Below the pieces are notes generated by a model, which did not search any database, was not told the origin of the DNA, and was given only the letters and a program-made list of their open reading frames with translations. From an uncultured Acidobacteriota bacterium (lineage in GTDB: Bacteria; Acidobacteriota; UBA6911), in contig CAWEJX010000008.1 in NCBI GenBank assembly GCA_963809485.1, positions 256,001-320,000 on the forward strand: a stretch of 64,000 nucleotides of DNA. The letters run 5' to 3'. Positions within the stretch are counted from its first letter, which is position 1; each line of letters opens with the position of its first letter. Positions 1-64,000 of this stretch are shown one piece after another. Made by a program: the position numbers and the translations under genes.

Positions 1-887
1 GTTGTGACTGACGATGAATGTCTGTATGCCCGTCACTCCGTATTCGGCGGGCACGGCGATGAGCGCGAACCCGCCAATCATCATTCCTTTGATAATGTAG
101 TCAAGTTCACCCATGGGCGCCGCGGAGCCCTGGCCCTTCAGAAGCCGGAAATAGTAGCCGCTGTAGGCCGATCCCGGACTCAGCGAGTAGCCTTCCTCGA
201 TCGCTTTCGCTACACTCTTTGCTGATCGGACCGCCCGGCGTGCCGTCGGCATTCTCCCAATACAAACCATCCTGCTTGCCGGGAGCGCTGATGAGCTTTT
301 GCGCATACTGATTAATTCCGGAATTGTCATGAATTGTCGATGCATATTCCAGTTCCGCTTCCACGAATCCACGGCATACCTCGATCGCATTCAGCTCGTT
401 GGCCCCAATGCGCCGGTAGAGTATCTCGTCATGGCCGGCCTTGGAGTCGAAGTACCATTTGCCCTCCCGCTTGACAATCGGAATTGGCATCGGCCAATCC
501 AGCTTTCCTACCGAGAGAATTTAGCGGTTCTTGTCCGAAGGATCTTTTGCAGGGACTGCTTTTCGCGAGCCGCTCTCCGCGAATGCCGTTGCGTTGTTCT
601 TATCCAGAACAGGATCTTCCGTGCTCACCAGGCTCTTGCCATCGGGCCCGAGAATTTCCAGCAGCGCAGGCAAATCATAGCTCTCCGCCGCTTTAATCAG
701 CGCTTCGGCTGCTTCCTTCGGCTTGGCAAATCCCTTCTGCGCAACCGCTGCCGGTTCGCTTGACTGCTGCGGCTGCGCCTGACAGGATTGCCGGAAGACA
801 GAACAGCGCAGCCATGAGTACGGCAAGAACAAGTTTATTTTCTATATGGATCGATGATTTTGATTTCATATCTTTTCCCTCAGTCAT
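1..887 (-). CDS. DUF2950 family periplasmic protein, split by frameshifts and running off the window start
   Basis: Fragments 693-887 (signal peptide), 521-832 (QKGFAKPKEAAEALIKAA...LLEILGPDG) and 107-490 (PIPIVKREGKWYFDSKAGHDEILYRRIGANELNAI...YAQKLIS..GKQDGLYW) join into a DUF2950-like protein. It lies downstream of DUF3300, the usual pairing. Confidence 0.8.
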
Positions 888-890
888 GGC

Positions 891-2239
891 TCACTTACCT
901 CCGTCCACCGCCGCCGCCGCGGCCCCCTCCACCGCCTCCGCAGCTTCGGCACCGCCTCCGAAGCTGGAAGAGCCTCTGCTGCTGCTGGATCGAGCGGAAC
1001 TTCCGCTGGTGCGATTCGAGGCGCCGCCGAATGCGCTGCTGCTTCGGCTGCTGGAAGAGGGAGAGACACTCCGATTTCCGACGCGGTCTCCTCCTGAACT
1101 GCCGACGGCTTCTATCCATGGAGCCGGCGCTGGCTCCACTCCGGCTGCCGCCATAGTTTCCTGAGCCGCGATCCATCGTGCCGGACTGATACCCTGCCCC
1201 CCTGTTGGCCGATGCTCTGGCGTGCACTTGCCTGGCGCGTTGCGACTGGAATCACCGCGGGCGGAGCCACCATATTTATTTGCCGTGGCGCGATCCGAGT
1301 AAGGCGCAGCACCGCGATGTTGCGAATTGTGCTGCCACTTGCTATTGCCGCTGCCCACGTTCGTCCTGTTGCCGCTGCCGCTGTTGATGGTATTATCGCC
1401 CCTGTTGATATTGGTGTTCCGGTTGAAATCATTGTTGATATCTATGTCGATATCATTGTGGCCCCAGCCGCAACCCCAGCCCCAGCCTCCGCCCCAGGCG
1501 GCCCCCATCGCGATGCCGACACCGAAGGAAATCGCCATCCCTGCAGCGTAATAGCCCGCCGGAGGATAATAAATTGGAGGGTACGGGTAAATGGGCGGGC
1601 CATAGACATATACGGGATCGTAGCTGGGAACATAGACGACCTGGGGATTAGCCTGTTCCACCACGATTACGGTTTTGGTTTCTACCACCTTGGTCTCAAC
1701 CTTTTGCTGCTCGGTGGTTTTCAGGTTTCCCTTATCCGCGGCCTTCTTTGCGCATGCGTTGCACCGCATCCATAACATCGGCTTGTTGCGCCAGAAAGGC
1801 ATTGCCCGAGATCGGTAGTCCACCGTATGTCATCCGCCAGCCGCTTGACCACGTCGGGAAGCGCAGCCATGGCCTGGATGCTTGGGTCCCAGTTCTGCTT
1901 CTTGACAGCATCCGCCAGGGCCTGGTCCTTCAAATCCTTATTCTTCGCCAGCCATTGCTGAAGCTGGATGATTTCCAGCGGATAGGTCGAAGCGGCAAGC
2001 ACCTGCGCCAGAAGAGGATCCGGATAAAGCGCGATCGGCGCTACCAGAGAGTCCAACTGGTCTGCAGGAATCTTGACGGCGGTCTCCGGAGCAGGCGTCG
2101 TTGGCGTTGTTTGTGTTGTTGCCTGCTGCGCCGCCCAGGATAGTGAATTCCCGGGAACGAGCAATGCGGCGCATAATAGCGCCACAAGACAGCGGGAAGC
2201 ATGATTCATGAAGCAGAGTCGAACACTTTTGGGATTCAT
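891..2239 (-). CDS. DUF3300 domain protein with Gly/Ser/Arg-rich tail (frameshifted near 1800 and in the tail)
   Basis: QLDSLVAPIALYPDPLLAQVLAASTYPLEI, WDPSIQAM, GNLKTTEQQKV and ANPQVVYVPSYDP motifs across ORFs 1721-2239 and 891-1823. Confidence 0.85.
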
Positions 2240-2414
2240 GGTGTACTCCTGTCTAATCGATGATCAATGAACCCGTCCCATCAGGCAACTGTAAGTTTTT
2301 ACAGACGGATTCCAAGCCTTCTGCAGACCCGGTTTCCGCAATTTCTCCCGGATGCCTATTGGATGATCATACCCAATCGAGGCTCTATTCCAGAGAATAC
2401 CGTGTCGCCCCTTT

Positions 2415-2656
2415 GGTCATGTTTATCAAGCTAAGGGCCAGATTCCGGCCGCGGAGCGGCCGCCTGAATTTAGGCCGTCCTTTCAAGGCCGGCACATAGT
2501 CGGAGGAGAAATCGAGTCGCGTTAGCGACCCCTGAATTCAGTCGTCGCTGGTGCGACGGACCCTGTCCCTCCTTGCTGCATGGGCCTTAAAAGGCCCGGC
2601 TACATTCAACTTGCCGCTACGCGGCAATAAATCCTCATCGCTTGATGCGCATGCCC
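2415..2656. repeat. REP-like palindrome cassette with imperfect terminal inverted repeats (MITE-like)
   Basis: Same inner order of palindromes as 18922-19219 and 62264-62561 (GCCGC..GCGGC, CCTTTCAAGGCC, GTCGC..GCGAC x2, GGCCTTAAAAGGCC, GCCGCTACGCGGC). Ends GGTCATGTTTATCAAGC / GCTTGATGCGCATGCCC. Confidence 0.7.
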
Positions 2657-2756
2657 TTTGGGGCTGAGAGTTGAGAGTTTATCAGCATATTGCTTGATTA
2701 TGAATAGCGCCTTCCACCTTCCACATGAAAGCTGCTCGAGATCCAGGGAAATAGGC

Positions 2757-3407
2757 TTACTTGCTGACGAGGCCGGCTTTCTGCAATTCTTTGCCGGCTG
2801 CCTTTATCAGTTCTTGCACAAACTTATGAATGTCCTTCGGATTGGTGGATTCGCTTTGTCCGGCCCAGATCAGCTCGTCCTTGTCGATAGAATATATCAG
2901 GGTTTCCAGCGTGATAACCTTATCGGTCCATGTATATCCCGAGGTGTAGACCGCCGACCATCCGTAGCCCCAATAGTTATAGAAACCCTGATAGTATGGT
3001 TGCGAGTACCACACGGTCGTGGCAGCGGATGAGGTGGTCCTTTCCTCATCTCCAATCAAGCGCACCATGACAACGCCGCTGATTCCGGCTTTTTCAAGGA
3101 ACTGCTTTGATTTTTCCCTGTCCCGGACCAAAGGTCCGGGCAGGATCATGTATCCCGCGATGCAATCAACGCCCCGATTGCGCAGTTCGGCTGCCAGCGT
3201 CTCCTCGCGGCCTTCGCGGAATTCCTCGGCGGGTATGATCACAAATGCCGCCACTTTTTTCCCCCTGAGCTCGGTCAGGCCGGCGCGGGGACTTCGGAAA
3301 ACTGAAACATACTTGGTCGATCCCGCCCACAACAAAGTGCAAGTTTGAATAACGACAAAGAACACCCAAAAGCATTTTTTGATCCGCATCATTTGCATAG
3401 GATCCAT
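2757..3407 (-). CDS. exported hypothetical protein (DUF4136-like C-terminus)
   Basis: Signal peptide, Tyr/Gly/Trp-rich loop and LETLIYSIDKDELIWAGQSESTNP C-terminus. Confidence 0.7.
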   Translation of the reverse strand: MDPMQMMRIKKCFWVFFVVIQTCTLLWAGSTKYVSVFRSPRAGLTELRGKKVAAFVIIPAEEFREGREETLAAELRNRGVDCIAGYMILPGPLVRDREKSKQFLEKAGISGVVMVRLIGDEERTTSSAATTVWYSQPYYQGFYNYWGYGWSAVYTSGYTWTDKVITLETLIYSIDKDELIWAGQSESTNPKDIHKFVQELIKAAGKELQKAGLVSK

Positions 3408-3461
3408 CCGCAGTTTATAGGGGCGGCTCCGGCATTCAGTGTGCGCGATGCCGCTCCAGGA

Positions 3462-3818
3462 TTACTTGATCCAGGCTCTGGCTACATCTATTTCGGAAGG
3501 AGCAAAGAACCGGATATCCATCGATCGCAGGCCCTTCCCCACGAACACCTCGGCCATTTCCTGCCATCTCTTTTCGCCGACCATGGCGATCTTTTCTATC
3601 TGCTCGTCGTATTGCGATTGGAAAGACACATCCCCCCAATTGCCCTTGTTATCCCACCCCTGAAAGCTCTCAATGATTATGAGGATTCTTACTTTGCCTG
3701 CCGATCCCATAGCCTCAATCGCGACTTTTTCCGCCTGCGCAATCTCCGCTCTCTTCAGCAGGCCGCTGATCTTAAGAGTGATGAGGCCTTCCCTGTTCTC
3801 CAGGACTTCGCATGGCAT
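3462..3818 (-). CDS. STAS/SEC14 (SpoIIAA-like) domain protein
   Basis: ITLKISGLL...GKVRILI...FQGWD...IEKIAMVGEKRWQE...IRFF...ARAWI. Start taken at MPCEV after a GGGG RBS. Confidence 0.85.
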   Translation of the reverse strand: MPCEVLENREGLITLKISGLLKRAEIAQAEKVAIEAMGSAGKVRILIIIESFQGWDNKGNWGDVSFQSQYDEQIEKIAMVGEKRWQEMAEVFVGKGLRSMDIRFFAPSEIDVARAWIK

Positions 3819-4025
3819 ATATTCCCCCTTTAGTGAGGCTCTGCGCACGATAAAGATAAAATCTTTTGCCTATGCCGGGGACTGTCAGTTTTGACAGTAA
3901 GTATAAGTTCCCGGGGGGCTTTAGTCAAAGGAAGCAACAAGCAATGTCCTGAATGGGTGCTTGACAGAGAAAGCTTTGTTGGGAGAATATTTTGGGTTGC
4001 CCCGGTCGGGGGAGGCACTGCTGAT

Positions 4026-6260
4026 ATGGATCCAATTGAAGTCTGTTTGCGGTCACTTTTCGCCCACGCGTCGATTGCCGTAAGTGTCAGTCGCGATGGC
4101 GCGATCCTCTATGTCAATAATGCATATCTGAAAATGTTTGGATTCGATCGCCCGGACGAAATCGAAAGCATGCCGGCTGCCGGTCGCTGGTCCCCCGGAT
4201 ATCAGGCATTTATGCGTGAAGACGCTCAGCAAAATTCGAGAGGAAATCCCGCTCCTTCCGAATACGAAGCTCTCGCCTCGAGCAGAGAAGGTTCACAGTT
4301 CCCCGTGCACGTCATCGTGACGACGTTGGATCTTGCAGATGGGCCGGCAATAGTGGAGTTCATCACCGATCTCACCCGGCGCAAACAGGCAGAGCAGGCA
4401 CTGCGGTGGAAGAACCAGAATATTGAGACCATCCCGGATGAAGCACCCATCGGCTTTGCGGTGCACACGATTGATGATGGCGTGGGCCGGATTGTCAGTG
4501 CCCGATTCGAGGAAATTTATGGCGTTCCCCGCGGCACGATAGATTCCCATAGCACTTTTTTTGACAAGGTGTGGCCCTACCATCCGGATTTTCGAGAGCA
4601 GATCCGCAAGCGCGTGGTAGCTGACATGACTTCAGGCGACGTCTCCCGGATGCACTGGGAAAATGTTCCGGTCTGGGACGCCAAAGGCGTAGTCCGCTAC
4701 ATCAACGCAATGAACATTCCTTTGCTGGATCAGAACTTGATGGTTTCCACTGTCCAGGATGCCACGGAACATGTTCGCGCACAGGAGGCGCTGCGGAAAA
4801 GCGAGGAGCGATTCCGCGGCATCTTTGAAAGTTCCATCGAAGGCATCTATTCGAGCTCGTTGGAGGGGAACGTCCTGGCGATGAATCCTGCCATGGCGAA
4901 GATGCTCGGATATGACTCCCCGCAGGCAGCGATCCGAAACATTCGAGATTTGGGCCAACAAATCTGGACAAATCCCCAAGAGCGCTCCTACTATCTCCAA
5001 CGACTCGATGAGCAGGGCGCGGTCCGGGGTTACGAGTGTCAGTTCAGGCGCAAGGACGATACACGGATATGGGTGTCGCTCAATGGCCGCTCCATTCGCG
5101 GTCCCGATGGACAGGTTGCCCACTATTTAATGTCTGCATCAGATGTCACCGAGCGAAAAAACGCGGAGCAGGCCCTGGAAAAGAACCGGAATCTGCTCAT
5201 GCAGATTGAAAGGATCGGAAGGGTCGGCGCGTGGGAGATTGATCTGGCCACGATGAAACTGACATGGACGACCGAGGTCTACGCCATCCATGAGGTTGAT
5301 TCCGCCTACGAACCGACGGTGGAAAAGGCGATCCAGTTCTATACGCCCGCTTCCAGGTCGGTGATTCAGCGGCTGTTGCGCTGGGCTACAGAACAGGGCG
5401 AGCCGTACGATACAGAACTGGAGATTGTTACCGCAAAGGGCAATATCCGCAGCGTTCATGCTATAGGAAAAGCGGACCTGCAGGAGCGCAGGGTTTATGG
5501 TTTCTTCCAGGACATCACCAAGTCGAAGGAGAACGAGCGTGAGATGTCCCAGTTGCGCTTTGAGCTAACGCATCTGGCCCGAGTCCTGACGCTGAACGAG
5601 ATTTCAGGCGCCCTGGCCCACGAAATCAATCAGCCGCTGGGGGCAATCCTGAATAACGCCGAGGCGGCGAGGCTGCTGCTGACCCAAAATCAGGACAATT
5701 GGGTGGAAATGCCCGAAATTGTGGAGGAAATCATTCAAGCCTCCCGGCGGGCAGGGGATGTAGTCCGCAAACTTCGGACCTTGGTAAAAAAAGGCGATAC
5801 GGCGTTCGAGCCTTTGGCCATCAATGTCCTCATCGAGGAAGTCCTGGTTCTGTTGCATAGCACCGTCACCATAAATAATGTTACGCTTCAGCTGGATCTG
5901 AAGCCGGATCTCGCTAATGTCAGAGGAGACCGTATCCGCTTGCAGCAGGTTCTGTTGAACCTCGTAACGAACGCCATCGAGGCCATGAAGGAAGCATCCT
6001 CAAGGGTATTAGCGGTCCGCTCCGCTATGCGGGATACGAATGTGGTTGTTGTCAGCGTAAGCGATTCCGGACCGGGAATCGCCGAGGCCCGGCGAGCGGT
6101 ACTTTACAAGCCATTCTTTACAACAAAAAGGGATGGTCTGGGGCTCGGTTTATCCATCTGCAAATCGATTATAGAGGAACATGGGGGATGGATGTGTGAG
6201 GAGAACAATCCGGCCGGGGGCGCAACATTTTCGTTTTCCCTGAAAGCCTCGCCGCAGTGA
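4026..6260 (+). CDS. multi-PAS sensor histidine kinase (FixL/NtrB-like)
   Basis: Several PAS/PAC repeats, H-box ALAHEINQPL, N-box QQVLLNLVTNA, DSGPG, FFTTKRDGLGLGL. GGAGG precedes ATG 4026. Confidence 0.92.
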   Translation: MDPIEVCLRSLFAHASIAVSVSRDGAILYVNNAYLKMFGFDRPDEIESMPAAGRWSPGYQAFMREDAQQNSRGNPAPSEYEALASSREGSQFPVHVIVTTLDLADGPAIVEFITDLTRRKQAEQALRWKNQNIETIPDEAPIGFAVHTIDDGVGRIVSARFEEIYGVPRGTIDSHSTFFDKVWPYHPDFREQIRKRVVADMTSGDVSRMHWENVPVWDAKGVVRYINAMNIPLLDQNLMVSTVQDATEHVRAQEALRKSEERFRGIFESSIEGIYSSSLEGNVLAMNPAMAKMLGYDSPQAAIRNIRDLGQQIWTNPQERSYYLQRLDEQGAVRGYECQFRRKDDTRIWVSLNGRSIRGPDGQVAHYLMSASDVTERKNAEQALEKNRNLLMQIERIGRVGAWEIDLATMKLTWTTEVYAIHEVDSAYEPTVEKAIQFYTPASRSVIQRLLRWATEQGEPYDTELEIVTAKGNIRSVHAIGKADLQERRVYGFFQDITKSKENEREMSQLRFELTHLARVLTLNEISGALAHEINQPLGAILNNAEAARLLLTQNQDNWVEMPEIVEEIIQASRRAGDVVRKLRTLVKKGDTAFEPLAINVLIEEVLVLLHSTVTINNVTLQLDLKPDLANVRGDRIRLQQVLLNLVTNAIEAMKEASSRVLAVRSAMRDTNVVVVSVSDSGPGIAEARRAVLYKPFFTTKRDGLGLGLSICKSIIEEHGGWMCEENNPAGGATFSFSLKASPQ

Positions 6261-6376
6261 TCCGCGCAAGTGTCTGCAAAATGCCCACGGGTAAAGGCGC
6301 CGGGGCTTCCGTGCTGATGCAGATATCTCTTCGGCAACGATGGCCGGCCAGGCAGAACACCTAAATAAAAAGAAAC

Positions 6377-6766
6377 TCAGGGTTGGGGATCGGACTCCTC
6401 CATTTCTTCCTTGCGAACCAATTCCAGCAGAGAGTCCCCCGAAAACGGCTTCTGAAGAAATCCCACCACGCCGCTTTGTATGGCCCGCTCTCTCGCATCG
6501 GCTTCCATGTATCCCGTCATGAATATCACAGGCATGCTATAGTGCAGATCACGCATTTTCTTTAATAAATCAAAGCCATCACAACCAGGCATGCGAATAT
6601 CAATGACGGCGTAGCCTGGCTGTTCCGGAGGCACAGAATCGATGAAGGATTGGGCCGAGCCGAAGTACTCGGCGCGAAATCCTCTGCAGCTCAGCATCCG
6701 CCTGAGCGACCTGCCGAACGGCAGATCGTCGTCGATAATCCAAAAACAAACGGAGGATTTACCCAT
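6377..6766 (-). CDS. single-domain response regulator (FixJ-like receiver)
   Basis: IIDDD, DIRMPG, FMTG, FLQKPF. Confidence 0.9.
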   Translation of the reverse strand: MGKSSVCFWIIDDDLPFGRSLRRMLSCRGFRAEYFGSAQSFIDSVPPEQPGYAVIDIRMPGCDGFDLLKKMRDLHYSMPVIFMTGYMEADARERAIQSGVVGFLQKPFSGDSLLELVRKEEMEESDPQP

Positions 6767-7078
6767 TTTATTTCTCTGATAGAACCCTGCATGCCGCGCA
6801 AAGGTTGTTTAAGCAATCATAATTTGTACAAGGGCATTGTCGAATACGGATATACAGGCGAATGATGCATCCAAAGACCGAAAAGCGTCCAAAGCAGCAA
6901 CTCTGCCTGCGTCAGTTTATGGAGTGCCGTCCGGCCAGGCATCATTTCCGGAATCAAAATCTGACTGGCATGTCGTGCGGGTACCCCTTGCCCGTACCCG
7001 CACGACACCAACCGCCTTTTTTTCGGCACAGGCCGCTTGTCTGCACTTACATACCGGCACCGAACACTTGTTACTCAA

Positions 7079-7690
7079 CTAAAACTTGATGACTGCACCC
7101 AGCTGGTAGCGTAAGTTATGAAACATTCCGGGGGCGCCGCCGGCGCTTGTCAAATCCTGGATGTCCGAATCAATCAACACGTAATCAAACTGTGCCGGAC
7201 GCAGGGCAAAATTCTTGCCCAGGTTGATATCCACGCCTCCGCCAACAGCCATGGCGTATTGCCACGCAGTATACGAGTTGTAGTTGAATTGGCCGATGTC
7301 ATCGTCCAGTTTTGTGGTGCCTGCACCCAGCAGGACGTGGCCGAATATTGTGACGGGCTTGGTGCGGTAGGAAACCCGCGGCCCAAACAGGATCGTCTGG
7401 ATCCTCGTATCAAGCTTCGGAATAGAATAAACTCGCCCGTCCTGTTGAAAACTATGGGGCCCCGATTCCCCGTGAGTCGCGTTCCACTCCCCGACCAGGC
7501 CGAAATACTTATTGACGTTATACTGCGCGCCGATCCCGTATCCCCACATGGTCTCATTGTCAAGTATATCAACATCAGCAACCAGCATGGACGCCATCCC
7601 TGAAAGCTCGAACTTGGGATAGTCATCCTGAGCATAGACAGAAACAGACGCAATAAACAGCATAGCGACAACTACAAAAACTTTCTTCAT
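7079..7690 (-). CDS. outer membrane beta-barrel protein
   Basis: Signal peptide MKKVFVVV...AQD, alternating beta strands and terminal Phe (LGAVIKF). GGAG RBS before 7690. Confidence 0.8.
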   Translation of the reverse strand: MKKVFVVVAMLFIASVSVYAQDDYPKFELSGMASMLVADVDILDNETMWGYGIGAQYNVNKYFGLVGEWNATHGESGPHSFQQDGRVYSIPKLDTRIQTILFGPRVSYRTKPVTIFGHVLLGAGTTKLDDDIGQFNYNSYTAWQYAMAVGGGVDINLGKNFALRPAQFDYVLIDSDIQDLTSAGGAPGMFHNLRYQLGAVIKF

Positions 7691-7939
7691 CCAATTCTCC
7701 TTTCTAATTTGTAATGACCTCGATAATATGGGCACGATCAGAGCTGAGAAACTGTCAGAACTGACAGGGGTGCTCCCGTTCATGCCTGAACCGGCTGCGA
7801 TCACCGGGTACAAACCGCAATAAATGGAGTTCACCAGCGCTTTTGTCCCCTGTATGCCTGCATTGTCAAATAATGAATCTGCCAATGGTTTAGGTCCCGC
7901 AATAATTCGGGTGGAGGGCTGCTGAATCAACAGCACCCT

Positions 7940-8998
7940 TTAGTATTTCAATCCTACGGAGCGCGGCGAATACAGGTTGAAGTCGAGGGCGTCGGCAAAG
8001 TACTCAATGACCTTCTGAGCCTTTACGCTATTCCCCGCTTCATCAAGCGGCGGAGCAAAAACCGCCATAGCTCCCTTGCCCGGGACGATGGCAACAATTC
8101 CGCCACCGACTCCGCTCTTGGCCGGAAGGCCGACATGCCATGCCCAGCTGCCCGAACCGTCATACAATCCCGCCATCATCATGGTTGAAAGAATGTATGG
8201 GACATTTTCCGCCTTGATGATCTGCTCGCCGGATGCAGGATTCTTGCCGCTGTTCGCCAGCGTTGCCCCCATGCGAGCCAGTTGGGCCACGTTCACGCCA
8301 ACGGAGCACTGCTTGGTGTAGACATCGACTGATTCAAACGGATCGGCGTAGATGCGTTCATATTTCGCCAGCAGCATTGCCAGCGCCTTATTTCCGGTGT
8401 TGGTCGCGGCTTCCGACTTGTAGACCTCGTCGATCAGTTTCAGCTTTGCGCCCGCACACCGGCTGTAATAGTCCAGGATCTTGTTCCACTTCTCATCCGC
8501 CGTCTTTGCGGAAATCAAACTGACGGTAGCGATCGCACCGGCGTTTACAAACGGGTTACCCGTGTGCGTCGGCATGTCCGCAACCGCAAAAACCGAATTA
8601 AAAGCCCGTCCGGTGGGCTCGGATCCGATTTTCTCGAAAACCCTTGCGGCGCCCAATTCGTCCATTGCCATCGCCATGGAGAACACCTTAGAGATCGACT
8701 GAATCGAAAACGAGTAGTCGATATCACCCATTGTCAGGACCTGGTTGTCGGTCGTTACTATCGCAATGCCAAAGAGGTTTGAGGGAACTTTGGCCAGGTA
8801 GGGAATGTAGTCCGCGTTTTTGCCTCCCGGGTCCTTCTTGAATTTGTCGTACGCCTCCCGAACGGCCGCCTCCGCCCTGGCCCTGTTGGGTGCAACCGGG
8901 CTGGACTTCTGAGCAAGGACCGGCAGAGGCGATGACGCAAAAGTCATGACAATAAAAAGTGCGACAAGCATCCGTGTTTGAATTTTTTCCCTCAACAT
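7940..8998 (-). CDS. glsA: glutaminase A with N-terminal signal peptide
   Basis: NADYIPYLA, FSIQSISK (SxxK), EPTGRAFNS, NPFVNAGAI, GLYDGSG, PAKSGVGGG. Confidence 0.93.
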   Translation of the reverse strand: MLREKIQTRMLVALFIVMTFASSPLPVLAQKSSPVAPNRARAEAAVREAYDKFKKDPGGKNADYIPYLAKVPSNLFGIAIVTTDNQVLTMGDIDYSFSIQSISKVFSMAMAMDELGAARVFEKIGSEPTGRAFNSVFAVADMPTHTGNPFVNAGAIATVSLISAKTADEKWNKILDYYSRCAGAKLKLIDEVYKSEAATNTGNKALAMLLAKYERIYADPFESVDVYTKQCSVGVNVAQLARMGATLANSGKNPASGEQIIKAENVPYILSTMMMAGLYDGSGSWAWHVGLPAKSGVGGGIVAIVPGKGAMAVFAPPLDEAGNSVKAQKVIEYFADALDFNLYSPRSVGLKY

Positions 8999-9691
8999 GG
9001 AATTTCCTCCTCCAATATCGACCGATGCGGTTTGGTTGCCTGGCCGATTATTTCATCCGAGCAACTTGGTTTTCGAAACTGTCAAAACTTACAGATAAAG
9101 TCCATTGAGCAGTTCAAGGCATGTCTGGAGATATTAGATCAATTGCTTCAAGGAGATCAGCGGAGGATCGGAAGGCAAGAAAACGGCAAAGAAGGTTGTG
9201 GGGGGGCGGCAGACCAGGCGCCATTGCCGGAGGAATCGCGGGCGGATGCAGGGGAAACTGCTAAAGAACCGACTGTAATAAATGACAGTTTCGCGCTACG
9301 TACCGTTGACCTTAATCTGTGCTTTATGGAATGAGCCAGCCTGTAAAAACCGGTTGGCCGCGGTGCAATTGGGATGCTTGGATAACGGGAAAAGACAGTG
9401 CAAACCATATTCATCCGCATTTATCACATGGCATTGATTTGGAGGCGGAATCCCAGCTGTTCTTCGTGGCATTTCGTGCCTGCCTCCCATGGTTGGCTAA
9501 GTCGGCGGCTACGACTGCCGGTTCTTAAAATTGCAAAATCCGAAAAGGGATTCGCATTGGGGATCGGCAGATCCCGCCGCGCAGCAATAATTGCGAGGGC
9601 GATGGAGAACGTGCAATAATTCCGACAATATTATATTTTGTGCTTCGAACAGGTAACAATAGCTTTCAAATATGGCAAGGAGAATATAAAA

Positions 9692-10237
9692 ATGACCAAC
9701 AGGAGGATGACGCTATTGGCCTTTTTGGGATTGGGCTTCGTGCTCTGTTTCTGCGCGCTTCTACAGGCGCAGGATGTCAAATACAACTATGATCCGGGCA
9801 CGGACTTTTCAAAATTCAAAACCTACAAGTGGGTCGATGTCCCGGATGCCCGGTACCCCGATCAATTGACTTCCAATATGATTAAACAGGCCATCGATGG
9901 ACAGCTGGTGTCGAAAGGGCTAACCAAGACTGAGGACGACAAAGCCGATTTGTATGTCGCCTATCAGATAGCTGTTAGTGAAGAGACGCAGTGGTATGCG
10001 ACAGGATATGGCGGCCGCTATCGTACGATGGGTGGCATGGGAACGGCAACCAGTTCGACTATCAAAATCGGCACGCTGGTTTTGGACATGTACGACGTGA
10101 CGGACAAAAAGCAGGTCTGGCACGGAGATGCCACCAAGACCCTGGACCCAAGCAAGGATCCCAAAAAGAACCAGGAGAAAATGGAAAAAGTTGCCAAGAA
10201 GCTTCTGAAGAACTATCCGCCTCCGGTCAAGAAATAG
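9692..10237 (+). CDS. DUF4136 domain protein
   Basis: NYDPGTDFSKFKTYKW...GTLVLDMYD...QVWHG...KNYPP. Signal peptide and AGGAG RBS. Confidence 0.88.
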   Translation: MTNRRMTLLAFLGLGFVLCFCALLQAQDVKYNYDPGTDFSKFKTYKWVDVPDARYPDQLTSNMIKQAIDGQLVSKGLTKTEDDKADLYVAYQIAVSEETQWYATGYGGRYRTMGGMGTATSSTIKIGTLVLDMYDVTDKKQVWHGDATKTLDPSKDPKKNQEKMEKVAKKLLKNYPPPVKK

Positions 10238-10455
10238 AGGACGTCAGCATGTACGCCTGAGTCTGGCAGCATGACGGCAGCCGAAAAGGCTCGAGGTTTT
10301 TCAGCCTGGCTGTCAGTCATAACTGTCATGGAAAAGGCTCCTTACTGCAGATGGGCACAGAGCTCGGGCTTTCTCTCTAAAGCCTGCGCTTCGCCTCCGC
10401 GAAGTTTGGTGTTCTCCGCGCATCTGCAGCTCGCCCTAATGTGGGAAAAAGGTTC

Positions 10456-11508
10456 ATGCATACTGCCCGTTTGAATCCACTCTGTTTCTACGTTTTGCTA
10501 ACCGTCACTTGCGTCATCCTGCCGGTGTCCGCGCGCGAGAAGACAGACGTGGTTATCCTGAAAAACGGAGACCATATCTTCGGTGAGATCAAGAGCCTGG
10601 AGAGGGGCATGCTCAACGTCAAGACCGATTCGATGAGCACCGTCTCGATCAAATGGCAGGACGTCAAAAGCGTCACAAGCAATTTTCTCTACACAATTCA
10701 GGACACCCAGGGCCTGATCTATGTCGGAAGCCTGCAGCCTGCCGCTGACGAGCGGCATATGAACATCGAAGGTTTGCAGGGGGAGTGGGTCGCATACCTG
10801 GACCCCATTTCCATTGTGCAAATCCAGGAACTGGGGATCAGCCGGTGGAAGCGCTTTTCGGGCTCCGCCGATCTCGGCTACACTTTCACAAAAGCCAGTG
10901 ATCGCACCCAATTTAACTTTTCGGGAGATGTCACCTACCGCACCCAGCATTACTCAAGCCAGCTGTACTACAGTTCCATATTTGGCACCTCGCAGGGAGA
11001 AACTGACGCAGATCGGAAACTCCTAACTCTCAACGGCACGCGGGAGTTTACAGGGAAATGGCTGGCATATGGGCAGGCGGGCTTTGAACACAACCTGGAG
11101 CTTCAACTGGACCGTCGATATTCATTTCTCGGAGGGCCGGGTTACAGGATTGCGCAAAGCAACAGGTCACTGGTTACGGCGATCGCGGCCGCTGCTTTCA
11201 CTCGTGAAAGTTACTATGGCGAGGTTTCCATGAAAAACGCCGAGGGCTTCTTCGGAATCGACGCACAATTCTTCAAGCTCTATTCGCCGAAGTTCGACAT
11301 CGTCAATCAACTTGTGTTTCTGCCCAATTTCACAACCAGGGGCCGACGCCGTTTGGAGTATAACGCGAAGGTCCGTCTGGAGGTCTTCAGGGACTTTTTC
11401 GTCACGCTGACCTTCTACGACAGTTACGACAGCAAGCCTCCATCGGCAAATGCTTCCCAAAACGATTACGGCTTTACCACCGGCCTCAGCTGGTCCTTCC
11501 GACGATAG
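10456..11508 (+). CDS. DUF481 (YdiY-like) outer membrane protein
   Basis: DVVILKNGDHIFGEIKSL N-domain, beta-barrel C-domain ending TTGLSWSF. Confidence 0.82.
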   Translation: MHTARLNPLCFYVLLTVTCVILPVSAREKTDVVILKNGDHIFGEIKSLERGMLNVKTDSMSTVSIKWQDVKSVTSNFLYTIQDTQGLIYVGSLQPAADERHMNIEGLQGEWVAYLDPISIVQIQELGISRWKRFSGSADLGYTFTKASDRTQFNFSGDVTYRTQHYSSQLYYSSIFGTSQGETDADRKLLTLNGTREFTGKWLAYGQAGFEHNLELQLDRRYSFLGGPGYRIAQSNRSLVTAIAAAAFTRESYYGEVSMKNAEGFFGIDAQFFKLYSPKFDIVNQLVFLPNFTTRGRRRLEYNAKVRLEVFRDFFVTLTFYDSYDSKPPSANASQNDYGFTTGLSWSFRR

Positions 11509-11548
11509 GCAATTCAGATCACAAACCCTTGCAGATCTCGGCCGATGC

Positions 11549-11940
11549 AGTCAGGCACCTCCGGCAAAGCCGGAGGCTTGAAAGATTTGAACCGCTCAAA
11601 GCGGTTGGACTAGTTTCGCCGGTCTTGAACGCTGACTTACGCGGGCAAAAGCCGATGAGGCGCTTCCGATCCCCGCAGGGGCCAGCGCTCCGCGCTGGAC
11701 AGTTTTCTGCGGCGGCACTGTGGCAAGCGCCGTGCGGCAAGCAGATGAAGGGTATGAGAAACCGGGCGTTTGCCACAGTGCCGCCGCAGAAAACTCCATC
11801 GGAAGCGCCTCATCGGCTTTTGCTCGCCGACCCTCGCCGAACAAATCGGCGTTTGTCAGCGCTTTTATCAGCGTTTCTCAGCGTTTCAAATTACGGAACT
11901 GTCAAACTCTTTGAGTCCCCCGGCAGAGCCGATGGTTTAC
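11549..11940 (-). mobile_element. non-autonomous IS200-ended hairpin element, copy 1 (~390 bp)
   Basis: Terminal hairpins CCTCCGGC-N3-GCCGGAGG and CCGCTCAAAGCGG at one end, CCCCCGGCAGAGCCG at the other, and long internal nested inverted repeats. Near-identical to 23517-23908 and 63082-63407. Confidence 0.75.
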
Positions 11941-12196
11941 CAATGTAATTATGACAACCCGTGAAAACCCGTGAACGATCGAGAAGCGGATGCGATAGTC
12001 TGCCTGAGGATGATCCGGATGGAAAACCGGAAAGGCAGACAACAACATCCAGCAAAGCAGTGGGAGTACCGATGTATTTATATGTCCTGCCCGGAATCCA
12101 GCGCGGCGCGGCATACTGTCACAACTGCCAGTTGTCCATTACCGTCCGCCGGCAGTATCACTCTGCAAAAAATTTCGATTACCGCATGGAGGAGAG

Positions 12197-13117
12197 ATGA
12201 TTTGGTTGAGCATCGGTGAATCAATTCGAGGCTGTGGCGCCGTAACCCTGTCGATACTCTTGTTGACGGCTCTTTGGATTTGTCCCTGTCTTGCCGCCAA
12301 TCTTGAGGAAACAAGTACTGTACCGGAAGATAGAGGAACCGATGCTGCAAAGCAGGTTGAATCGGCTTCGCTGAATACCCCGATCTCCGACCAGTTGGCC
12401 AGACCTGAAAGCAGTCTTCCAGCCCTGAATACAATGGCAGCCAGTACAAACGCAATTGAAGCCGTGGAGGCTCCGCGCCGCCATATAGACTGGTCGGGGC
12501 TCATCAACCAGTCCGCCCTTTTCCTATCCATCGAACAGGGTTTCCGTTTGGGAACCCAGCCGGGCACAAGGGAAGCTTTGAAAGGTCCCTTCTTCGATGA
12601 CTGGTTTACCAGCGTCAAGTCGACGAAAGGGTGGGGGGATGCGGATGATTTCCTGGCCAATTACATCGGCCACCCGATGCAGGGTTCCGTAACCGGCCAT
12701 ATATTTGTGCAAAACGATCCCGGCGGCCGCTATCAGACCTTCAACTGGTCTTCCGCCTACTGGAACAGCCGGCTCAAGGCCACGCTGTGGAGCGCAATAT
12801 ACAGCACACAATTCGAGCTCGGACCGATCAGCGAAGCATCCATAGGCAATGTCGGCTATCCCGGATCATCGTTGAGCGGGGCCGTGGATCTGGTCATGAC
12901 GCCTCTGGGTGGGCTCGGTTGGCAGGTCGGCGAAGATGCTCTCGACAAGTATCTTGTCATGAGGATCGAAACCTGGACCAGCAACCCCGTTATACTGATG
13001 TTGGCTCGCGGATTTCTGAATCCTACCCGGTCCTTCGCCAACGTCATGCGCTTGAAGGTTCCCTGGCACCGCGACACTCGCCCGGGAATATGGAACACCT
13101 CCGTTGACAATCGTTAA
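12197..13117 (+). CDS. conserved hypothetical exported/membrane protein
   Basis: 306-aa ORF with signal-like segment and protein-like motifs (WGDADDFLANYIGHPMQG, YSTQFELGPISEASIGN). GGAG RBS; true start uncertain. Confidence 0.7.
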   Translation: MIWLSIGESIRGCGAVTLSILLLTALWICPCLAANLEETSTVPEDRGTDAAKQVESASLNTPISDQLARPESSLPALNTMAASTNAIEAVEAPRRHIDWSGLINQSALFLSIEQGFRLGTQPGTREALKGPFFDDWFTSVKSTKGWGDADDFLANYIGHPMQGSVTGHIFVQNDPGGRYQTFNWSSAYWNSRLKATLWSAIYSTQFELGPISEASIGNVGYPGSSLSGAVDLVMTPLGGLGWQVGEDALDKYLVMRIETWTSNPVILMLARGFLNPTRSFANVMRLKVPWHRDTRPGIWNTSVDNR

Positions 13118-13124
13118 TCCGTTG

Positions 13125-13423
13125 GGAGATCCCCCGGCTCTGCCGGGAGGCAGTATGAGCTTGACAAATCCTGGATATTTTTTGTTCCCGGGTCCGGACA
13201 ATAATCCAGAGGGTAAACACTGGAATATCGAATGTCGAATTTCGAATATTGAACCGCAGAAGTTGGCGCCACACTTCGAGATTCATCGTTCGCTATTCGA
13301 CATTCTGCGGTTCCAAAACATCTATAGTGTATGGAACCTCTTTCATCTTTTGTCGGATGCAATCCGGCCCCTTTGAGGGCCTGGCCACCGTAAAGCCTTC
13401 GGCTCTGCCAGAGGATACTTACT
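13125..13423 (+). mobile_element. IS200-ended non-autonomous element with different cargo (heptamer hairpin)
   Basis: Left CCCCCGGCTCTGCCGGGAGG...TTGACA and right CCTTTGAGG...AAAGCCTTCGGCTCTGCCAGAGGATACTTACT match the end motifs of the 390-bp element family. Confidence 0.6.
13223..13313. repeat. heptamer inverted-repeat element A (GAATNTC class)
   Basis: gaatatc gaatgtc gaatttc gaatatt gaaccgc ... cttc gagattc atcgttc gctattc gacattc tgcggttc. Confidence 0.8.
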
Positions 13424-13499
13424 TTGAAGATTCGTGTCCGGAGTATTTCTGTTTGGGTCATAAAAATCGACTTGGGGAAATCCTCAGGGGAAATGAGGC

Positions 13500-14951
13500 C
13501 TAGCGACGGATACCGGAACTGACGTACCCTTCCCCTCGAAGGACGGTCTTCGCCGCCTGCAAAAGCTCGATTCCGACGTCCACCTTGAGAACGTAGCCCA
13601 GCGCTCCGGCCCTGAGCGCCGCACCGACAAAGTCCGGGGAATCATGCTGGGTGAGGAAAAGTATTTTCGCATCGGGGGCAACGGTGCGTATCCTGGAGGC
13701 CGCTTCCAATCCGTGGACCAATGGAAGGCCGATATCCAGCAGTACCAGGTCGGGTTTCAGTTCCGCCGCCTTTTGGACCGCTTCCGCCCCGTCCGCAGCC
13801 TCGGCCAGGAGTTTCAATTCAGGCAGTTCTTTCAATATTGTGGAGACAGCCTTGCGGAATGCCTGCCTGTCATCGGCAACGAGTATCGTTATCCCCTGCG
13901 ACTGTTGCCCGGCTTCGCTCTTGAAATCCCGATGTTCCGCAATCTCAAGCGCCGGCTGGAAAGCTCTTTCCAAAGGCAAAGCCACGTGAAATGCAGCGCC
14001 ACGGTCGGCATTATTTTCAGCCCATATCCTTCCGTTGTGTCCAAGCACAATGGAACGGCTCAGAAAAAGCCCCATGCCCAACCGGTCCGGTTTGGTTGTG
14101 ACGAATACTTTGAAGATCGAGTCAAGACTCTCTTCAGGGATTCCGGCGCCCGTGTCCACCACATCCAGGATAGCTTCCCTTTCGGTTGCCCGGGTTTTCA
14201 GGACCATCTTCCGGGGCTGGTCGGCAGATTCCATCGCTTCAAACGCGTTGACAATGAGACTCAGGATTACCTGCTGCAACTGGATGCGGTCCCCGGCAAT
14301 CGAGGGAATGGATGCGCCGAAATCCAGATCGACGGCAATTTTCCGGATAAGGAAATCATTGCGCAGGATCGACAGGACTTCCTCAATCAGTTCATTGAAC
14401 CCAAGCGGCCGGCGCTCAGTCCCAGCAGGCTTAAGCATGGATCTCAAGCCACGAACCACTTCCGCAGCCCGCCGGTCATCGGCAACAATATCCTCGACGA
14501 TTTCCTCCAATTCCTTTTTGTCCGCTGCTCCGCTTCCCATCAATAGCTGCGCCGCTTCCGCATTGCCCAGAATGGCCGCCAGCGGTTGGTTGATCTCGTG
14601 CGCCAGCGAGGATAAAAGCTCCCGCACCGCGGCGACACGCGAGAAACCTGCAAGTTCGCGGCGCAGCCGCTCCTGGCTTGCGCGAATCAATCCTTCCTTG
14701 CGTCGCCGTCCGGCAGATTTTACCAGCAAAGCGACAATGAGTATTGTCTCGATCAGGAGCAGCAATGCGATACCGGCAAGCCACCATTGGTACGATTGCC
14801 AGAATGTCGCAGCGCTGCGATCAGATTCGACAATTGACGTGGCTGCCCGTAATCCTGGTGCGGCTTGACCGGCAATGGAAATCAGCCACACGAGTTTAAT
14901 CGATCGTGCCACGTTATTGCGAGCATTGGGCATTACGGGTGAATATGTCAC
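13500..14951 (-). CDS. hybrid histidine kinase with C-terminal NarL-type receiver
   Basis: TM helix, LAHEINQPL, HATPase, then ILVADD...DIGLP...FLTQH...YVLK. Start uncertain. Confidence 0.85.
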   Translation of the reverse strand: MTYSPVMPNARNNVARSIKLVWLISIAGQAAPGLRAATSIVESDRSAATFWQSYQWWLAGIALLLLIETILIVALLVKSAGRRRKEGLIRASQERLRRELAGFSRVAAVRELLSSLAHEINQPLAAILGNAEAAQLLMGSGAADKKELEEIVEDIVADDRRAAEVVRGLRSMLKPAGTERRPLGFNELIEEVLSILRNDFLIRKIAVDLDFGASIPSIAGDRIQLQQVILSLIVNAFEAMESADQPRKMVLKTRATEREAILDVVDTGAGIPEESLDSIFKVFVTTKPDRLGMGLFLSRSIVLGHNGRIWAENNADRGAAFHVALPLERAFQPALEIAEHRDFKSEAGQQSQGITILVADDRQAFRKAVSTILKELPELKLLAEAADGAEAVQKAAELKPDLVLLDIGLPLVHGLEAASRIRTVAPDAKILFLTQHDSPDFVGAALRAGALGYVLKVDVGIELLQAAKTVLRGEGYVSSGIRR

Positions 14952-15132
14952 GGGTCATCTATTGCGTCAAGCAACAAACAGTTACCCGATGGATCCAAAT
15001 TCCTTGAGTCCTGGAGGCTTGGAAGTTAACAATAATGCGGATTCTCCCACGCCGGAGTTCCTTCAAGGCATTGACACCCGCTATTGCCTGTGGTTTGCTG
15101 GAAGGCAGGGCGGTGAACGAGGGATATACTAT

Positions 15133-16161
15133 ATGGAAGAAAAGACAAACCAGTTTTGCGCCACGACGGATGAGCTGCCGGCCATGATCTGGGCGTCAGG
15201 CCCGGATGGGCTCCGGATATACTTCAACAGGCGTTGGCTTGATTTCACCGGGCGGCCCATTCAATTGGAACTCCATGGCCGGTGGACCGAAGGTGTTCAC
15301 CCGGATGACCTCACGCGCTGCCTGGGTCTCTATTCCAGAATCCTTGATCTACGGCAGGAATTTCGGGTCGAATACAGATTGCGCCGCTTTGACGGGCAAT
15401 ATCGCTGGGTGCTTGAAACCGGCGCCCCTTGCCTTGACACAGACGGATCGTTGACCGGCTACAGCGCGGTCTGCTTCGACATCACGGAAAGCAAGGCTGA
15501 CGCCGAAGCACTCTCGCGAGCCACCCGGCGTCTTATTGAGGCACTGGACCAGGAACGCATTCGAATCGCAGGAGAGCTTCACGAAGACATCGGTTCCTCA
15601 CTGTCAATCCTGGGCATTGAGCTGATGAGAGCCGGCCAGCCGGTTGAGGGCTCATCCGGGGTAAAATATCCGGACATGCAGGAGATCTATCAAAAGCTGC
15701 AGGAAATTGGATCAAAGGTTAGCCGCCTTTCCAATCAATTGCAGCCCTCGATACTGAAGTACTTCGGGCTGGCAAAAGCGGCCGAAAGCGAATGCCGGGA
15801 GTTTTCCAAAATGCACCAGGTACCTGTATCTTGTTCCTGCAACAGTATCCCCGCCAGGCTGGATCCTGATGTTGCGCTCAATTTCTACAGAGTTTTGCAG
15901 GAAGCACTCAGCAATGCGGCCAGACATGGCCACGCCATCGGCATAGCCGTGGATTTGACCGGAACCTCCGATGAACTCCATCTCGTGGTGTCGGATGACG
16001 GGATTGGCTTCGATGCGGGGCATGAATGCTTTCCGGGTGGGCTTGGCCTGATCAGCATGCGGGAGAGAATGCGACGGGTCGGCGGCCAATTGGAAATATC
16101 TTCCCGGCCGGGCCGGGGGGCAAAAATATCGTGCCGCGCACCACTGGCTCCATCCATATAG
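15133..16161 (+). CDS. PAS-containing HisKA_3 (NarX/UhpB-type) sensor kinase
   Basis: PAS_3 (VHPDD, EYRLRRFDGQYRW), ERIRIAGELHEDIG, QEALSNAARHG, DDGIGF, GLGLISMRER. Confidence 0.9.
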   Translation: MEEKTNQFCATTDELPAMIWASGPDGLRIYFNRRWLDFTGRPIQLELHGRWTEGVHPDDLTRCLGLYSRILDLRQEFRVEYRLRRFDGQYRWVLETGAPCLDTDGSLTGYSAVCFDITESKADAEALSRATRRLIEALDQERIRIAGELHEDIGSSLSILGIELMRAGQPVEGSSGVKYPDMQEIYQKLQEIGSKVSRLSNQLQPSILKYFGLAKAAESECREFSKMHQVPVSCSCNSIPARLDPDVALNFYRVLQEALSNAARHGHAIGIAVDLTGTSDELHLVVSDDGIGFDAGHECFPGGLGLISMRERMRRVGGQLEISSRPGRGAKISCRAPLAPSI

Positions 16162-16372
16162 CCGCCAGAGCGTTACAGCAGGCACTGCGCGGTATAAAGC
16201 TTGAGGGAGTTTTTCCTTCGCCCTCCTCCTGCGGCAAGCTTTTCCAGGCTTAACCAAAGTATAAATTGAAAAACTCGCCAAAATCTGCAAAATTGACTTC
16301 TGGACGCAAGAGAATATTGGCCAAGCGGCAGGCAGAGGGCTCTCTGTTGATCTCCATGGGAGAAAAATAGCA

Positions 16373-17032
16373 GTGGCAAAATTCCGCGTAGTGCTTGCGG
16401 ATGACCACAAATTGGTGTTGCAGGCGTGCGCCAAGATGCTGGAATCCGAATTCGATGTTCCCGCAGTCTTTACGGATGGACGGGCTCTGCTCAAGGCCGT
16501 GCCTGCGCTCAAGCCGGATGCCATCGTACTCGATATCGGCATGCCTCTCTTGAACGGATTGGATGCCGGCAGACAGTTGAAAACGCTGCTGCCATCGGTG
16601 AAGCTGATCTTTCTTACGATGCATGAGGATCCCGGCCTTGCCCACGAAGCGATCCAGGCCGGAGCCTCGGCCTTTTTGCTCAAGACATCCGCCGCCGCAG
16701 AACTCTCCAAAGCTATCCGCGAAGCACTCAAGGGACGCGTGTACGTGACGCCGGCCATAGCCAGGAAGATGGAGGAATCGTTTATCCGCAATCCGGAGGC
16801 CAAGCATGCCTCAAGGGAATTAACCCCGCGCCAGCGCGAGGTCCTGCAGTTGCTGGCCGAAGGCCGCCCGATGAAAGAAGCAGCTTACATACTGAAGGTG
16901 AGCACCCGAACCATCGCGTTCCACAAGTATCGAATGATGGAACAACTGGGATTGAAAAGCTCTGCAGAGCTCATCCAGTTCGCCGTCAGCCAGCATCTTG
17001 TATCCCGGCAGCCTGACCTGACGCTGGATTGA
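16373..17032 (+). CDS. NarL/LuxR family response regulator
   Basis: LADDH receiver, DIGMP and LTPRQREVLQLLAEG HTH. Confidence 0.93.
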   Translation: MAKFRVVLADDHKLVLQACAKMLESEFDVPAVFTDGRALLKAVPALKPDAIVLDIGMPLLNGLDAGRQLKTLLPSVKLIFLTMHEDPGLAHEAIQAGASAFLLKTSAAAELSKAIREALKGRVYVTPAIARKMEESFIRNPEAKHASRELTPRQREVLQLLAEGRPMKEAAYILKVSTRTIAFHKYRMMEQLGLKSSAELIQFAVSQHLVSRQPDLTLD

Positions 17033-17405
17033 TTGGCTGAATCAAGGCTGGCAAGGAGATTGGGTTCTGCCATATCCGCGTTTGCTTAATGCCTGGCCTG
17101 TTCGTGTCCGCAGACCTGGCCAAACCCATCCGTGGAAAGCCCCGGGCCTGGAAATCAGTAAATTCTGGAGTCTTTGAGGCAGAGGCCGGGCAAACCACTG
17201 TCATTGTTTACAGTCCCTCCGGGATTCGTGCCCTGGGTTGCCGCCCCGGTTGCGTCCGCACTTCATACGCTGCCGATCGACTGTAACAATTGACAGTTCG
17301 CAAGAGCCGGTAAAATAGTGAAAAATCCCCCTGCATGAAGCGCCTCGGAAACTTTCGAGGATACGTAGTTAGTTTACGGATGTCACCTAATCATGGAGGA
17401 AAGCT

Positions 17406-17891
17406 ATGAGACATCGCGGAGTCATGTTGATGCTTGTTGCCGCCGCATGTTTGTTCACCGGAACCGGATGGGCACAGACTGCCAGCGAGGATGGGGTTCA
17501 AACCTACCTCGATCTGATGCGCAAAGACATGCGCAAGGAAAAACAGTCGATCGTGGATCAGGCTATGGAGCTCGAGGCCGCCCAAAAATCTCAATTCTGG
17601 GCAATTTACAAGGACTACCAGGCCGCGCTTGATGCGATCTGGGACCAGCGAATCGCCAACATCAAGATGTACGCGGACAACGCCGAAAAAATGACGGACG
17701 CGGTTGCCGATCAACTCGCGGCCAAAATGGTGGATCTCGAAACCCAGAGGACAGCACTCAGGAAGAAATATTATGACGTGTACAAACAGAAAATGGGATC
17801 GCGCATAGCTGCGCGTTTCCTTCAGGTCGAATTTTCGCTCGCATGCCTCATCGACCTTCAGCTTGCATCGGAGATACCGCTGCTGCAGTAG
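17406..17891 (+). CDS. exported helical hypothetical protein
   Basis: Signal peptide (..GWA-Q), GGAGG RBS, FWAIYKDYQ...AARFLQVE. Confidence 0.75.
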   Translation: MRHRGVMLMLVAAACLFTGTGWAQTASEDGVQTYLDLMRKDMRKEKQSIVDQAMELEAAQKSQFWAIYKDYQAALDAIWDQRIANIKMYADNAEKMTDAVADQLAAKMVDLETQRTALRKKYYDVYKQKMGSRIAARFLQVEFSLACLIDLQLASEIPLLQ

Positions 17892-18346
17892 GGCTTATGC
17901 CCTTGCCGGGGAATCCTGAGATCTTTCGCTCCTTGGCTTCCCGGCGCTTTAATGAACCTGAGTTGCAGGACCGAGGATATTGCACATGCCATACATGATT
18001 CTGCCCGGTATTAGAAACATCCGATGTCGGAGAAAAGGAGCTATATAGATGTGCCTTTCGCCTGAAATGTTCTGCTGCGGGTGTCTGATGGAATCCTTCG
18101 GGCAGTTACTCCGATATCCCGTTGAAGAGATTGAAAATGGGTTAAGGCTGTGCTCCAAGCATAAGCTGGAATATCTTGCAAAGACGCTGACGCTGAATTT
18201 CCCGGCCGTTGGCGGCGGGGGCATTGCAGTGCCTCCGTCGCAATCGGCTTTGCCGTCGTCCTCGTCATTTATCCGGATATAGCGGAAAAACCGGCGAGTC
18301 AAAGGACCTTCGCGGGATTCTACCCGCCAAGAAGGGAGGCTGAATC

Positions 18347-18568
18347 GTGAAATGCAGTTTTGAGAGCTTGTGCGCATATCTCAACGACCAATTGAACGAG
18401 CGACGCAACCATGAGGTATTCGCACATCTCCAGGAATGTGAAATATGCCTGGAGGCCGTGGTTACAATGCTCCAGGACCGTGATTTCGCCAAATGCTCCG
18501 CGAGCGTCCCTGAAATCCATAGCCCGGAACCGACAGGCCTACCCATGACCCGCCAGGTATCGCTATAG
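18347..18568 (+). CDS. small zf-HC2 (anti-sigma-type zinc finger) protein
   Basis: C-x6-AYL...HLQECEIC (HxxxCxxC). GGAGG RBS before GTG. Confidence 0.65.
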   Translation: MKCSFESLCAYLNDQLNERRNHEVFAHLQECEICLEAVVTMLQDRDFAKCSASVPEIHSPEPTGLPMTRQVSL

Positions 18569-18712
18569 ACGCCTTCGGCCGCAGTCCAATATTGCCGATT
18601 CCAGCATATTCGACCTTTCTCACCATATTTATGCAAAGGAAATCGGCAACCTCCGGTAAAGCCAAATACTTGATGGCAGGCCCCTTAAAGCGGTCGCATG
18701 AGCTTCACTAGC

Positions 18713-18885
18713 CGTAAGTATCCTCCGTCAGAGCCGGAGGCAAGACTTGAACCGCTCAAAGCGGTTGGAGGAGTTACGCCGACCCTCGCCGAACAAATCG
18801 GCCTTTGTCAGCGCTTTTGTCAGCGTATCTCAGCGTTTCAAAATACGTCAGACTCTGTGAGCCCCAGCAAAGCCGGGTGATTTCC
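18713..18885 (-). mobile_element. short, internally deleted version of the IS200-ended hairpin element
   Basis: Both end motifs present, but TTACGCCG joins directly to ACCCTCGCCGAACAAATC, so the ~210-bp inner palindrome is missing. Confidence 0.7.
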
Positions 18886-18921
18886 GATGCACTCAGGATG
18901 GGTTTACATCCATCCTACCTA

Positions 18922-19219
18922 GTTTCTGTCGCGAAACTGGTTTGTGCCGCGTAGCGGCACTATGATTTTAGCCCGGCCTTTCAAGGCCGGGAACCATGGT
19001 ACAGCGAGCAGCGCGTCGCGTAGCGACGCCTGAGATTCAGCCGTCGCTACGCGACGGAAAACTTAACTCCTTTCGACCCAGGCCTTAAAAGGCCTGGCTA
19101 AATTCAGCTGGCCGCTACGCGGCCTGACTCCAATTATCGGCTTCTATGTAATATCAAATATCCTATTGACGGTTGAAAAATCTGGCTTTTTCACAAAACC
19201 CGAGTTTCGCGACGAAAAC
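18922..19219. mobile_element. 298-bp MITE with TIRs carrying REP-like palindromes, copy 1
   Basis: TIR GTTTCTGTCGCGAAAC / GTTTCGCGACGAAAAC, flanks TACCTA / TACCTG. Inverted copy at 62264-62561. Confidence 0.8.
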
Positions 19220-19920
19220 TACCTGGGAGTCGTTTTCTTTTTTTTCAGGATTACGCGGCAGGGGCCGGCATCTCCCTTTTCTATCCGCAGCGGCAAACAT
19301 ATAAGCTCGTATCTCCCCGGCTTGACTCCGGCCAGATTCAGCGCTTCGAGGATATAGATGCCGTTGCCTAAAAAGGCCTTGTGGACATCGCCGACATTTT
19401 CCATCGGATCCGCGCTGGCGACAGAAATATAGTCGATCCCAACCAGCCGTATCTTTTTTTCCGCCAGGTATCGGGCAGCCTCGAGCGAGATCGTGACGAA
19501 CTTTCCGGCATATTGCCTTGTAGCCCAGACTCCAGGTGAATTTTTCGTCTTGAACAGGATGCGTTCACCGGCCCTGATTTTATAGGGTTTGAGTTCCTTC
19601 ACCGTAACCGATTGATCATTCTTGATTCCGATAACCCGGCAAGGACCGATTGTGGTGTCCAGGGGCATCGCGTCGATCGTCGTACCGCCCGGGATAAAGT
19701 GCAGGGGAGCATCGATGTGGGTGCCGTCATGCGATGTCATTTCGATGCGCGACATTGTCACCTTGTCGCCTTTGTCCACATCGAAAAAGCGGTACACCGT
19801 CGCCAGCGGGACGCTGACTTCAGGAGGCGGCGGCTGCCCGGGCTGCGGTGGCATTGCCGGCGGGATAGGAATTTCCTTATTCAGAGGAAGGGTAATGTCG
19901 AACCATTCTGTTTTTGCCAT
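19219..19920 (-). CDS. cyclase family metal hydrolase (kynurenine formamidase KynB-like)
   Basis: SHDGTHIDAPLHF motif, VGIDYIS, ILEALNL, GDAGPCRV. Confidence 0.9.
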   Translation of the reverse strand: MAKTEWFDITLPLNKEIPIPPAMPPQPGQPPPPEVSVPLATVYRFFDVDKGDKVTMSRIEMTSHDGTHIDAPLHFIPGGTTIDAMPLDTTIGPCRVIGIKNDQSVTVKELKPYKIRAGERILFKTKNSPGVWATRQYAGKFVTISLEAARYLAEKKIRLVGIDYISVASADPMENVGDVHKAFLGNGIYILEALNLAGVKPGRYELICLPLRIEKGDAGPCRVILKKKKTTPR

Positions 19921-19982
19921 TTTATATACCCCCAAGATTGAAGAATGTGAAAAGCGGGTGCCGGGTAATGAACCGTCCTGGT

Positions 19983-22067
19983 TCACGGCGTTACTTTGCT
20001 CTCCAGGACAACGATGCTCCGCGCATCCACCCGGTAGTGCCCAAGGCGGACAACCGGCTGCCGTGTCTTTTCGACAATGTCCGCCTGGGAAGGCTGCGAC
20101 GTGTCAACAGCCCGGTACCATTGCAAGCCGGGTACGGCCGGCACCTCCATCTCGACCGCTTTGTCGGACATATTCAGCATGATATGCAGGTCCTCCTCGG
20201 CTTCCGTCAATCGGCCAAGCGTATACGCAAGGACATGCGCATTGCAGTCGTTCCAGCACGGCTCATGAAGCCGCCGGCCATGCCAGGTCACATCGGGAAG
20301 CCTTCCGGCTGCCGGCTGCCCCGTCAGGAATGACGTCCTTGCAAGACACGGATGCCGCCCGCGAAAAGCGATCATCTCCGTTACAAAACGGAGCATATCG
20401 CTGTTCTCCTCCGTCAATTTCCAATCGAGCCAGCTCAATTCGTTGTCCTGGCAGTATCCGTTGTTGTTGCCGCGCTGGGTTCCAAAAACCTCGTCGCCGG
20501 ACCGGAGCATGGGGATTCCATGGCTCAGGAAAAGCAGGGCAATGAAATTCTTCGCCTGGCGCTTTCTCAGCCTCCTGATTTCGGGATCATTGGTTTCCCC
20601 TTCCGCGCCGCAGTTCCAGCTCGCATTGTCATTGCAGCCGTCTCTGTTGCCCTCGCCGTTTTCTTCATTATGCTTGCTGCTGTAAGTGACAAGATCCCTG
20701 AGCGTGAATCCGTCGTGGCACGTTACGAAATTGATGCTGTTAATCGGGAGCCTCCCATCCGGCTCATACAGATCGCTGCTGCCCGAAAGACGTGTTGCGA
20801 CCTCGCCGATCAAACCCGGATCGCCGCGCACGAAGCGCCGCATGACATCCCTGTACCGCCCGTTCCACTCCGCCCACCGTAATCCCGGAAACCCTCCGAC
20901 CTGGTAGAGGCCGCCGGCGTCCCACGCTTCCGCGATGAGCCTCGCATTGCCGAGGACGTGGGAAAGCTCGATGTACCAGGGCATGGGCGCATACTGCAGC
21001 GGGGCGCCGTCCGTCCCCCTGACGAGAACGCTGGCCAGATCGAACCGGAAGCCGTCCACGTGCATCTCGCGCACCCAATATTCCAGGCAATCCATCAAAA
21101 AAACCGTCACTATGGGAAAGTTGCAGTTGATGGTATTGCCGCAGCCCGTGTAGTCCCGGTAGACGGAGAGATCGTTGGGATCCAGGTGATAAAAATTCCG
21201 GTTGCCAAGCCCCTTAAAATTGATTGTGGCCCCGTCGGCGCCTCCCTCCGCCGTATGATTCAGGACGACATCCAGAATCACCGCGATGCCTGCTTTGTGC
21301 AGAGCCTTAACCATATCCCGGAATTCGAGCACATGGGTTCCCTTCTCCGCCGACACGCAGTAGCCGGGATGAGGCGAGAAAAAACTGTGGGTGCTGTAAC
21401 CCCAGTAGTTAGTCAGTCCCCTTGCTGCAACAGCTTTGGGAACATCCTGCTCGTCGAAAGCCATGACGGGCATCAACTCCAAATCCGTAACCCCAAGCGA
21501 TTTCAGATAGGGGATTTTCTCGACAACCCCGGAAAAGGTGCCTGGATGCCTAACCCCGGACGAGGCATGGCGCGTAAAGCCCCCAACGTGCATTTCATAA
21601 ATGATGGACTGCTCCGCAGGCCGATGAACCGGCTGATCCCCTTCCCAATCATATCCGTCGTCGCAGACTACAATGCCACGTATCGACGCGTCGGTGTTGT
21701 CCCCGATCCTGCCGGCGCGCTGCCGGTCCCATAAAAGATCGCAGACGGCGCGCGCCCGCGGATCCACGAGAGCCTTTTGCCTGTCAAAACGATATCCCGA
21801 CCGCCCGTTCTGCGGGCCGCCGATTCTCCAGGCATAGAACACACCGGGGGGCAATCCGTAAAGATACACATGCCAGAATGAATAGGTCCGGTTCTTGACC
21901 GGATCAAGAGTTACGATCTGGAAAGGCTCCCGGCTGTCGGCGCACTCGAAAAGCAATAGTTCCGCACTTGTCGACCGCGTGCCCCACAGAGTGAAATTTG
22001 TTCCTTCGGCATCCGTCGTTACGCCGAATGGAGAGCGGCTTCCCGGACCTACAGGGTATTGCTTCAT
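19983..22067 (-). CDS. glgX: glycogen debranching enzyme / isoamylase (GH13)
   Basis: NYWGYST, DVVLNHTAEG, DGFRFDLAS, IAEAWD, FVTCHDGFTL, QRGNNNGYCQDN. Confidence 0.95.
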   Translation of the reverse strand: MKQYPVGPGSRSPFGVTTDAEGTNFTLWGTRSTSAELLLFECADSREPFQIVTLDPVKNRTYSFWHVYLYGLPPGVFYAWRIGGPQNGRSGYRFDRQKALVDPRARAVCDLLWDRQRAGRIGDNTDASIRGIVVCDDGYDWEGDQPVHRPAEQSIIYEMHVGGFTRHASSGVRHPGTFSGVVEKIPYLKSLGVTDLELMPVMAFDEQDVPKAVAARGLTNYWGYSTHSFFSPHPGYCVSAEKGTHVLEFRDMVKALHKAGIAVILDVVLNHTAEGGADGATINFKGLGNRNFYHLDPNDLSVYRDYTGCGNTINCNFPIVTVFLMDCLEYWVREMHVDGFRFDLASVLVRGTDGAPLQYAPMPWYIELSHVLGNARLIAEAWDAGGLYQVGGFPGLRWAEWNGRYRDVMRRFVRGDPGLIGEVATRLSGSSDLYEPDGRLPINSINFVTCHDGFTLRDLVTYSSKHNEENGEGNRDGCNDNASWNCGAEGETNDPEIRRLRKRQAKNFIALLFLSHGIPMLRSGDEVFGTQRGNNNGYCQDNELSWLDWKLTEENSDMLRFVTEMIAFRGRHPCLARTSFLTGQPAAGRLPDVTWHGRRLHEPCWNDCNAHVLAYTLGRLTEAEEDLHIMLNMSDKAVEMEVPAVPGLQWYRAVDTSQPSQADIVEKTRQPVVRLGHYRVDARSIVVLESKVTP

Positions 22068-22074
22068 GTTTTTC

Positions 22075-23487
22075 CTATCTCACCACCTCGATTTTAATCA
22101 GATTCGTGGTGCCCGGACGGTTTATGGGAATCCCCGCCGTAATAACCACCGTCTGCCCCTTCTTGATGAGGCCCGTTTCCAGTGCGGATCTCAATGCAGC
22201 GTCAACAATTTTGTCACTGCCTGCTATCTCCGCTCCCAGAACCGGAAGAACGCCCCTGCATAGAGCCAGTTGCCGCCTTGTTTTCTCCACCGGCGTGTGG
22301 GCCAGAATGAGCTCATCCGGCCGGCAGCGGGAAACAAGTCGGGCGGTGCTTCCAGACTGGGTTATGGTAATTATGGCGGCCGCCCCGATGCTGGCCGCAA
22401 GATTTGCCGCCGCGCATGCAACTGCGCTCGGGAGCGAACCGGGGATCGGATCGATACATACGAATCGGGACCCGGCACCCGGTGCCATTTCGGCTTCCCG
22501 GGCGATGCGGGACATCATCGCTACAGCCTCGACCGGATATTTTCCCATGGCGGTTTCCTCGGACAGCATTACCGCATCGGTACCGTCCAAAATGGCATTC
22601 GCCACATCGGTCACTTCCGCGCGCGTCGGCCGCGGACTTTCGACCATGGAGCGCAGCATCTGAGTAGCGGTAATAACGGGTTTGCCCGCAGCCAGGGACT
22701 TTCGTATGATGGCCTTCTGGACCTGAGGGATCTTCTCGAGCGGCGTTTCCACCCCCAGATCCCCGCGGGCGACCATAAGACCGTCTGCGGCATCGATAAT
22801 TGCATCCATGTTCTCCAAAGCTTCGTGTTTCTCGATTTTCGCAATCACAGGGGCTGCCCCCCCGCAGCGCCTGATGTGGCGCCGGACGGCTGCAATGTCG
22901 CCCACACTCCGCACGAAGGACATGGCGACATAGTCGACGTCATTTTCAAGCCCGAACCGCAAGTCATCCCTGTCCTTGGCCGTCAGGCAGGGCGCTCGAA
23001 GGGTTCCGGTCGGAAGATTGATTCCCTTGAAGGAACTCAGCGGGCCCCCGATGACGACCTTGCAGCGGATGTCCTTGCCGCTTACGGAAGCGACCTCGAG
23101 CTCGAGCGCCCCGTCGCTCAGCAGGAGGGTGTCGCCCTTGCCGACGTCGGCAGCCATGGCCGGGTAGCTTATCGAGGCGGTCCGCGCGTCTCCGGGCACC
23201 TTTCGGCCCGTCAAGGTAAAGATGGCTCCCGGTTCGAGGACAACGGGGCCGTTGGCTATCCGGCCAATCCGTATCTTGGGCCCCGCCAGATCCTGCAGTA
23301 CGGCGACCGGCTTATTCAAGCGGCGGGATATGCGCCTTATGAGCGCGATGACCCGGGCGTGTTCAGCCTGGGTGCCGTGCGAAAAATTCAGCCGGGCCAC
23401 GTTCATTCCGGCCCGTATCAGCCGCTCCAGAACGTCGGCAGAGTTCGATGCAGGGCCGATGGTACATACGATCTTTGTTTTGTTCAA
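22075..23487 (-). CDS. pyk: pyruvate kinase
   Basis: KTKIVCTIGPAS, ARLNFSHG, AKIEK, MVARGDLGVE, TATQML, DAVMLSEETA. TTG start after GGAGG. Confidence 0.96.
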   Translation of the reverse strand: MNKTKIVCTIGPASNSADVLERLIRAGMNVARLNFSHGTQAEHARVIALIRRISRRLNKPVAVLQDLAGPKIRIGRIANGPVVLEPGAIFTLTGRKVPGDARTASISYPAMAADVGKGDTLLLSDGALELEVASVSGKDIRCKVVIGGPLSSFKGINLPTGTLRAPCLTAKDRDDLRFGLENDVDYVAMSFVRSVGDIAAVRRHIRRCGGAAPVIAKIEKHEALENMDAIIDAADGLMVARGDLGVETPLEKIPQVQKAIIRKSLAAGKPVITATQMLRSMVESPRPTRAEVTDVANAILDGTDAVMLSEETAMGKYPVEAVAMMSRIAREAEMAPGAGSRFVCIDPIPGSLPSAVACAAANLAASIGAAAIITITQSGSTARLVSRCRPDELILAHTPVEKTRRQLALCRGVLPVLGAEIAGSDKIVDAALRSALETGLIKKGQTVVITAGIPINRPGTTNLIKIEVVR

Positions 23488-23516
23488 TTCCGCACCTCCC
23501 GGATGGGTCTTCCTCC

Positions 23517-23908
23517 AGTCAGATACCTCCGGCAAAAGCCGGAGGATTGAAAGATTTGAACCGCTCAAAGCGGTTGGAGGAGCTACGCCGGTCTTGAACG
23601 CTGACTTACGCGGGCAAAAGCCGATGAGGCGCTTCCGATCCCCTCAGAGGCCAGCGCTCCGCGCTGGACAGTTTTCTGCGGCGGCACTGTGGCAAGCGCC
23701 GTGCGGCACGGAGATGAAGGGTATGAGAAACCGGGCGTTTGCCACAGTGCCGCCGCAGAAAACTCCATCGGAAGCGCCTCATCGGCTTTTGCTCGCCGAC
23801 CCTCGCCGAACAAATCCGCGTTTGTCAGCGCTTTTATCAGCGTTTATCAGCGTCTCAAAATACGGAGCAGTCAAATTCTTTGAGTCCCCCGGCAGAGCCG
23901 AAGTTTAC
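23517..23908 (-). mobile_element. non-autonomous IS200-ended hairpin element, copy 2
   Basis: Near-identical to 11549-11940. Sits ~30 bp upstream of the pyk start. Confidence 0.75.
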
Positions 23909-24178
23909 CGTATAATTATAGGGCAAAACCGGAGTGAGGTTTTCGGAATTTGTTTAACACAAAATACGCAAGGTCCCCAGTCTCCGGCTGTGCCGGAGGA
24001 TTCCTGCTGCCTAAACTTTCATCATTGGGGTCAGGAGACCGGTCCGCACCATAATCTGGAGGAGGGAAATTGATGCCGCCTTGACGTGTGCTTGCGGATA
24101 CAGTTAATTTATATGTAAATTGATGCATGATTTGAAATTCCCTTTATCCCAACGGCCGCCATCGGGAGGAAGTGACGA

Positions 24179-26056
24179 TTGGAAAACCATCAAAAAGTCC
24201 TGTTTGTAGAGCCGGCGAGCGGCTTCTACCGGATGAGACGTTACGCAATCGGGGACTATTTCGGTCCCGTCGACCTCGGGCTCCACATTTCCGGCCGGAC
24301 ACAAAGCCTCAACATCGGCGTCGGATTGTTCGCCGGATCGATCATCCCGGGATCAAACAGGCTGTTTGTGACCGGTTATTCCCCCTGCTGGCGCGGATTC
24401 TACGTGTCCTCCATGGGCGGCGCGGGGCTTATCTTCGACAATTTGGGGATTAACATGGTCAGCCTGGTCGGAAAGGCGCCCGTCCCTTCCGTGCTCTACC
24501 TCAACCGGAGCCACGGGGAAGAAATCGAGGTCGAGGTCGAACCGGTCGACGTGAATGCTGTCTGGGCTACCGGCCGCGGCGGCGTTTACACTCTCCTGGA
24601 ATACGTTCAGGCAAAATACGCCTCCCGCTACGAGAACGATCCGCGCATCCTGGCGGTCGGACCGGCTGCGCAGTCCACCGATTTCGGCGCGATAGTTTCT
24701 GTTCCGATGGCCCATGGGAAGCTGAGCTTCGTCGACACCTGGGCGGGCCGCGGGGGACTTGGATCCAAAATGCTCCAGGACCACGGTATTGCCGCGGTCA
24801 TCTACGGCGGAACCTACCTTGACGAGGATTTCCGCGATCGCAAGGTAGCCGATGAATGGTTCGACGTGAAATACAAGCAGAGACTCGCCATCAAGGATTT
24901 CGAGGGCACGACCAAGTACCGCTTCGACCCGAAATTCGATACGGGCGGCACATTTGGCGTCAATTATGCAACGATGGGGGGACGCATTATGGCGTTCAAC
25001 TACCGGACCATCCATTGGTCCGAAGAAGAACGTCTGAAGCTGCACGAGCAGTTCATCGTGGCGCACTACCTCAAGCAGTTCAACGAAGAGACGATTCGCA
25101 CCAAACAGCAGACCAACTGCGGCGAGCCCTGCGCGGCTGTCTGCAAAAAACTGAACGGCGAATATAAAAAGGACTATGAGCCTTATCAGACGCTGGGACC
25201 GCTCTGCGGAATCTTCGATCAGCGCGCGGCCGAAAAACTCAACCACTGCGGCGACGCTTCCGGATTCGACGCGATCAGCCTGGGAGGTGTGCTTGCCTGG
25301 CTGATGGATTGCCTGGACCGTGGGCTTGTTTCCACGGAGGAACTGGGAGTGACGAAGCTGCCCCGATGGGATCACGCCCGCCTCGATCCTGTCGCGGATT
25401 CCATGCATAACGCGGAACTGGGCGTCGAGCTTGTGCATTCAATCCTTCAGAAGCGCGGGATACTCGATTTGTCCGAGGGGATCAGGAAATGGGGGAGAAG
25501 TTACCGGAAGCGGAAAGGGATCGACATCCTGGATCATTGCCTTTACAGCGCGTTCGGCCGCAAGGGCTGGATGGTTCCGAATCAATACTGGACGCCGGGC
25601 GTTCTCGTCCCCATGGCCATAATGGGGAAATATTACATGCATTACGGCACTGACTTTCTGCCTCCCCGCGAACTGGGACGATATTGCGCAGTCCGGCTGC
25701 GCAAGGAACTCAACATGGATAATGCGGGGATCTGCCGCTTCCACCGGGCGTGGGCCGAAGAGATGATGCCCGATGTCATTGAATCCCTGTACGGGCTCAA
25801 AGCACAATTTCTCCAGGCCAATGCCATCTGCGCGAGCCGCATTAACAGCCGGAATGCCGGGGTTTTCTGGGAGAGCGAGCTCAATGTCGACTTCGTTCTG
25901 GCCTTCCTTAAGAGAAAACGCGACATCGACGGGGAGGTTCATCCGGACCTTGCCCATTGGATCGAGCGCTTCGAGAGGGACAGGAAAGACGCATCGCTGG
26001 ATTACTGGTTTGAGATCCGCAAAGGCATCGACGAATCGCTGCGTGATTTCAACTGA
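24179..26056 (+). CDS. glyceraldehyde-3-phosphate:ferredoxin oxidoreductase (GAPOR)-like W/Mo AOR-family enzyme
   Basis: SSMGGAG, WAGRGGLGS, TTKYRFDPKFDTGGTFGVNY, FNEETI...NCGEPCAAVCKK...DYEPY, GFDAI and CRFHRAW resemble archaeal GAPOR as recalled. Lies next to pyk and glgX. Confidence 0.75.
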   Translation: MENHQKVLFVEPASGFYRMRRYAIGDYFGPVDLGLHISGRTQSLNIGVGLFAGSIIPGSNRLFVTGYSPCWRGFYVSSMGGAGLIFDNLGINMVSLVGKAPVPSVLYLNRSHGEEIEVEVEPVDVNAVWATGRGGVYTLLEYVQAKYASRYENDPRILAVGPAAQSTDFGAIVSVPMAHGKLSFVDTWAGRGGLGSKMLQDHGIAAVIYGGTYLDEDFRDRKVADEWFDVKYKQRLAIKDFEGTTKYRFDPKFDTGGTFGVNYATMGGRIMAFNYRTIHWSEEERLKLHEQFIVAHYLKQFNEETIRTKQQTNCGEPCAAVCKKLNGEYKKDYEPYQTLGPLCGIFDQRAAEKLNHCGDASGFDAISLGGVLAWLMDCLDRGLVSTEELGVTKLPRWDHARLDPVADSMHNAELGVELVHSILQKRGILDLSEGIRKWGRSYRKRKGIDILDHCLYSAFGRKGWMVPNQYWTPGVLVPMAIMGKYYMHYGTDFLPPRELGRYCAVRLRKELNMDNAGICRFHRAWAEEMMPDVIESLYGLKAQFLQANAICASRINSRNAGVFWESELNVDFVLAFLKRKRDIDGEVHPDLAHWIERFERDRKDASLDYWFEIRKGIDESLRDFN

Positions 26057-26311
26057 CCTTACAGAATCCGAGAAAAAAAGGATTGGATTCGGAGGGCTTG
26101 GCAAGTCGCACGGGAGATTCAGATCCGGAATAAAAGGCGCCGATTAGCCAGGATATGAGGATCGCTCTGCGGCGGCGAATCCAGGCATGCCTGTCCGCAT
26201 CCTTAATCCAGGAGGGCAGGTGACAACAGGTCCCACTGGAAAACCCGCGAGCTGGAATCAATAAATGCCCATTTACGCCGCCGCGCCGCGAACTCCCGTA
26301 AAAAATCCGGT

Positions 26312-27157
26312 CTAGTGCATGAGGGTTCCGCCGGTCACATTGATGGCCTGGCCCGTCATATATTGTGACAGGTCGCTGACCAGGAAATAAACCACATCGG
26401 CGATATCCTCGACTTTGCCCATGCGCTTGAGGGGAACCGTGGCGGTAAGCGCCTTGTATTCATCTTCACGGAATTTTTCTATCGTGATGCCTGCCTTCTG
26501 GCTCCTCATCGTTGCATCATCGTCGCGCAGGTTGGTCGCGAAGAAACCCGGATTAATGGCATTGACCCGGATTTTGTAAGGAGCCAGCTCCAGAGCCAGA
26601 GCTTGCGTGATGCCGATAACGGCCCATTTGGAGGCCGCATAGGCGGCGCTGCCCGGGCAGGCCAGTTTTCCCGCTGCGGAAGCAATGTGGACGATATTGC
26701 CTCCTTCGTTCCTGCGGATCATATCTTTGGCAACCGCCTTGGACACGATCATGGTGCCCAGCGTGTTCACGTCAAACAGCAGCCGCCAGTCTTTTTCATC
26801 GCCGTCCGCAATATTCACACCCACCGGGCCGCGTGTCCCAGCCAGGTTGACCACGATGTCGATCTTGCCGAACGTGTCCAGAGTTTTCTTCACGGCAGCC
26901 TCGACTTCTTTTGAGTTTTCCACGCCGGCCACCGCATAGGCCGCTTTGCGGCCTAAAGCTTCGATCTCTTTGACAACATCCTCCAAACCCCTCCAGCCTT
27001 CGTCTCCGGCCCACGCGCTTTTGGGAGCGGCGAACTTATCGGTCACCATCACATCGGCTCCTTCTTTCGCCAACCGCAACGCGACCGCCCGCCCCATACC
27101 CCGTTTTGCCGCTGCGCCCGTGATAAATGCAACTTTTCCGCTTAACGCATTGCCCAT
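26312..27157 (-). CDS. SDR family oxidoreductase
   Basis: TGAAAKRGMG, NLAG, YAASK, VNAINPG. Confidence 0.92.
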   Translation of the reverse strand: MGNALSGKVAFITGAAAKRGMGRAVALRLAKEGADVMVTDKFAAPKSAWAGDEGWRGLEDVVKEIEALGRKAAYAVAGVENSKEVEAAVKKTLDTFGKIDIVVNLAGTRGPVGVNIADGDEKDWRLLFDVNTLGTMIVSKAVAKDMIRRNEGGNIVHIASAAGKLACPGSAAYAASKWAVIGITQALALELAPYKIRVNAINPGFFATNLRDDDATMRSQKAGITIEKFREDEYKALTATVPLKRMGKVEDIADVVYFLVSDLSQYMTGQAINVTGGTLMH

Positions 27158-27189
27158 AGGACTGCCTCCTTGTTTTGTCTCAAAGCACC

Positions 27190-28560
27190 TTATGTTAGAA
27201 GACGTATCATTTCCCGGATATCCTCCAGCCGCTCGAGCTGGCCGACCCGTTGTATGATTCCTTCAATCCGCCCGGCCTCCAGGCTCCTGGCGCAATCTCT
27301 GAATTTCCGTGCGCAATCCTCGAAGGACATCGGCCGCTCGAGGCTGCCCAGGGGATTCTCCACCACCTTTGCAAACTCCTTCCCGTCGTTCGTAATTACC
27401 TTCACGCGCGTGGGCTCCGGGCCGGGTTTGTGAAGCGTGTTGTCCACCTCCACGCGCATCTTTTGAGTAACCTCCAGCACTTCCCGATTCCTGATGGCGT
27501 TTTCCGTAAAGTCATCCAGGCCGACGCGCCTGCCGACGATGGCCGAGGCCACTCCCCAGGGAATGCTGAACTGCGCGTCTACGGGGCTTCTCGGCGTCCG
27601 CTTGGATTCCAGAGGCTGGCAAAGCAGCGAAAGATGCGCGTCGGTGACCGAAAGCACGATCTCCTTTATGTCTTTGCTCCGGATATTCTGCTCGGTTGCC
27701 AGAGCCAAAGCGGCGTCAATGGCCGGATGGATGCCCCGGCAGCACGGATAGGGCTTGATCGCGACGTTGACACCCTCGAAACGTTTGCCAAGCTCGGCCG
27801 TAAGTATTTCCCGACTGTAATCCCCGTGCATGTATTGCCTATAGAAACCCCACTCGCCTTCCAGGCTGTTTTGGGCGCCCGTGACACCGGCCTTAGCCAA
27901 GAGCGCGGCCGTGATGCCTCCCTTTACGGCGAATCCGGGTCCAAGCCTCTTGGTTAACGCGCCATCCTTGACACACTGGCCGTTGCCCCCGCACTGGTGA
28001 TAACCGATGCCGATGGCATCGACCGTCTTCTCTTCGCCTAAGCCCATGATCCTGGCAGCCGTCGCGGCAGAACCCATAAAGCCGAACAAGGATGTCAGGT
28101 GCCATCCCAGCTCGACCGGGCTCCTGCCCGGGGTAGTTGCCAAAGCCAGCCGGCACATCATATCGACGCCCAGCGCCGTGCTGGTAATGAATTCCCTGCC
28201 GCTCAAGTTTCCCTGCGCTTCCGCCACAGCCATAGCGACAGGTATGGATGCTATTCCCGGATGCATGACAGCCGCTTCGTGGACATCATCAAAGTCCAGG
28301 GCATGAGCCATCGTGGCGTTGGCCTGCGCGGCATTGGGCGCGGGCACCTTCTGCCGGCTGCCGATGAGACTGCTCTCTTCCTTGCCGCCCCAGTCCTTTA
28401 CGAGTTGGCATACATGCGTCGCGCCCGGCTGAGAGGCGCCGCCCAGTGCAACTCCCAATAAATCCAGGATCTCCTTTTTTGTAGCCTCCACCACTTCCGA
28501 CGTAAGATCCTCGAACTTCGTGTTTGCGAAGTTCCTGGCGAATAAAAAGGCAGCGTCCAT
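27190..28560 (-). CDS. MmgE/PrpD family protein
   Basis: AHALDFDDVH...HPG, GWHLT, KPYPCCRGIH, AQFSIPW. Confidence 0.93.
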   Translation of the reverse strand: MDAAFLFARNFANTKFEDLTSEVVEATKKEILDLLGVALGGASQPGATHVCQLVKDWGGKEESSLIGSRQKVPAPNAAQANATMAHALDFDDVHEAAVMHPGIASIPVAMAVAEAQGNLSGREFITSTALGVDMMCRLALATTPGRSPVELGWHLTSLFGFMGSAATAARIMGLGEEKTVDAIGIGYHQCGGNGQCVKDGALTKRLGPGFAVKGGITAALLAKAGVTGAQNSLEGEWGFYRQYMHGDYSREILTAELGKRFEGVNVAIKPYPCCRGIHPAIDAALALATEQNIRSKDIKEIVLSVTDAHLSLLCQPLESKRTPRSPVDAQFSIPWGVASAIVGRRVGLDDFTENAIRNREVLEVTQKMRVEVDNTLHKPGPEPTRVKVITNDGKEFAKVVENPLGSLERPMSFEDCARKFRDCARSLEAGRIEGIIQRVGQLERLEDIREMIRLLT

Positions 28561-28568
28561 ATCTTTCC

Positions 28569-28652
28569 CCAGTCTCCAGTCTCCAGTTTCCAGTTGCCAG
28601 TTTTGAGATTTGTTTTTAACTGAAAACTGGGAACTCTGAACTGGAAACTCGA
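28569..28652. repeat. heptamer inverted-repeat element B
   Basis: ccagtct ccagtct ccagttt ccagttg ccagttt / aactgaa aactggg aactctg aactgga aactcga (5+5 units). Confidence 0.9.
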
Positions 28653-28655
28653 TTC

Positions 28656-29534
28656 CTATTTGTCGAAATCATCCAGCACTTTGAAATAATCGTGTTTTTC
28701 GTGGGCGGCTTCCCGGACCCCTTTGTCCCTTCGCAGTTTGAAAAAGTTGAGTTCGCCTTCGTCGAGCACTTTATTGGTCTGAAAGCTGTGCATGATGTAG
28801 TGCTCCACCAGGCCCCGGTCGATTCCCATGGTGTGATAAATCAATTCCCGGGTAGCTTTGCCCAATGCAATACCGTCTTTGGGATGGAGGCAGAGCCCAT
28901 GAGCCAGGTTCCGGACTTCCTCATCGAGTTTGTCGGCCGGCACGGCTTTGTTGATCAGATTGTATTGCGCCGCCTTGATGCCGTTGAATCTGCGTCCGGT
29001 GAGGCAAAGCTCCATCGCTCGCGTCAGGCCGCACCGCAGGATCATCATGGGCGTAAGCGTCATGCCGCCCTGGCCCAGACGTTCCTCGACATGCCCCATC
29101 TGGCAGTCTTCGCTGGCGATGATCAGGTCGCAGAAACTCACGAGATTGAATGCGACGCCCAGACAATAGGTGTGCAGCTGCGCGATCGTGATCTTCTTGC
29201 AGTAAAGTATTCTCCTGTGGAAATCCACAAAAAGGTTCCTGTCGAATTCCAGCTTAACCCGCTGCGGAATGCGCTGCTTGCCCTTTTCGCCGGGTTTCGG
29301 CTCCCTCATGCCGTAAACAAATCCCACGCCGGTTAAATCGGCGCCGGCGCTGAAGGCGCGTCCTGCGCCTTTGAAAACGACGACTTTCACGTCATCATCC
29401 CGTTCCGCTTCGTTTAATGCCGCCGTCCAATCCCGGAAAATTTCGGGGCCGATGGCGTTGAGCCGGTCCGGCCGGTTCAGGGTGATAAATGCTACCTGTT
29501 TGTCTTTTTCGTATTTTATAAACTCCAGTTCCAT
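28656..29534 (-). CDS. enoyl-CoA hydratase/isomerase (crotonase) family protein
   Basis: ITLNRPDRLNA, GRAFSAGADL, CDLIIASED. Confidence 0.9.
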   Translation of the reverse strand: MELEFIKYEKDKQVAFITLNRPDRLNAIGPEIFRDWTAALNEAERDDDVKVVVFKGAGRAFSAGADLTGVGFVYGMREPKPGEKGKQRIPQRVKLEFDRNLFVDFHRRILYCKKITIAQLHTYCLGVAFNLVSFCDLIIASEDCQMGHVEERLGQGGMTLTPMMILRCGLTRAMELCLTGRRFNGIKAAQYNLINKAVPADKLDEEVRNLAHGLCLHPKDGIALGKATRELIYHTMGIDRGLVEHYIMHSFQTNKVLDEGELNFFKLRRDKGVREAAHEKHDYFKVLDDFDK

Positions 29535-29551
29535 GATGAGACCTCCGTTAT

Positions 29552-30769
29552 TTATTCAAGCACCCCTGAGGCAAGAAGCTCGACGAACTCCTCATCTGTC
29601 TTGCCCAGGATCTTCGTTAAGACATATTCGTTGTGCTCGCCCATGCAAGGGCTTGGCGTCGATGCCTGTGCCGGCGTCTTTGACAGAACCATGCTCGATC
29701 CCAGATGAGTGAACACGCCCATCTCACTGTGTTCCATGGGCCAGAAAAGTCCGCGCGCCCGCAACTGCGGATCTTCGAACAGGTCCGCCGAGTTTTCGAC
29801 GATGCCCGCAGGAACGCCTGCCGCCTGCAAAGCCGCCATTGCCTCCTCCGCTGTCCGGCCGGCCGTCCATGCATCAATCAAAGCATCCAGGGCCGCTTCA
29901 TTTTCTTTCCTGTGCTGCAGGGTGTCGAACTGGGGATCCTCAGCCAAATCCGGACGGCCCATGGTTTTGCATAGTGCAGACCACTGGCGGTCGTCGCTCA
30001 CAGCAATTGTGCACCACCGTTCCTTTCCCTTGCAGGGATACACATTGTGCGGTGCGCCATGCGGTACCGCGTTGCCCTTCCGGACCGGCTCCCTTCCGTT
30101 GACCGCCGCATCGAGGAGTCCGGGCAGCAGAAAGTAGAGCGCAGTTTCAAATTGCGCCAGATCGATGAGCTGGCCCTTTCCCGTTTTATCGCGATATTCC
30201 AGGGCCGCAATAAGGGCGGCCGAGGCGAAACGCGGACTGATACAGTCGGTGTAGGCGCCTACGCCAATCGGAAGCGGTCCCCTGTCCGGCCACCCGATGT
30301 AATTGGGAATGCCCGCAATGGCCGCCAGAATCATTCCGAAAGCTGCCAGATTTTTGTAGGGGCCTTCTGTCCCGAACCCGTTCTGCCGTACCATAATGAT
30401 GTCCGGCTTGATCTTCGTCAGGGCCTCGTACCCAAGCCCCCATTTGTCCATGACGCCCGGCGTGAAGTTTTCCATCACAACGTCGGCCCAGAAGATAAGG
30501 TCTTTGGCAACGCCGACCCCCTGAGGGCTGTTCATATTGAGCGAAAGGCTCATCATGTTAGCGCTGAAATGATTGAAGTAGCCGCTTCTGTTGAGACCGG
30601 GGACATTATCCTTGAAAGGCGCCGACGTCCTTGTGACACAAGGGCGATGACTGGTTTCCACCCGGACGACGGTTGCCCCGTAATCTGCAAAAAATTTCAG
30701 CGTCAGCGGCCCCACCATCGCCCAGTTAAACGCCGCTATCTTCAGATTGTCGAATACTTGATTGTTCAT
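29552..30769 (-). CDS. class III CoA-transferase (CaiB/BaiF; BbsF-like)
   Basis: WAMVGP, ADYGATVVRVE, ENFTPGVMDKWGLGY, AYTD, PHNVYPC. Confidence 0.9.
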   Translation of the reverse strand: MNNQVFDNLKIAAFNWAMVGPLTLKFFADYGATVVRVETSHRPCVTRTSAPFKDNVPGLNRSGYFNHFSANMMSLSLNMNSPQGVGVAKDLIFWADVVMENFTPGVMDKWGLGYEALTKIKPDIIMVRQNGFGTEGPYKNLAAFGMILAAIAGIPNYIGWPDRGPLPIGVGAYTDCISPRFASAALIAALEYRDKTGKGQLIDLAQFETALYFLLPGLLDAAVNGREPVRKGNAVPHGAPHNVYPCKGKERWCTIAVSDDRQWSALCKTMGRPDLAEDPQFDTLQHRKENEAALDALIDAWTAGRTAEEAMAALQAAGVPAGIVENSADLFEDPQLRARGLFWPMEHSEMGVFTHLGSSMVLSKTPAQASTPSPCMGEHNEYVLTKILGKTDEEFVELLASGVLE

Positions 30770-30780
30770 CCACTCCTCGC

Positions 30781-30860
30781 CGTTTCGCGTTTCCCGTTTC
30801 CGGTTTCCCGTTAAAGCCTTCCATTCCAAACGCGGAACCGGAAACGGGAAACGTGAAACG
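30781..30860. repeat. heptamer inverted-repeat element C (CGTTTCC class)
   Basis: cgtttcg cgtttcc cgtttcc ggtttcc cgtt / aacgcgg aaccgga aacggga aacgtga aacg. Confidence 0.9.
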
Positions 30861-30865
30861 TTTTT

Positions 30866-32962
30866 TTATATTTCACGGGCTGTGCGGAGGCCGGTGCCGA
30901 TTGCATCCGCAATCAGCAGGGGATCTTTGCAGTCGCCGATGGCATAGACTTCAGGCACTTTGCGCTTGAGGCTTTCGAGCAGATCGTTGTTTGGCGTCAG
31001 AGGCAAAGCCGTCACGATGCTGTCGGCCTCGATCGTCTGTCTCTTGCCGTCACCCGCAATAATGGTCAAGCCTCTATCGGTGACTTCCACGTACTCCTTG
31101 ACTCCGCTTATCAAAGTCACTCCCTTTTTCCTGAACCAGATTAGGAGATAGGCCTGAAGTGCATCCACCATGCCATCGCCGATCGTCGGCTTGGTCTCCA
31201 CGACGGTTACTTTTCGGCCCCGTTTGGTGAGAAATTCGGCAAGTTCGGCGCCCTGGATGGCTCCGCCGATTACGACAACCCTTTTCCCGACCGGCATGTA
31301 AAACCGGGTCAGGTCCCGTATGGTCTCGGGTTTAAAAAACTTCAAGTAAAACTTTAACTTTTGATGCAAAGCCACGCCGCTGACTACAATCGGCTTATCG
31401 ATGCCCGGGATTTTCGGGATTGTAGACGTAGCGCCGGTGGCCAGGAAAACCACGTCGGGTTTAAGCCTGTCGACCACGGAGAGATCCGCCTCCTGCCCGA
31501 GCTCGATTTTCACGCCAAGCTTGGCAAGCTGACGTGAAAAATAATTGATGATGAGCGACAGGTCTTCCGGATGGGTTCCCTTCACAATCGACGCTATGGG
31601 AAGCAATCCCCCGAGCGCGCTTGACTTTTCGTGAAGCGTTACATCGTGGCCCCTCAGAGCGGAGACCCTGGCTGCCGACATCCCTGCGGGCCCGCCGCCG
31701 ATCACGAGGACTTTTTTCCTTTTCTCCGCTTTTTCAATGGTGTTATAGGGGGTGCCCAACAAGCCGTTTATTCTGCATCTTCGGCTTCCGAGACAGTTGT
31801 CGCAGCCGGTGCACGGCTGGATGTCCTCCAGCCTTCCCTCCGCGATCTTTTTGGGATAATCCGGGTCGGCCAGAAGGCGCCGGGTCATCGCGATGAAATC
31901 AACCTTGCCCTCGCGGAGCAATCCTTCGCCGATGTCGGCATCGAGTTTGGCTACAACCGTAACAGGTATGGATACGGCGCTTTTGATCCCTGCGGCCGCG
32001 TAAATATTCGCGGCCACGCCTTGCTGGCTGGCATTATAGGCCTTTGGAAAAGCTTCGACCGGGATAGGAGGCTCCGGGTAGAAGAGGGCATCCGTGAGAT
32101 AGGCGCCCACGTGATAGCCCAGGAAGTGGCTTCGGACCTGCAGGGCGTCGGCGCCCGCAGCCTGGAGGCATTTGGCGATTTCCCTTGCGTCCTCATGAGT
32201 GAGGCACTGGCTGTCAGGAACGCCGATTCCCTGTCCCATCTCGATGCCGTTTATGATCATGGAAACGGGGAAGTCCCTCCCCAGGCGCTTTTTGATCTCC
32301 CGAATTACTTCCATCGCGAAGCGGGCCCGGTTTTCGATGCTGCCGCCATACGCATCGGTGCGCTTGTTCCAGAAGGGAGAGAAGAAGTTGTGCAGAAGGT
32401 GGCTGCTGGCTGCGTTGATGTCCACGCCGTCGAATCCCGCTTTCTGAGCCCGGACTGCTGCGCTGGCGAACTTGTCCACAATCTCCTGGATCTGCTCCAC
32501 AGTGAGCGCCCGGGGCACTTCGGCGTGAAAATCCCCATCGGACTGGAAGCTGACGGGCGACGCTCCTATGGGCGGCCCGTCGTACATCGGCTGCGGCGCG
32601 AAGGGGAGCTTGACCTGCCAGGGGCCGTCGTGATTCATCTGCATGAAAGTCGGGCAGTCATGTTTGTGAATGATTTTGACCAGTTCGCTGAGGCCCTGGA
32701 TGTATTTGTCATCGTCGATGCGGTACCTTTCTTTCCAGCGCACGCCCAGCGGGTAATCGATGGTGGGCGATTCAACAATCAACAGCCCCACACCGCCTCT
32801 GGCGATGCCTTCGTAAAATGCCAGGACTTCTTCCTGCATGTGCAGGTCGTCCTCGTGCCACATGAGCATGCCGGCGCCTGATTTGACGATTCGGTTTCTG
32901 GTTTTTACCGACCCTATGCGGCCGGGTTCGAGGAGCTTTTGGTATTTCGAAAAAGTACTCAT
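30866..32962 (-). CDS. NADH:flavin oxidoreductase (OYE barrel + 4Fe-4S + FAD; 2,4-dienoyl-CoA/enoate reductase-like)
   Basis: AGFDGVDINAASSHLL, NKRTDAYGGSIENRARF, CTGCDNC...C, VIGGGPAG. Confidence 0.9.
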   Translation of the reverse strand: MSTFSKYQKLLEPGRIGSVKTRNRIVKSGAGMLMWHEDDLHMQEEVLAFYEGIARGGVGLLIVESPTIDYPLGVRWKERYRIDDDKYIQGLSELVKIIHKHDCPTFMQMNHDGPWQVKLPFAPQPMYDGPPIGASPVSFQSDGDFHAEVPRALTVEQIQEIVDKFASAAVRAQKAGFDGVDINAASSHLLHNFFSPFWNKRTDAYGGSIENRARFAMEVIREIKKRLGRDFPVSMIINGIEMGQGIGVPDSQCLTHEDAREIAKCLQAAGADALQVRSHFLGYHVGAYLTDALFYPEPPIPVEAFPKAYNASQQGVAANIYAAAGIKSAVSIPVTVVAKLDADIGEGLLREGKVDFIAMTRRLLADPDYPKKIAEGRLEDIQPCTGCDNCLGSRRCRINGLLGTPYNTIEKAEKRKKVLVIGGGPAGMSAARVSALRGHDVTLHEKSSALGGLLPIASIVKGTHPEDLSLIINYFSRQLAKLGVKIELGQEADLSVVDRLKPDVVFLATGATSTIPKIPGIDKPIVVSGVALHQKLKFYLKFFKPETIRDLTRFYMPVGKRVVVIGGAIQGAELAEFLTKRGRKVTVVETKPTIGDGMVDALQAYLLIWFRKKGVTLISGVKEYVEVTDRGLTIIAGDGKRQTIEADSIVTALPLTPNNDLLESLKRKVPEVYAIGDCKDPLLIADAIGTGLRTAREI

Positions 32963-32981
32963 TCGTTTCACCTTTTTGAGA

Positions 32982-33056
32982 GGTTTCCCGTTTTCAGGTT
33001 CCCGGTTTCCCGTTCTGATTTCTTGAATTTGAACGGGAAAGAACGGGGAACCTGAA
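32982..33056. repeat. heptamer inverted-repeat element D
   Basis: Five GTT cores in 32982-33014. Right arm gaacgggaa...gggaacctgaa is complementary. Confidence 0.8.
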
Positions 33057-33058
33057 TT

Positions 33059-34303
33059 CTAGATAACTCCAGATTCTCTCATGAATGCGATTTGGTTCTC
33101 TGTCAATCCCAGTTCGCGGTAGACTTCGGCATTATGCTCGCCGACCATGGGCGCACGGCATTTGACGGACGTCTCATTTTCCGAAGATCGCGCGAACTGC
33201 TTTGGATACGGGATCGTCGATTGTAGTTCCGGATGCTCCATTTGCGTCCAGAAACCTCTGGCGGCGAGGTTGGGGTCGCCGAGCAGGTCCTTCATACCCA
33301 TAAGCGGGCAAATCGAGATGCCTCTCGTCGTCGCCGCTTCGAGCGCTTCAGTTTTTGTGCGTGTCATGAAAAACTCTGCGATAGGCTGCGATATCCTGTC
33401 TATCAATTCCTGCGTTGCGGTGGCCATGTCGAAACTTTCCCATTCGTAGGACAGAAGGAATTCGTTGGCCATGCCCTTTTCATTCATCCATTGCACCAGC
33501 TGGCGGCAGGTCTTGGCTCCCTGCTGCCCGCCGATCATGAAGAAAAATATGAAGCCGTCTTTGCACGGCCAAACCTGCCGCTGCAGGGTCCCCCGGCTGC
33601 TGGTGCGAAAGGTCCCCACCCGGCCGAGAATCAGTTTCTCGAGCTCCCAGTGCGGTATCGTTTGAGCCAGGAACCAGGCAGCGCTGTGCTGCATGGAAAC
33701 GTCCACATGCTGCCCATCCCCCGTCTTTCTCCTGAAATGATGTGCGAGCATGGAACCTACGGCAGCGTCCGCTCCGGCGTGAAGGCATGCCTGCGGCATG
33801 CTTATGTTCACTGGCCGTCGGTCCGAATCGCCGGTCAGAAAAAGCTCTCCGGCCATCCCCATGAGGACAAGGTCGGAAGCCTGATAGTGACGGTACGGCC
33901 CTGTCTGGCCAAAGGGCGTAATCGACGTCAGGATGATATCCTTCCGGATACGGCACAACTCGGGGTAGCCGAAGCCAAGCCTGTCCATCTCGCCCGGCGC
34001 AAAAGATTCAATGACAAAGTCCGCGGTTTTAGCCAGGTCGCGGAAAATGCGCCTGCCTTCCTCTGTCCCCAGATTGAGCGTGATTGCGCGCTTGCTGCTG
34101 TTATAGGCAAACCAGTAAAGGCTTTTTTCGGGATCCGTCTGATCGTGCCAGAAAGGACCGATTTTGCGTGAGGGATCTCCTCCGGGCCTCTCAACCTTTA
34201 TGACATCCACGCCCAGTTCGGCCAGGATCTTCCCGCACAGAAATCCTTTTTCGTCGGTCAGATCCAGGGCTCGATACCCTTCCAGCATTCTGGTCCGCGG
34301 CAT
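33059..34303 (-). CDS. class III CoA-transferase (CaiB/BaiF; BbsE-like)
   Basis: LDLTDEKGFLCGKILAELGVDVIKVERPGGD, SITPFGQTGPY. Confidence 0.9.
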   Translation of the reverse strand: MPRTRMLEGYRALDLTDEKGFLCGKILAELGVDVIKVERPGGDPSRKIGPFWHDQTDPEKSLYWFAYNSSKRAITLNLGTEEGRRIFRDLAKTADFVIESFAPGEMDRLGFGYPELCRIRKDIILTSITPFGQTGPYRHYQASDLVLMGMAGELFLTGDSDRRPVNISMPQACLHAGADAAVGSMLAHHFRRKTGDGQHVDVSMQHSAAWFLAQTIPHWELEKLILGRVGTFRTSSRGTLQRQVWPCKDGFIFFFMIGGQQGAKTCRQLVQWMNEKGMANEFLLSYEWESFDMATATQELIDRISQPIAEFFMTRTKTEALEAATTRGISICPLMGMKDLLGDPNLAARGFWTQMEHPELQSTIPYPKQFARSSENETSVKCRAPMVGEHNAEVYRELGLTENQIAFMRESGVI

Positions 34304-34307
34304 AATT

Positions 34308-34730
34308 TTATGCTTTCCCCCTGGCTTTCAGATCGGACCAGAGATCCGCAATGGCTGCCTTCACATCCGACGCGGGCGGGTATACACGGTCAAATCCCAG
34401 CTTCTTGAACTTTATCTCGTCGTCCTTGAAGTCGTGCTTCCCCACACCCAGGTTCCCGCCGATATAGAGAAGCACATCGTTCAGTCCGGCCTTGAGGCAG
34501 TTTTCCTTGAATCCCTGGACATCATTCTCGCCCATCCCATAAAGAGAACTCATCAGGATGGCATCCGCCTTGTTTTCCAGAGCGGCTTTGATGAACTCCT
34601 CCGGAGGCGTCAGGATTCCCAGCTCTATAACGTTGAACCCGCCTTCTCGGAGCGCCCGCGACAATATCTTTGTACCGATCACGTGGGCGTCCTTGCCCAC
34701 CGTCCCCGTCACTACAGTTGGATTAGCCAT
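34308..34730 (-). CDS. mamA: glutamate/methylaspartate mutase sigma (B12-binding) subunit
   Basis: DAHVIG (DxHxxG), SSLYG, YIGGNL, GFDRVYPP. Confidence 0.88.
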   Translation of the reverse strand: MANPTVVTGTVGKDAHVIGTKILSRALREGGFNVIELGILTPPEEFIKAALENKADAILMSSLYGMGENDVQGFKENCLKAGLNDVLLYIGGNLGVGKHDFKDDEIKFKKLGFDRVYPPASDVKAAIADLWSDLKARGKA

Positions 34731-34773
34731 AATTGCGTTTCTCCTTACACCGCGATTGACGATCTTTCAGAAG

Positions 34774-34843
34774 GAGTTTCCAGTTCCCAGGTAAAAGGCT
34801 TCAGTCTTAAAACTGGCAACTGGAAACTTGGAACTGGGAACTC
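34774..34843. repeat. heptamer inverted-repeat element E
   Basis: gagtttc cagttcc caggt / aactggc aactgga aacttgg aactggg aactc. Confidence 0.85.
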
Positions 34844-34845
34844 TT

Positions 34846-36309
34846 TTACGGTTTGCCGGTCAGCTGGCCTTTGCTGAAGGCCCAGAAATCCTGAACCAGG
34901 GCGTCATAATCCATCTGCCGGCCTTCCGCCTTTTCCCTTTCCGCTACTTTGGCGCGATGGAATTTCTTGACCTCTTCGGGGAATGGCAGATTGCCAAACT
35001 CCTTCCAACGTATGGCGCCGCGAACGTCCTTAATGCCCTGCACCAGGTCTTTCACTTGCCTGTTGGGGCTGAAACTTGAATCGAGGAATCCCTCTTCCAC
35101 CGATATCAGGCATCCAAGGACGACATCTCCGTCGCCCACTTCCAGGATTTTATTCATGAGCGCACGGATTTCGAGTTCGGCCATTGCCGCTTCTTCATCG
35201 ATTTCCTTCATTTTCAGGTCGATCTTCTGCCCGCGTATGACGTTCAGGAGCCAGTTGGTCGATTCGTAGCTTTGCGCGTGGGATTCTTCCGTGGGGATGC
35301 CCAGGGCTTCATCGATAGTTCTTATGGATACGGCCTCGACATTCCCGAGGGCGGCAACCATGGCTGTGTAATTGGGAAAAGCGAAGGCGGCTCCTACTCC
35401 CTGAGGCATGGGGAACAGCGGTGTATGCTGTGCGAAAACGCCTGCTATTTCCACGTCTTTGTAGCCAAATCTGTCCAGATACTCCCTCATCAGCCGGGGA
35501 GTCACCCGGATCCAGGCCAGGTCCTGCGCGAGATTGCCCATCAGATGAACGACGGAGGTTATGCTCTTGCCCCCCTGTTCGGCCACCATGAGCGCGTCTA
35601 CGATGGTGGTAGCCAGATTCACGGTCATCGGCTGCATGCCCGTAAGGATCCACCCATGATTGTCCGTGGAAATAATCACTCCCCGGTCGGCATAATAGCC
35701 GATCAGCCGCTGGACATACTGGCTTGCGGCCATGGATTGCTCCAGGGTTGCATACTTCTCGTAGGCTGCCCATGAGATAAAGGAAGATGCGGCGATTGCC
35801 GTCATGCCCGCAGCGAAAGCAATTTCGGTTGCCAGGGGATAGGATTTAAGGGAAAGCCTGGGATTAAAGGCTCCGCGATCGACGCTCTCGATGATTCTGC
35901 GCGTCTGCTTCACTCCGTAGTTGATGATCGGATATCCGTTCAGCAGGTTTTTGCCCGTCCTCCTCATCTCTGCCAGGAGGCTTTCCACTTTTTCGAAATC
36001 GAGCTGGCGCGTATAGCTGTCCGAGGTCACCGGGATGAAAGGCACTCCTGATTCAACCAGCTTTTTGGAGAGACTGATCTCGTCTTCAATCAATCCGGTG
36101 CCCGCCCTGGGAAATATGGCGGTTTTTCCCTCGTCGTGCAGCCTCCGGGCAACCTTATGCCAGTTCTTGGAGTCCGGCAGTTTCTTCTGATACTCGACCG
36201 CCTCAACAAGATCCACCTCACGGCCTGTCGGCCAGAGGGCAAGAACCGGTCCGCGCATTTTTAGAAAATCATTTTCATCAAGCCGCTTGTTTCTCAACTT
36301 GGTTTCCAT
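34846..36309 (-). CDS. glutamate mutase epsilon-like catalytic subunit with altered active site
   Basis: VLALWPTGREVDL, PRAG, DSYTR, LLNGYPIINYG, EALGIPT. Confidence 0.85.
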   Translation of the reverse strand: METKLRNKRLDENDFLKMRGPVLALWPTGREVDLVEAVEYQKKLPDSKNWHKVARRLHDEGKTAIFPRAGTGLIEDEISLSKKLVESGVPFIPVTSDSYTRQLDFEKVESLLAEMRRTGKNLLNGYPIINYGVKQTRRIIESVDRGAFNPRLSLKSYPLATEIAFAAGMTAIAASSFISWAAYEKYATLEQSMAASQYVQRLIGYYADRGVIISTDNHGWILTGMQPMTVNLATTIVDALMVAEQGGKSITSVVHLMGNLAQDLAWIRVTPRLMREYLDRFGYKDVEIAGVFAQHTPLFPMPQGVGAAFAFPNYTAMVAALGNVEAVSIRTIDEALGIPTEESHAQSYESTNWLLNVIRGQKIDLKMKEIDEEAAMAELEIRALMNKILEVGDGDVVLGCLISVEEGFLDSSFSPNRQVKDLVQGIKDVRGAIRWKEFGNLPFPEEVKKFHRAKVAEREKAEGRQMDYDALVQDFWAFSKGQLTGKP

Positions 36310-36317
36310 CTATTCCC

Positions 36318-36400
36318 CCAGTTCCCAGTTCCCAGTTCCCAGTTTCCGGTTTCCCTGTTTTGATTTCAACTCGAAACTCGAAACTGGGAACTTGGAACTA
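36318..36400. repeat. heptamer inverted-repeat element F
   Basis: ccagttc x3 ccagttt ccggttt / aactcga aactcga aactggg aacttgg aacta. Confidence 0.9.
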
Positions 36401-36401
36401 T

Positions 36402-37628
36402 TTAGATCACTTCCTCATCCTTGAGCTGTTGTATCTTGTCCCAGTCGTAGCCGCAGACATCCATCAGGACTTCTTCCGTATTCTGACCGAAACAGGGCGC
36501 AAAGCCGTCCACCGTCACCGGAGTTCCGCTGAAATTGACCGGATTTCCAACCATCTTGATGGCGCCCAGGGACGGATGATTGATTTCCGCGATGTAGCCA
36601 TTCTGCAGCGCCTGTTCGTCATTGGCCAGATCCGTCGGTCTCAGGACAGGGGAATAGGCGATTCCTTCGCCCTTCTCATCCAGAATTTTCATCCATTCCT
36701 GGCGTGTTTTGGTCTTGAAAACCCCTTCTATGATAACCAGCAGTTCCCTGAAATTTTCGCGCCGTCGGGCGGCATCGGAATATTTGTCATCCTTCTCGAG
36801 GTGCTGAATGCCCAGGGCATCGCAGAAAGCCGGCCAGAACCTGTCGGCCTGCGGCTCCGAAAGCAGCAGCCACTCCCCGTCGGCGCACTCGAAATGGTTT
36901 GCCATCGGGTTTTTCAGGGATCGCCTCGAGGGTCTGGGAATCTGGCGGCCTCTGAGGAGCGCCGTATTGAGGTTATAGGCCTGCAAATGTATCCCCGATC
37001 CAAGAAGCGAAACTTCTACCTGCTGGCCTGTTCCCTGTCTGTCCCTCGCGACCAGTGCGGCCAGTATTCCATAAACCAGAAGGGTGCCGGTCATCTGGTC
37101 GAACACGGGTCCGCCAATCTGCGCGGGAGGCGTGTCCGGCTCTCCACCGAGCGCATACATGATCCCCGATCGCGCCTGTGCCACGCTGTCAAAAGCGCGC
37201 CGGTTGCTTTCCGGCCCAGCAAGTCCATAGCCGGTCGCAAGCCCATAAACAAGCTTTGGATTGTATTTCTTCAGGGTCTCGAAGTCGATCTTAAGTTTTG
37301 CAATCGCCGACTGCGTGAAGTTGGTGCAGAAAACATCGGCTTTGGATACCAGCTCATAAAGCAGCTGCCTGCCTTTTTCTTTCTTCAGGTCCAGCGTGAT
37401 GCTCTTTTTATTGCGGTTTGCGGTTTCGAACAGTATGTTTTCGCCATTGGGCAGCGTCATGGAGGAACCAAAAACCGCGGACGTGCCCCGCGATGGATCG
37501 CCCTTCTCGCGGTCCTCTATCTTAATGATTTCGGCTCCCAAATCGCCCAGCATGTAGCATGCCGTGGGCGCGCTGAGATAGCCCCCACATTCGACGACCC
37601 GTATGCCCTGCAATGGTCCACCACTCAT
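36402..37628 (-). CDS. class III CoA-transferase (CaiB/BaiF)
   Basis: GPLQGIRVVE, LGDLGAEIIKIE, NRNKKSITLDL, AFDSVAQARSG. Confidence 0.92.
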   Translation of the reverse strand: MSGGPLQGIRVVECGGYLSAPTACYMLGDLGAEIIKIEDREKGDPSRGTSAVFGSSMTLPNGENILFETANRNKKSITLDLKKEKGRQLLYELVSKADVFCTNFTQSAIAKLKIDFETLKKYNPKLVYGLATGYGLAGPESNRRAFDSVAQARSGIMYALGGEPDTPPAQIGGPVFDQMTGTLLVYGILAALVARDRQGTGQQVEVSLLGSGIHLQAYNLNTALLRGRQIPRPSRRSLKNPMANHFECADGEWLLLSEPQADRFWPAFCDALGIQHLEKDDKYSDAARRRENFRELLVIIEGVFKTKTRQEWMKILDEKGEGIAYSPVLRPTDLANDEQALQNGYIAEINHPSLGAIKMVGNPVNFSGTPVTVDGFAPCFGQNTEEVLMDVCGYDWDKIQQLKDEEVI

Positions 37629-37645
37629 ATCATCTCCCATCTCAA

Positions 37646-37762
37646 AATTACGAATTACGAATTACGAATGACGAATTTAAACAATCTACTTGGCTATCTA
37701 TCATAAAATGCAAACTGCAGATGTTGATTCAATTCGTCATTCGTAATTCGTAATTCGCAATT
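37646..37762. repeat. heptamer inverted-repeat element G (AATTACG class)
   Basis: aattacg x3 aatgacg aatt / aattcgtcattcgtaattcgtaattcgcaatt; 31/32 positions complementary. Confidence 0.92.
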
Positions 37763-39461
37763 ACGTTGTGAGCCAGCGGAGCATCTGAAGCTCCTCCGGA
37801 CTCGGTCTCGGCACTTCTTCGACGACGGGTGCAGTCTTCAGATCCCACCCGCAGTTATTTTTTATTTCTTTGATCCGTTCTTCCAGTTTTCGAGCCTGCG
37901 GATCCGGGAAGCATGCCACCAGATACAGCTCGTCCTCCGGGTCCGGTTTCCTGAAGATGCCCATAGTCGAAACCACCGTTGTTACGGCATGCCCGCGGCC
38001 GGTCACGTATGCAAGCTGGTCCACGAACCGATCCCTGGACTGATCCAGGCATAGGATGGCCTCGCGGGCGTTGAGCGCATCGTTGACTCCTCCCGAGCCG
38101 ACGAGGAATTTCCCCTTGGAGGTTTTTGTGGAATTGATGTTCCCGAACCGGTCCATCTGGCCTGCGCCGAGGATGCTCAGACAGCGGCTGTTCTCGCCCC
38201 CGACAAAAACACCCTGCATCATGACAGTATCCGTCAGGATTTTTGAACTGCGGACCCCGGCTTCGCTGGCCAGGATGGATTCCCCGGGAACGGGCGTATA
38301 GCCGATCTGACCGTTTCCGGTTCCCAATTCAAATCCCGCCGACTTCAGCTGATAATAGGCCAGAAATGCGGCCGTCGCGGCTGCGCCCGCTCCGGCGAGC
38401 ACCATTTTGTGCCCTTTGCTGTCCACGCTGTTGCGGATTTCCCGGGCCAACGCAATAAGCATCATCTCCTTGGGCTGGAATTCCGTGTCCTGTTGAGGCG
38501 ACGGGACAAACTCGAATCCCGTTGTCACCCGCCGGGACTTCTCTTTAAGCTCGTCGATTCGCTGCTTTCCAAGCTTGCTCAAATAGTGTTCGTGATCCAG
38601 ACAATCAAGGATCCATTCCCTGATCCAATCATCCAGTGCGGGGCCGCTTGCGGAAGCTTCATAGAGAGCATTGAGAAAATCTACATCCTTTTCGTAGGGA
38701 TCGATATCGCTGATGCCTGGATTGGCCAGGGAGAAAGGATGAAGTCCCAGAGGCGCAGGCGCCACAGCCTGAACGGCATAGGCAGGGATTTTGACCAGCG
38801 CCGCATATTTTTTTATGAATTCTGCAGGCACGATCTTCTCAACCGTTACGACCACTCCCCCTTTGCTGGCAAGGGAGCCCCAAACGTCTTCGCCGTAGGG
38901 AGCAGGCAGAATCGTGTTGCCATCGAGGTCCGCAGCACAGCCGTGGACAATGGAGATATCGGGCAGAAGAGCGCTCGCCAGGCCGACTTGGACTCCGGAT
39001 CCAAACGGATCGTCCATTGTCGTAAACGCTGTCGCGTTATCCTCGGCAATGCTGCTACCGAGAACGGATCGGGTGGGCATGAACGGAACGCCGAAAGCAC
39101 CCGCCATAAGCCGCTGCTGGAGAGAGTTCAGCGACCAGTTTTCCATCTCGATCTGGCCGCTTTCGTAAGCGTTCTGAATAACCTTACTCGGGCGTCCGGT
39201 GCCGGAAATATTGGCACACACCGAACAGATGAGCTTCTTCACCAGTCTGCAGTGAACCAGATTGAGCGCATGTCCCGTTACGGTGCTTTGGATCAGCGTG
39301 AATTCGGGATTTTTTCCATGATATTGCCGGATTATGTCGCAAATGGCGGCGCTGGCTCCCCCGATGCCCGAGGCGATATGCAGCTTCATCCCGGGCTTCA
39401 CGAAGCGTTTTACAGCTTCGCGCAACTCCAGCAGTTTCCCCTGTTCCTTAAGCGCAGTCAT
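37761..39461 (-). CDS. family I CoA-transferase, fused alpha+beta (glutaconate CoA-transferase-like)
   Basis: RLMAGAFGVPFMPTRSVLGS, AADLDGN, LGAGQMDRFGNINST, LVGSGGVND. Confidence 0.82.
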   Translation of the reverse strand: MTALKEQGKLLELREAVKRFVKPGMKLHIASGIGGASAAICDIIRQYHGKNPEFTLIQSTVTGHALNLVHCRLVKKLICSVCANISGTGRPSKVIQNAYESGQIEMENWSLNSLQQRLMAGAFGVPFMPTRSVLGSSIAEDNATAFTTMDDPFGSGVQVGLASALLPDISIVHGCAADLDGNTILPAPYGEDVWGSLASKGGVVVTVEKIVPAEFIKKYAALVKIPAYAVQAVAPAPLGLHPFSLANPGISDIDPYEKDVDFLNALYEASASGPALDDWIREWILDCLDHEHYLSKLGKQRIDELKEKSRRVTTGFEFVPSPQQDTEFQPKEMMLIALAREIRNSVDSKGHKMVLAGAGAAATAAFLAYYQLKSAGFELGTGNGQIGYTPVPGESILASEAGVRSSKILTDTVMMQGVFVGGENSRCLSILGAGQMDRFGNINSTKTSKGKFLVGSGGVNDALNAREAILCLDQSRDRFVDQLAYVTGRGHAVTTVVSTMGIFRKPDPEDELYLVACFPDPQARKLEERIKEIKNNCGWDLKTAPVVEEVPRPSPEELQMLRWLTT

Positions 39462-39527
39462 ATCAAAACCTTCATTTTAAAAAATTCAGCTTACTTTAGT
39501 TTGGGAAATTTCGCACCCATATGATTG

Positions 39528-39689
39528 GAGTTCCCAGTTTCGAGTTCCCAGTTTCCAGTTGGATATAAATTGCTTTTGAATGGAGATTTTGAACCGGGAT
39601 TAAGCCTTACAGGATTTACTGCATGGGGGTGATGCCAGTTCCCAGTTTCCAATCCAAACTGGGAACTGGAAACTGGGAACTGGAAACTC
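39528..39689. repeat. heptamer inverted-repeat element H (with extra internal partial arm)
   Basis: Arms 39528-39560 and 39657-39689 (5 units each), plus ccagttcccagtttcc at 39635-39650. Confidence 0.88.
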
Positions 39690-39696
39690 AAAAGGT

Positions 39697-41178
39697 CTAA
39701 CCGAGCTTGCCTTGCCAGGGGCTGGCCGGTGTTCCGACCAGGTCGATCCAAACGTTCTTCATCATGCTGTATTCATCGAGGACCATGATGGAATTTTCCT
39801 TGCTGTGCCCCGACTCTTTGCATCCGCCCCAGGGGCATTCAAAAACAATGGACAGGTGCTGGTTCAGCCACACGGTGCCCACTTTGAGCTGCTTGGTCAT
39901 GACCAGGCCCAGCCGTATATCCTTGGTCCAGATCGATGCGCACAAACCGAAACGGGAGTCGTTGGCGATAGCCACAGCCTCTTCAGGAGTCCTGAATTTT
40001 GCCAGGGCAACCACCGGGCCGAAGACTTCCTCCTGCATGATCTCCGATTTGGGATCGCAGTCGCCAAAAATCGTGGGGGGAACGAAATATCCATCTTTCG
40101 TTTCCGGCGTATTGGGACGTTCACCGCCCAGCAGCAGTTTTGCGCCGGATCTCCTGGCACGCTCAACGAAGCGCTCGATGTTGTCCCTGTGGCCTTTGTA
40201 AGCGACAGGCCCGATCATAGTCTCAGGATTCAGAGGATCCCCCACACGCAGCAGCTTCGCGGCAGCAACAAATTTTTCGGCGAATTCGTCGTACACCGAC
40301 TCGTGAACAAGGTACCGGCTCGAGGCGCCGCAGTTCTGGCCGGAATTAAAGAAACCGCCCCAGATGGCCCCTTCGACGGTGGCCTTCATATCCGCGTCGG
40401 GAAGCACGATGAATGGATTTTTGCCCCCCAGCTCGCAAGCGACCGGTTTCACTGCAGCGCTGGCCAGAGCCAGGATCCGTTTCCCGGTTTCCGAATCGCC
40501 GGTAAAATTGATTTTGGCAATATAGGGGTGTTTGACCATGGCTTCTCCAACGGTAGATCCGGGACCAGACACGATATTAAGCACGCCCGGCGGGAATCCG
40601 GCCTTGGCGGCAAGCTCGCCAAGCTTCAGAACCGTAAGGGGAGCGCAGGAAGCAGGCTTCACCACGGCGGTGTTCCCCATCATCAACGCCGGGGTAATTT
40701 TGGATATTGCCGTAACAAGAGGGAAATTCCATGGCGTGATCAAACCCACAACCCCCAAAGGCTGGCGGATAGTAAAGGACATCGCCTGCGGGCCGACGGG
40801 CAGCGTTTTACCTGTTACCGCCCTTGCGACGCCGGCCATGAATTCGAAATGCTGCGCATCAAAGGTCATATCGAAATTGGTTGTTTTGAAAATTGGCCCG
40901 CCGTATTGCATGGTTTCCAATTTGGCCCACTCGTCCCGTTGAGCCCGGAGCAGCTCTGCCATCTTGAAGAAAATGGCAGCCTTATCGGTCGGGGATGTTT
41001 CCGCCCAGGCAGGCGCAGCCTTCCAGGCCGCCTCAGCCGCCCGGTCGACCTCTACCGAACTGCATTTGGGAGCGAGGCCTACGACCTTGCCATTTGCAGG
41101 ATTGATCACTTCCATCGTTTCCTTGGTAGATGCTTCGCAAAGCTCCCCATTGATTAACACCCGGTAATCTGAATTCAT
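39697..41178 (-). CDS. aldehyde dehydrogenase
   Basis: ITPWNFP, VKPAS, FTGDSETG, ELGGKNP, GQNC, EEVFGPV. Confidence 0.95.
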   Translation of the reverse strand: MNSDYRVLINGELCEASTKETMEVINPANGKVVGLAPKCSSVEVDRAAEAAWKAAPAWAETSPTDKAAIFFKMAELLRAQRDEWAKLETMQYGGPIFKTTNFDMTFDAQHFEFMAGVARAVTGKTLPVGPQAMSFTIRQPLGVVGLITPWNFPLVTAISKITPALMMGNTAVVKPASCAPLTVLKLGELAAKAGFPPGVLNIVSGPGSTVGEAMVKHPYIAKINFTGDSETGKRILALASAAVKPVACELGGKNPFIVLPDADMKATVEGAIWGGFFNSGQNCGASSRYLVHESVYDEFAEKFVAAAKLLRVGDPLNPETMIGPVAYKGHRDNIERFVERARRSGAKLLLGGERPNTPETKDGYFVPPTIFGDCDPKSEIMQEEVFGPVVALAKFRTPEEAVAIANDSRFGLCASIWTKDIRLGLVMTKQLKVGTVWLNQHLSIVFECPWGGCKESGHSKENSIMVLDEYSMMKNVWIDLVGTPASPWQGKLG

Positions 41179-41195
41179 GACCGCCCCCATATCTT

Positions 41196-41724
41196 GAGTT
41201 TCCAGTTCCCAGTTTCAAGTTCCCAGTTACCTGCCGGTTCATTTTAGACTGGACACTGGTAATCTACGGTTTTTGTTTATATGTCAGAAGATATTTTATA
41301 AAACCCCGAATTGCTGCGCGGGTTTCGCCCGCATGATTGTAGACATCCTGAAAGTCGGCTTTCGAAATGTATTTCTGATCCAAGGCCACGTAAAGCTCGC
41401 TCTGTACCTCAGAGCATGAGCGTTTGGCATATCGAAGGAAGCGAAGGAATTCAGCATTAGTCTCCGAATCGAATCCTTCCGCAATATTATGCATAGCCGA
41501 ACCAGCAGCGCTTTGAATCTGTCTTCTTAAGGCCAAAATCCCGGGCAAACTTGTCCTTATTTGTTAGGCCATAGATTTTACTGGTTAGCTCTCGAGCCAG
41601 CTGCCATGCCTTGATTTCCTCAAAACGCTGAATTTTCATGTTAGATACAGTTACTGGTTCGAAGTAGCCGGCTTCCATCAGAGCTATACCAAACTGGAAA
41701 CTGGAAACTGGGAACTCGGAACTC
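41196..41724. repeat. heptamer inverted-repeat element I enclosing the four-helix-bundle gene
   Basis: Arms 41196-41228 (gagtttc cagttcc cagtttc aagttcc cagtt) and 41692-41724 (aactgga aactgga aactggg aactcgg aactc). Confidence 0.9.
41264..41639 (-). CDS. four helix bundle protein (23S rRNA IVP / Avd-like family), one-base frameshift near 41530
   Basis: MKIQRFEEIKAWQLAREL...FARDFGL + RRQIQSAAGSAMHNIAEGF...EFLRFLRYAKRSCSEVQSELYVALDQKYI. Span is 376 nt, one base too long. Confidence 0.9.
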
Positions 41725-41726
41725 GT

Positions 41727-42488
41727 TTAATCGGCGACGATGCCTCCATCCACGGGCAGCGCGGCGCCCGTAATGTAAGAGGCTTCATCCGAGCACAGGA
41801 ACATGGCTGCGGCGGCTACCTCTTCAGGTTCGCCTATCCTTCCCATGGGAACTTTCTGGTCCATTGCCTTGACCATTTCCGGATTCGCGGCTACCAGGCT
41901 TTCATTCATGCCCGTCCGGATGGGGCCCGGGCAGACACAGTTAACCCGAATGCCTTTTCGCGCAAACTCCAGCGCGGTCGATTTCGTGATTCCCACAACT
42001 CCGTGCTTGCTGGCCGGATAGGCCGGATTGCTCGGCGCTCCAACCAGTCCCGCGGCCGAAGACGTGTTCACAATGGCGCCTTTCCCTAGCTTGAGCATTT
42101 GCGGGATCTCATATTTCATGCACAGCCATACGCTCTTGAGATTCACATTGATCATCTCTTCCCAGTCCGCGGCTGTGAAATCGGCCATGGAAGCAAATAC
42201 CTTATGAATCCCGGCATTGTTGAAAGCGCAGTCAAGCTTCCCGTAAGTTTCGACCGTTTTCTCTACTAAAGCTTTAACATCTGCCTCCGAAGATACGTCC
42301 GTTTTTACAAAAAATGCGTCGCCACCGGCATCCTTGATCCGGCGTAGAGTTTCTTCTCCCCGCTTGACATCGACGTCGGCGATTGCCACCTTTGCTCCTC
42401 TTTGAGCAAAGCCTATTGCGGCCGCTCTGCCGATGCCATAAGCCCCCCCAGTCACGATCACAACCTTGTTTCGATACTCGTTTGGCAT
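41727..42488 (-). CDS. SDR family oxidoreductase
   Basis: TGGAYGIG, LDCAFNNAG, YPASKHG, LPVDGG. Start MPNEY after GGAG. Confidence 0.93.
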   Translation of the reverse strand: MPNEYRNKVVIVTGGAYGIGRAAAIGFAQRGAKVAIADVDVKRGEETLRRIKDAGGDAFFVKTDVSSEADVKALVEKTVETYGKLDCAFNNAGIHKVFASMADFTAADWEEMINVNLKSVWLCMKYEIPQMLKLGKGAIVNTSSAAGLVGAPSNPAYPASKHGVVGITKSTALEFARKGIRVNCVCPGPIRTGMNESLVAANPEMVKAMDQKVPMGRIGEPEEVAAAAMFLCSDEASYITGAALPVDGGIVAD

Positions 42489-42515
42489 TTCTCTATCTCC
42501 TCTTTTCGGGGTCTC

Positions 42516-42588
42516 TATTTCCGGTTCCCGCTCCTCGCCGGCAATCTTGGTTGTCCTCAATGGAAAAGCGGAAACGGGAAACCTGGAA
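42516..42588. repeat. degenerate heptamer inverted-repeat element J
   Basis: tatttccggttcccgctcc / ggaaaagcggaaacgggaaacctggaa. Confidence 0.55.
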
Positions 42589-42639
42589 TGTCTATTCTTA
42601 GGGATGTCTTCAGCATTAGTCAACAACCGAAGAGCCCGT

Positions 42640-43947
42640 CTAATACTTCCCGGGTAGATAAGTTGCCATCTCCGGGAAAACAAAGAGCAGGATGAGGCAG
42701 AGGACAAGCGTAATCAGGAACGGCAGGACTCCTTTGTATATTCGGCCGATGGATTCCTGCGTGATGTTTTTTACAACAAAAGCCGCTACGGCCACAGGAG
42801 GCGTGATCACCCCGATCATCATCGTCACCCCAAGGACGATGGAAAACCAGATGGGGTCATATCCGAGCTTGACGGCCACAGGGAAAAAAATAGGCGTTGC
42901 TAAAATCATGAATGCGATGTCGTCGACGAAGGATCCGCCCAAAAGATAGATGAGAAGGATGACCACAAGGACCAGATGGGAGGGCAGAGGCAGGCTGAGC
43001 GTCCAGGAAGCCACGACGCCCGGTATTTTGGAAATGACGATGAAGTGGCCGAGCACCGCAGATCCCCCGATCAGCATAAGAACCATGCAACCCATGCGCA
43101 GCGATTCGCGTACGGATTTTGCGAACCCCCGGCAATCCAGGTCCCGCTTTAAAAGGGCAAGCAGGAGAACGGCAATAGCGCCGACGCTGCCCGCTTCCGT
43201 TGGCGTAAAATAGCCCGCCAGCATGCCTCCCACCGTAACGACAAAAATCAGCAGCGGTCCGAAAATTTGAGGCACCGACCGGGCGCGTTCTCTCCATCCC
43301 GCAGCCTCTGCCCTGGGGGCCAACGAGGGATTCATACGGCACCACAGGGCGATCGTCACAAGGAATAATGCGGCGATCAACAGACCGGGGACGATGCCCG
43401 CAAGAAACAATTTCCCGATCGATTGATCCGTGATCATGGCAAGGATTATGAGAGTTCCGCTCGGAGGCAGGAGGAAGCCCAGAGTCCCCACACTTGCGAC
43501 TACACCGGTGGATAATTTCCTGCTGTAGCCGTATTTGTCCATCTCGGGAATGGCAACGCTGGAAAAGGTCGCTGTGGTTGCCAGCGAAGATCCTGAAATA
43601 GCCTTGAAAATTGTCGCGCCGACGACCGTCGCCATGGCCAGCCCTCCGGGCACATGGCCCACGAATTTCCGGGATGTCCCGTACATCTTTTCCGCAATCC
43701 CGGAATTGAAGGCCACCTGACCCATAAGGACAAAGAGCGGGATCACCACAAAAGCATAGGAGGCAAAGGCATCATAAAAGTCTTTAGCCAAAAGGTCGAC
43801 GGCGGCAGGAAAGGACCTCAGGATGCCGAATCCGACGAACCCGACAAAAGTCATGGCGAAAGCCAGTTCAATCCCCGTCAGGAAGAGCGCCAGCAGCAGG
43901 CCGAGACCGATACATCCAATCAGCACCTCGTTCATAGCAGGATTCAC
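42640..43947 (-). CDS. dctM: TRAP transporter large permease
   Basis: IPLFVLMG, GSSLAT, GTLGFLLPPS, FTPTEAG, ITPPV; highly hydrophobic. Confidence 0.92.
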   Translation of the reverse strand: MNPAMNEVLIGCIGLGLLLALFLTGIELAFAMTFVGFVGFGILRSFPAAVDLLAKDFYDAFASYAFVVIPLFVLMGQVAFNSGIAEKMYGTSRKFVGHVPGGLAMATVVGATIFKAISGSSLATTATFSSVAIPEMDKYGYSRKLSTGVVASVGTLGFLLPPSGTLIILAMITDQSIGKLFLAGIVPGLLIAALFLVTIALWCRMNPSLAPRAEAAGWRERARSVPQIFGPLLIFVVTVGGMLAGYFTPTEAGSVGAIAVLLLALLKRDLDCRGFAKSVRESLRMGCMVLMLIGGSAVLGHFIVISKIPGVVASWTLSLPLPSHLVLVVILLIYLLGGSFVDDIAFMILATPIFFPVAVKLGYDPIWFSIVLGVTMMIGVITPPVAVAAFVVKNITQESIGRIYKGVLPFLITLVLCLILLFVFPEMATYLPGKY

Positions 43948-44432
43948 CGTTCGCGTTTTTGTATCGTTCCCAGCAATTCGGAAAACAGGACCAGGGTTTG
44001 TATCAGGAAGGCGCCGCCTACGGCATAGGCCACGTAGTAAAAAGGAAAAGCCAAGACAGCCGTTACCTCGCCCGAAATCTTCAGACGGACGCCCATTTGT
44101 ATCGTGCCATAGCCGGCAAGAAGAAATATCCCGATGCCCATGCCTCGAGTAATCACCGCAAGCAAAAGATTGGACTTTGCCGAGAGTTTTGCCGTTAAAA
44201 GATCCGTGCTGACGTGCCCTTTCGCCATGGAAGTTGCCGGAAGAGCCAAACCGATGATCAATCCACCCGCGAGGGAGACAATCTCATAGGTCCCCGGGAC
44301 CGGGTGGCCGAAAAGCCTCCCGACAATGTCCGCTCCTATCAGCAGCATCACACCGATGAGGGCTGCCCCCGCGACAAATTCCATCCATGCGCTCAAATGG
44401 CCGGAGGCCTGGCTGAAAGACAATCGCATCAT
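43944..44432 (-). CDS. dctQ: TRAP transporter small permease
   Basis: Four TM segments, DIVGR..GHPVPGTYEIV, GHVSTD. Confidence 0.88.
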   Translation of the reverse strand: MMRLSFSQASGHLSAWMEFVAGAALIGVMLLIGADIVGRLFGHPVPGTYEIVSLAGGLIIGLALPATSMAKGHVSTDLLTAKLSAKSNLLLAVITRGMGIGIFLLAGYGTIQMGVRLKISGEVTAVLAFPFYYVAYAVGGAFLIQTLVLFSELLGTIQKRER

Positions 44433-44534
44433 TCTCTCTCCCCGCGACTCGATCGCGGTTTTCTTAGCCTGAAGACATGTCAACCCGAAAGCCTGATTCC
44501 ACAGTCTATAGGATTCATAAATTGCCGATACAAA

Positions 44535-45554
44535 TCATCGCTGCATGTTTTGCTGCACCCAGTCTTTGCAGAACTGCAATGCCTCCATCGCCGGCAAACC
44601 TCTGGCGGATTTCTCCTGTACCAAAGCTTCGTAGAGAGGCAATACGGCCCTCTCCCATCTTTTCTCTTCTTCGCTGCTTAGATAAATGGAGACGTGATCT
44701 TTTGCCGACCACTTTCTTATGGTGTTCTGATCCTTCTCGTCCCAGATCCGGCTTAGCTTTTCCGCGTATTCATCGGACATTTGGTTGATTATGTCCTGCA
44801 TTTCGACGGGAAGGCTGTTCCACTTGGCTTTGTTCATAAAAACGAGACCGGGGGCGCCCACAGAGGCATAGCGACTCACGGTGGTGTAATGCAGGATTTC
44901 GCCCCATTTAAGGGTCTCCAGCGAATCCCAGGCCGCCACCACGCCATCCACGATCCCTTTACGCAACGCATCGTAGGTATCGCTGGTCGGGATAACGATC
45001 GAGACAGCGCCCAGAGCTTCCAGGACCTTCGCTGCGTTGCCCCCCAGGCACCGAATCTTCATGCCCGATAAATCTTCAAGTTTCCTCACCGGTCTCTGGG
45101 TATGGAGCAGGCCGGGACTGGCGCTCAGGAAAAAAAGCACTTTCACCTGCTCCAGTTCCATGGGCTTGAAAGCACGAAAAAAGCCGTTGGACAACCGCGT
45201 CATCATAAAGGAGCTTCCGATGCCCAGAGGCTGTTCCATGACTTCAGTCAGCGGGAAACGGCCGGGGGTCAAGCCCATAGGCCCAAATCCGATGTCCGCG
45301 ATGCCCGTAGTCACGGAATCGTAGATTTGGGTTGCAGGAGTGAGAATTCCTCCAGGGTAATAGGTAGCCTGGATGCTCCCTCCGCTCCTTCGGCCCAGAT
45401 CCCTGCACCATTCTTCCAGCACCTGGCTGAGTTTGTCGTGGGCAGGCAGGATGCCGGAAAATTCGAGTTTGGTTATAGGTTTCTCCGGCCGGCAGGCTTG
45501 TCCGGCAAGCAGCGCAACGCAACAAAGCACCCGCAGGATATGTCTCATGCTCAT
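44535..45554 (-). CDS. dctP: TRAP transporter substrate-binding protein
   Basis: YPGGIL, GIADIG, TPGRFPL, LEDLSGMKIR (conserved Arg), YDALRKGIVDG. Confidence 0.9.
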   Translation of the reverse strand: MSMRHILRVLCCVALLAGQACRPEKPITKLEFSGILPAHDKLSQVLEEWCRDLGRRSGGSIQATYYPGGILTPATQIYDSVTTGIADIGFGPMGLTPGRFPLTEVMEQPLGIGSSFMMTRLSNGFFRAFKPMELEQVKVLFFLSASPGLLHTQRPVRKLEDLSGMKIRCLGGNAAKVLEALGAVSIVIPTSDTYDALRKGIVDGVVAAWDSLETLKWGEILHYTTVSRYASVGAPGLVFMNKAKWNSLPVEMQDIINQMSDEYAEKLSRIWDEKDQNTIRKWSAKDHVSIYLSSEEEKRWERAVLPLYEALVQEKSARGLPAMEALQFCKDWVQQNMQR

Positions 45555-45801
45555 AGCATCAATAAGTCAGCCATCATCATCGATTTTGTCAAAATAAGTC
45601 GGCGCCACACAATCCTGCAGCGGTCGAACTCCGTGATCCGCCCAAAAAATTCAGATTTTTCAGGCAATCCTCCATCGGCGAACTATCCTGCCCAAAAGCC
45701 GGAACGATCTTTCCTATATTAAGCCGAAGCCGTTTTTTTTTAGAGAAAATATCAAAGCGCTCCCATTTCTGCCCATTGGATGACATGCTAAAATCATCGG
45801 C

Positions 45802-47430
45802 ATGTCGACACAAGAAACTGTAAAGCCGGTAGAAATCAGTCCGCTTCGGCCGAAGTACGCCGAAAAAACGCCACCCTGTGTCTCTCACTGCCCGAATGAA
45901 GCCGATATCCGGGGCTGGATCACCACGATAGCACAGGCTGAAGCTTACGGGAGAACTGACGAGCAAGCCCTCGAGCTGGCATGGCGAAAAATCACCGATC
46001 TCAATCCCTTCCCCGCTATTTGCGGCCGTGTCTGCCCGCACCCATGCGAGGCGCAATGCAACCGCAAGGACAAGGATGGCCCTGTAGCCATCAACGCATT
46101 GGAGCGGTTTGTCGGCGATTACGGCATCGCCCGGGGATTAGGGCTTGAACGGCTTTCAGAAGACAAACGCCAGGACAAGGTTGCGGTCATAGGATCAGGT
46201 CCGGCAGGCCTTTCCTGCGCCTATCAGCTGGCTCGCCGCGGATATCCGGTCACGATTTATGAGGCCTTCAGCCAACCCGGCGGCATGCTGCGCTACGGCA
46301 TTCCCCAATACCGGTTACCCAGGGAGATATTGGACGCGGAAATTCACCGGATCCTGGATCTCGGGGTCGAGCTGAAGTGCGGCGTGATCGTTGGAAAGGA
46401 TATCTCCCTTGCGCAGCTGCGGCAGGAGTGCAAGGCAATTTTCGTCGGCATCGGCGCGCACAAGGGGCAGAGGCTCGGCATACCGGGTGAAGATGCCGGT
46501 AACGTTTTAACCGGCGTTGAATTTCTCAATCAGGTCAATAGCGGCCATCCCATGAACCTGGGCAGTTGCGTCCTTGTCGTCGGCGGCGGGGATACTGCCA
46601 TCGACGCAGCTAGAATCTGCAGGCGCCTGGGCGCCGAAGTCACAATACTCTATCGCCGGACCCGAGTCCGAGATGCCCGCAATCGCAAGGGAAATCGACG
46701 CCGCTATGGAAGAAGGAGTGGCCATTGAATTCCTGGCTGCGCCGACGGAAGTGCTTCGTGAAAATGGCACGGCGGTTGGATTGAAGTGCATCCGTATGGA
46801 GCTTGGAGCGCCCGATGCTTCCGGACGCTCCCGGCCGATGCCGATAGCCGGATCCGAGTTCGAAATAAAAGCCTCAACGATTATTGTCGCCGTCAGCCAG
46901 GAACCTGAATTGACCGCTCTTGCCGATTTGCAGGAAAACATGGAACGGATCCGGACCGATGAATGGGGAGCCACCGGCATCGCGGGTATTTATGCCGGCG
47001 GCGATGACCTCGAATTAGCCCTTGGTGGCCACAGCCGTATACCAGGGCCGATTGGCTGCCCAGGCGATCGATTCCCATTTCGCGGGGATAGATCCTGACA
47101 AAACCGGAGACACATCCTCCGGCTACCAAGGTGATCGCGGACTGGCATATGGAAGCGGAACGTCATGAACGGCAGCGTCTTCCGGTCGAGCAGCGCGATA
47201 TGGACGCTGAAATCGAGCAGGGCATGTCTCAGGAAGAAGCCCTCGAGGAAGCAAAACGCTGCATGTCGTGCGGCATGTGCATGGATTGCGAAAGCTGCTG
47301 GATGTACTGCACCAACAACTGCTTTGTCAGGCTTCCGAAGGGGGAGCACTACAGCATCAAGATGGATCTGTGCAACGGCTGCAAAAAATGCGCCGATGGC
47401 TGCCCCACCGGCTATCTCGAACTCGTTTAG
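45802..47430 (+). CDS. DsrL-like / GltD-family NAD(P)H iron-sulfur flavoprotein (frameshifted near 46670 and 47020-47100)
   Basis: KTPPCVSHCP..DIRGW, NPFPAICGRVCPHPCEAQCNR, GSGPAG, GGGDTAID, YRRT, EAKRCMSCGMCMDCESCWMYC...CNGCKKCADGCPTGY. Confidence 0.8.
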
Positions 47431-47630
47431 TTTCCAGTTCCCAGTTTCCAGTTCCCAGTTGGAAAAAGGATTGGAAATCATCAAAGGCATCGGAATTTGG
47501 CCATGCAGCGCATGAGAGACATATAGGCAGAGTCACCCCCAACAGCTATTCGAGCTCTTCCACTTTTGTGTTTTCCAGTCTTGGGTGGATGGTTTTGAAC
47601 TGGGAACTGGGAACTGGAAACTTGAAACTC
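47428..47630. repeat. heptamer inverted-repeat element K between convergent genes
   Basis: Arms 47428-47460 and 47598-47630 (5 units each), 137-nt loop. Confidence 0.9.
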
Positions 47631-47631
47631 A

Positions 47632-49526
47632 TCAAGCTAGATCCTGAAGGTCCAACTCCTGTAGCCTCTCTTTGCGAAACTTGCCGGCCTCAAAGTCGAA
47701 GCCCATGGCTTCGAAGTATTGATGTTTTAGTCCTTCAAATTCGAGCGTAACACCCTTGGTCGGACCCGCAGTAAGCGGCGGGTTTCCACGTGCCCTTTCC
47801 GGCATGGTAGAAATCCCGAAGCTTGAATCCTTCTCTGAGATTGAAAAGATGAAGCATGGTGCCGATGCGCTGGCCCGTCTGTTTCAGATTTTCCACATTC
47901 AGGTCCCAGCCGGTGATCGCCCTCATCAGTTCTATCCACCGGAAATTCAGGCCGTCGGCGGCAAAAATGCAGACGCCCGAAGTATTCATCAGATGCTGCC
48001 AGCCCGACATAATCACCTGGTACTTTCCTTTACCTTCCGGATTGTACTTATCCATCTGGGTTGGGACTCCCAGCGGTTCATAGATATCCGGATTCGCCAT
48101 GCCGGTTTCCGGGAACTGGGTCCCTCCCCGGGTATGGATTGCAGGAGAGGCTTCCGAGATGTAGGTTGCGCCCCATCCGGCGGCCCGTCTCGGATCGTGC
48201 ATCGGAATCAGTTGCCCGCCGACATGAATGGCTAATTGTTCAGCCCCTTTGCCGAACTTTTCCGCGGCGATTTTGGCTCCTTCGCGCCAGAGATATCGCC
48301 AATCCCTTCGCGCCGGGCTATTTTGTGAATGAGCTCGATGATCGCGTCGGCATTCCCCCACTTCAGTTCCAAACCATCGGTATCCTTGTTGGTGAGAATG
48401 CCGTTCTCGTAGCAATCGATGGCAAAGGCAATCGTTCCTCCCACACCGATCGTGTCCATCCCATAAAGGTTGCACAATTCATTGGCATAGATCAGGGATT
48501 CCGTGTTGTCGTTCAGGAGATTGGGGCCAAAGGCCGCCAGCGATTCGTATTCGGGCTTATGCGCTCGCTTGACCGCATACTTGCCTTCGTCGACCTGCAT
48601 CCAGCCGCCGCAGGCAATCTGGCAATCCACGCAGGCATATCGGTCTACGGAGTATTTCTCCAGCGATTCCCATCCGACTTTTTCCCACTTCTCCCTCGGG
48701 AAAATCCTCAATATTGTTTCCCGCCCAATTCCTGATGGGAACATCGTGATCCATAAAATGCGGCATCATCGCGCTGGCGGTTCCGCCGTGGAACAGCACC
48801 GCCATCATGGGCCCGGGATTGTTCTGCATCTCACTCGTAATGCTGGTTACAAGGTCTCTTTACCTTGTCTTTGTCAAAAATCCCGGGCCGCTGGAAACCG
48901 AAACAGGCGACGGCCTTCAGATTCTTCGATCCCATGACCGCGCCCAGGCCCGATTTCGTGCGGCGGCTCTTCCCTTGTCATTGATTACGGCGGCAAGCGC
49001 ACGCACTTTTCCCCGGCATGCCCGATGCTGACGATTTTATAGTCTCTGCCCGGATTTTCTTCGCCAGGATCATCTCTTCCGTCCGGGTCGTATCCTTGCC
49101 CCACAGATGGCGCGCGTCTTTGATCTCCGCCTTCCCGTTGGTGACCAGCAGGTACACCGGATGCTCAGCCTTGCCTTCAAAAAAGATAAAATCGTAACCC
49201 GGACGCCCTGAGCGCGATCGCAAAATTTCCCCCGCTGTTGGCGTCTCCCCAGTAGCCGGTCAGCGGGGACTTTGCCCATGACGGTGTACCGGCAGGTGGA
49301 GACAGTTCCGGCGAGCGTCAGCGGCCCGGTGCCCAATGGCGAAAATGTTGTCCGGCCCCAGCGGATCGACTCCGGGCTTCATGCGCTCATACATAATCCT
49401 CGAACCGATGCCGTAGCCGCCGATGAATTTTTTCGCCAGATCCTCGGAAAGCTCCTCAGTGCGGGTTTTCCCATCACTCAAATTCACGAAGAGCATCCTG
49501 CCCACATACCCATATTTTGCTTTCAT
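47632..49526 (-). CDS. aldehyde:ferredoxin oxidoreductase family protein, broken by multiple frameshifts
   Basis: GYVGRMLFVNLS, CVDCQIACG, KPEYESLAAFG, CNLYGMDTIG, PMHDPR, FNLREG across fragments. Error or pseudogene is unresolved. Confidence 0.8.
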
Positions 49527-49544
49527 GAATATCTCCCTACAAAT

Positions 49545-49570
49545 CGGGGACAGTGCGTTGACTGTCCCCG
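49545..49570. repeat. CGGGGACAGT-N6-ACTGTCCCCG palindrome between the two AOR genes
   Basis: Perfect 10-bp stem, followed by a T run on the + strand. Confidence 0.6.
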
Positions 49571-49598
49571 TTTTTTGACTCGCCCTTCAGATCAGGGA

Positions 49599-51428
49599 TC
49601 AGTCGAGTCCAATCCCAGATTCTTCAAAGTTTCCGGCAAAGGTTTGCCGGTTTCCGGGTCCCAGCCCATCTGTTCGTAGTAGTTCCTGTCGCAAAGCTTC
49701 CCACTGAGCGGAGATGGATTTGCCTTGCGCCGGGCCGTCCACAGGGGTGGAGCCATAGCGAACGGACGGCGCCTCCATTTCTTTCGTCAATCCGTGCCGG
49801 AAATTAAACGCCCGGAATTGATTGACTATACGCCGCCCTGCATTCATAGCCTCCGGGATGTCAAAGCTCCAGCCTGTTATGATGTTCAGAGTCTCTATCG
49901 GCGATTTGAAATCCGGCATGCAAAAACGGCAGAGTGGCAGACTGTCCAGAAATTGCCCTTTGCCATTGAGCTTGGCATTCATGGTCGAGACTTCAATCGG
50001 ATTGAAGGGATCTTTGACCGGGTCCAATCCCAATTCGTCCGGTTTGGGAGCGCCGCCCGTCACCTCGATGGTGCCCGTATTGGACAGGCAGGTGTCGATC
50101 AGTTCCGGCCAGTTGGCGCGGTGGTCGTGCGTGCGCGGCGAAGCGCCTTTCATTGTGTACACGGCGCAGTTTGCGGCCTCTCCACCGATTTTTTCGGAAG
50201 CCCGCTTGACTCCTTCGGCCAGCATATTGCCGCATCCCTGACGGTGCGCGATTTTTTTCAGCATCTCCAGCACAGCCCCGCCGTTCCCCCACGTCATCTC
50301 CACGCCGTCAAGATCGTTCTTCTTCAAATACCCTTTCTCATAGCATTCCATGAGCCAGGCGATGACATAGCCGCTTTCGTTGATATCCATGCCGAGCCGG
50401 TCTACCTGATTGCACAGAAAGATGGTTGTCGCAGGATCCGTCTGGCCGATCAAAGATCCCATGGCAGCCACTCCTTCATAATCGGGCTCCTCCCCCTTAA
50501 AACCGGCATAGGGTCCTTCATCAATCTGAATAGCGCAGGTGTGGCCCTTGCGGCACGCCCAGCATGGCGTAGCTTTGGTTTTAAAATTTGCACGAATGGA
50601 TTGACCGGTGAATCTTTCAAATTCCGGGAAATTACTGGTGGTGTAATTTCTGACCGGAAGCCAGCCCAGTTTCTTTGCCAGCCCGACCAGGTCGGCTGTG
50701 CCGTATTGAAAAAGCGGATTTTGAGATTCATGGAAATTTTTGACGAATTCCTTGACCGCTTCCGCATGGCGCGCCGGATCGGCGACCTCGATGGTCTGGT
50801 GTCCACGCTCTGCGGCAATGGCTTTCAGCTTCTTGGATCCCATGACCGCGCCCAGCCCGTTGTGGGCTGCAACATGCCCATGGTCGCCAAAAATGGCGGC
50901 ATAGCGCACCAGGTTTTCTCCCGAGGGCCCTATGCCATAAACGCTGCACTGCTTGCCCAATCGGGCCCGGACTGCATCTTCGGTCTCCAGGGTATCCTTT
51001 CCGACTAAGTCCCGGGCATCGCACAGTTCGGCAGTGCCGTCATGAATATGCAGATAGCACCACTCCTTGGCCGCGCCCTGGACGACCACCCCGTCGAATC
51101 CGGAAAATTTCAGATAGGTGCCGAAAAAGCCGTTCGCCTGGGACGATCCGGCCATATTGGTCATCGCTCCCTTGCTGACGACCGATATCATTCCCGATCC
51201 CGCATAGCGCGTGCCGCCGAACGGACCGGAAAAAAACAGCAGCCGGTTTTCCGGGTCCGACCATCCCACACCCGGAGGCACTTCATCATAGAGATACCTG
51301 GCTCCCAGGCCCGCGCCCCCGATGAATTTTCGCAAAATGGATTCGTCCAGCGACTCTTCCGTGATCTTTTTGCGGCTGAGGTCCACGCGCAGGACCCGCC
51401 CCAGATAACCCAACGTACTCTTCGCCAT
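49599..51428 (-). CDS. aldehyde:ferredoxin oxidoreductase family protein (indel near the 3' end)
   Basis: GYLGRVLRVDLS, GAVMGSKKLKAI, CWACRKGH, EPDYE, LGMDINE. The expected C-terminus (NYYEQMGWDPETGKP) is in a shifted frame. Confidence 0.9.
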   Translation of the reverse strand: MAKSTLGYLGRVLRVDLSRKKITEESLDESILRKFIGGAGLGARYLYDEVPPGVGWSDPENRLLFFSGPFGGTRYAGSGMISVVSKGAMTNMAGSSQANGFFGTYLKFSGFDGVVVQGAAKEWCYLHIHDGTAELCDARDLVGKDTLETEDAVRARLGKQCSVYGIGPSGENLVRYAAIFGDHGHVAAHNGLGAVMGSKKLKAIAAERGHQTIEVADPARHAEAVKEFVKNFHESQNPLFQYGTADLVGLAKKLGWLPVRNYTTSNFPEFERFTGQSIRANFKTKATPCWACRKGHTCAIQIDEGPYAGFKGEEPDYEGVAAMGSLIGQTDPATTIFLCNQVDRLGMDINESGYVIAWLMECYEKGYLKKNDLDGVEMTWGNGGAVLEMLKKIAHRQGCGNMLAEGVKRASEKIGGEAANCAVYTMKGASPRTHDHRANWPELIDTCLSNTGTIEVTGGAPKPDELGLDPVKDPFNPIEVSTMNAKLNGKGQFLDSLPLCRFCMPDFKSPIETLNIITGWSFDIPEAMNAGRRIVNQFRAFNFRHGLTKEMEAPSVRYGSTPVDGPAQGKSISAQWEALRQELLRTDGLGPGNRQTFAGNFEESGIGLD

Positions 51429-51541
51429 TGTATAGCCCCCGAAAATCCTGCAATTGGCTGCCTAAATGCTAAAAGCCGATTGGCTCTGAATATGGATCGA
51501 ATTGCGACCAAATCCGATCCAACGATGCAACGATTTGATGC

Positions 51542-51967
51542 CTAAAACTTGACCCTGGGGATCTTGTCTTCTTTCATGCTGTCCGCCATCGTCCAAAAGT
51601 AGGCTTCACCGGTGTATATCTTGAAAACGGCAAGCAGCGGATTGTCCGGCTCGGTTATGCCGAAGTTTTTTAAGAAGGGTCGCTCCTGGATGCATTTGGC
51701 CCTTACTTCAGGATCGTCGATAAACTTGATTTTCCCTGATACCCTCATGACCTTGCTGAAATCCTTGGCGTTGAAATAGACCTCAACGTTAGGATTCTTT
51801 TGCAGTTGTTTGCACATGGCCTTGACGGATTGCGCCTGAAAATAAAATCCCGTCTCATCCGCATACCACATGCCCAGGCATCGGACTCGTGGCTGGTCTC
51901 CGTCAACCGTGGCCAGGTAACAAGCCTTGTTTTCATTGGCAAATTCCGCGTATTCCTTCAGGCTCAT
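51542..51967 (-). CDS. pyridoxamine 5'-phosphate oxidase-like FMN-binding protein
   Basis: YLATVDGDQPRVR, QLQKNPNVE, MRVSG. Confidence 0.88.
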   Translation of the reverse strand: MSLKEYAEFANENKACYLATVDGDQPRVRCLGMWYADETGFYFQAQSVKAMCKQLQKNPNVEVYFNAKDFSKVMRVSGKIKFIDDPEVRAKCIQERPFLKNFGITEPDNPLLAVFKIYTGEAYFWTMADSMKEDKIPRVKF

Positions 51968-52204
51968 ATTTTACTCCTTCCCGAATAATGGGCAGAAAGC
52001 ATTGACCGCAGCCTTGCGCAATCTTCCTGCACGATATTAGGATTATCATACAAAATTGCGTCTATACATCAATATTTGGGGATGTTTCAAGGCTTGGAGT
52101 CTTTGCGGATACCGGCCGATCCCAAAGCTTTCAATCCTCAGGATGTCCGGAAGCGCAATGAACCGGCCACCGGATCTGTCGCCGCAATATTCAGGAAAAC
52201 CGGA

Positions 52205-54646
52205 TCAGGCTTTGCCGAGAGCTTTGAGAATCCCGCATGGGGTAACGGGGTAATTCTCCACCCATACGCCTGTTGCGTTGTGAACGGCGGGGGCCAGCAG
52301 CGACGGCACAACGGTTGCGATATCTTCGGCGATCCCGATGGCTCCGTAGGGGCCATAACCCATTCCCGTTTCTACCAGCAGGGTATCGACAGAGCCAATG
52401 TCCTCAATGGTGGCTATTTTGTAATCGAGGAGATTGCCATTCAACAGGACGCCTGTGGCCGGGTCGTGGACAACTTCTTCGCTCCGGCTCCTTCCCACCG
52501 CCATATAGGATCCTCCGTACTGCTGCCCTTCGCATCCCTCCCAGCTTATGACCTTGCCGACATCATTGACGTTTACGACTCTGGTGACTTCCACTTCGCC
52601 CGTCTCGGTATCCACTTCCACTTCCATAAAATGAGCCTGACGGCACATCCGCAGGCGAACGCTCGCATACGCCCCCTGCTGTACCTGCCAGCCGCAGGCG
52701 AACAACGGCTCTGTGAAATTGCTGCGCTGGGCGCCTTTTCCCATCTCCGGCACGCTGCACAGCGGGCCCTCCCCGCCGGCGGGTCCGACGAGATCGGCAA
52801 TAGACATCCGCACGGATGGATCATGCTTGGCAAAGATGATGCTGTCTTTTATGTCCAGATCCTCCGGCTTCATCCCGGGGAATGCCGCCGGGAAGCTGCC
52901 TCGCGAGGTTTCGCCGCGGGGTTTCGTCGCAACCTCGAGGATCTGCCGCTTCAGCAGTCTGGCCGCATTCCGTATCGCATAGCCGTTCACCGACAGATTG
53001 GTCGATGAATCCGGAGTCATGGTAAAGAAGCCCGGATCGATGTGCGGCCGGTAAAAGACATCCTCGATCTTCATGCCCAGTTCGTCAGCGGCAATCTGGC
53101 AATAGGTCGTTTCGGAATTAAGGCCTATGTCACACCGCATTCCCAGGACGTTTGCCGTGCCGTCCCTGCGCTCAATCCGGATGGCGAGTTCGCTGGATCC
53201 GGAAGAATCCTCCCACTCGTGGGTCCAGGCGAAAGCCATTCCGTGCATCCTGCCGTTCGGCAGCCGTCGGGCTCCCGGCGGATGATATTTCTTGTCCCAT
53301 CCGATCGCCGCCTTGCCCTTATCGATGCACTCCCGCAGGCTGTCCCGTACCGGGAAACCCAATTCGGCCTTGCGCTGATTGAGCCATTCCATGCCGCGGC
53401 CTTCGGCGCCGTCGTTCTTGAGCGCTACATCGATCGGGTCCATGCCCAACGCGGCCGCAACATGCGCGCAAATCAGCGTGAGAGTCAGGGCATTGGAATT
53501 CTGTTCGCAGCGCACGGGAACTGTGGGACCTTTGTTGACCAGAATCGCGTCCAGCTTGCAGTCAAAGTTGGGGATTCTGGTGTTCTCTCCCATGTGATGA
53601 AACGCGCCGAATACGGGGAACCACTGGTTGACGACCTGCGCCCTCCCCTGCACCGCCGTGATGGTTCCATCCTTTTGGGCTCCTACCTTGACATGATAGG
53701 TTCCTTCATCCATCTCCCCGCCGTAGAAGTCCTCCCTGCGGTCGAAAATCCATTTCACAGGCTTGCCCGTCCTCTTCGCCACAAGCGCCGCGCAATAGTA
53801 AGGCCCCATCATCCAGGAACAATGGCTCCAGCCGCCGAAACTTGCACCCTGGTACGGGCAGTGAAGCTGGATCCTGTTCATGGGAATGCCGCCGAACCAG
53901 GAAGCAATGACGTTTTTGCTGACCAGGGGATGCTGTTGCTTCAGCCAGACTTCCGGGTATTCGCCGTTCCAGCGGACGATGCCGCAGGGACGCTCGGGCC
54001 CCATCCAGGTATTGGCGGTTCTTCTGGCCTTGAATTCGATGATGGTGTCCGCTTCGGCGAATCCATGATGGACATCCCCGTGCTGTTCGACATCAAAAAA
54101 GCCTTCATTATAAATATTGCTTTGCGGATACATTTCCGGATTTGCCAGAGGCGCCCCATCTTTGGCTGCTTCCTCGTGGTCCAGAACGAAGGGAAGCTCC
54201 TCCCATTCCACCTCGATCAGTTTCAGAGCTTCATCGGCGATGCTTTCGGAATCCGCTGCAACGAACGCCCCGACCTCCTCCCCCTGAAAATAGGCGATAC
54301 CGGGGAACACGGTAACCGAGTTTGGAACATGGCCTCCCAGGTTCGCCAGAGCCGGGATCTCGGGATCGTCATATCGGAGCACTGCCCTGACACCGGGATA
54401 TGCCTCTGCTTTTGCCGTATTCATGCCCCTGATTCTGGCATGCGGATAGGGTGATGTAAGGAATTTGGCAAAAAGCATCCCGTGAAGCTGCAAATCGAGA
54501 GTGTAGATGGCGCGCCCGCTCGCCTTTTCATATCCGTCCAGCCGGCGGACCCCGCGCTTTCCTATCGAGTTGTATCGGCTCAGCGGGTATTTGTCAGATC
54601 TCAGGTTGTCCAGCAGTTCCAAGATTTTTTGCATTTCTTCGCTCAT
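52205..54646 (-). CDS. xanthine dehydrogenase family molybdopterin-binding subunit
   Basis: RRLDGYEKASGRAIY, SPYPHARI, GASFGG, AHFMEVEVDTETGEV, DVGKVI, GIAE, AVHNATG. Confidence 0.92.
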   Translation of the reverse strand: MSEEMQKILELLDNLRSDKYPLSRYNSIGKRGVRRLDGYEKASGRAIYTLDLQLHGMLFAKFLTSPYPHARIRGMNTAKAEAYPGVRAVLRYDDPEIPALANLGGHVPNSVTVFPGIAYFQGEEVGAFVAADSESIADEALKLIEVEWEELPFVLDHEEAAKDGAPLANPEMYPQSNIYNEGFFDVEQHGDVHHGFAEADTIIEFKARRTANTWMGPERPCGIVRWNGEYPEVWLKQQHPLVSKNVIASWFGGIPMNRIQLHCPYQGASFGGWSHCSWMMGPYYCAALVAKRTGKPVKWIFDRREDFYGGEMDEGTYHVKVGAQKDGTITAVQGRAQVVNQWFPVFGAFHHMGENTRIPNFDCKLDAILVNKGPTVPVRCEQNSNALTLTLICAHVAAALGMDPIDVALKNDGAEGRGMEWLNQRKAELGFPVRDSLRECIDKGKAAIGWDKKYHPPGARRLPNGRMHGMAFAWTHEWEDSSGSSELAIRIERRDGTANVLGMRCDIGLNSETTYCQIAADELGMKIEDVFYRPHIDPGFFTMTPDSSTNLSVNGYAIRNAARLLKRQILEVATKPRGETSRGSFPAAFPGMKPEDLDIKDSIIFAKHDPSVRMSIADLVGPAGGEGPLCSVPEMGKGAQRSNFTEPLFACGWQVQQGAYASVRLRMCRQAHFMEVEVDTETGEVEVTRVVNVNDVGKVISWEGCEGQQYGGSYMAVGRSRSEEVVHDPATGVLLNGNLLDYKIATIEDIGSVDTLLVETGMGYGPYGAIGIAEDIATVVPSLLAPAVHNATGVWVENYPVTPCGILKALGKA

Positions 54647-54850
54647 AGAATCACCCTCTCCCATGGAACCGACCACCCGGGCAGGCCAATGATGAGTTTT
54701 TCACAACTGGCTGTCAATTGGAGATTCTTCCGTGCCTGGGGTGAGGCCGAAGGATACGTCGGGAGCGTCTCCTTGGCTCTTGCACGCCGACCGTCGTTCT
54801 GTTGATCAGTGTTCGTCAGCGTTTGGTCCTTGTATGCCGGCGTTAAGCGA

Positions 54851-54905
54851 TCCTGGAAATGTCAAACTCTATGAGTTCCCCGGCAGAGCCGGGGATGACG
54901 GGTTT
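54851..54905 (-). mobile_element. solo IS200-type left-end remnant
   Basis: Minus strand CCCCGGCTCTGCCGGGGAACTCATAGAGTTTGACATTTCCAGGA matches the end of the 390-bp element family. Confidence 0.55.
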
Positions 54906-54907
54906 AT

Positions 54908-56474
54908 TTACTCGGACACCGGCGCCGATGGTTTGCCGCGAGGGCGCCGCATGAGATAGCAGACCGGCACGAACGTGACCATAATGAATCCCATGAGGCG
55001 AAAGATATCGTTAAAGGTCAGGATCGAAGCCTGCTGTTGAACCGCCATCCATAGAGTACCCTGGGCACGCTGGAGGGCCGTTACCGGGTCTGCACCCTGG
55101 GTCGTGAATGCTCCCTGAAGCTGGCGCAATCTTTCCTGCGTAAGCGGATCGTAGGGGGAAACATGAGCACCGAGGATGTTGGTATGGCGTTGCCGGCCGC
55201 GGGCCATCATGGTCTGGGTGGACGCGATACCGACGCTGCCGCCGATATTCCTCATGAGGTTAAAGATACTGGTGGCGTTCCCCATATTCTCGTTGGAAAT
55301 TGGATCCATGGTCGCCGTGGTGATAGGAACGAAGAGCAGGTTGAAGCTGGCGCCCTGTATTACCTGCGGCCAGAAAAAATCCCAGTAACCGGCCGTCATG
55401 TCCAACAACGAAAACCAGTATAGAGTCACAGCCCCGGCGGCGAATCCGGAAGCCATAAGCAGCCGGGCATCCACCCGTCCAATCAGTATTGCCACGACCG
55501 GCGTCATCAGCAGCATTCCCAGTCCGCGGGGAACCATGGCGATGCCTGCCTGCAACGGGGGGTATTGCAGGAGCATCTGAAGCAGAATCGGAAAGATAAC
55601 CATGCTGCCATAAAGCACGAATCCCGTCATCGTCATGAGAAACACACCCGTCGTATAGGTGGGCTCTCTGAAAATCCGCAGGTCGATGACAGGAGCGCGC
55701 GCGAACAGTTCGCGGATCAGTAAACCCACGAGCGAGATGCCTGCCAGGACCAACATTGACGTAATCCAGTTGGATGCCAGCCAATCCTCTTCCTGCCCCT
55801 GGTCCAAAGCAACCTGCAGGGCCCCGATTCCCACAACCATCAAGACGATGCCCCAATAGTCTATTCGTGCGGTTCCCCGGCGGATGTAGGATAGGGTCGT
55901 AAACAAATCGCCGGATCATCATCAGTGCAGCTATGCCAATCGGGATATTAATGTAGAAAATCCATCTCCAGGAGTAGCTGTCTGTTAGCCAGCCGCCGAG
56001 CACCGGACCAAATATGGGAGCGACGACGATGCCAACACTCCAAACGGCCATGGCACGGCCTCTTTCGTGCGGCGGAAAGGATTCCAGCATGATTGCCTGA
56101 GAGAGCGGCTGCATGACTCCACCCGACACGCCCTGGATGACCCGGAAGGCGATCAGCATGGGGAGGCTTAAGGCGAAGCCGCAGAAGAATGAAGCCACAG
56201 TAAAACCTACCACGGCGATCTGCAGCAGCCGGCGGCGGCCGAAGTAGTTTGCCAGCCATCCCGTAATGGGTATGATGATCGCGTTGGCCGCCAGATAGGT
56301 CGTCAGCACCCAGGTTGCTTCTTCGACGGTCGCAGAGAGGTTCCCGGCAATATAGGGCAGGGAAACGTTGACGACGGTGGAATCGAGAATCACCATGAAG
56401 GTGCCCGCAAGCACCGAGATCCCTACGAGCCAGGGATTGACGTTATGTTCTGCAGTAACTTCAGGGTCCGCCAT
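54908..56474 (-). CDS. DHA2 (EmrB/QacA) MFS efflux permease (frameshift near 55893)
   Basis: FMVILDSTVVNVSLP, WVLTTYL, APIFGPVLGG, WRWIFYINIPIG, FNLMRNIGGSVG. Confidence 0.9.
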
Positions 56475-56675
56475 CAGGTTTTCCCGCAATCATTGAAAGG
56501 GAGCGCTCGGCGAATGCAAGCGCTCGAGGATTACTTTTGGATCTATTTCCGTGCTGAAGTCCCCGTGTTCATCAACACTTTTGTCAGCGTTATAAAATCC
56601 CGGAGCTTTCAGACTACAGAGGCTCTCCGCAAATCAGGGGAAGTATCAATAAATTTCTCAAACAGGCAGCTATGG

Positions 56676-57119
56676 TTATTTTGCCCCGATCCTCTTCAGC
56701 TCGGCTTGACTCAGAGCTATTCTTGCGGCGGCCAGCCTTGCATAATACTTTCGGATTTTCTCCGTGTTCCCTGCCGCGACCGCCTTCACCAGATCGCCTT
56801 CCAATTCGGCGACCTCCAAAAGCCTGTAATAATCCAGTGATTCCTTGAAATGAGCCAGCACTATGAGCCCGGTGAGGATGGGATGGTTGTTGGTCACGTT
56901 GGCATCCTTGAAGCGAATGCCATGTTCCAGTTCCACCTCCAAACCTGCACGAAAATCCTCCGGGGCGATCTTCATCTTTGAGGTATTCACCTTCGCCAGG
57001 ACCGTTTTCCCCTCCCGGGGAAGCACTTTGGCCGCAGCCAGTTTGGTCCAGTCCCTGATCTTGAGTTCCTTGCAGATCCGTTTTACTTCTTCAGCTGTTA
57101 CATATTGTTGAATTTTCAC
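56676..57119 (-). CDS. DUF5661-like protein
   Basis: GLEVELEHG...NVTN...IVLAHFKESLDYY. Confidence 0.7.
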   Translation of the reverse strand: MKIQQYVTAEEVKRICKELKIRDWTKLAAAKVLPREGKTVLAKVNTSKMKIAPEDFRAGLEVELEHGIRFKDANVTNNHPILTGLIVLAHFKESLDYYRLLEVAELEGDLVKAVAAGNTEKIRKYYARLAAARIALSQAELKRIGAK

Positions 57120-57686
57120 TTCCGTAGATCCCTTTCTTTGAGCGGATCGGAACGGTTCGCTTCCAGGTTCCCTGCTACTTTGCCTCTGCTCCGTTTATTT
57201 ATCCACGAAGACATCCAAATGGATTCATCCTCATGCACGCTCGTCATATTAGCCGCATTGCCGCATCAGAGCAACACCGGTTGATTCTCTTAAAACACAC
57301 TCCAACGGAACCGTGTTCGCCCGCGCCTCATGAATCGAGGGAAAGAGCCATCCCGAAAACACGATTTTCGCTGCCATAAGTCCGCAGTTAATATGGTATA
57401 CATCCATCCCTCCGTGAATGCCATGCGAGGAATCGAGTCCTTTGCTCATGCGGCATCCGGAGTGGCGGAGGGCGACGGTGCTTTTCACGCGTCTGTAATC
57501 CGTCCATGTTTTTGTAAAAATGCTGTCTGCCTGAAATGCAGGTGCGGAAGAGGCGTATTATATTTATCAGGGAAATAGAGGCTGTGGAATCCCGGGAGGG
57601 GCTAAATCCCGATGCCTTCATTGAAAAAAAGCGATGTGGGCTAAAATTCCCCTGAACCTGATAGATATTGAAGGCACTGATTATCG

Positions 57687-58166
57687 ATGAGGCCAGGTAA
57701 TTTTCTTGAATCGGCCAACAAAAAACTGCTGGCTTTTATTACAGCGGGGCTTACACCTGAACGGCTTGCCCTTTGCATTGCTTTGGGCATTGCTCTGGGA
57801 ACAGTGCCTGCACTGGGGACAACAACGCTCTTGTGCACCCTTGCTGCTTTCCTCTTTCGGCTGAACCTGCCGGCCGTCCAGCTCGCAAACTTCATGGTTT
57901 ACCCGCTTCAGCTTGCGTTGCTGATCCCCTTTATCCGCGCAGGCGAATGGCTGTTCGGCGCCAAACCCCTGGACCTGTCCCTGGGACTGATCCAGCGCAT
58001 GATGGAGGCCGATTTCCAGGCAACGGCCACTCATTTATGGATGGCCACCTTGCGGGCGTTGCTGGTCTGGGTAATGCTCGCTCCGTTGGTGATGGGCCTA
58101 GTCTATCTATCTGTGGTTCCGATCCTGCGAAAGCTGAAGATGCAGCGGCTCGATGCCCGGCCGTAA
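57687..58166 (+). CDS. DUF2062 membrane protein
   Basis: GLTPERLALCIALG...RLNLPAVQLANFMVYPLQLAL. Confidence 0.85.
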   Translation: MRPGNFLESANKKLLAFITAGLTPERLALCIALGIALGTVPALGTTTLLCTLAAFLFRLNLPAVQLANFMVYPLQLALLIPFIRAGEWLFGAKPLDLSLGLIQRMMEADFQATATHLWMATLRALLVWVMLAPLVMGLVYLSVVPILRKLKMQRLDARP

Positions 58167-58269
58167 GGACAGGCAAGTTATTAGCTTAACCACCTTCACG
58201 CTGGCATACACTGATAAAACCCCGATAAACGCCTGGCAATAATTATGGACCAGCACTTCGCGAGACCGG

Positions 58270-59562
58270 CTAGCGTAGGAAAACGAGGGAGTCATCCGCG
58301 ACCTTAACCGGAGATCTCCTTCGGTGGCCCTTGAATACATCTATCGCCGCAAGGATGCCATTTTCGACAATCAGAATTTCACTGTCATTTATCCATCCCA
58401 CCAGGGTTGCATGACGGAGCAGCGCGATCGTTTTGGAGGGAGCGTCCGCACGAACAACTTCGACCGCAGGCAGGTCCGCAATCGATTTCTGTATCCGCGC
58501 CAGTTCGTCGGGGTTTGGCTTGCCTTCGTCCGCCAGCCGGATCTCATTCCCAGGCATTGCTGTGGAAAGGATTGTCATTGCAATCGATCTCAAATCAGGT
58601 GAGAACCTTGAATTTGACGTGAAAAAGCTGACGTCGTAGTTGGGATTCCGATATCGCCTCAACTCGTCGAAAAGGACGGTTTCTCTTCCATCAGAGTACA
58701 GGATCGTCTGGTCATCACCGGCATTGTCCCATCCGCAACAGGCTCCGTCGAGAGCGCGATATATGATGCTGGCTCCTCCGCGCGCCGCATCCTCAACCTT
58801 TTCCAGCGCCCTGGGCAGTTTGTGCTCGGACCACACGGAGCCCCGTCTTCGAAAGAGCGAGCTGGATTCATAAGTTGCGCCGATCTGCCCGGGTATCCAT
58901 CGGGTAACCAGGAAAAAATCATCCACTCCTTCATCGGGAAACCAGAAAGATGCTTCGGGACAGGTTTCGGAACAATCCCCCGTGGCGCACTTGCACTCAG
59001 GGAATGCAGACCCGGCGATCTGCACCCGGTTTTCGTCCGCCAAACCGGATCGATATGCACGCCAGGTTGCAGAGACTGACGACACATCCGCGTCGCCTTG
59101 ATTCTTCCGCATCCGGAATTCGTTCTCGAACCAATATATAGCCCCGCCATCAGCCGAAAGAGCGCATCGTTGCCTGCGTTCCACCATCGTCTCTCCGCTG
59201 GCTCCCGCCATGGAAGAAGGTCTAGGGATCGCAGCATGATCGATGGAAACAGCCTTCCGGCCGTTCCAGAACCAGGTTTTTGCAGCAGGGGCATTTTGCA
59301 GCATGCCGATTGGGACTGCTTCCTGAGCCGGGCCAAACAGCATCTGTGCGTGTCTGTTGACTGCAAAGCCTTGAGGATCGCGGGACATTTCTGAAGGAAG
59401 ATTTATTAAACTCCTTACAGCCCATGTTGAGGGATCGATTTCCGCAATTTCTCCAGAACGGCTCAATACCCATAAACGTTTCCCGGATTGCGTTGCCGCT
59501 GCAGGATTGAAGGCTATCAGGCTGAAAAAGATAAGTGCGGCAATTCCTGCTTTAGGATTCAT
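58270..59562 (-). CDS. exported hypothetical protein (possible beta-propeller, Cys cluster)
   Basis: 430-aa ORF with signal peptide and a CKCATGDCSETC motif. Confidence 0.65.
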   Translation of the reverse strand: MNPKAGIAALIFFSLIAFNPAAATQSGKRLWVLSRSGEIAEIDPSTWAVRSLINLPSEMSRDPQGFAVNRHAQMLFGPAQEAVPIGMLQNAPAAKTWFWNGRKAVSIDHAAIPRPSSMAGASGETMVERRQRCALSADGGAIYWFENEFRMRKNQGDADVSSVSATWRAYRSGLADENRVQIAGSAFPECKCATGDCSETCPEASFWFPDEGVDDFFLVTRWIPGQIGATYESSSLFRRRGSVWSEHKLPRALEKVEDAARGGASIIYRALDGACCGWDNAGDDQTILYSDGRETVLFDELRRYRNPNYDVSFFTSNSRFSPDLRSIAMTILSTAMPGNEIRLADEGKPNPDELARIQKSIADLPAVEVVRADAPSKTIALLRHATLVGWINDSEILIVENGILAAIDVFKGHRRRSPVKVADDSLVFLR

Positions 59563-59814
59563 GAACCCACCTTGCGCGGCAGTCTGGTTCTTGTCTATCT
59601 ATATTATCATCGTCCTTAAACGACAGACACCTTTGGGCAAGGGTATTAAGTGGTTGGCAGCTCCAGGAAGAACAGCGTCAAAAGGCGAAGGAAGCAGGGA
59701 TTCGTACCGCAGTTTCCTGCGGAAACATAGGATTAAAACCCCGAGGGGGGCTTTGGGAACCCTGGAGATCAAGCCCCAAAACTCCAGGATCCCGTAGATT
59801 CCGATCAAGATGCT

Positions 59815-60975
59815 TTAAGCCAGAAGCTCCTGTGCGCGGATCAGGCGATCCTGCACATGCACCCCATTGGGGCATTGGATGGCGCAGGTGGAGCAATCAC
59901 TGCACCGCACATCGCGGATTTCCTTAGCCAGACCTTTGAAGCTCATCGCGGCCTGGTGATAGTTGCCGCAGAAGTCGTGATATGCCAGGAATCGAAGCAC
60001 ATCCGCCACAGGAATGCCCTGAGGACACTTTCCTTCGCAGTCGTAGCACATGCGGCAATAATCCGGCCGGATTCGCTCGTTCAGCACGAACAGCAACTGC
60101 TCATCCGCAGCGGTATAAGTCTCCGACATTGCCCGGAAATTCATCTCGAGTTCCTGAATCGTCTTCATGTGAGGAACGGTTGTTCCTATCCCGGGATTTG
60201 TCAGGACCCACTTAATGCCGGAAAGCGCACCTTCACCCGTCGTCTTGGGCTTTCCGCCGAAGTCGGCCAGGTTGAGCCCGCTTACGGCCACCACTACCTT
60301 CATGGCTATGACGCCAATGCCCGCTTCACGAAGCTTGTCGACTGCCGCATTCCTGAGGCGCCCGCCGATGGGGTAGCTGTAAGTCATTTGCATGACGTCG
60401 AATGTCTTGGTTTTTATGATGAAATCGACCATCGCATACGGTTTGTGGCAGCTGAAGCCGAGGTAGCGCGCTTTGCCTGACTTCTTGGCCATCTGCATGG
60501 CCTCCAGGGCCCCATCCGGGATCGATGCCGGTGTGTCCCTGGCGTGCAGATGCCAGATATCGACATAATCGGTGCCAAGTTCCTTGAGGCTGGTATCCAG
60601 GTCCTGCAATATTCGCTCTTTTTTATAGGAGGGAGACTTGGTAGCAATAATGATCTTGTCTCTCTGCCTTCCCTTAATGACGCCGCCGAAAATCCTTTCG
60701 CTGTCCTTATAATCTCGGGCAGTGTCGAAATAATTGACACCCATATCAAGGGACCGTGCCACAACATCGGTGTATGGCACGTATCCTATTCCGTAACCGA
60801 CACCCGAGGGTTTAAGATCCGTTTTACCCAGAGTTCGGTATACAACCTTAGGAGGTTCCTTGGTTTTGGGAGCCTCCTGGAAAGTTGATTCCAGTGCGCC
60901 TGTGGATACGAGCCCGGCCGCCGGCAAGGCCACACCGGCTTGCAGAAACTGCCTTCTTGATGGATTTGAACTCAC
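59815..60975 (-). CDS. Tat-exported aldo/keto reductase with C-terminal 4Fe-4S domain
   Basis: SRRQFL Tat motif, YRTLGKT, NYFDTARDY, YLGFSCH, CRMCYDC...CP and CSDCSTCAIQCP. Confidence 0.9.
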   Translation of the reverse strand: MSSNPSRRQFLQAGVALPAAGLVSTGALESTFQEAPKTKEPPKVVYRTLGKTDLKPSGVGYGIGYVPYTDVVARSLDMGVNYFDTARDYKDSERIFGGVIKGRQRDKIIIATKSPSYKKERILQDLDTSLKELGTDYVDIWHLHARDTPASIPDGALEAMQMAKKSGKARYLGFSCHKPYAMVDFIIKTKTFDVMQMTYSYPIGGRLRNAAVDKLREAGIGVIAMKVVVAVSGLNLADFGGKPKTTGEGALSGIKWVLTNPGIGTTVPHMKTIQELEMNFRAMSETYTAADEQLLFVLNERIRPDYCRMCYDCEGKCPQGIPVADVLRFLAYHDFCGNYHQAAMSFKGLAKEIRDVRCSDCSTCAIQCPNGVHVQDRLIRAQELLA

Positions 60976-61239
60976 AAATCCTCCTTTGATGTCTCTTCCT
61001 GGATCAAATATTTGGATTCCCCACCCTGTTTTCAGGAAACCTTGATTCTCATTTTCATCTCAAATGATGATAATATGCAACTCCTAAATCGCGATGGCGT
61101 AGATTCGCGGATTATCTTTCCGACTTTTTTTTGCCCGGAGCAGGCTCGATCCGTGGCAATTGCGAGGCATTTTTACATGGGTGTCCCCAGACCCTCCCCA
61201 GACCCCAACCCCATATCCCATAACCAGGAGACGCAAAGG

Positions 61240-62115
61240 ATGCAGAATCGAGACATTTGGAAAGCCGCTCTTTTTTTCGCCAGCATTGCCTGTATTTTGC
61301 CGGGAGCGATTGCGGCTTTTGTCACTGCTGAGGAAAAAAAGGAAATTCCCGACCACTCCAGCTTCCAATCCTGTCATACCTGCCATGCCGAAAAACAGAA
61401 CATGTGGAGGGCCTCCAACCATAGCGGCGCAGTCGGGCTGACTGCCTCCAATAATCCGGCGGCGGCCGGCTGCAGCGGCTGCCATTCCCCCAGGAAGCCT
61501 GAAGGGGGCGTACCACAGGCGATAGCCGTCAGCGCACCAAAAGAAAGTTTCCACAAGGCGCCCTGCCTGGCCTGCCATAGCCTCCAGAAGACCGAATTTG
61601 ACCATAGAGTGGTTATGCAACCTGAAAAGCTATGCGATACATGCCATACTCAAAGACCCATATTTCTTGGTCTAGGCGCCAAGGGAATCGAGGATTCAAG
61701 GAATTTCCACTCCGGCGTACCCTGCATTTCATGCCACATGACCGAGGGAAATCACGCGATGAGGGTTCTTCGACCCGATGATCCCGGCTTAACGGAAAAG
61801 AGGCTGGACACGTGCACGGCTTGTCACAAGGACAACAACCGGGAAGCCCGGGTCGAACAAATACAGGAATGGCAGTCAACCTATGATGAAAGCATGGCTC
61901 CTTTGCTGGCAGATGTTAAGGCAATTGAGGAAGCCCTGAAGAAAAAGCCTGAGCTTTTGGATGCCTCTCTAAAACCGAGGTTTGAAGGTGTGAAAGCGAA
62001 TCTCGCACTCCTGGAAAATGACGGTTCCCGAGGCTTTCACAATTTCGTTTTTCTTTTGGAGATCACGTCGCTGGCTTCCGGCGATCTTAAGGAGATCAAG
62101 GCTGCAATCAAATAG
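61240..62115 (+). CDS. periplasmic multiheme cytochrome c (6 CxxCH)
   Basis: Signal peptide; CHTCH, CSGCH, CLACH, CDTCH, CISCH, CTACH; C-terminal DGSRGFHN. Confidence 0.9.
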   Translation: MQNRDIWKAALFFASIACILPGAIAAFVTAEEKKEIPDHSSFQSCHTCHAEKQNMWRASNHSGAVGLTASNNPAAAGCSGCHSPRKPEGGVPQAIAVSAPKESFHKAPCLACHSLQKTEFDHRVVMQPEKLCDTCHTQRPIFLGLGAKGIEDSRNFHSGVPCISCHMTEGNHAMRVLRPDDPGLTEKRLDTCTACHKDNNREARVEQIQEWQSTYDESMAPLLADVKAIEEALKKKPELLDASLKPRFEGVKANLALLENDGSRGFHNFVFLLEITSLASGDLKEIKAAIK

Positions 62116-62179
62116 AAACGGCGGCCTCCGGAAACATCAATAATCTCTGCCCAAAAAAAAACAAAAGAAAATCGTGCCA

Positions 62180-62230
62180 CGGACAGGACCTGTTATGGGC
62201 ATGCATAGGGGACCCTGTCCGCGTTTGTTT
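62180..62230 (+). terminator. possible intrinsic terminator after the cytochrome gene
   Basis: CGGACAGG...CCTGTCCG stem followed by TTTGTTT. Confidence 0.3.
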
Positions 62231-62263
62231 CGTTGGCCTCGGAGATGATCCCTGACCTAATTA

Positions 62264-62561
62264 GTTTCTGTCGCGAAATTCGGTTTTTGCGAAGAAACCG
62301 GATTTTTATGCAGTCGGTAGGATATTTGATATTACGTAGAAGCCGGAAATTAGAGACGGGCCGCGTAGCGGCCGGTCGAATTTAGCCAGGCCTTTTAAGG
62401 CCTGGATCTAAAGGGATTAGGTTTTCCGTCGCGTAGCGACGGCTGAATCTCAGGCGTCGCTACGCGACGCGCTGTTCCCAATTCCATGCCTCCCGGCCTT
62501 GAAAGGCCGGGCTAAAATCATAGTGCCGCTACGCGGCGCAAACCGGTTTCACGACAGAAAC
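62264..62561. mobile_element. 298-bp MITE with TIRs carrying REP-like palindromes, copy 2 (inverted)
   Basis: TIR GTTTCTGTCGCGAAAT / GTTTCACGACAGAAAC, perfect TAATTA direct repeat on both sides. Confidence 0.82.
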
Positions 62562-62956
62562 TAATTACACTGCTTGTCTTCCTCCGACTGTTTCGCTTCG
62601 TAATCCGTTTCGAGATCAAATTCGAGGTATTTGACGCCCTTGGATTTGTACATCATACAAAGGCGGCATTTCTGTCCGCTGGTTGTTTGGGCCAGGATAT
62701 AAAATGTCGGGCTGCCTTTTAGTTCTTCGGGGACGTCGAATTCCGGAGGATTGCCCGGCGCCCATGATCTCCAAAAACCATAGGAACTGCTGGTTGCCCC
62801 GGCGTAGTACGCCATCCTGGGAGGTTCCGGATTTGGGGCAATCACCTTAATCCACCAGCCGTCTTTTTTTGCTTCCTGGACCTTCGCCCCCTGGGCGAAC
62901 GCTCTACCTCCAAAAAGGAACACCAAAACAGCTACAATCAGCAGGTTGTGTCGCAT
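62561..62956 (-). CDS. small exported hypothetical protein
   Basis: Signal peptide (..AFA-Q) and GGAGG RBS. Confidence 0.7.
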   Translation of the reverse strand: MRHNLLIVAVLVFLFGGRAFAQGAKVQEAKKDGWWIKVIAPNPEPPRMAYYAGATSSSYGFWRSWAPGNPPEFDVPEELKGSPTFYILAQTTSGQKCRLCMMYKSKGVKYLEFDLETDYEAKQSEEDKQCN

Positions 62957-63081
62957 TTTATTCCTCCGGATAATGCCCCGATGCTGGCCGCATCATAGTT
63001 TGCCGGTTCCGTTTGCGTTTGTTTGGAATAGCCTGGGATATAAGAACAGAGTTTGAACCGCCGAGTCAATGACCATCTGCA

Positions 63082-63407
63082 AGTCAGGCACCTCCGGCAC
63101 AGCCGGAGGCTTGAAAGATTTGAACCGCTCAAAGCGGTTGGAGGAGTTACGCCGGTCTTTAACGCTGACTTACGCGGGCAAAAGCCGATGAGGCGCTTCC
63201 GATCCCCGCAGGGGCCAGCGCTCCGCGCTGGACAGTTTTCTGCGGCGGCACTGTGGCAAGCGCCGTGCGGCAAGGAGATGAAGGGTATGAGAATCCGGGC
63301 GTTTGCCAAAGTGCCGCCGCAGAAAACTCCATCGGAAGCGCCTCATCGGCTTTTGCTCGCCGACCCTCGCCGAACAAATCGTTTGTCATCGCTTTTGTCA
63401 GCGTTAC
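63082..63407 (-). mobile_element. IS200-ended hairpin element, copy 3 (one end missing)
   Basis: Near-identical to copies 1 and 2 up to GCTTTTGTCAGCGTT; the terminal CCCCCGGCAGAGCCG hairpin is absent. Confidence 0.72.
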
Positions 63408-63411
63408 CTTT

Positions 63412-64000
63412 TTAAAAGGCTCTATGTCTTGGCCCGAGTATCTGCTTCACACCTTCCTTAACCTTCTGTATTACCTGCATCTTGCGCATTTCAGCAGAAT
63501 CCTCCAAGCATACTTCAAGCAAAGTAACTCCCGACATTTGCAGGCAATTCCTGAGGATTTCTTCAGGATGGCTCTCCAGCTTGAAATAATTCGCTCCAAC
63601 AGCTCTGGCAAGCATTGAAAAATCAGGATTTTGCAGTTGGGTGGCGAAGCTGTGCCCCCCTCCCCCCATCTGGGCCAGGCGTATGAGTCCGAGATGGCCG
63701 TCTTTAAAGACAATGACCAGCAGCTGCAACCCTTCTCTTATCGCGGTGAGAACTTCCATCCCTGACATTGCAAAGCCGCCATCACCCATTAGAACAACCA
63801 CCGTTTCTTCCGGGCGAGCCAGTTTGGCACCAATTGCCGCGGGCAATCCGAAGCCCATGGACTGGAAGTCAGACGGGACGATAAGTCCTCGAGGCGCCAG
63901 CACCGTAAAGTATTTCCGAGCCAAAAACTGATGCTCTCCGCTATCGGTTACCAGACAGGATTGCTGAGGCATGGCTTTCCTCAGAATCCCGAAAAAGGCG
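63412..64000 (-). CDS. thiamine pyrophosphate-binding protein (acetolactate synthase-like), C-terminal part
   Basis: SMGFGLPAAIGAKLA, GDGGF TPP motif, NPDF. Extends beyond the window. Confidence 0.9.
   Translation of the reverse strand, partial: AFFGILRKAMPQQSCLVTDSGEHQFLARKYFTVLAPRGLIVPSDFQSMGFGLPAAIGAKLARPEETVVVLMGDGGFAMSGMEVLTAIREGLQLLVIVFKDGHLGLIRLAQMGGGGHSFATQLQNPDFSMLARAVGANYFKLESHPEEILRNCLQMSGVTLLEVCLEDSAEMRKMQVIQKVKEGVKQILGPRHRAF

Follow-up and report, generated by a model that had tools for sequence, protein, structure and literature searches.

The STRR heptanucleotide repeats of heterocystous cyanobacteria are tandem heptamers that lie in non-coding DNA and fall into several unit families; we know of no function for them. 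The REP/BIME elements of enterobacteria and the RNase III sites of T7 early mRNA are intercistronic stem-loops that stabilise or separate segments of polycistronic RNA. REPs follow a single conserved consensus and are associated with a dedicated RAYT transposase, and to our knowledge arms with a period of seven occur in neither REPs nor the T7 sites.

Among the GGGNATC heptamers of Xanthomonas and Nostoc, inverted pairs with the capacity to form stem-loops number 70 and 75, and a comparison of two species shows 83% conservation of position and type (Rehm et al. 2015, PMC4692102). The S23p IVS of Coxiella burnetii has a 28-bp stem that contains two to three tandem heptamers and is cleaved by RNase III in vitro (Warrier et al. 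2016, PMC4990558); the number of heptamers varies between strains, and the ORF is decaying (PMC4990558). In the 5'-UTR of hmw in H. influenzae, an (ATCTTTC)n array forms one arm of a hairpin that is processed by RNase III, and the enzyme is also needed for changes in repeat number (PMC12721329). The TAACTGA repeats of the Beggiatoaceae are direct arrays that mostly end just upstream of start codons, with one inverted pair among 170 sets (MacGregor 2015, PMC4679880).

The window analysed here is a stretch of 64,000 nt from an uncultured Acidobacteriota bacterium (GCA_963809485.1 CAWEJX010000008.1:256001-320000). It holds ten elements with inverted heptamer arms, one of which encloses a gene:

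28567..28652, minus strand: hairpin at the ECH/PrpD junction; arms (CCAGTYT)n and (AACTGRR)n on the plus strand, loop about 13-18 nt
30779..30863, minus strand: hairpin at the OYE/CoA-transferase III junction; arms (CCGTTTC)n and (GAAACGG)n, stem about 31 bp
32982..33056, minus strand: hairpin at the CoA-transferase III/OYE junction; arms of the GGTTYCC and GGRAACC type, about 22 bp
34772..34842, minus strand: lopsided hairpin at the MutE/MutS junction; mRNA 5' arm about 35 nt, 3' arm about 16 nt, about 15 bp paired
36313..36400, minus strand: hairpin at the CoA-transferase III/MutE junction; arms (CCCAGTT)n and (AACTSRR)n, 10-nt loop
37641..37764, minus strand: hairpin at the CoA-transferase I/CoA-transferase III junction; arms (AATTACG)n and (CGTAATT)n, 49-nt loop, stem about 32 bp
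39528..39693, minus strand: compound element at the Aldh/CoA-transferase I junction; outer arms 39528-39560 and 39655-39693
41196..41727, minus strand: IVS-type cassette at the SDR/Aldh junction; arms 41196-41228 and 41688-41727 enclose a four-helix-bundle (PF05635) gene
41264..41639, minus strand: S23p / 23S-rRNA-IVS-protein gene in operon direction, frameshifted; Pfam E 1.1e-20
42516..42590, minus strand: weak short-armed element at the DctM/SDR junction; about 2 units in each arm, stop codon about 50 nt away
47426..47631, strand not applicable: hairpin at a convergent junction; 130-nt loop

A preliminary description had placed inverted period-7 arms at 28569, 30781, 32982, 34774, 36318, 37646, 39528, 41196, 42516 and 47428, and Tandem Repeats Finder together with the sequence at each site bears out all ten. 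Eight of them stand out clearly; of the remaining two, 34774 is lopsided and 42516 weak. The program reports period-7 arrays at 28569, 30780/30828, 32982, 34811, 36317/36368, 37646/37731, 39529/39656, 41197/41691 and 47429/47597 and does not flag 42516..42590; the reverse-complement partner arm can be read in the sequence at each of the ten sites. The lopsided element pairs over so short a length because its mRNA 3' arm consists of two units, and the compound element has an extra inner arm (39640-39654) that is able to pair with the right arm. Loop lengths from our own detection (18, 19, 18, 10, 49, 98, 471 and 130 nt) are close to the 14-463 nt given earlier.

The elements had been assigned to ten junctions of one polycistronic region. 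This is correct for nine, which lie between same-strand genes, while the one at 47428 is outside the polycistron. It separates two convergent genes, both frameshifted: its left arm overlaps the TAG (47428-47430) with which a Fer4/GltD-like gene on the plus strand ends, and its right arm terminates 1 nt before the stop (47632-47634) of an AFOR gene on the minus strand. The reported closeness of one arm to the upstream stop codon was recovered, with distances of 0-8 nt at nine of the ten sites and 42516 as the exception, and so was the abutment of the other arm on the next ribosome-binding site (RBS), the stems spanning from just past the stop codon to the next RBS. At 37641..37764 the upstream TAA stop (37761-37763) is within the arm. 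The element at 36313..36400 begins 2-4 nt past the stop and has an SD-like GGGGGA at the stem base, at 30779..30863 the SD GAGGAG follows the 3' arm directly, and at 28567..28652 the mRNA 3' arm stops 6 nt ahead of the PrpD ATG (28558-28560). Tightly coupled junctions (17 nt, 4 nt and the overlapping DctQ/DctM pair) lack elements, as had been stated, and do so in 8 genomes; the DctP/DctQ (51 nt) and PrpD/SDR (32 nt) junctions are also without one.

The sites were folded as mRNA (minus strand), with z scores calculated against 200 dinucleotide shuffles per site. The strongest folds are those of 37635-37766 (-54 kcal/mol, z -9.1), 36304-36407 (z -6.8) and 30764-30871 (-48 kcal/mol, z -5.6), followed by 28555-28661 and 32957-33064 (z -4.2 each), 34725-34851 (z -2.6) and 42483-42600 (z -2.2, with 10 of the 200 shuffles equally good). 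The stems of ~33 bp proposed earlier are thus predicted in the operon mRNA, with a length that ranges from about 15 to 33 bp. No sense-strand bias was seen in the arm mismatches (34 vs 32 for stability, 172 vs 164 for G-U pairs), in contrast to the tRNAs of the same genome, where it is present (33 vs 14, and 107 vs 55 for G-U pairs). The missing G-U bias argues against selection at the RNA level on individual pairs, but it would be equally expected if stems of 30 bp tolerate single mismatches. No Rfam family was matched at its gathering score; the hits obtained resemble miRNA hairpins and, at 27-41 bits, stay below the cut-offs of 61-102.

About 137 paired elements, built from many different units, make up the genome-wide class to which these ten belong. 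The scan for period-7 arrays that the preliminary description had called for gave, at a threshold of at least 17/21 matches, 272 arrays at period 7 as compared to 2, 13, 82 and 22 at periods 5, 6, 8 and 9, and 2 in a block-shuffled genome. At a threshold of at least 16/21, a reverse-complement partner is found within 1200 nt for 179 of 238 merged arrays, against 30 of 238 in a complement-only control. Chance is excluded genome-wide for the period-7 arrays and for their pairing. The arms are mostly non-coding and often near stop codons: 13.6% of them are coding, compared to 75% of the genome, and in the co-directional cases an arm is located at -24 to +12 nt of the stop 51 times out of 84. The element density per kb of intergenic DNA is 0.077 in co-directional, 0.077 in convergent and 0.030 in divergent spacers; the same class is present at convergent and divergent junctions as well. 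Elements occur within the S10/spc ribosomal-protein operons as well, and elsewhere whole hairpin modules are amplified in tandem. The operon is the densest cluster in the genome (7 elements in 20 kb by strict detection, the next best having 5), and only 40 of 711 comparable spacers genome-wide have an element.

According to Tandem Repeats Finder, 170 arrays have 2.x copies of the unit, 152 have 3.x, 176 have 4.x, 31 have 5.x and 24 have 6 or more; the number thus falls steeply beyond 4.x, from 176 to 31 arrays. The unit families number in the dozens and share no single consensus. Most frequent are AATTACG (33), AATGACG (12) and AATATCG (9), and G3 tracts are found only in some families, for example AGGGATT and GGGAACT. 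The polarity of the arms is fixed within families (AATTACG 19:1, AATATCG 14:0, AATGACG 9:0), and the left arm has more G than C in 84 of 103 cases. The AATATCG family, which is not represented among the ten, has a conserved non-heptamer core (CCGCAGAA ... TTCTGCGG) in about a dozen copies; its copy in the window (13220-13302) lies within a dispersed repeat of ~300 nt that has many copies in the closest relative, G078.

In 11 related genomes, too, these junctions contain hairpins, with changes of the unit. Across 8 genomes, 43 of 54 orthologous spacers fold with z < -3, as compared to 16 of 119 random co-directional spacers of this genome. At the CoA-transferase III/MutE junction the hairpin is found in 12 of 12 distinct genomes, a retention more in keeping with selection for a function than with elements that are purely passengers. 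Across genomes, units from one junction resemble each other more than unrelated pairs do (mean distance 1.64 vs 2.42, permutation p 0.0005). Relative to G078, whose genes are 86-94% identical, the arms differ by indels of 14, 14, 7, 7, 7 and 8 nt; the left arm of 28567..28652 is 14 nt longer here, 37641..37764 has indels of 14 and 7 nt, and the right arm of 39528..39693 has one of 7 nt. In two elements all units in both arms have been switched from the CCAGTT to the CCCGTT type within near-identical flanks, and alongside this switch the short loop of the hairpin has changed less than its arms. Compensatory pairs are found at 4 of 18 stem positions, and are seen at 36313..36400. Neither empty sites nor target-site duplications were found in the pairs compared with G078. 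A copy at the L3/L4 ribosomal-protein junction is strong in only 8 of 30 family genomes and is lost or decayed in many relatives; in the closest one it has decayed via uncompensated substitutions (z -1.6). The evolution of the elements looks more like concerted turnover at the DNA level than like that of a dedicated regulator.

The cassette at 41196..41727 is found at the same junction in four genomes (L004, L007, G064 and G078). Its gene is broken here: the ORF at 41264-41548 covers profile positions 30-104, the N-terminal part starts from an ATG at 41637-41639 in another frame, and tblastn returns the gene in two pieces. There is a 1-nt difference relative to the G078 copy, which is an intact ORF, and by eye the two copies share about 80% identity. 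This genome has two PF05635 genes, and both lie within inverted heptamer arms, as does a third, sub-threshold remnant (E 4e-4). When the 250-nt flanks of each PF05635 locus are searched for an inverted match, 25 of the 29 evaluable loci of the class have inverted short-period flanks of at least 16/21, and 21 of the 29 reach 18; the control of small genes gave 16 matches in 300, with a maximum of 17. These arms are mostly of period 7, some of period 8. Nine of the ten elements contain no gene, and tblastn (E up to 0.01) detects no trace of PF05635 in 56 of the 58 loops that measure 60-700 nt. Descent of the gene-less hairpins from cassettes is therefore not demonstrated, and the gene could equally have entered hairpins that were already present.

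In terms of known repeats, the elements are of the STRR-like heptamer type, with arms of typically 3-5 copies that are reverse complements of each other. They share with STRRs the tandem heptamers in non-coding DNA, and the STRR unit CCCCAGT resembles CCCAGTT here, but STRRs are mainly described as direct arrays, whereas the arms here are paired and placed at operon junctions, a design and placement that STRRs are not known to have. With REP/BIME and the T7 sites they have in common that they are intercistronic stem-loops in polycistronic RNA; their dozens of unit families, with no single consensus, set them apart from REP/BIME. The likeness to the GGGNATC repeats is extensive, comprising tandem 7-nt units of mostly about 4 copies, an intergenic location between aligned ORFs with few cases between divergent ones, and arrays within 50 bp of a stop codon or overlapping it (PMC4692102). 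The excess of period 7, the non-coding position near stops, the rarity at divergent junctions and the preference for about four units are thus all reproduced. However, the GGGNATC repeats have one G-rich unit that is read as a quadruplex former (PMC4692102), while here there are dozens of units, the commonest being AT-rich and without G4 potential, and the unit changes between species at one junction. The passages of PMC4692102 that were consulted contain no link to S23p genes. The Coxiella IVS has, like one of the ten elements here, a long terminal inverted-repeat stem around an ORF of the PF05635 family, but it resides in helix 45 of the 23S rRNA (PMC4990558) and the present elements in mRNA spacers. 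All ten lie between protein genes, and the 23S gene of this genome (C20:198423-201436) has no heptamer array inside. The hmw hairpin combines one repeat arm with a G-rich region at a single phase-variation locus in a 5'-UTR (PMC12721329), unlike the genome-wide intercistronic class found here. The TAACTGA repeats are also intergenic heptamer arrays of 2-6 copies (PMC4679880); the arms here are inverted pairs of other units.

The reading that we favour, with a probability of roughly 0.55, is that the elements are self-maintaining and largely passenger fold-out hairpins of the IVS type, with mRNA processing as a probable side effect, rather than dedicated regulators. In this reading they are old residents of the intercistronic spacers of the operon and change where they stand: whole 7-nt units are gained or lost, and the unit is altered in concert in both arms, with pairing maintained as the sequence turns over. 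On transcription, each element would fold out of the mRNA as a stem of 15-33 bp, whose base would put the upstream stop codon beside the next ribosome-binding site, and this geometry would render the elements tolerable. By analogy with IVS, stems of such length would be substrates of RNase III, and the polycistronic RNA would therefore likely be cut at the junctions. Such processing is plausible, and an RNase III gene is encoded in the genome. The fixed polarity of the arms within families is a feature that the passenger hairpins do not explain. The preliminary interpretation, processing sites or protein-binding modules that segment or tune a polycistronic transcript, retains its stems, their stop-to-RBS placement, their absence at tight junctions and their persistence at orthologous junctions; modules recognised by a sequence-specific protein are unlikely, as the unit varies both among elements and among species.

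It is possible, but in our judgement clearly less probable, that the stems are adaptive intercistronic RNA elements, selected for their effect on how stable, or how well translated, operon segments are relative to each other. Candidate roles are RNase III sites as in T7 early mRNA, REP-like 3' stabilisers, or coupling devices in which the terminating ribosome opens the stem base and frees the next RBS. This would account for the retention of hairpins at given junctions, in up to 12 genomes, despite the turnover of sequence, for the stem base 0-8 nt from the stop at nine of the ten sites, for the clustering in this operon and for the occurrence inside the S10/spc operons. At four junctions, moreover, the 3' arm ends 6-10 nt ahead of the ATG, and SD-like purines are therefore in or at the stem base. 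What speaks against selected RNA elements is that the arms lack the sense-strand bias in stability and G-U pairs that tRNAs display, that the density at convergent junctions is equal and divergent junctions also have elements, that the L3/L4 copy is strong in a minority of the family genomes with uncompensated decay in the closest relative, and that whole modules amplify in tandem elsewhere.

The other explanations are improbable. Non-autonomous mobile elements of the MITE or REP type, which a transposase with its gene elsewhere copies to new sites, would agree with the fixed polarity and with the AATATCG family, given its conserved core and the dispersed repeat around 13220-13302. The short loops of the operon elements, however, share no similarity, and those in the window match no other loop; common descent links the units at orthologous junctions, and synteny of the elements extends over 12 genomes; the comparison with G078 gave no target-site duplication or empty site; and the variety of units speaks against one sequence-specific transposase. 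Slightly less probable still is a function as DNA-level or protein-binding arrays, such as G-quadruplex or i-motif structures, sites in 7-bp register for nucleoid proteins or regulators, or signals for recombination or replication. The strand-symmetric mismatches are in line with this, as are the four G3 tracts in GGGAACT and AGGGATT arms and the strand-independent polarity, with the G-rich arm 5' in 84 of 103 cases, which is the 'convergent' arrangement described for Xanthomonas GGGAATC pairs (PMC4692102). Against it, the commonest families (AATTACG, AATGACG and AATATCG) cannot form quadruplexes, the change of unit between species at one junction is hard to square with a specific binder, and the elements show a 2.5-fold depletion in divergent (promoter) spacers. 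Intrinsic terminators or attenuators are the least credible option. There are long stems at gene ends, and 21 hairpins are at convergent junctions, but a T-run of at least 4 within 9 nt past the stem is rare (5/67 in sense, 8/67 in antisense and 1/50 in convergent directions), the stems are long and often AT-rich, and nine of the ten elements are inside one operon.

Returning to the passenger hairpins, one can speculate, tentatively and with more doubt than confidence, that the inverted-heptamer hairpins and the S23p 'IVS' cassettes make up one widespread selfish class. Any transcribed spacer could be colonised by it, be it an mRNA junction or a helix of 23S rRNA, and survival would come from fold-out and trimming by RNase III. 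The arms would be kept complementary by stem-templated concerted evolution, that is, slippage of units and copying between arms, rather than by ordinary selection, and this process may be tied to transcription and RNase III, as in H. influenzae. The hairpins of the operon share their build with the shell around a small gene that was first found inside ribosomal RNA. If the proposal is true, STRRs, the Xanthomonas GGGAATC repeats and the intervening sequences of rRNA would have a common origin and mechanism.

The inverted heptamer elements considered here lie in and beside one operon of the source genome (G000; 6.04 Mb in 21 contigs, 55.6% G+C; the window is G000:C8:256001-320000). In transcription order, the operon reads as follows.

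26.3-45.6 kb, minus strand: operon genes, in three parts
First part: TRAP DctP, DctQ and DctM, SDR, aldehyde dehydrogenase, family-I CoA transferase
Middle: family-III CoA transferase, glutamate-mutase-like MutE and MutS, family-III CoA transferase
Last part: OYE/FAD oxidoreductase, family-III CoA transferase, enoyl-CoA hydratase, MmgE/PrpD, SDR

At the sites where the preliminary description had claimed inverted period-7 elements, TRF arrays are found, with the reverse-complement arm present in the sequence every time; the observation is genuine and far above chance. The unit varies among the ten elements: CCAGTTY occurs at seven sites, a CCGTTTC-like unit in elements 30781, 32982 and 42516 (named by start position), and AATTACG in element 37646. 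Whole-element folding as mRNA covered the seven short elements, the long-loop ones (39528, 41196 and 47428) being outside it. Strong folds result for five of the seven (z −4.2 to −9.1); those of the remaining two are lopsided (34774, z −2.6) and weak (42516, z −2.2).

The elements had also been placed at the gene junctions of one region, with an arm close to the upstream stop codon. Nine lie between same-strand genes, while 47428 is located between convergent genes; at the same-strand sites an arm begins 0-8 nt after the stop, with the exception of 42516. At 47428, the stops of both flanking genes touch the arms. Each of these genes is spread over several reading frames, three for 45784-47430 (+), a GltD-like/Fer4 oxidoreductase, and four or more for 47632-49586 (−), an aldehyde:ferredoxin oxidoreductase, and they are either pseudogenes or products of assembly indels. 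An intact paralogue of the latter (49599-51461) adjoins them.

A genome-wide scan for period-7 arrays, which the preliminary description had proposed, returns 272 arrays versus 2 in the shuffled genome; at the same threshold, periods 5, 6, 8 and 9 give 2, 13, 82 and 22. After merging, 179 of 238 arrays have a reverse-complement partner inside 1.2 kb, compared to 30 in the complement-only control. The census comprises 137 paired elements (103 with a loop of at most 160 nt) and 59 single arrays, in dozens of unit families, and the number of units per array drops sharply past 4.x. The arms keep away from coding sequence, with 13.6% of arm sequence coding versus 75% for the genome, percentages that depend on crude home-made gene calls; for the same reason, the genome-wide stem-to-start-codon distances are noisy and of qualitative use only. 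The intergenic density is 0.077 per kb between both co-directional and convergent genes, and 2.5-fold lower (0.030) between divergent ones. Of the co-directional spacers measuring 60-260 nt, 711 in all, just 40 contain a hairpin, and the operon at 26.3-45.6 kb is the densest hairpin cluster of the genome.

A reading as intrinsic terminators is rejected, because U-tracts are largely absent 3' of the stems. An Rfam scan of the elements gave no family at gathering score. Sub-threshold matches to eukaryotic miRNA precursor families, at 28571-28656, 30781-30860 and 36311-36409, are an annotation trap. Homology between loops was also considered: matches are limited to a few long "loops", which consist of entire genes or of a dispersed repeat between two separate arrays, and for these few the arm pairing is artefactual.

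Several further features of the class can be mentioned. Arm polarity is fixed inside families, irrespective of strand: the AATTACG-type arm stands on the left in 19 of the 20 elements of its family, the AATATCG arm in all 14 and the AATGACG arm in all 9, and the left-hand arm has more G than C in 84 of 103 elements. The CCAGTT family of the operon has the reversed polarity. Period-8 arrays are likewise in excess (the 82 already counted), a few period-10 arrays were detected by TRF in the window (11849, 11952 and 23814), and period-8 inverted arms occur in some relatives, also around S23p genes; one L002 spacer resembles a hairpin of roughly period 10. The loci concerned in the relatives are L002, L028, L035 and L038. 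An eleventh hairpin of the window, 13220-13302 (inside 13116-13422), belongs to the AATATCG family, whose copies have a conserved core CCGCAGAA...TTCTGCGG in common, and lies within a dispersed repeat of ~300 nt with many copies in the closest relative, G078. Tandem amplification of complete hairpin modules is seen at G000:C19:41143-41917 (L066; ~7 copies of an 88-102-nt unit made of an AGTTYCC hairpin and a 27-nt spacer) and at G000:C7:561336-562068 (L067; 5.2 copies of a 141-nt unit with an AATTACG array).

We now turn to the element 41196-41727, whose 471-nt "loop" codes for a protein of the S23p family (PF05635, 23S rRNA intervening sequence (IVS) protein; E 1e-20). The gene runs in operon direction and is broken by a frameshift, the G078 copy being intact. 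G000 has just one further PF05635 gene (C1:517216-517530; C1:517195-517560 as the intact copy), which is likewise located between inverted heptamer arrays, of AGGGATT and GGTTAGY units, and so is a sub-threshold remnant at C20:906296-906586. In the taxonomic class of G000, 44 of 61 genomes have PF05635. Thirty such loci were fetched, of which 29 could be scored: at 25 of them the two 250-nt flanks match in inverted orientation at 16/21 or better, and at 21 the match reaches 18/21. Among the four loci below the cut, L020 belongs to a genome marked as unpublished, and leaving it out gives 25 of 28. The arms are mostly of period 7 and sometimes 8, with an own unit at each locus. Since only 16 of 300 small control genes of G000 reach 16, and none goes above 17, the inverted short-period shell accompanies the S23p gene.

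Are the gene-less hairpins decayed versions of this cassette? A tblastn search with 26 S23p proteins against 58 loops matches the 2 known loci alone; the other 56 are without trace, so that the idea of decayed S23p genes is unsupported, and a whole-genome search of G000 gave no further S23p sites. Two directions are candidates, namely that the hairpins are emptied cassettes or that the S23p gene enters hairpins. Within the 23S rRNA gene of G000 there is no heptamer array. In G078, a contig (C160, L059) ends at about window position 41750, 23 nt past the outer end of the right arm of the cassette (41727), which suggests that heptamer repeats break short-read assemblies.

Among the systems available for comparison, STRR are a further heptamer repeat type. 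The nearest published description found is that of the Xanthomonas GGGAATC arrays by Rehm et al. 2015 (PMC4692102), which have about four units, lie near stops, are rare between divergent genes, form 70-75 inverted pairs and are conserved in position between species; all of these features are common to the present elements. However, the units of the present elements are numerous and for the most part cannot form quadruplexes, and the quadruplex reading does therefore not transfer to them. The Beggiatoaceae TAACTGA repeats (PMC4679880) are direct and upstream of starts, whereas the present arms are inverted. Two cases of RNase III cutting are on record: the homologous Coxiella IVS, with a 28-bp stem containing 2-3 tandem heptamers that is cut in vitro (PMC4990558), and the H. 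influenzae hmw 5' UTR, where a heptamer array is one arm of a cut hairpin (PMC12721329). A literature search, with subscription journals mostly and supplements wholly outside its scope, found no link between S23p genes and intergenic inverted heptamer arrays.

Synteny of the operon extends to seven relatives at species level, whose MutE is 85-87% identical, and to four more genomes of the genus; six loci of the extended set duplicate loci already included and enter the counts a single time. That tight junctions lack elements, as previously noted, extends to the relatives, with none at junctions of 0-5 and 14-18 nt. The remaining junctions have hairpins in nearly all genomes, with z below −3 in 43 of 54 spacers, a value found in 16 of 119 co-directional spacers picked at random from G000, and the junction between a family-III CoA transferase and MutE (CoAT3c/MutE) has a heptamer hairpin in 12 of 12 distinct genomes. 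The units themselves change: between enoyl-CoA hydratase and PrpD they are AGTTYCC, ATTCCAG, ATTCGAG or GGTTTCC depending on the species, or there is an 8-mer or a plain hairpin. Nevertheless, across genomes the units of a given junction resemble each other more than unrelated pairs do (mean distance 1.64 vs 2.42, p 0.0005), and the elements thus descend in place. The unit distances do not support homogenisation between adjacent junctions within a genome (2.15 vs 2.42, p 0.15).

Within elements, the arms of the window and of G078, whose genes are 86-94% identical, differ by indels of 14, 14, 7, 7, 7 and 8 nt. At CoAT3c/MutE and at the S23p cassette, all units of both arms have gone over from the CCAGTT type to the CCCGTT type with near-identical flanks, which demands homogenisation within and between arms, in other words concerted evolution, and not independent point mutations. 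Compensatory changes are seen at 4 of 18 pairs in eight aligned CoAT3c/MutE spacers, where the register of the repeat alignment is uncertain. Elsewhere in the window, dispersed repeats of ~300 and ~400 nt (18920-19221 and 23517-23919) have many G078 copies with 82-97% identity, 13120-19221 (~6.1 kb) corresponds to 674 nt in G078, and G078 has ~10.8 kb extra near 26057-26312.

The strands of 67 co-directional hairpins were also compared. Folding favours the sense strand in 34 and the antisense strand in 32, with 172 G-U pairs versus 164 in antisense, while 48 tRNAs of G000 give 33 versus 14 (p 0.001) and 107 versus 55. This parity, unlike the tRNA result, gives no sign of RNA-strand-specific mismatch filtering in the arms. 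It fits a symmetric process at the DNA level, would equally be expected if 30-bp stems tolerate single mismatches, and weakens the case for a dedicated RNA function. A look-up of RNA data for window 33000-42000 had no result, and three metatranscriptome-labelled runs gave 21 short contig pieces (18 from run X2, 3 from X3) with 90-99% likeness; they likely derive from other organisms, because half of 11 pieces, among the matches listed, are on the heptamer arrays themselves.

The S10/spc ribosomal-protein cluster (G000:C1:19500-33500, L068) contains hairpins too, at L3/L4, at secY/adk and after adk. The arrangement of adk between two inverted arrays is reminiscent of rRNA-flanking processing stems. 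The L3/L4 spacer of G000 is filled by a 101-nt hairpin, and a strong heptamer hairpin at this site is limited to 8 of 30 genomes of the family. The G078 copy has decayed through uncompensated substitutions (z −1.6), and in several relatives spacers of 35-55 nt retain no more than remnants of the arms. Birth, persistence and decay of hairpins all occur.

The firm parts on which a mechanism can be built are the architecture, the genome-wide class, the S23p shell, the in-place descent, the 7-nt slippage and the concerted change of two arms. In the polycistronic RNA, each element would fold out as a long stem, and insertion may cost little because the stem base would bring the stop codon and the following RBS together. 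By analogy with the Coxiella IVS and the hmw 5' UTR, the stems of 22-33 bp would be substrates of RNase III, whose gene is present in G000 at C7:485629-486015, and cutting would segment the operon RNA. Of the earlier proposal that the stems segment or tune a polycistronic mRNA, the structural half is supported and the regulatory half hypothetical. To the mechanism as a whole we give a probability of roughly 55%; segmentation would be a likely outcome of RNase III-cut fold-out stems, not an established purpose.

In the chief alternative, selection keeps the stems for RNA segmentation or translational coupling. The near-perfect retention of hairpins in this operon speaks for it, but the lack of strand bias in the arms and the L3/L4 losses among relatives speak against it, and we consider it unlikely.

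The elements belong to a known, unexplained heptamer repeat type. Heptamer repeats (STRR, GGGAATC and TAACTGA) and rRNA intervening sequences are each without agreed function or origin. The IVS shell together with the concerted arm evolution is a useful lead that turns this old question into a testable one. The locus is tractable, with an operon saturated with hairpins, one cassette that retains the S23p gene, and a dozen related genomes in which the unit changes in both arms while pairing survives. If the hairpins are mere passengers, they still matter in annotation, where they give rise to spurious miRNA-like matches, wrongly called ORF starts and broken contigs. If the shared shell means a common origin, RNase III assays and end-mapping of these stems would bear on both puzzles, and the same stems could tell whether bacteria routinely harbour self-maintaining hairpins in essential operons, ribosomal-protein ones included.

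Follow-up and report, generated by a model that had tools for sequence, protein, structure and literature searches.

The inverted heptamer elements in the window, the 64,000-nt stretch of DNA that was analyzed, are best explained as IVS-type cassettes carrying an IVP gene (“23S rRNA intervening sequence protein,” PF05635) and gene-less derivatives of such cassettes, a reading to which we assign a probability of roughly 0.55. Heptad arrays are strongly tied to the IVP gene, and their arms look like sites that are read: The AG(T) core is conserved, the spacer varies, and polarity is fixed. Five heptamers per arm is the commonest state of this genome, a mode rather than a constant.

Using Tandem Repeats Finder, an inverted-repeat finder, and a lag-7 scan, we located 11 intergenic inverted heptamer elements between positions 28563 and 47629 of the window (Table 1). 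Five cores at 7-nt spacing (31 to 40 nt) are present in 16 to 17 of the 22 arms. Both arms have five cores in the elements at 28563, 30781, 36317, 37646, 39529, 41194, and 47426; the elements with arms at 32982 and 34811 have a single five-core arm; and the arms at 33032 and 34775, as well as both arms at 42518/42562, are degenerate or shortened. The initial annotation had stated that arms nearly always contain five heptamers, which holds in the window but not outside it; genome-wide, the proportion is 39% of arms. The heptamer sequence does differ between elements, as had been claimed, with units such as AGTTYCC, CGTTTCC, and AATTACG. An additional inner partial arm is present in element G at 39635–39651.

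Table 1. Arms of the inverted heptamer elements and the IVP gene in the window.
Feature	Position	Strand	Description
Element A, left arm	28563..28602	.	Five CCAGT cores, 7-nt spacing; RNA fold z −4.96
Element A, right arm	28618..28652	.	Five AACT cores; more degenerate; 73% complementary to left arm
Element B, left arm	30781..30812	.	CGTTTCC-type units, five cores, 32 nt; 91% complementary pair; RNA-folded
Element B, right arm	30829..30861	.	GGAAACG-type units, five cores
Element C, left arm	32982..33014	.	~Five units, one indel
Element C, right arm	33032..33056	.	Degenerate, ~3–4 units
Element D, left arm	34775..34790	.	Shortened, 2.3 units
Element D, right arm	34811..34842	.	Five AACT cores, 32 nt
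Element E, left arm	36317..36354	.	CCCAGTT units, 5.4 copies; RNA fold z −8.04
Element E, right arm	36368..36399	.	Five AACT cores
Element F, left arm	37646..37676	.	AATTACG/AATGACG units, 31 nt, five AAT cores; pair 92% complementary
Element F, right arm	37732..37762	.	31 nt
Element G, left arm	39529..39560	.	AGTTCCC/AGTTTCS alternating, 32 nt, five cores
Element G, right arm	39657..39688	.	32 nt, perfect 14-nt super-period
IVP cassette, arm downstream of gene	41194..41231	.	Five AGTT cores
IVP / four-helix-bundle gene (PF05635)	41264..41639	−	Frameshifted in assembly; profile match 73.7 bits
IVP cassette, arm upstream of gene	41691..41725	.	Five cores; AGTTYCC-type in the gene’s sense
Element J	42518..42588	.	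Degenerate pair, ~42518–42534 and 42562–42588, 2–3 units per arm
Element K, left arm	47426..47460	.	Five AGTT cores, directly 3′ of the stop of a + strand gene
Element K, right arm	47594..47629	.	Five cores

Throughout this genome, 341 arrays were detected at lag 7; the scans at lags 6 and 8 gave 57 and 90, respectively. A reverse-complement partner was found within 800 nt for 209 of the 341 lag-7 arrays, while a control with reversed, uncomplemented sequence gave a partner for 5. When four hairpins were folded as RNA, z scores ranged from −5.0 to −10.3 (−10.26 for element F) and none of 200 shuffles folded as well; these folds cover gene-less copies. At least 36 unit types occur in the hairpin arms of this genome, some of them without AG (for example, AATTACG). 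Copies also share sequence beyond the arms, as MITE/REP-like elements do: A CCGCAG/CTGCGG loop motif is common to 24 hairpins. The AWTKACG type comprises 39 hairpins, and loops of this family often start and end in a short inverted motif. Whole hairpin modules are tandemly duplicated.

In the window, operon intergenic gaps are almost exactly filled by hairpins. Genome-wide, 108 of 130 hairpins lie in convergent or codirectional contexts and 22 of 130 in divergent ones, a crude ORF-based classing by which hairpins are not clearly excluded from divergent intergenic regions. Context, gap filling, and the stability of the predicted stems would all fit a purely structural element, in which the arms matter only as a ~30-bp duplex (an RNase III RNA stem, a terminator or stabilizer, or a DNA cruciform), with replication slippage as the source of the 7-nt period and IVP as a passenger gene. 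Cleavage of the Coxiella IVS stem by RNase III (PMC4990558) and the attribution of the prokaryotic heptanucleotide excess to polymerase slippage (PMC4679880) point the same way. Several properties of the IVP loci and of the arms, given below, make this explanation unlikely.

The ORF at 41264–41639, proposed by the initial annotation to encode the partner of the arms, matches PF05635 with 73.7 bits (cutoff of 33.8 bits) over profile positions 30 to 104. Its frame is broken: As assembled, the ORF contains four stop codons, and the reading frame shifts. Related metagenome contigs have one base fewer at 41523 (three of four runs), which restores the frame, so that the break probably reflects either an error in the assembly or a change that is very recent. 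Arm lengths are kept in two contigs at ~93% identity. The terminal inverted repeats of the cassette are 33-nt arms that are 88% complementary, with 463 nt between them. Flanking the cassette are long ORFs, putatively aldehyde-dehydrogenase-like and short-chain-dehydrogenase-like, and no rRNA or other Rfam family was found in 28000–48000. Since the cassette sits between protein-type ORFs in a region with no Rfam match, insertion in a 23S rRNA helix (9, 25, or 45) was rejected.

This genome contains three PF05635 matches: one intact gene, one that is frameshifted as assembled, and one that is weak. All three are enclosed by inverted heptad arms, and the unit family differs from one to the next. 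Outside this genome, a concentration of heptad arrays beside IVP genes was seen in 29 and 80 other loci. At 30 IVP loci of relatives, the density of lag-7 arrays was 4.0 per kb within 250 nt of the gene and 0.17 per kb farther away, and inverted arrays were present on both sides in 19 loci. At 80 IVP loci from many phyla, the corresponding densities were 2.9 and 0.25 per kb; inverted arms were found in 42 loci, an array on one side in 18, and none in 10. The density of period-7 arrays thus rises 12- to 24-fold within 250 nt of an IVP gene, and no enrichment of periods 5, 6, or 8 to 11 was detected beside the genes in either set of loci. Enrichment of period 7 alone beside IVP genes counts against a purely structural role of the arms.

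The link was also evident at the level of whole genomes. In 201 genomes of the phylum, 108 of which contain the IVP family, IVP genes and arrays occurred together in 73, IVP without arrays in 35, arrays without IVP in 12, and neither in 81 (odds ratio of 14; Spearman correlation of 0.63 among IVP-containing genomes). Such co-occurrence argues against a passenger gene. No array was detected in seven of nine IVP-less relatives, and arrays persist in 12 of 93 IVP-less genomes of the phylum.

The arms have a defined internal architecture. In 134 of 167 arms, 60% or more of the units carry AG in the same phase, which amounts to a TRAP-like combination of conserved core, variable spacer, and fixed period; 50 of 57 upstream units contain AG. 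Arrays start exactly at AG in 69 of 167 cases (~24 expected) and typically end on the core as well, giving four AG-N5 units and a final AG. Within-arm variability is 0.08 to 0.09 at unit positions 3 and 4 versus 0.13 to 0.17 at positions 5 to 7, the low variability of positions 1 and 2 being partly built in by phase setting. In-phase AG is more frequent in the left arm than in the right arm in 55 hairpins of this genome and less frequent in 8. A stem needs neither an AG core, nor fixed polarity, nor array ends aligned to the core; these features therefore point to a candidate protein reader.

Selection for an RNA stem in the gene’s sense was not seen in 68 cassettes, where 60 sense G-U mismatches were counted against 72 antisense-only ones. 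The missing G-U bias is a further difficulty for the structural explanation; equal numbers of G-U and A-C mismatches instead fit a constraint at the DNA level. The arrays could accordingly be double-stranded DNA sites for a host protein or recombinase-like factor that moves or regulates the cassettes, and they have an inward polarity similar to that of the terminal inverted repeats found in mobile DNA. A ribbon-helix-helix protein reading consecutive 7-bp heptads is one candidate; arrays of such heptads are the binding sites of the inc18 plasmid omega repressor. The other is IHF/HU, suggested for Geobacter metallireducens sites that are paired on opposite strands and consist, in 15 of 16 cases, of five tandem heptanucleotides (PMC2700814). 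We consider this very improbable: No such gene was seen tracking the arrays in a search that covered IVP only, and a single sequence-specific protein would not tolerate at least 36 unit types in one genome beyond the AG core.

To describe unit numbers, cores were counted in the 262 arms of 131 non-overlapping hairpins of this genome. Arms with two, three, four, five, six, seven, eight, and nine cores numbered 9, 37, 70, 103, 29, 7, 5, and 2, respectively, five being the commonest count. The TTAGGGA and AACGTKG families extend from two to three up to nine cores, and AGT runs of three, four, five, six, and seven units were found 14, 17, 24, 1, and 2 times. In 72 IVP cassettes from many phyla, five cores were present in 56 of 144 arms (39%), and arm length spiked at 30 to 31 nt (29 of 144 arms). 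The range was 2 to 35 cores, a broad distribution of the kind that the initial annotation had itself named as counting against its claim. Cassette arms are often unequal (35/102 nt, for instance); expansion of one arm often leaves its partner at about 30 nt (54/30, 75/30, and 68/32 nt).

Perfect AGT-core runs were tallied in 40 relatives: 700 had exactly four units, 398 exactly five, and 281 six or more. Four-core runs exceeded five-core runs in 13 of the 20 relatives with at least 15 arrays. The commonest count in G028, a sampled relative, is four by the lag-7 measure. In G003, a hairpin orthologous to one with five units here has ~3, and the orthologous IVP cassette has arms of five and two units around an open IVP frame. 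A sharp drop in counts above five was observed in G000, G005 (exactly four, 20; exactly five, 21; six or more, 0), G026, G002, and G023. The sharp fall above five in this genome and some relatives means that drift alone is an insufficient explanation. Slippage-type variation in count, which the initial annotation presumed absent, does occur, since unit number differs between loci, between relatives, and at an orthologous site. Variation between loci, strains, or species is a trait of slippage microsatellites; an unconstrained microsatellite was rejected given the AG core, the fixed polarity, and the inverted partner.

TRAP, the trp RNA-binding attenuation protein, is a ring that reads triplet repeats, with repeat number equal to subunit number and binding proven. 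By analogy, an IVP homopentamer could bind one single-stranded RNA or DNA arm with one subunit per heptad; five would be the selected number, and longer or shorter arms would be slippage noise. This proposal draws on the predominance of five in the window, the genome, and the pooled cassettes, the 30- to 31-nt spike and the unexpanded arms near that length, the drop above five in the five genomes named, and arrays that begin and typically end on the core. The short AG-holding core, variable spacers, and regular period resemble TRAP sites, and the candidate reader may itself be a ring-forming homo-oligomer. A profile of 22 IVPs matches the relatives’ structures 2GSC (E = 4e-33) and 2RLD (E = 1e-13), with five chains per entry, and Avd has been described as a positively charged barrel of five subunits (PMC6182149). 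By rough geometry, a ring of five four-helix bundles with an outer circumference of ~190 Å would offer ~7 nt of extended strand per subunit.

We nevertheless find this proposal improbable. Unlike TRAP sites, arms around intact IVP genes contain anywhere from 2 to 35 cores and are often unequal. The excess of four over five in most of the relatives compared, the mode of four in G028, and both G003 loci also speak against a selected five. One intact IVP gene faces 131 hairpins with their many unit types, some without AG, and pairing of the complementary arms would compete with single-strand binding. Contact of each subunit with one heptamer, as initially annotated, was thus not borne out by the counts. 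What survives of that annotation is IVP, a putative homopentamer like Avd, as a plausible partner, favored by the solved relatives and by the locus- and genome-level link, but not the equality of repeat and subunit number. A variant, in which the IVP pentamer is a sequence-reading ring, takes one AG-cored heptad per subunit to mean that each new element is born with five heptads and that other arm lengths arise by later slippage or decay; this, too, is improbable. The tidy match of five to a pentamer derives from one genome’s commonest count.

The reading that we prefer, IVS-type cassettes and their gene-less derivatives, would work as follows. An element has two inverted arms built of 7-nt units that share a conserved AG(T) core; it is always the AG strand that makes the 5′ arm. 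In this genome, new copies would multiply inside families, every one of which has a unit of its own and often a common loop sequence. The usual state here would be about five units (four full units plus a core, ~31 nt), from which point mutation may erode the arms and slippage may shorten or lengthen them, producing a distribution that peaks at five here and at four in some relatives and reaches dozens of units in others. By analogy with the Coxiella IVS, the arms may pair in transcripts into a ~30-bp stem to be cut by RNase III, and the hairpins may process or stabilize operon mRNA. The AG-cored heptads would be read by a protein, with IVP as the first candidate and the number read not fixed at five. 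The G-U balance, the core and array ends that a stem would not need, the sharp drop above five, the hairpins in divergent intergenic regions, and the arrays in 12 of 93 IVP-less genomes count against this scheme.

Like MITE/REP dispersed hairpins, the elements are multicopy, intergenic, and palindromic and form families with common inner sequence. Unlike them, they have internally periodic arms, and their candidate parent gene encodes a four-helix bundle rather than a transposase. Cyanobacterial STRRs are intergenic heptanucleotide repeat arrays. The elements share with the Beggiatoaceae and cyanobacterial heptanucleotide repeats an intergenic location, 7-nt arrays with between two and six copies in a set, and a patchy spread (PMC4679880). 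The Beggiatoaceae TAACTGA units, whose complement holds CAGT, are direct repeats upstream of start codons in 169 sets, one of them inverted, whereas the elements here are paired inverted arms; no IVP link is reported for them (PMC4679880).

The closest parallel in anatomy is the helix 45 IVS of Coxiella burnetii, a small PF05635-family gene bounded by terminal inverted repeats, which pair into a 28-bp stem (~28 to 30 bp across the two systems) that RNase III cleaves internally (PMC4990558). The arm region upstream of the S23p ORF contains tandem heptamers of GACAGAT, a unit that includes AG, and strains differ in heptamer number (PMC4990558), a variability that also weighs against one subunit per heptamer. 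The elements here differ in lying between operon protein genes rather than in rRNA helices and in being mostly gene-less, and RNase III cutting, demonstrated in Coxiella (PMC4990558), would be an extrapolation to them. Geobacter metallireducens class 3 “global regulator binding sites” are also intergenic, multicopy, and paired on opposite strands at variable distance; their unit is MTYCTGA, the complement of which holds CAG, and the paper proposes IHF/HU binding without connecting the sites to IVP genes (PMC2700814). The sister classes consist of four octamers or three 8- to 9-mers, so even in that case the five-by-seven layout is no general rule (PMC2700814).

The presence of heptamer repeats in bacterial genomes has long been noted as a peculiarity (PMC4679880). 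Reading by an IVP ring, if true, would assign a function to the IVP/S23p family, now 30 years old, and account for the bacterial excess of such repeats. The family is widespread, and the tightness of its association with heptads is quantified here. The arms follow testable rules: no period but 7, a core of AG(T), the AG strand always as the 5′ arm, and a ground state of ~31 nt in many genomes.

Between positions 28563 and 47629 of the window, long open reading frames (ORFs) run mostly on the minus strand; by eye, they look like genes of acyl-CoA and organic-acid metabolism. Nearly all of the gaps between these ORFs are occupied by inverted repeats with arms built of tandem 7-nt units, 11 elements in all. 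A scan for self-similarity at a 7-nt shift (lag-7), combined with direct reading, revealed five cores (AG, AGT, or an equivalent) at 7-nt spacing in 16 to 17 of the 22 arms, at arm lengths of 31 to 40 nt; the remaining arms (33032, 34775, and 42518/42562) are degenerate or shortened. The unit sequence varies from element to element (AGTTYCC, CGTTTCC, and AATTACG). Many arms have a 14-nt super-period (39529–39688, 41197–41228, and 47429–47460) that results from alternation of two variants, AGTTCCC and AGTTTCC; elsewhere, other variants alternate (AATTACG/AATGACG). In the hairpin at 39529–39688 (element G), the optimal pairing of the arms is offset by one unit. RNA folding predicted stems of ~30 bp for four hairpins, with z-scores of −5.0 to −10.3, and no Rfam family was found at gathering thresholds in 28000–48000. 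Crude longest-open-frame calls placed 70 hairpins in a co-directional, 38 in a convergent, and 22 in a divergent context, which is too rough for conclusions.

One pair of arms encloses a gene of the IVP family (PF05635), which is frameshifted as assembled. In related metagenome contigs from three of four runs, one base is absent at 41523, which restores the IVP frame. Such contigs also have single-base deletions at 46665 and 47023/47024, within a neighbouring gene. Since these deletions coincide with frameshifted genes, the window assembly probably contains indel errors.

Positions of individual features in the window (G000:C8:256001-320000)
Feature	Position	Strand	Remark
IVP (PF05635) gene	41264–41639	minus	enclosed by arms 41194–41231 and 41691–41725
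Neighbouring gene	45802–47430		broken into three ORFs
AATTACG-type arms	37646–37762
Element K, loop	47463–47592
Array of 10-nt units	11849–11887		multicopy element
Array of 10-nt units	23814–23853		multicopy element

In the source genome (G000), lag-7 self-similarity yielded 341 arrays, compared with 9, 6, 57, 90, 73, 170, 45, and 118 arrays at lags 4, 5, 6, 8, 9, 10, 11, and 12; the lag-10 arrays are part of a separate multicopy element. A reverse-complement partner was present within 800 nt for 209 of the 341 lag-7 arrays but for only 5 of 341 in a reversed-only control, and merging left 131 non-overlapping hairpins. In the separate element, a conserved flank of ~55 nt is followed by roughly four 10-nt units in tandem (AAACGCTGAG type, ~39 nt), and Tandem Repeats Finder reported 230 period-10 arrays of ~4 copies in this genome. 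Whole hairpin modules (arm, loop, and arm) are several times repeated head to tail, with periods of ~102 and ~141 nt (C19:41168-41912, C7:561480-562208, and C1:274829-275234), so the elements multiply by tandem duplication too.

The arms are linked to IVP genes. G000 has three PF05635 matches: an intact gene on contig C1, the gene of the window, and a weak C20 match. Inverted heptad arms flank all three, and the unit family differs in each case. In relatives, the density of lag-7 arrays within 250 nt of IVP genes exceeds that farther away by a factor of 24 (57 in 14.2 kb versus 11 in 63.2 kb, locus L008 included); in a cross-phylum set the ratio is 12 (115 in 39.5 kb versus 47 in 190.6 kb). 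Periods of 5 to 11 other than 7 were not enriched near IVP genes in either locus set. Across 201 genomes of the phylum, the two-by-two table of IVP presence against presence of a five-core AGT array reads 73/35/12/81 (71/34/12/81 without three unpublished genomes), an odds ratio of 14, and the number of arrays increases with the number of IVP genes (Spearman 0.63), although p-values of this association are overstated, since related genomes are not independent. The IVP, proposed as a partner of the arms in the initial annotation, was well chosen.

The closest described system is Coxiella's intervening sequence (IVS) in 23S rRNA, which likewise combines an S23p ORF with terminal inverted repeats; according to PMC4990558, these repeats form a 28-bp stem that is cut inside by RNase III, and the IVS carries tandem GACAGAT heptamers in strain-dependent number. 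Paired sites of five heptanucleotides are described in Geobacter metallireducens, with no link to IVP in the consulted portion of PMC2700814. Our literature search found no paper connecting IVP genes outside rRNA with heptamer arms. The best-supported reading is that the elements would be IVS-type IVP cassettes together with gene-less derivatives, with about five AG-cored heptads as the usual state in G000.

For analysis of the core, arms were oriented by their IVP gene. Upstream units contain AG in 50 of 57 cases and AGT in 30 of 57, and downstream arms are the complement. In 134 of 167 arms, AG occupies a single phase in 60% or more of the units, and AG forms the exact beginning of 69 of 167 arrays. 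Within-arm variability is 0.08 to 0.09 at unit positions 3 and 4 versus 0.13 to 0.17 at positions 5 to 7; low variability at positions 1 and 2 is partly built in by the choice of phase. Since an inverted pair is identical on both strands, the AG polarity belongs to the element, whose 5′ arm is always the AG strand. Gene-less hairpins of G000 have the same polarity in 55 cases versus 8. The AG core is not universal, as it is absent from the AATTACG-type family. The arms resemble read sites. The hairpin stems would be stable as RNA; arm mismatches in 68 IVP cassettes showed no G-U bias in the sense of the gene (60 sense versus 72 antisense), which counts against a purely RNA-level constraint. 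None of the RNA runs searched contained positions 34000–43000.

The initial annotation had held that arms nearly always contain five heptamers and that each subunit of an IVP pentamer contacts one of them. Its structural premise stands. A profile of 22 IVPs matched PDB entries 2GSC (E = 4e-33) and 2RLD (E = 1e-13), both with five chains; the 2GSC paper, as listed among the references of PMC10053308, has “five four-helix bundles” in its title, and PMC6182149 describes Avd as a pentameric, highly positively charged barrel. By a rough estimate of ring geometry, ~7 nt of extended strand would be available per subunit around the five-bundle ring, so the model is physically possible.

Unit numbers were counted in G000 and in a sample composed of 29 loci of relatives (excluding L008, whose genome is unpublished), 80 loci from many phyla, and the cassette of the window, which yielded 72 cassettes with an array on either side. 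Some partner arms among the 262 of G000 come from alignment and may be shortened.

Number of arms or runs by count of cores
Cores	Arms, G000 (n = 262)	Arms, 72 IVP cassettes (n = 144)	Perfect AGT runs at 7-nt spacing, G000
2	9	1
3	37	14	14
4	70	23	17
5	103	56	24
6	29	14	1
7	7	9	2
8	5	12
9	2	1
10		3
11		4
at least 14		7

The histogram is broad, both genome-wide and across genomes with IVP genes: five accounts for 103 of 262 arms in G000 and for 56 of 144 in cassettes. Perfect AGT runs of G000 peak at five and drop steeply beyond. Five cores were found in 45 of 78 AWTKACG arms and 14 of 28 AGTTYCC arms of G000, and the TTAGGGA and AACGTKG families range from 3 to 9 and from 2 to 9 cores. Arm lengths in cassettes have a spike at 30 to 31 nt (29 of 144); the two arms are often unequal, the shorter one often being ~30 nt. 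Perfect AGT-run patterns of 4, 5, 6, and 7 cores were searched in 41 genomes. In the 40 relatives, 700 runs had exactly four, 398 exactly five, and 281 at least six cores, and among 20 genomes with at least 15 arrays, five exceeded four in 7 and four exceeded five in 13, by a measure biased towards four, as it misses arms whose final core is only AG or mutated. By the lag-7 measure, four was also the top count in the relative G028 (14 of 43 arrays versus 11 with five). A backwards-read pattern “control” was excluded, since other real heptad arrays match it. AGT arrays follow two regimes: they almost never exceed five cores in G000, G005, and G026, and G010, G015, G018, G035, and G039 commonly have arrays with 6 to more than 17 cores. 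Five is thus the real mode in G000 and in pooled IVP cassettes, but it is neither nearly constant nor the mode of every genome.

Orthologous sites differ as well. In a relative that is ~76% identical to the window at the orthologous region (G003), the two arms of the hairpin following the CoA-transferase-like gene comprise ~3 and 3.5 copies of a related unit versus five and five in the window. In the orthologous IVP cassette, an open IVP frame is flanked by arms of five and two units. The site of element G (39445–39699) is a synteny break, with ~8.5 kb of other sequence in this relative (L141, G003:C3, 2870-11387). “Nearly always five” therefore describes the arms of the window and the mode of G000, but not other genomes, families, or orthologous sites; the one-subunit-per-heptamer model rests on constancy of the count, and we consider it improbable, even though drift explains neither the steep drop above five in some genomes nor why the boundaries of arrays coincide with the core.

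In metagenome DNA contigs from four runs, two that span elements at ~93% identity have unchanged arm lengths. No 7-nt arm indel was present among the 12 indels listed of 18, which says little about polymorphism, since contigs often terminate at arms. At element K (47426–47629), contigs in all four runs fuse both arms with a single base between them and skip the 128-nt loop; they may be short-loop copies from elsewhere rather than alleles, because their shorter side comprises only 30 to 35 letters. Summed contig depth reached 265 to 516 at 37458–38104 versus roughly 10 to 30 in most other bins (2 to 12 in run X7). This bin holds the AATTACG-type arms, which are thus highly repeated in those communities.

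Follow-up and report, generated by a model that had tools for sequence, protein, structure and literature searches.

A GlmES-like gene pair, predicted to encode a cobalamin-dependent mutase lacking the amine-binding glutamate, in a CoA-transferase-rich operon of an uncultured Acidobacteriota bacterium

Genes of the locus

The window analysed in this work is a stretch of 64,000 nucleotides from the genome of an uncultured Acidobacteriota bacterium (6.04 Mb, 95.67% complete, 7.32% contamination). Two intact minus-strand ORFs, encoding a protein of 487 amino acids resembling the glutamate mutase subunit GlmE (P0001) and a GlmS-like protein of 140 amino acids (P0002), occupy positions 34308 to 36309. 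They lie within an operon that is rich in dicarboxylate-type CoA-transferases and contains no nitrogen-handling enzyme. The features are, by coordinates and strand:

26312..27157, minus: short-chain dehydrogenase 'a' (SDR), last gene of the conserved core
27190..28560, minus: MmgE/PrpD-family protein, 456 aa, nearer to IRG1/cis-aconitate decarboxylase and iminodisuccinate epimerase than to 2-methylcitrate dehydratase
28656..29534, minus: crotonase-family enoyl-CoA hydratase (ECH), 292 aa
29552..30829, minus: family III CoA-transferase 'c' (CoAT3c), matching benzylsuccinate CoA-transferase chain B (9fn0_B, 4.7e-80; next match 9.7e-55)
30866..32971, minus: OYE plus pyridine-nucleotide-disulphide oxidoreductase flavoenzyme, 701 aa, of the FadH/2-naphthoyl-CoA reductase type (6qkg_A, 3.1e-74; 1ps9_A, 3.6e-49)
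33059..34303, minus: family III CoA-transferase 'b' (CoAT3b), matching benzylsuccinate CoA-transferase chain A (9fn0_A, 1.3e-65; next match 2.8e-40)
34308..34730, minus: GlmS-like B12-binding subunit (P0002), with D14-x-H16-x-x-G19 (GKDAHVIG), SxL and GG motifs
34775..34828, no strand: inverted repeat spanning the gap between GlmE and GlmS; several such hairpins, built on a heptamer, lie between operon genes
34846..36309, minus: GlmE-like catalytic (TIM-barrel) subunit of a putative AdoCbl mutase (P0001), arginine claw kept, Glu171 replaced by Ala173
36402..37640, minus: family III CoA-transferase 'a' (CoAT3a), best solved relatives formyl-CoA transferase (4e-53) and SUGCT (1.2e-49)
37761..39461, minus: family I CoA-transferase-like protein (CoAT1), 566 aa, PF01144, resembling a GctA plus GctB fusion
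39697..41190, minus: aldehyde dehydrogenase, upstream accessory gene, found in 11 of 19 acidobacterial loci
41727..42707, minus: short-chain dehydrogenase 'b', whose SDR domain starts near residue 77; the true start is probably later
42640..45554, minus: TRAP transporter (DctM 42640-43947, DctQ 43944-44483, DctP 44535-45554), beside the cluster in some relatives only

P0001 is 35-36% identical to GlmE and is covered end to end by the Pfam model Met_asp_mut_E (PF06368, 418 bits, 1-441 of 441). P0002, whose ATG is preceded by AGGAG, scores above the cut-offs of the methylaspartate mutase S models (NF002612, 191.2 versus 110 bits; TIGR01501, 167.7 versus 135.8 bits) and has the base-off/His-on cobalamin motif DxHxxG in the form D14-A-H16-V-I-G19. 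On TIGR01503, the NCBI equivalog model for glutamate-mutase subunit E, P0001 reaches 358.9 bits, below the cut-off of 390.1, and four further members of its superclade (described below) reach 356.7-374.5 bits; the canonical-signature protein P0137 scores 772.9 bits on the same model and P0217 scores 455.3. JGI annotation names relatives as methylaspartate mutase epsilon subunit, public annotation gives these proteins the name 'methylaspartate mutase' or 'hypothetical', and the ESM Atlas matches of the mutase were only 'methylaspartate mutase subunit E' clusters.

In the metatranscriptome X20, whose library may hold DNA, a single 253-nt contig with 3 differences was found on positions 35835-36087, together with four short partial pieces. 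Two DNA runs (X1 and X2) contained joints skipping positions 34726-36319, the sides of which were only 27 letters long and which probably come from other organisms.

CoAT3b and CoAT3c each have a different subunit of benzylsuccinate CoA-transferase as nearest relative and, by similarity only, look like a heteromeric pair of the BbsEF type. CoAT3a, which is 92-94% identical across the acidobacterial loci, is related to SUGCT (succinate--hydroxymethylglutarate CoA-transferase). All three family III proteins gave weak matches to the mesaconate CoA-transferase/2-methylfumaryl-CoA isomerase models, far below the cut-offs (e.g. 189 versus 700 bits). CoAT1 matched both subunits of glutaconate CoA-transferase, 1poi_A on residues 9-306 (1.5e-20) and 1poi_B on residues 424-555 (1.5e-6), with only residues 97-240 of GctB aligning in the beta-like half. 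The PrpD-like protein matched decarboxylase and epimerase members at about 1e-36 to 1e-32 and 2-methylcitrate dehydratase at 1.8e-7. Compared with human cis-aconitate decarboxylase it keeps the equivalents of D93, H103, H159, K207 and K272 but not those of T97, H277 and Y318; having 5 of the 8 residues that we take to make up this site fits a decarboxylase, an epimerase or a dehydratase alike.

A Pfam scan of 18 ORFs between 23 and 47 kb found no aminotransferase or ammonia-lyase. The initial annotation had noted that neither a methylaspartate ammonia-lyase nor a glmL gene lies in the window, and this holds for the entire 6.04-Mb genome, window included, in which searches with MAAL_C (PF07476) and with MutL/GlmL (PF13941) gave no match. 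The genome does encode a PduO-type adenosyltransferase (197 bits), so that a route to adenosylation is available.

Active site of the E-like subunit and its conservation

Residues of P0001 were mapped by HMMER alignment to GlmE of Clostridium cochlearium (1cb7_B; query 4-487 against chain 2-482, E 6.7e-97), in which one single-residue gap lies near the site. An AlphaFold2 model of P0001 (pLDDT 94.2, pTM 0.93) was superimposed on 6h9e_B and 1cb7_B with a TM of 0.96 and an rmsd of 1.6 Å over 486-487 columns, which makes the residue mapping independent of any doubtful alignment. More distant fold matches of the model were lysine aminomutase and methylmalonyl-CoA mutase (TM about 0.5).

Arg66, Arg100 and Arg149 of GlmE, the three-arginine claw that binds the substrate carboxylates, all aligned with arginines of P0001 (R68 in FPRAG, R101 in DSYTR and R151 in NPRL), as had been seen by eye. 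Among His150, Tyr177 and Tyr181, presumably the other pocket residues, only Tyr181 is retained (Tyr183). Of the two GlmE residues presumed to contact the adenosyl-ribose, Glu330 is kept as Glu334 and Lys326 is replaced by Arg330. Glu171 of GlmE, which binds or deprotonates the substrate amino group, corresponds to Ala173. Moreover, His150 is replaced by Leu152, Tyr177 by Ser179, Asn178 by Trp180 and Asn170 by Ile172, and R213-E214-P215-F216 has become T215-D216-N217-H218, from which an Asp-x-His pair (D216, H218) arises at the end of barrel strand 6. The motif changes quoted in the initial annotation (RHG to RLS, Glu171 to Ala, REPFG to TDNHG) are all present as written in the HMMER alignment, and the superposition on the glutamate mutase crystal structure, which it had named as a check, likewise supports Ala at position 171, Glu171 not being retained. 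With these substitutions the pocket is predicted to be unable to hold the amino group of glutamate.

In the close clade (120 proteins, 81-100% identity), no difference occurs at any of the 16 signature positions, Ala at 171 and the equivalent of Glu330 being present in 120/120. As only 42% of all positions are invariant in this clade, the substitutions are not due to chance. The wider superclade is monophyletic (20 leaves, SH-like support 1.0, stem of 0.55 versus a median branch of 0.145) and spreads over at least eight phyla. R100, R149, Y181 and E330 (GlmE numbering, also below) occur in 82/82 of its sequences, and the arginines of the claw are each present in 79-82 of the 82; Asp at 214 is found in 81 and His at 216 in 79 of the 82. 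Position 171 is never conserved (Pro in 30, Ala in 22, Gly in 13, Ser in 11, Glu in 3, Leu in 2 and Asn in 1), and position 326 is Arg in 56/82 and Lys in 26/82. Relatives are encoded in at least 587 genome stretches, the 78 best loci ranging from Acidobacteriota to Thorarchaeota. In a deltaproteobacterial MAG, orphan copies (L019, L020) are surrounded by housekeeping genes. Within the family as a whole, the canonical R/R/R/His150/Glu171 set is present in only 28 of 114 full-length representatives of PF06368 at 50% identity, and P0001 is one of many non-canonical branches of this family.

It is highly improbable that the pair is still a glutamate (methylaspartate) mutase binding the amine through another residue, or a decayed inactive copy. 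The identity of 35-36%, the common fold and the JGI name of the relatives would agree with a glutamate mutase, and acidic residues at 214 (Asp216) and 329 (Asp333) might take over from Glu171. However, true GlmE likewise has Asp or Glu at 214, and across the whole family no residue is more frequent at 329 than Asp (38/114), so that neither is a compensating gain; the missing methylaspartase and the score below the curated cut-off also speak against this reading. Cofactor and claw residues that are invariant in 120/120 proteins, and reading frames containing no stops, speak against decay.

We consider it probable, from the sequences and the model, that the gene pair encodes an active AdoCbl-dependent carbon-skeleton mutase of GlmES architecture that does not use glutamate. 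The initial annotation had proposed such a mutase acting on a non-amino dicarboxylate, and the loss of Glu171 and of two more pocket residues, the TIGR01503 score below cut-off, the lack of methylaspartase and GlmL genes and an operon without nitrogen enzymes and rich in dicarboxylate-type CoA-transferases all support that proposal. The term dicarboxylate is used because the three-arginine claw is retained, which is its sole basis, and a tricarboxylate would be compatible with it.

Gene context and candidate substrates

In the acidobacterial loci the core order CoAT1-CoAT3a-GlmE-GlmS-CoAT3b-(OYE)-CoAT3c-ECH-PrpD-SDR is kept, and CoAT1-CoAT3a-GlmE-GlmS-(MutL)-CoAT3-CoAT3 is found again in Thermodesulfobacteriota, Dehalococcoidia and a deltaproteobacterium. 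No other gene neighbours the mutase as widely as that of the PrpD-like protein, which occurs in 38 of the 84 loci, with examples from each of the five taxonomic groups; in Thorarchaeota, Desulfotomaculum and a Bacillota MAG it comes directly after GlmE-GlmS(-MutL). The MutL/GlmL reactivase occurs in 0/19 acidobacterial loci versus 28/65 others, which weighs against the reading proposed here, and family III CoA-transferases neighbour 0/7 actinomycetotal and 0/19 Bacillota members. Such neighbour counts are lower bounds and not independent, as contig ends frequently truncate the loci and a single MAG can contribute several of them. Glycyl-radical enzymes beside some relatives (Bacillota and others) are of the PFL2/eliminase type and not X-succinate synthases, and offered no usable hint of the substrate.

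In the mechanism we propose, the enzyme would bind a free C5-type acid through two carboxylates, and the adenosyl radical would take a hydrogen, interconverting a 2-substituted glutarate and a 2-substituted 3-methylsuccinate by the same 1,2-shift that leads from glutamate to 3-methylaspartate. As both carboxylates would have to be free for the mutase, the CoA-transferases may remove CoA before the rearrangement and restore it afterwards; CoAT3a (SUGCT/formyl-CoA-transferase-like) and the glutaconate-type transferase would serve the glutarate-type acid, and the benzylsuccinate-type pair the succinate-type acid. The FadH-like flavoenzyme, the crotonase and the SDR could then run a benzylsuccinate-like beta-oxidation, and the IRG1-like member of the PrpD family would act alongside the mutase, on the free acid. 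Family III transferases are missing altogether beside the mutases of Actinomycetota and Bacillota, so this removal and return of CoA cannot be general for the superclade. Also against the scheme, the cluster contains no lyase or thiolase to complete either of the proposed routes. Two HpcH-type lyases are encoded elsewhere in the genome, unlinked to the cluster.

The four CoA-transferase genes that flank the mutase might instead simply make its substrate, a CoA thioester as in methylmalonyl-CoA mutase (for example in 2-methylsuccinyl-CoA <-> glutaryl-CoA). Migration of a thioester is chemically easy, as established for enzymes of that type, and in fold the CoA-ester mutases are distant relatives of the GlmE barrel (TM about 0.5). 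We nevertheless regard this as very unlikely: conservation of the claw in 79-82 of the 82 sequences points to a substrate with two carboxylates free, the model nearly coincides with GlmE (TM 0.96) but not with methylmalonyl-CoA mutase, and no CoA-transferase neighbours the actinomycetotal (0/7) and Bacillota (0/19) members.

For a free acid, our leading guess, held with low confidence, is 2-hydroxyglutarate <-> 3-methylmalate, which would make the enzyme the first natural B12 mutase for a 2-hydroxy acid. The Asp-x-His pair could act as base on the 2-hydroxyl, giving a ketyl-type migrating radical, and the PrpD-like protein might be a hydro-lyase standing in for the methylaspartate ammonia-lyase of glutamate fermentation. 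In favour of this guess, 3-methylmalate is the part of 2-methylcitrate that is dehydrated in PrpD-type reactions, and clostridial glutamate mutase slowly turns over 2-hydroxyglutarate. Against it, the PrpD-like protein is closer to decarboxylases and epimerases than to 2-methylcitrate dehydratase, and the new pocket residues (Ala, Ile/Val, Leu, Phe, Trp) are more hydrophobic, so that the pocket would suit an alkyl or methylene substituent as well as a hydroxyl, or better.

The hydrophobic pocket (A173, I172, L152, F177, W180) brings in a GlmES-type mutase for 2-methyleneglutarate <-> 3-methylitaconate, or for another 2-alkylidene or 2-alkyl C5 diacid, in which the migrating sp2 or hydrophobic carbon would need no polar partner at position 171. 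Itaconate, a known product of the family of the IRG1-like neighbour, is itself a 2-methylene diacid; an ene-reductase-type flavoenzyme lies in the operon, and fumarate-reductase-like flavoproteins lie in 12 of 84 loci. Furthermore, the Dehalococcoidaceae cluster L014 contains a gene of the hydroxyisobutyrate-dehydrogenase family, to which 2-(hydroxymethyl)glutarate dehydrogenase presumably belongs. This substrate is nonetheless unlikely, as the near-invariant Asp-x-His would have no obvious role on a hydrocarbon substituent and as Pfam scans of the window found no enamidase, methylitaconate isomerase or dimethylmalate lyase, which we take to be genes of nicotinate fermentation.

The prevalence of the PrpD-like gene as the most general neighbour (38/84), in a family whose characterised substrates presumably carry at least three carboxylates, would also suit a tricarboxylate mutase, for example for homocitrate <-> 2-methylcitrate or butane-1,2,4-tricarboxylate <-> methyltricarballylate. 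Loss of Glu171 would take away a negative charge and open space for a carboxymethyl group, His218 and Arg330 would further raise the positive charge of the pocket, and benzylsuccinate-type transferases take 2-substituted succinates, which such tricarboxylates are. Still, the pocket has gained mostly non-polar residues, Arg at 326 is found in only part of the superclade, and the cluster has no gene of the citrate-synthase, aconitase or homoaconitase type, which together make this reading decidedly unlikely.

To our knowledge only a handful of AdoCbl carbon-skeleton mutase reactions have been described, and we know of only one established substrate for the glutamate-mutase family. A full-text literature search returned no paper on a GlmE-like mutase with such a pocket or gene context, and papers that mention 2-methyleneglutarate mutase do not say to which sequence family it belongs; against the literature searched the mutase is new. 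The branch to which it belongs is large, well conserved and spread widely over the phylogeny, and its proteins go under the names 'methylaspartate mutase' or 'hypothetical'. Finding the substrate would extend the known B12 reactions and bring to light an anaerobic pathway, so far undescribed, through which small organic acids pass in soils, peat and sediments. It would also put right a systematic misannotation because of which glutamate fermentation is predicted too often. With the canonical site in only about a quarter of its representatives, PF06368 is a mostly uncharted set of radical enzymes. Should a 2-hydroxy-acid mutase and a PrpD hydro-lyase indeed act together, they would form an ammonia-free 'methylmalate' route from 2-oxoglutarate/2-hydroxyglutarate via mesaconate to CoA esters, a route that uncultured anaerobes from at least eight phyla would use in soils, wetlands and sediments.

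Comparison with known systems

The closest known system is glutamate mutase (GlmES/MutES, EC 5.4.99.1) of C. cochlearium (1CB7, 1CCW, 1I9C, 6H9E), with which the pair shares the two-subunit layout, the fold of the E subunit, the DxHxxG motif of the S subunit, residues Arg66, Arg100, Arg149, Tyr181 and Glu330, and presumably the AdoCbl radical 1,2-shift. It differs in the changes Glu171 to Ala, His150 to Leu, Tyr177 to Ser, Asn178 to Trp, REPF to TDNH and Lys326 to Arg, and in lying not with methylaspartase and GlmL but among CoA-transferases, a crotonase, an SDR and a PrpD-like gene. By reaction, the nearest functional precedent is 2-methyleneglutarate mutase (Mgm, EC 5.4.99.4) of Eubacterium barkeri; no other AdoCbl mutase is known to act on a free C5 dicarboxylate that lacks an amino group. 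None of the partner genes of nicotinate fermentation turned up in the window.

The genes around the mutase resemble the BbsEF/G/H/CD module of the anaerobic toluene pathway (9FN0). CoAT3b and CoAT3c each match a different transferase subunit, and a crotonase and an SDR come after this pair, like BbsH and BbsCD. Here, however, a FadH/NCR-like flavoenzyme takes the place of the acyl-CoA dehydrogenase, the cluster has no BbsAB-type thiolase and no glycyl-radical synthase, and a B12 mutase is present that is absent from the toluene pathway. The C5 chemistry of the methylaspartate pathway or cycle and of the 3-hydroxypropionate bi-cycle uses a mesaconate CoA-transferase, a mesaconyl-CoA hydratase and an intramolecular mesaconyl-CoA transferase. 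The cluster differs from it in having no methylaspartase and no lyase, and a crotonase rather than a MaoC-type hydratase; a mutase for a branched C5 diacid followed by family III CoA-transferases would be common to both. With the class I AdoCbl carbon-skeleton mutases (GlmES/MCM type) in general, the pair has in common the cobalamin-binding Rossmann domain and the TIM-barrel substrate domain.

The mutase gene pair and its active site

Both subunits of a glutamate mutase-type enzyme are encoded in the window by intact ORFs:

34846-36309, minus strand: GlmE-like protein P0001, 487 aa
34308-34730, minus strand: GlmS-like protein P0002, 140 aa

P0001 spanned the whole Pfam model of the methylaspartate mutase E chain (PF06368; 418 bits). 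P0002 scored above the cut-offs of two methylaspartate mutase S models (NF002612, 191.2 against 110; TIGR01501, 167.7 against 135.8) and contains the cobalamin-binding motif D14-x-H16-x-x-G19; a Shine-Dalgarno-like AGGAG lies upstream of its gene. The source genome (6.04 Mb, 21 contigs, 95.67% complete, 7.32% contamination) carries a single GlmE-family gene and encodes a PduO-type adenosyltransferase.

Using HMMER, residues 4-487 of P0001 were aligned with residues 2-482 of Clostridium cochlearium GlmE (1cb7_B; E = 6.7e-97), the sole gap being one residue N-terminal of the RHG motif. We take the arginine claw of GlmE to bind the substrate carboxylates and Glu171 to bind the substrate amine. 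The initial annotation, made by eye, had the three arginines kept, Glu171 changed to Ala, RHG to RLS and REPFG to TDNHG. All the strings it quoted (PRAG, DSYTR, NPRL, RLS, AIAASSFISWAAY and TDNHG) were found in P0001, and the HMMER alignment agreed with it at each of these sites. Retained residues (GlmE number, then P0001 number) are Arg66 (R68), Arg100 (R101), Arg149 (R151), Tyr181 (Y183) and Glu330 (E334), and replaced ones are His150 (L152), Asn170 (I172), Glu171 (A173), Tyr177 (S179), Asn178 (W180), Lys326 (R330) and His329 (D333), together with Arg213-Glu214-Pro215-Phe216 (T215-D216-N217-H218). The structural alignment called for at the outset was obtained with an AlphaFold2 model of P0001 (input alignment of 70 sequences; pLDDT 94.2, pTM 0.93), which superposed on 6h9e_B and 1cb7_B with a TM score of 0.96 and an rmsd of 1.6 Å over 486-487 columns. 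In the model the replaced residues lie at or just past the C-terminal ends of strands 147-151, 171-172, 214-217 and 326-329, and it is at the C-terminal ends of its strands that a TIM barrel has its active site. Together these data show that the GlmES-type scaffold is intact: the cofactor motif, the carboxylate claw and Glu330 are all present, and the pocket has been remodelled without the amine partner.

Against TIGR01503, P0001 scored 358.9 bits, under the curated 390.1, and four other members of the wider clade scored 356.7-374.5 bits, whereas the canonical-site proteins P0137 and P0217 reached 772.9 and 455.3 bits. The reported lack of methylaspartate ammonia-lyase and glmL genes in the window extends to the whole source genome (95.67% complete), where neither MAAL_C nor MutL/GlmL gave a match. 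No aminotransferase, ammonia-lyase or amino-acid dehydrogenase was found among the 18 ORFs scanned at 23-47 kb of the window. With the E chain below its cut-off, no methylaspartase match in the genome and both ORFs intact, it is barely credible that the substrate is glutamate after all, or that the pair is an inactive copy.

Conservation and distribution of the clade

In a word-indexed search with P0001, 868 of 8000 scored candidates reached E ≤ 1e-20. The 120 best listed were 81-100% identical to P0001, and its close relatives were all labelled as Acidobacteriota MAGs. When P0001 and 119 close relatives were aligned, 15 of 16 signature positions were identical in all 120 sequences, P0001 position 172 alone varying (Ile 94, Val 26), while only 42% of all positions were invariant. 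Judging from these sequences, the pocket signature is under selection and not accidental.

An exhaustive search of 50%-identity representatives gave 786 proteins at E ≤ 0.001 and 161 at 1e-30. The two best, P0122 (642 aa, an E-S fusion) and P0123 (490 aa), were 49% identical to P0001, and the others at most 39%. The family alignment comprised P0001, every eighth of its 119 close relatives (15 sequences) and, out of 150 listed representatives (P0122-P0271), the 114 of at least 420 aa. Among these 114, the nearest to P0001 of those listed, 32 have Glu at 171 and 28 the full set of three arginines, His150 and Glu171. All three arginines are present in 55, of which 25 lack Glu171, and at least one is missing in 59. 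Since only 28 of the 114 carry the canonical set, PF06368 is functionally heterogeneous and the canonical enzyme a minority within it; the family seems to hide many unrecognised specificities.

In a FastTree phylogeny of 70 sequences (alignment A1), P0001 fell within a clade of 20 leaves (SH-like support 1.0) whose stem measures 0.55 substitutions per site, the median branch of the tree being 0.145. Species-representative genomes scanned with the clade alignment A2 contained at least 587 stretches encoding relatives. The best 80 of these represent 78 loci (46-87% identity) from Acidobacteriota, Thermodesulfobacteriota, deltaproteobacteria, Syntrophorhabdaceae, Burkholderiales, Leptospirales, Dehalococcoidia, Chloroflexia, Actinomycetota, Bacillota, a Bacteroides-labelled MAG and a Thorarchaeota MAG. 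Residues were tallied in P0001 and 81 further sequences (ORFs ≥400 aa) from the superclade, the monophyletic group holding P0001. Arg100, Arg149, Tyr181, Asp at 329 and Glu330 occur in 82/82 sequences, Arg66 in 79 (otherwise one Lys and two gaps), Asp at 214 in 81, His at 216 in 79 and Phe at 175 in 75. Position 171 is Pro in 30, Ala in 22, Gly in 13, Ser in 11, Glu in 3, Leu in 2 and Asn in 1; the amine-binding Glu was thus lost early and generally across the clade. The residue that replaces it is not conserved, and the hallmark of the superclade is a new Asp-x-His pair where strand 6 ends.

Within Acidobacteriota the distribution is patchy, matches at E ≤ 1e-30 occurring in 7 of 301 sampled genomes, source genome included, and P0001's clade only in genomes of the same genus (85% and 49% identity). 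Runs with parts of the window came from soil, wetland and freshwater-sediment metagenomes, and two DNA runs covered all 30 bins of window positions 33059-37640 at ≥85% likeness. One metatranscriptome gave a single short contig on the GlmE-like gene, which is no demonstration of transcription. In two soil/wetland DNA runs, contigs link 34726 to 36319 via 29 other letters. Taken at face value the E gene would be replaced there, but with just 27 letters on the matching side the junction probably belongs to another organism.

Gene context in the window and in relatives

The genes from 45554 down to 26312 are all minus-strand and closely spaced, in the order TRAP transporter DctPQM, short-chain dehydrogenase SDR b, a 23S intervening-sequence-family gene, aldehyde dehydrogenase, the family I CoA-transferase-like CoAT1, family III CoA-transferase a, GlmE-like, GlmS-like, transferase b, an OYE and disulphide-reductase flavoenzyme, transferase c, crotonase, PrpD-family protein and SDR a. 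Further features are:

41264-41548, minus strand: 23S rRNA intervening-sequence-family (PF05635) gene, 94 aa, between SDR b and aldehyde dehydrogenase
28582-28652, 30781-30860, 32980-33069, 34775-34842, 36317-36399, 37646-37762, 39635-39683: gaps with heptamer-based hairpins
45802-46728 (plus), 46990-47490 (minus), 47735-48475 (minus): ORFs upstream of the cluster with fragment-like matches

The PF05635 gene is also present in relative L008. Long inverted repeats occur in nearly every intergenic gap of the operon, with arms of 7-base units such as AGTTCCC, CGTTTCC and AATTACG; in the largest repeat the arms are 39 nt long and 92% complementary. Upstream of the cluster, a 308-aa GltD-like ORF spans only 30-303 of a 566-position model, and a 246-aa ORF has the AFOR_C domain only in part, a 646-aa ORF in L003 matching it at 66%. 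These upstream ORFs (45802-48475) may represent remnants of genes or breaks in the assembly.

Compared with solved structures, CoAT1 resembled glutaconate CoA-transferase as a fusion (GctA 1.5e-20, GctB 1.5e-6), and transferase a was closest to formyl-CoA transferase, then succinate--hydroxymethylglutarate CoA-transferase (SUGCT). Transferases b and c matched benzylsuccinate CoA-transferase chains A (1.3e-65; runner-up 2.8e-40) and B (4.7e-80; runner-up 9.7e-55). The flavoenzyme was closest to 2-naphthoyl-CoA reductase (3.1e-74), then Escherichia coli FadH (3.6e-49); the crotonase had generic relatives only. The PrpD-family protein was closest to Bacillus subtilis IRG1 (3.2e-36), iminodisuccinate epimerase and cis-aconitate decarboxylase, and matched 2-methylcitrate dehydratase at only 1.8e-7. 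Of eight residues presumed to form the cis-aconitate decarboxylase site it keeps D93, H103, H159, K207 and K272, and T97, H277 and Y318 are not kept.

Wherever the contig extends far enough, the first seven acidobacterial loci are syntenic across the core, CoAT1 to SDR a. Neighbours were counted in 84 loci including the window, after removal of L001, L022, the outgroup L009 (35% identity) and six duplicates. ORFs were clustered at E < 1e-15 and ≥60% coverage, clusters were named from their members' Pfam hits, and all ORFs of at least 80 aa were then searched against them. Because contigs often end within a locus and one MAG contributes several loci, these counts are lower bounds and not independent.

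Neighbour families in 84 loci (lower bounds), in the order Acidobacteriota (19 loci), Proteobacteria/Desulfobacterota/Leptospirales (18), Chloroflexota (19), Actinomycetota (7), Bacillota (19), other (2)
Family III transferase: at least 43; 19, 8, 16, 0, 0, 0
PrpD-like (MmgE/PrpD family): at least 38; 15, 4, 7, 7, 4, 1
MutL: at least 28; 0, 4, 9, 0, 14, 1
Glycyl-radical enzyme: at least 9; 0, 1, 0, 0, 7, 1
Others, all groups, at least: SDR 42, crotonase 32, CoAT1 29, aldehyde:ferredoxin oxidoreductase 21, OYE 20

MutL is absent across the acidobacterial clade in this count (0/19 loci). The order CoAT1-transferase a-GlmE-GlmS-(MutL)-transferase-transferase recurs in Thermodesulfobacteriota L043, deltaproteobacterium L038 and Dehalococcoidia L064, L065, L073 and L074; GlmE-GlmS-(MutL)-PrpD occurs on its own in Thorarchaeota L070, Desulfotomaculum L081 and Bacillota MAG L063. 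From these counts and loci, the PrpD-like protein is the partner of widest taxonomic retention, and the CoA module is confined to part of the clade.

Other arrangements were also seen. In L012, L051, L063, L066, L085, L088, L090 and L092 (Bacillota, a Bacteroides-labelled MAG and a deltaproteobacterial MAG) the mutase lies directly 3' of a PFL2/eliminase-type glycyl-radical enzyme and its activase, so that one operon encodes both a B12-dependent and a glycyl radical enzyme; the mutase is an E-S fusion of ~640 aa in L012, L085, L090 and L092, and split into E and S in L063. L021, a Syntrophorhabdaceae MAG, has three clade GlmE-like genes on one stretch (617-1994, 9977-11449 and 12282-13739; 67-70% identical to P0001), one of them split into two ORFs, alongside two GlmS, PrpD-like, crotonase, SDR and AOR genes. 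L019 and L020, from one deltaproteobacterial MAG, carry clade GlmE-like genes (66-67% identical) with no GlmS nearby, among housekeeping genes (tRNA synthetases, MoeA, a Crp-type regulator). Actinomycetota L072, L075, L082 and L083 have a PrpD-like gene upstream, SDR and aldehyde:ferredoxin oxidoreductase genes, then the mutase and a branched-chain-amino-acid-type ABC transporter, with no CoA-transferase and no separate GlmS in the stretch.

Candidate substrates and relation to known mutases

Within their reach, sequence, predicted structure and gene context support the proposal of the initial annotation, an AdoCbl-dependent carbon-skeleton mutase for a non-amino dicarboxylate. The enzyme would catalyse the same AdoCbl-initiated 1,2-shift as glutamate mutase on a free acid gripped by two carboxylates, with a C2 substituent other than ammonium, interconverting a glutarate-type and a 3-methylsuccinate-type acid. 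Because the operon has transferases of both 'glutarate type' (putatively the Gct-like CoAT1 and transferase a, with its SUGCT relative) and 'substituted-succinate type' (putatively the BbsEF-like pair b and c), CoA may be taken off ahead of the mutase and put back on afterwards. These same transferases could be read as pointing to a CoA ester as the mutase substrate, which is very unlikely; the carboxylate claw is kept, and some loci hold no CoA-transferase. Once CoA was restored to the free acid, the FadH-like enzyme, crotonase and SDR could carry out a benzylsuccinate-like beta-oxidation. Our weakest inference concerns the acid's origin: the upstream SDR b, aldehyde dehydrogenase and TRAP transporter, with the aldehyde:ferredoxin oxidoreductases of relatives, suggest oxidation of an imported hydroxy- or aldehyde-acid.

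As substrate pair we rank 2-hydroxyglutarate/3-methylmalate first, at low confidence, because the widest-retained partner is a PrpD-family enzyme and because clostridial glutamate mutase slowly turns over 2-hydroxyglutarate. The part of 2-methylcitrate that PrpD-type enzymes dehydrate is exactly 3-methylmalate, so the PrpD-like protein could stand in for methylaspartase, eliminating water where that enzyme eliminates ammonia, and the hydroxyl could lose its proton to the conserved Asp-x-His pair. Against this pair count the largely hydrophobic new pocket and the closer relationship of the PrpD-like protein to decarboxylase and epimerase members. Such a pocket might suit 2-methyleneglutarate/3-methylitaconate or other alkyl-substituted C5 acids, an unlikely choice that leaves the Asp-x-His pair without the hydroxyl proposed for it. 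A tricarboxylate such as homocitrate/2-methylcitrate is a little less likely still.

We found no description of the clade or its gene context in the literature, where subscription papers were thinly covered and absence is not proven. The enzyme is widely distributed and misannotated. To our knowledge, 2-methyleneglutarate mutase is the only other known B12 mutase for a free non-amino C5 diacid. P0001/P0002 and glutamate mutase are presumably alike in working mode and differ in four testable defining features, namely Glu171, His150/Tyr177, the curated score and the partnership with methylaspartase and GlmL, and the pair should not be filed under EC 5.4.99.1.
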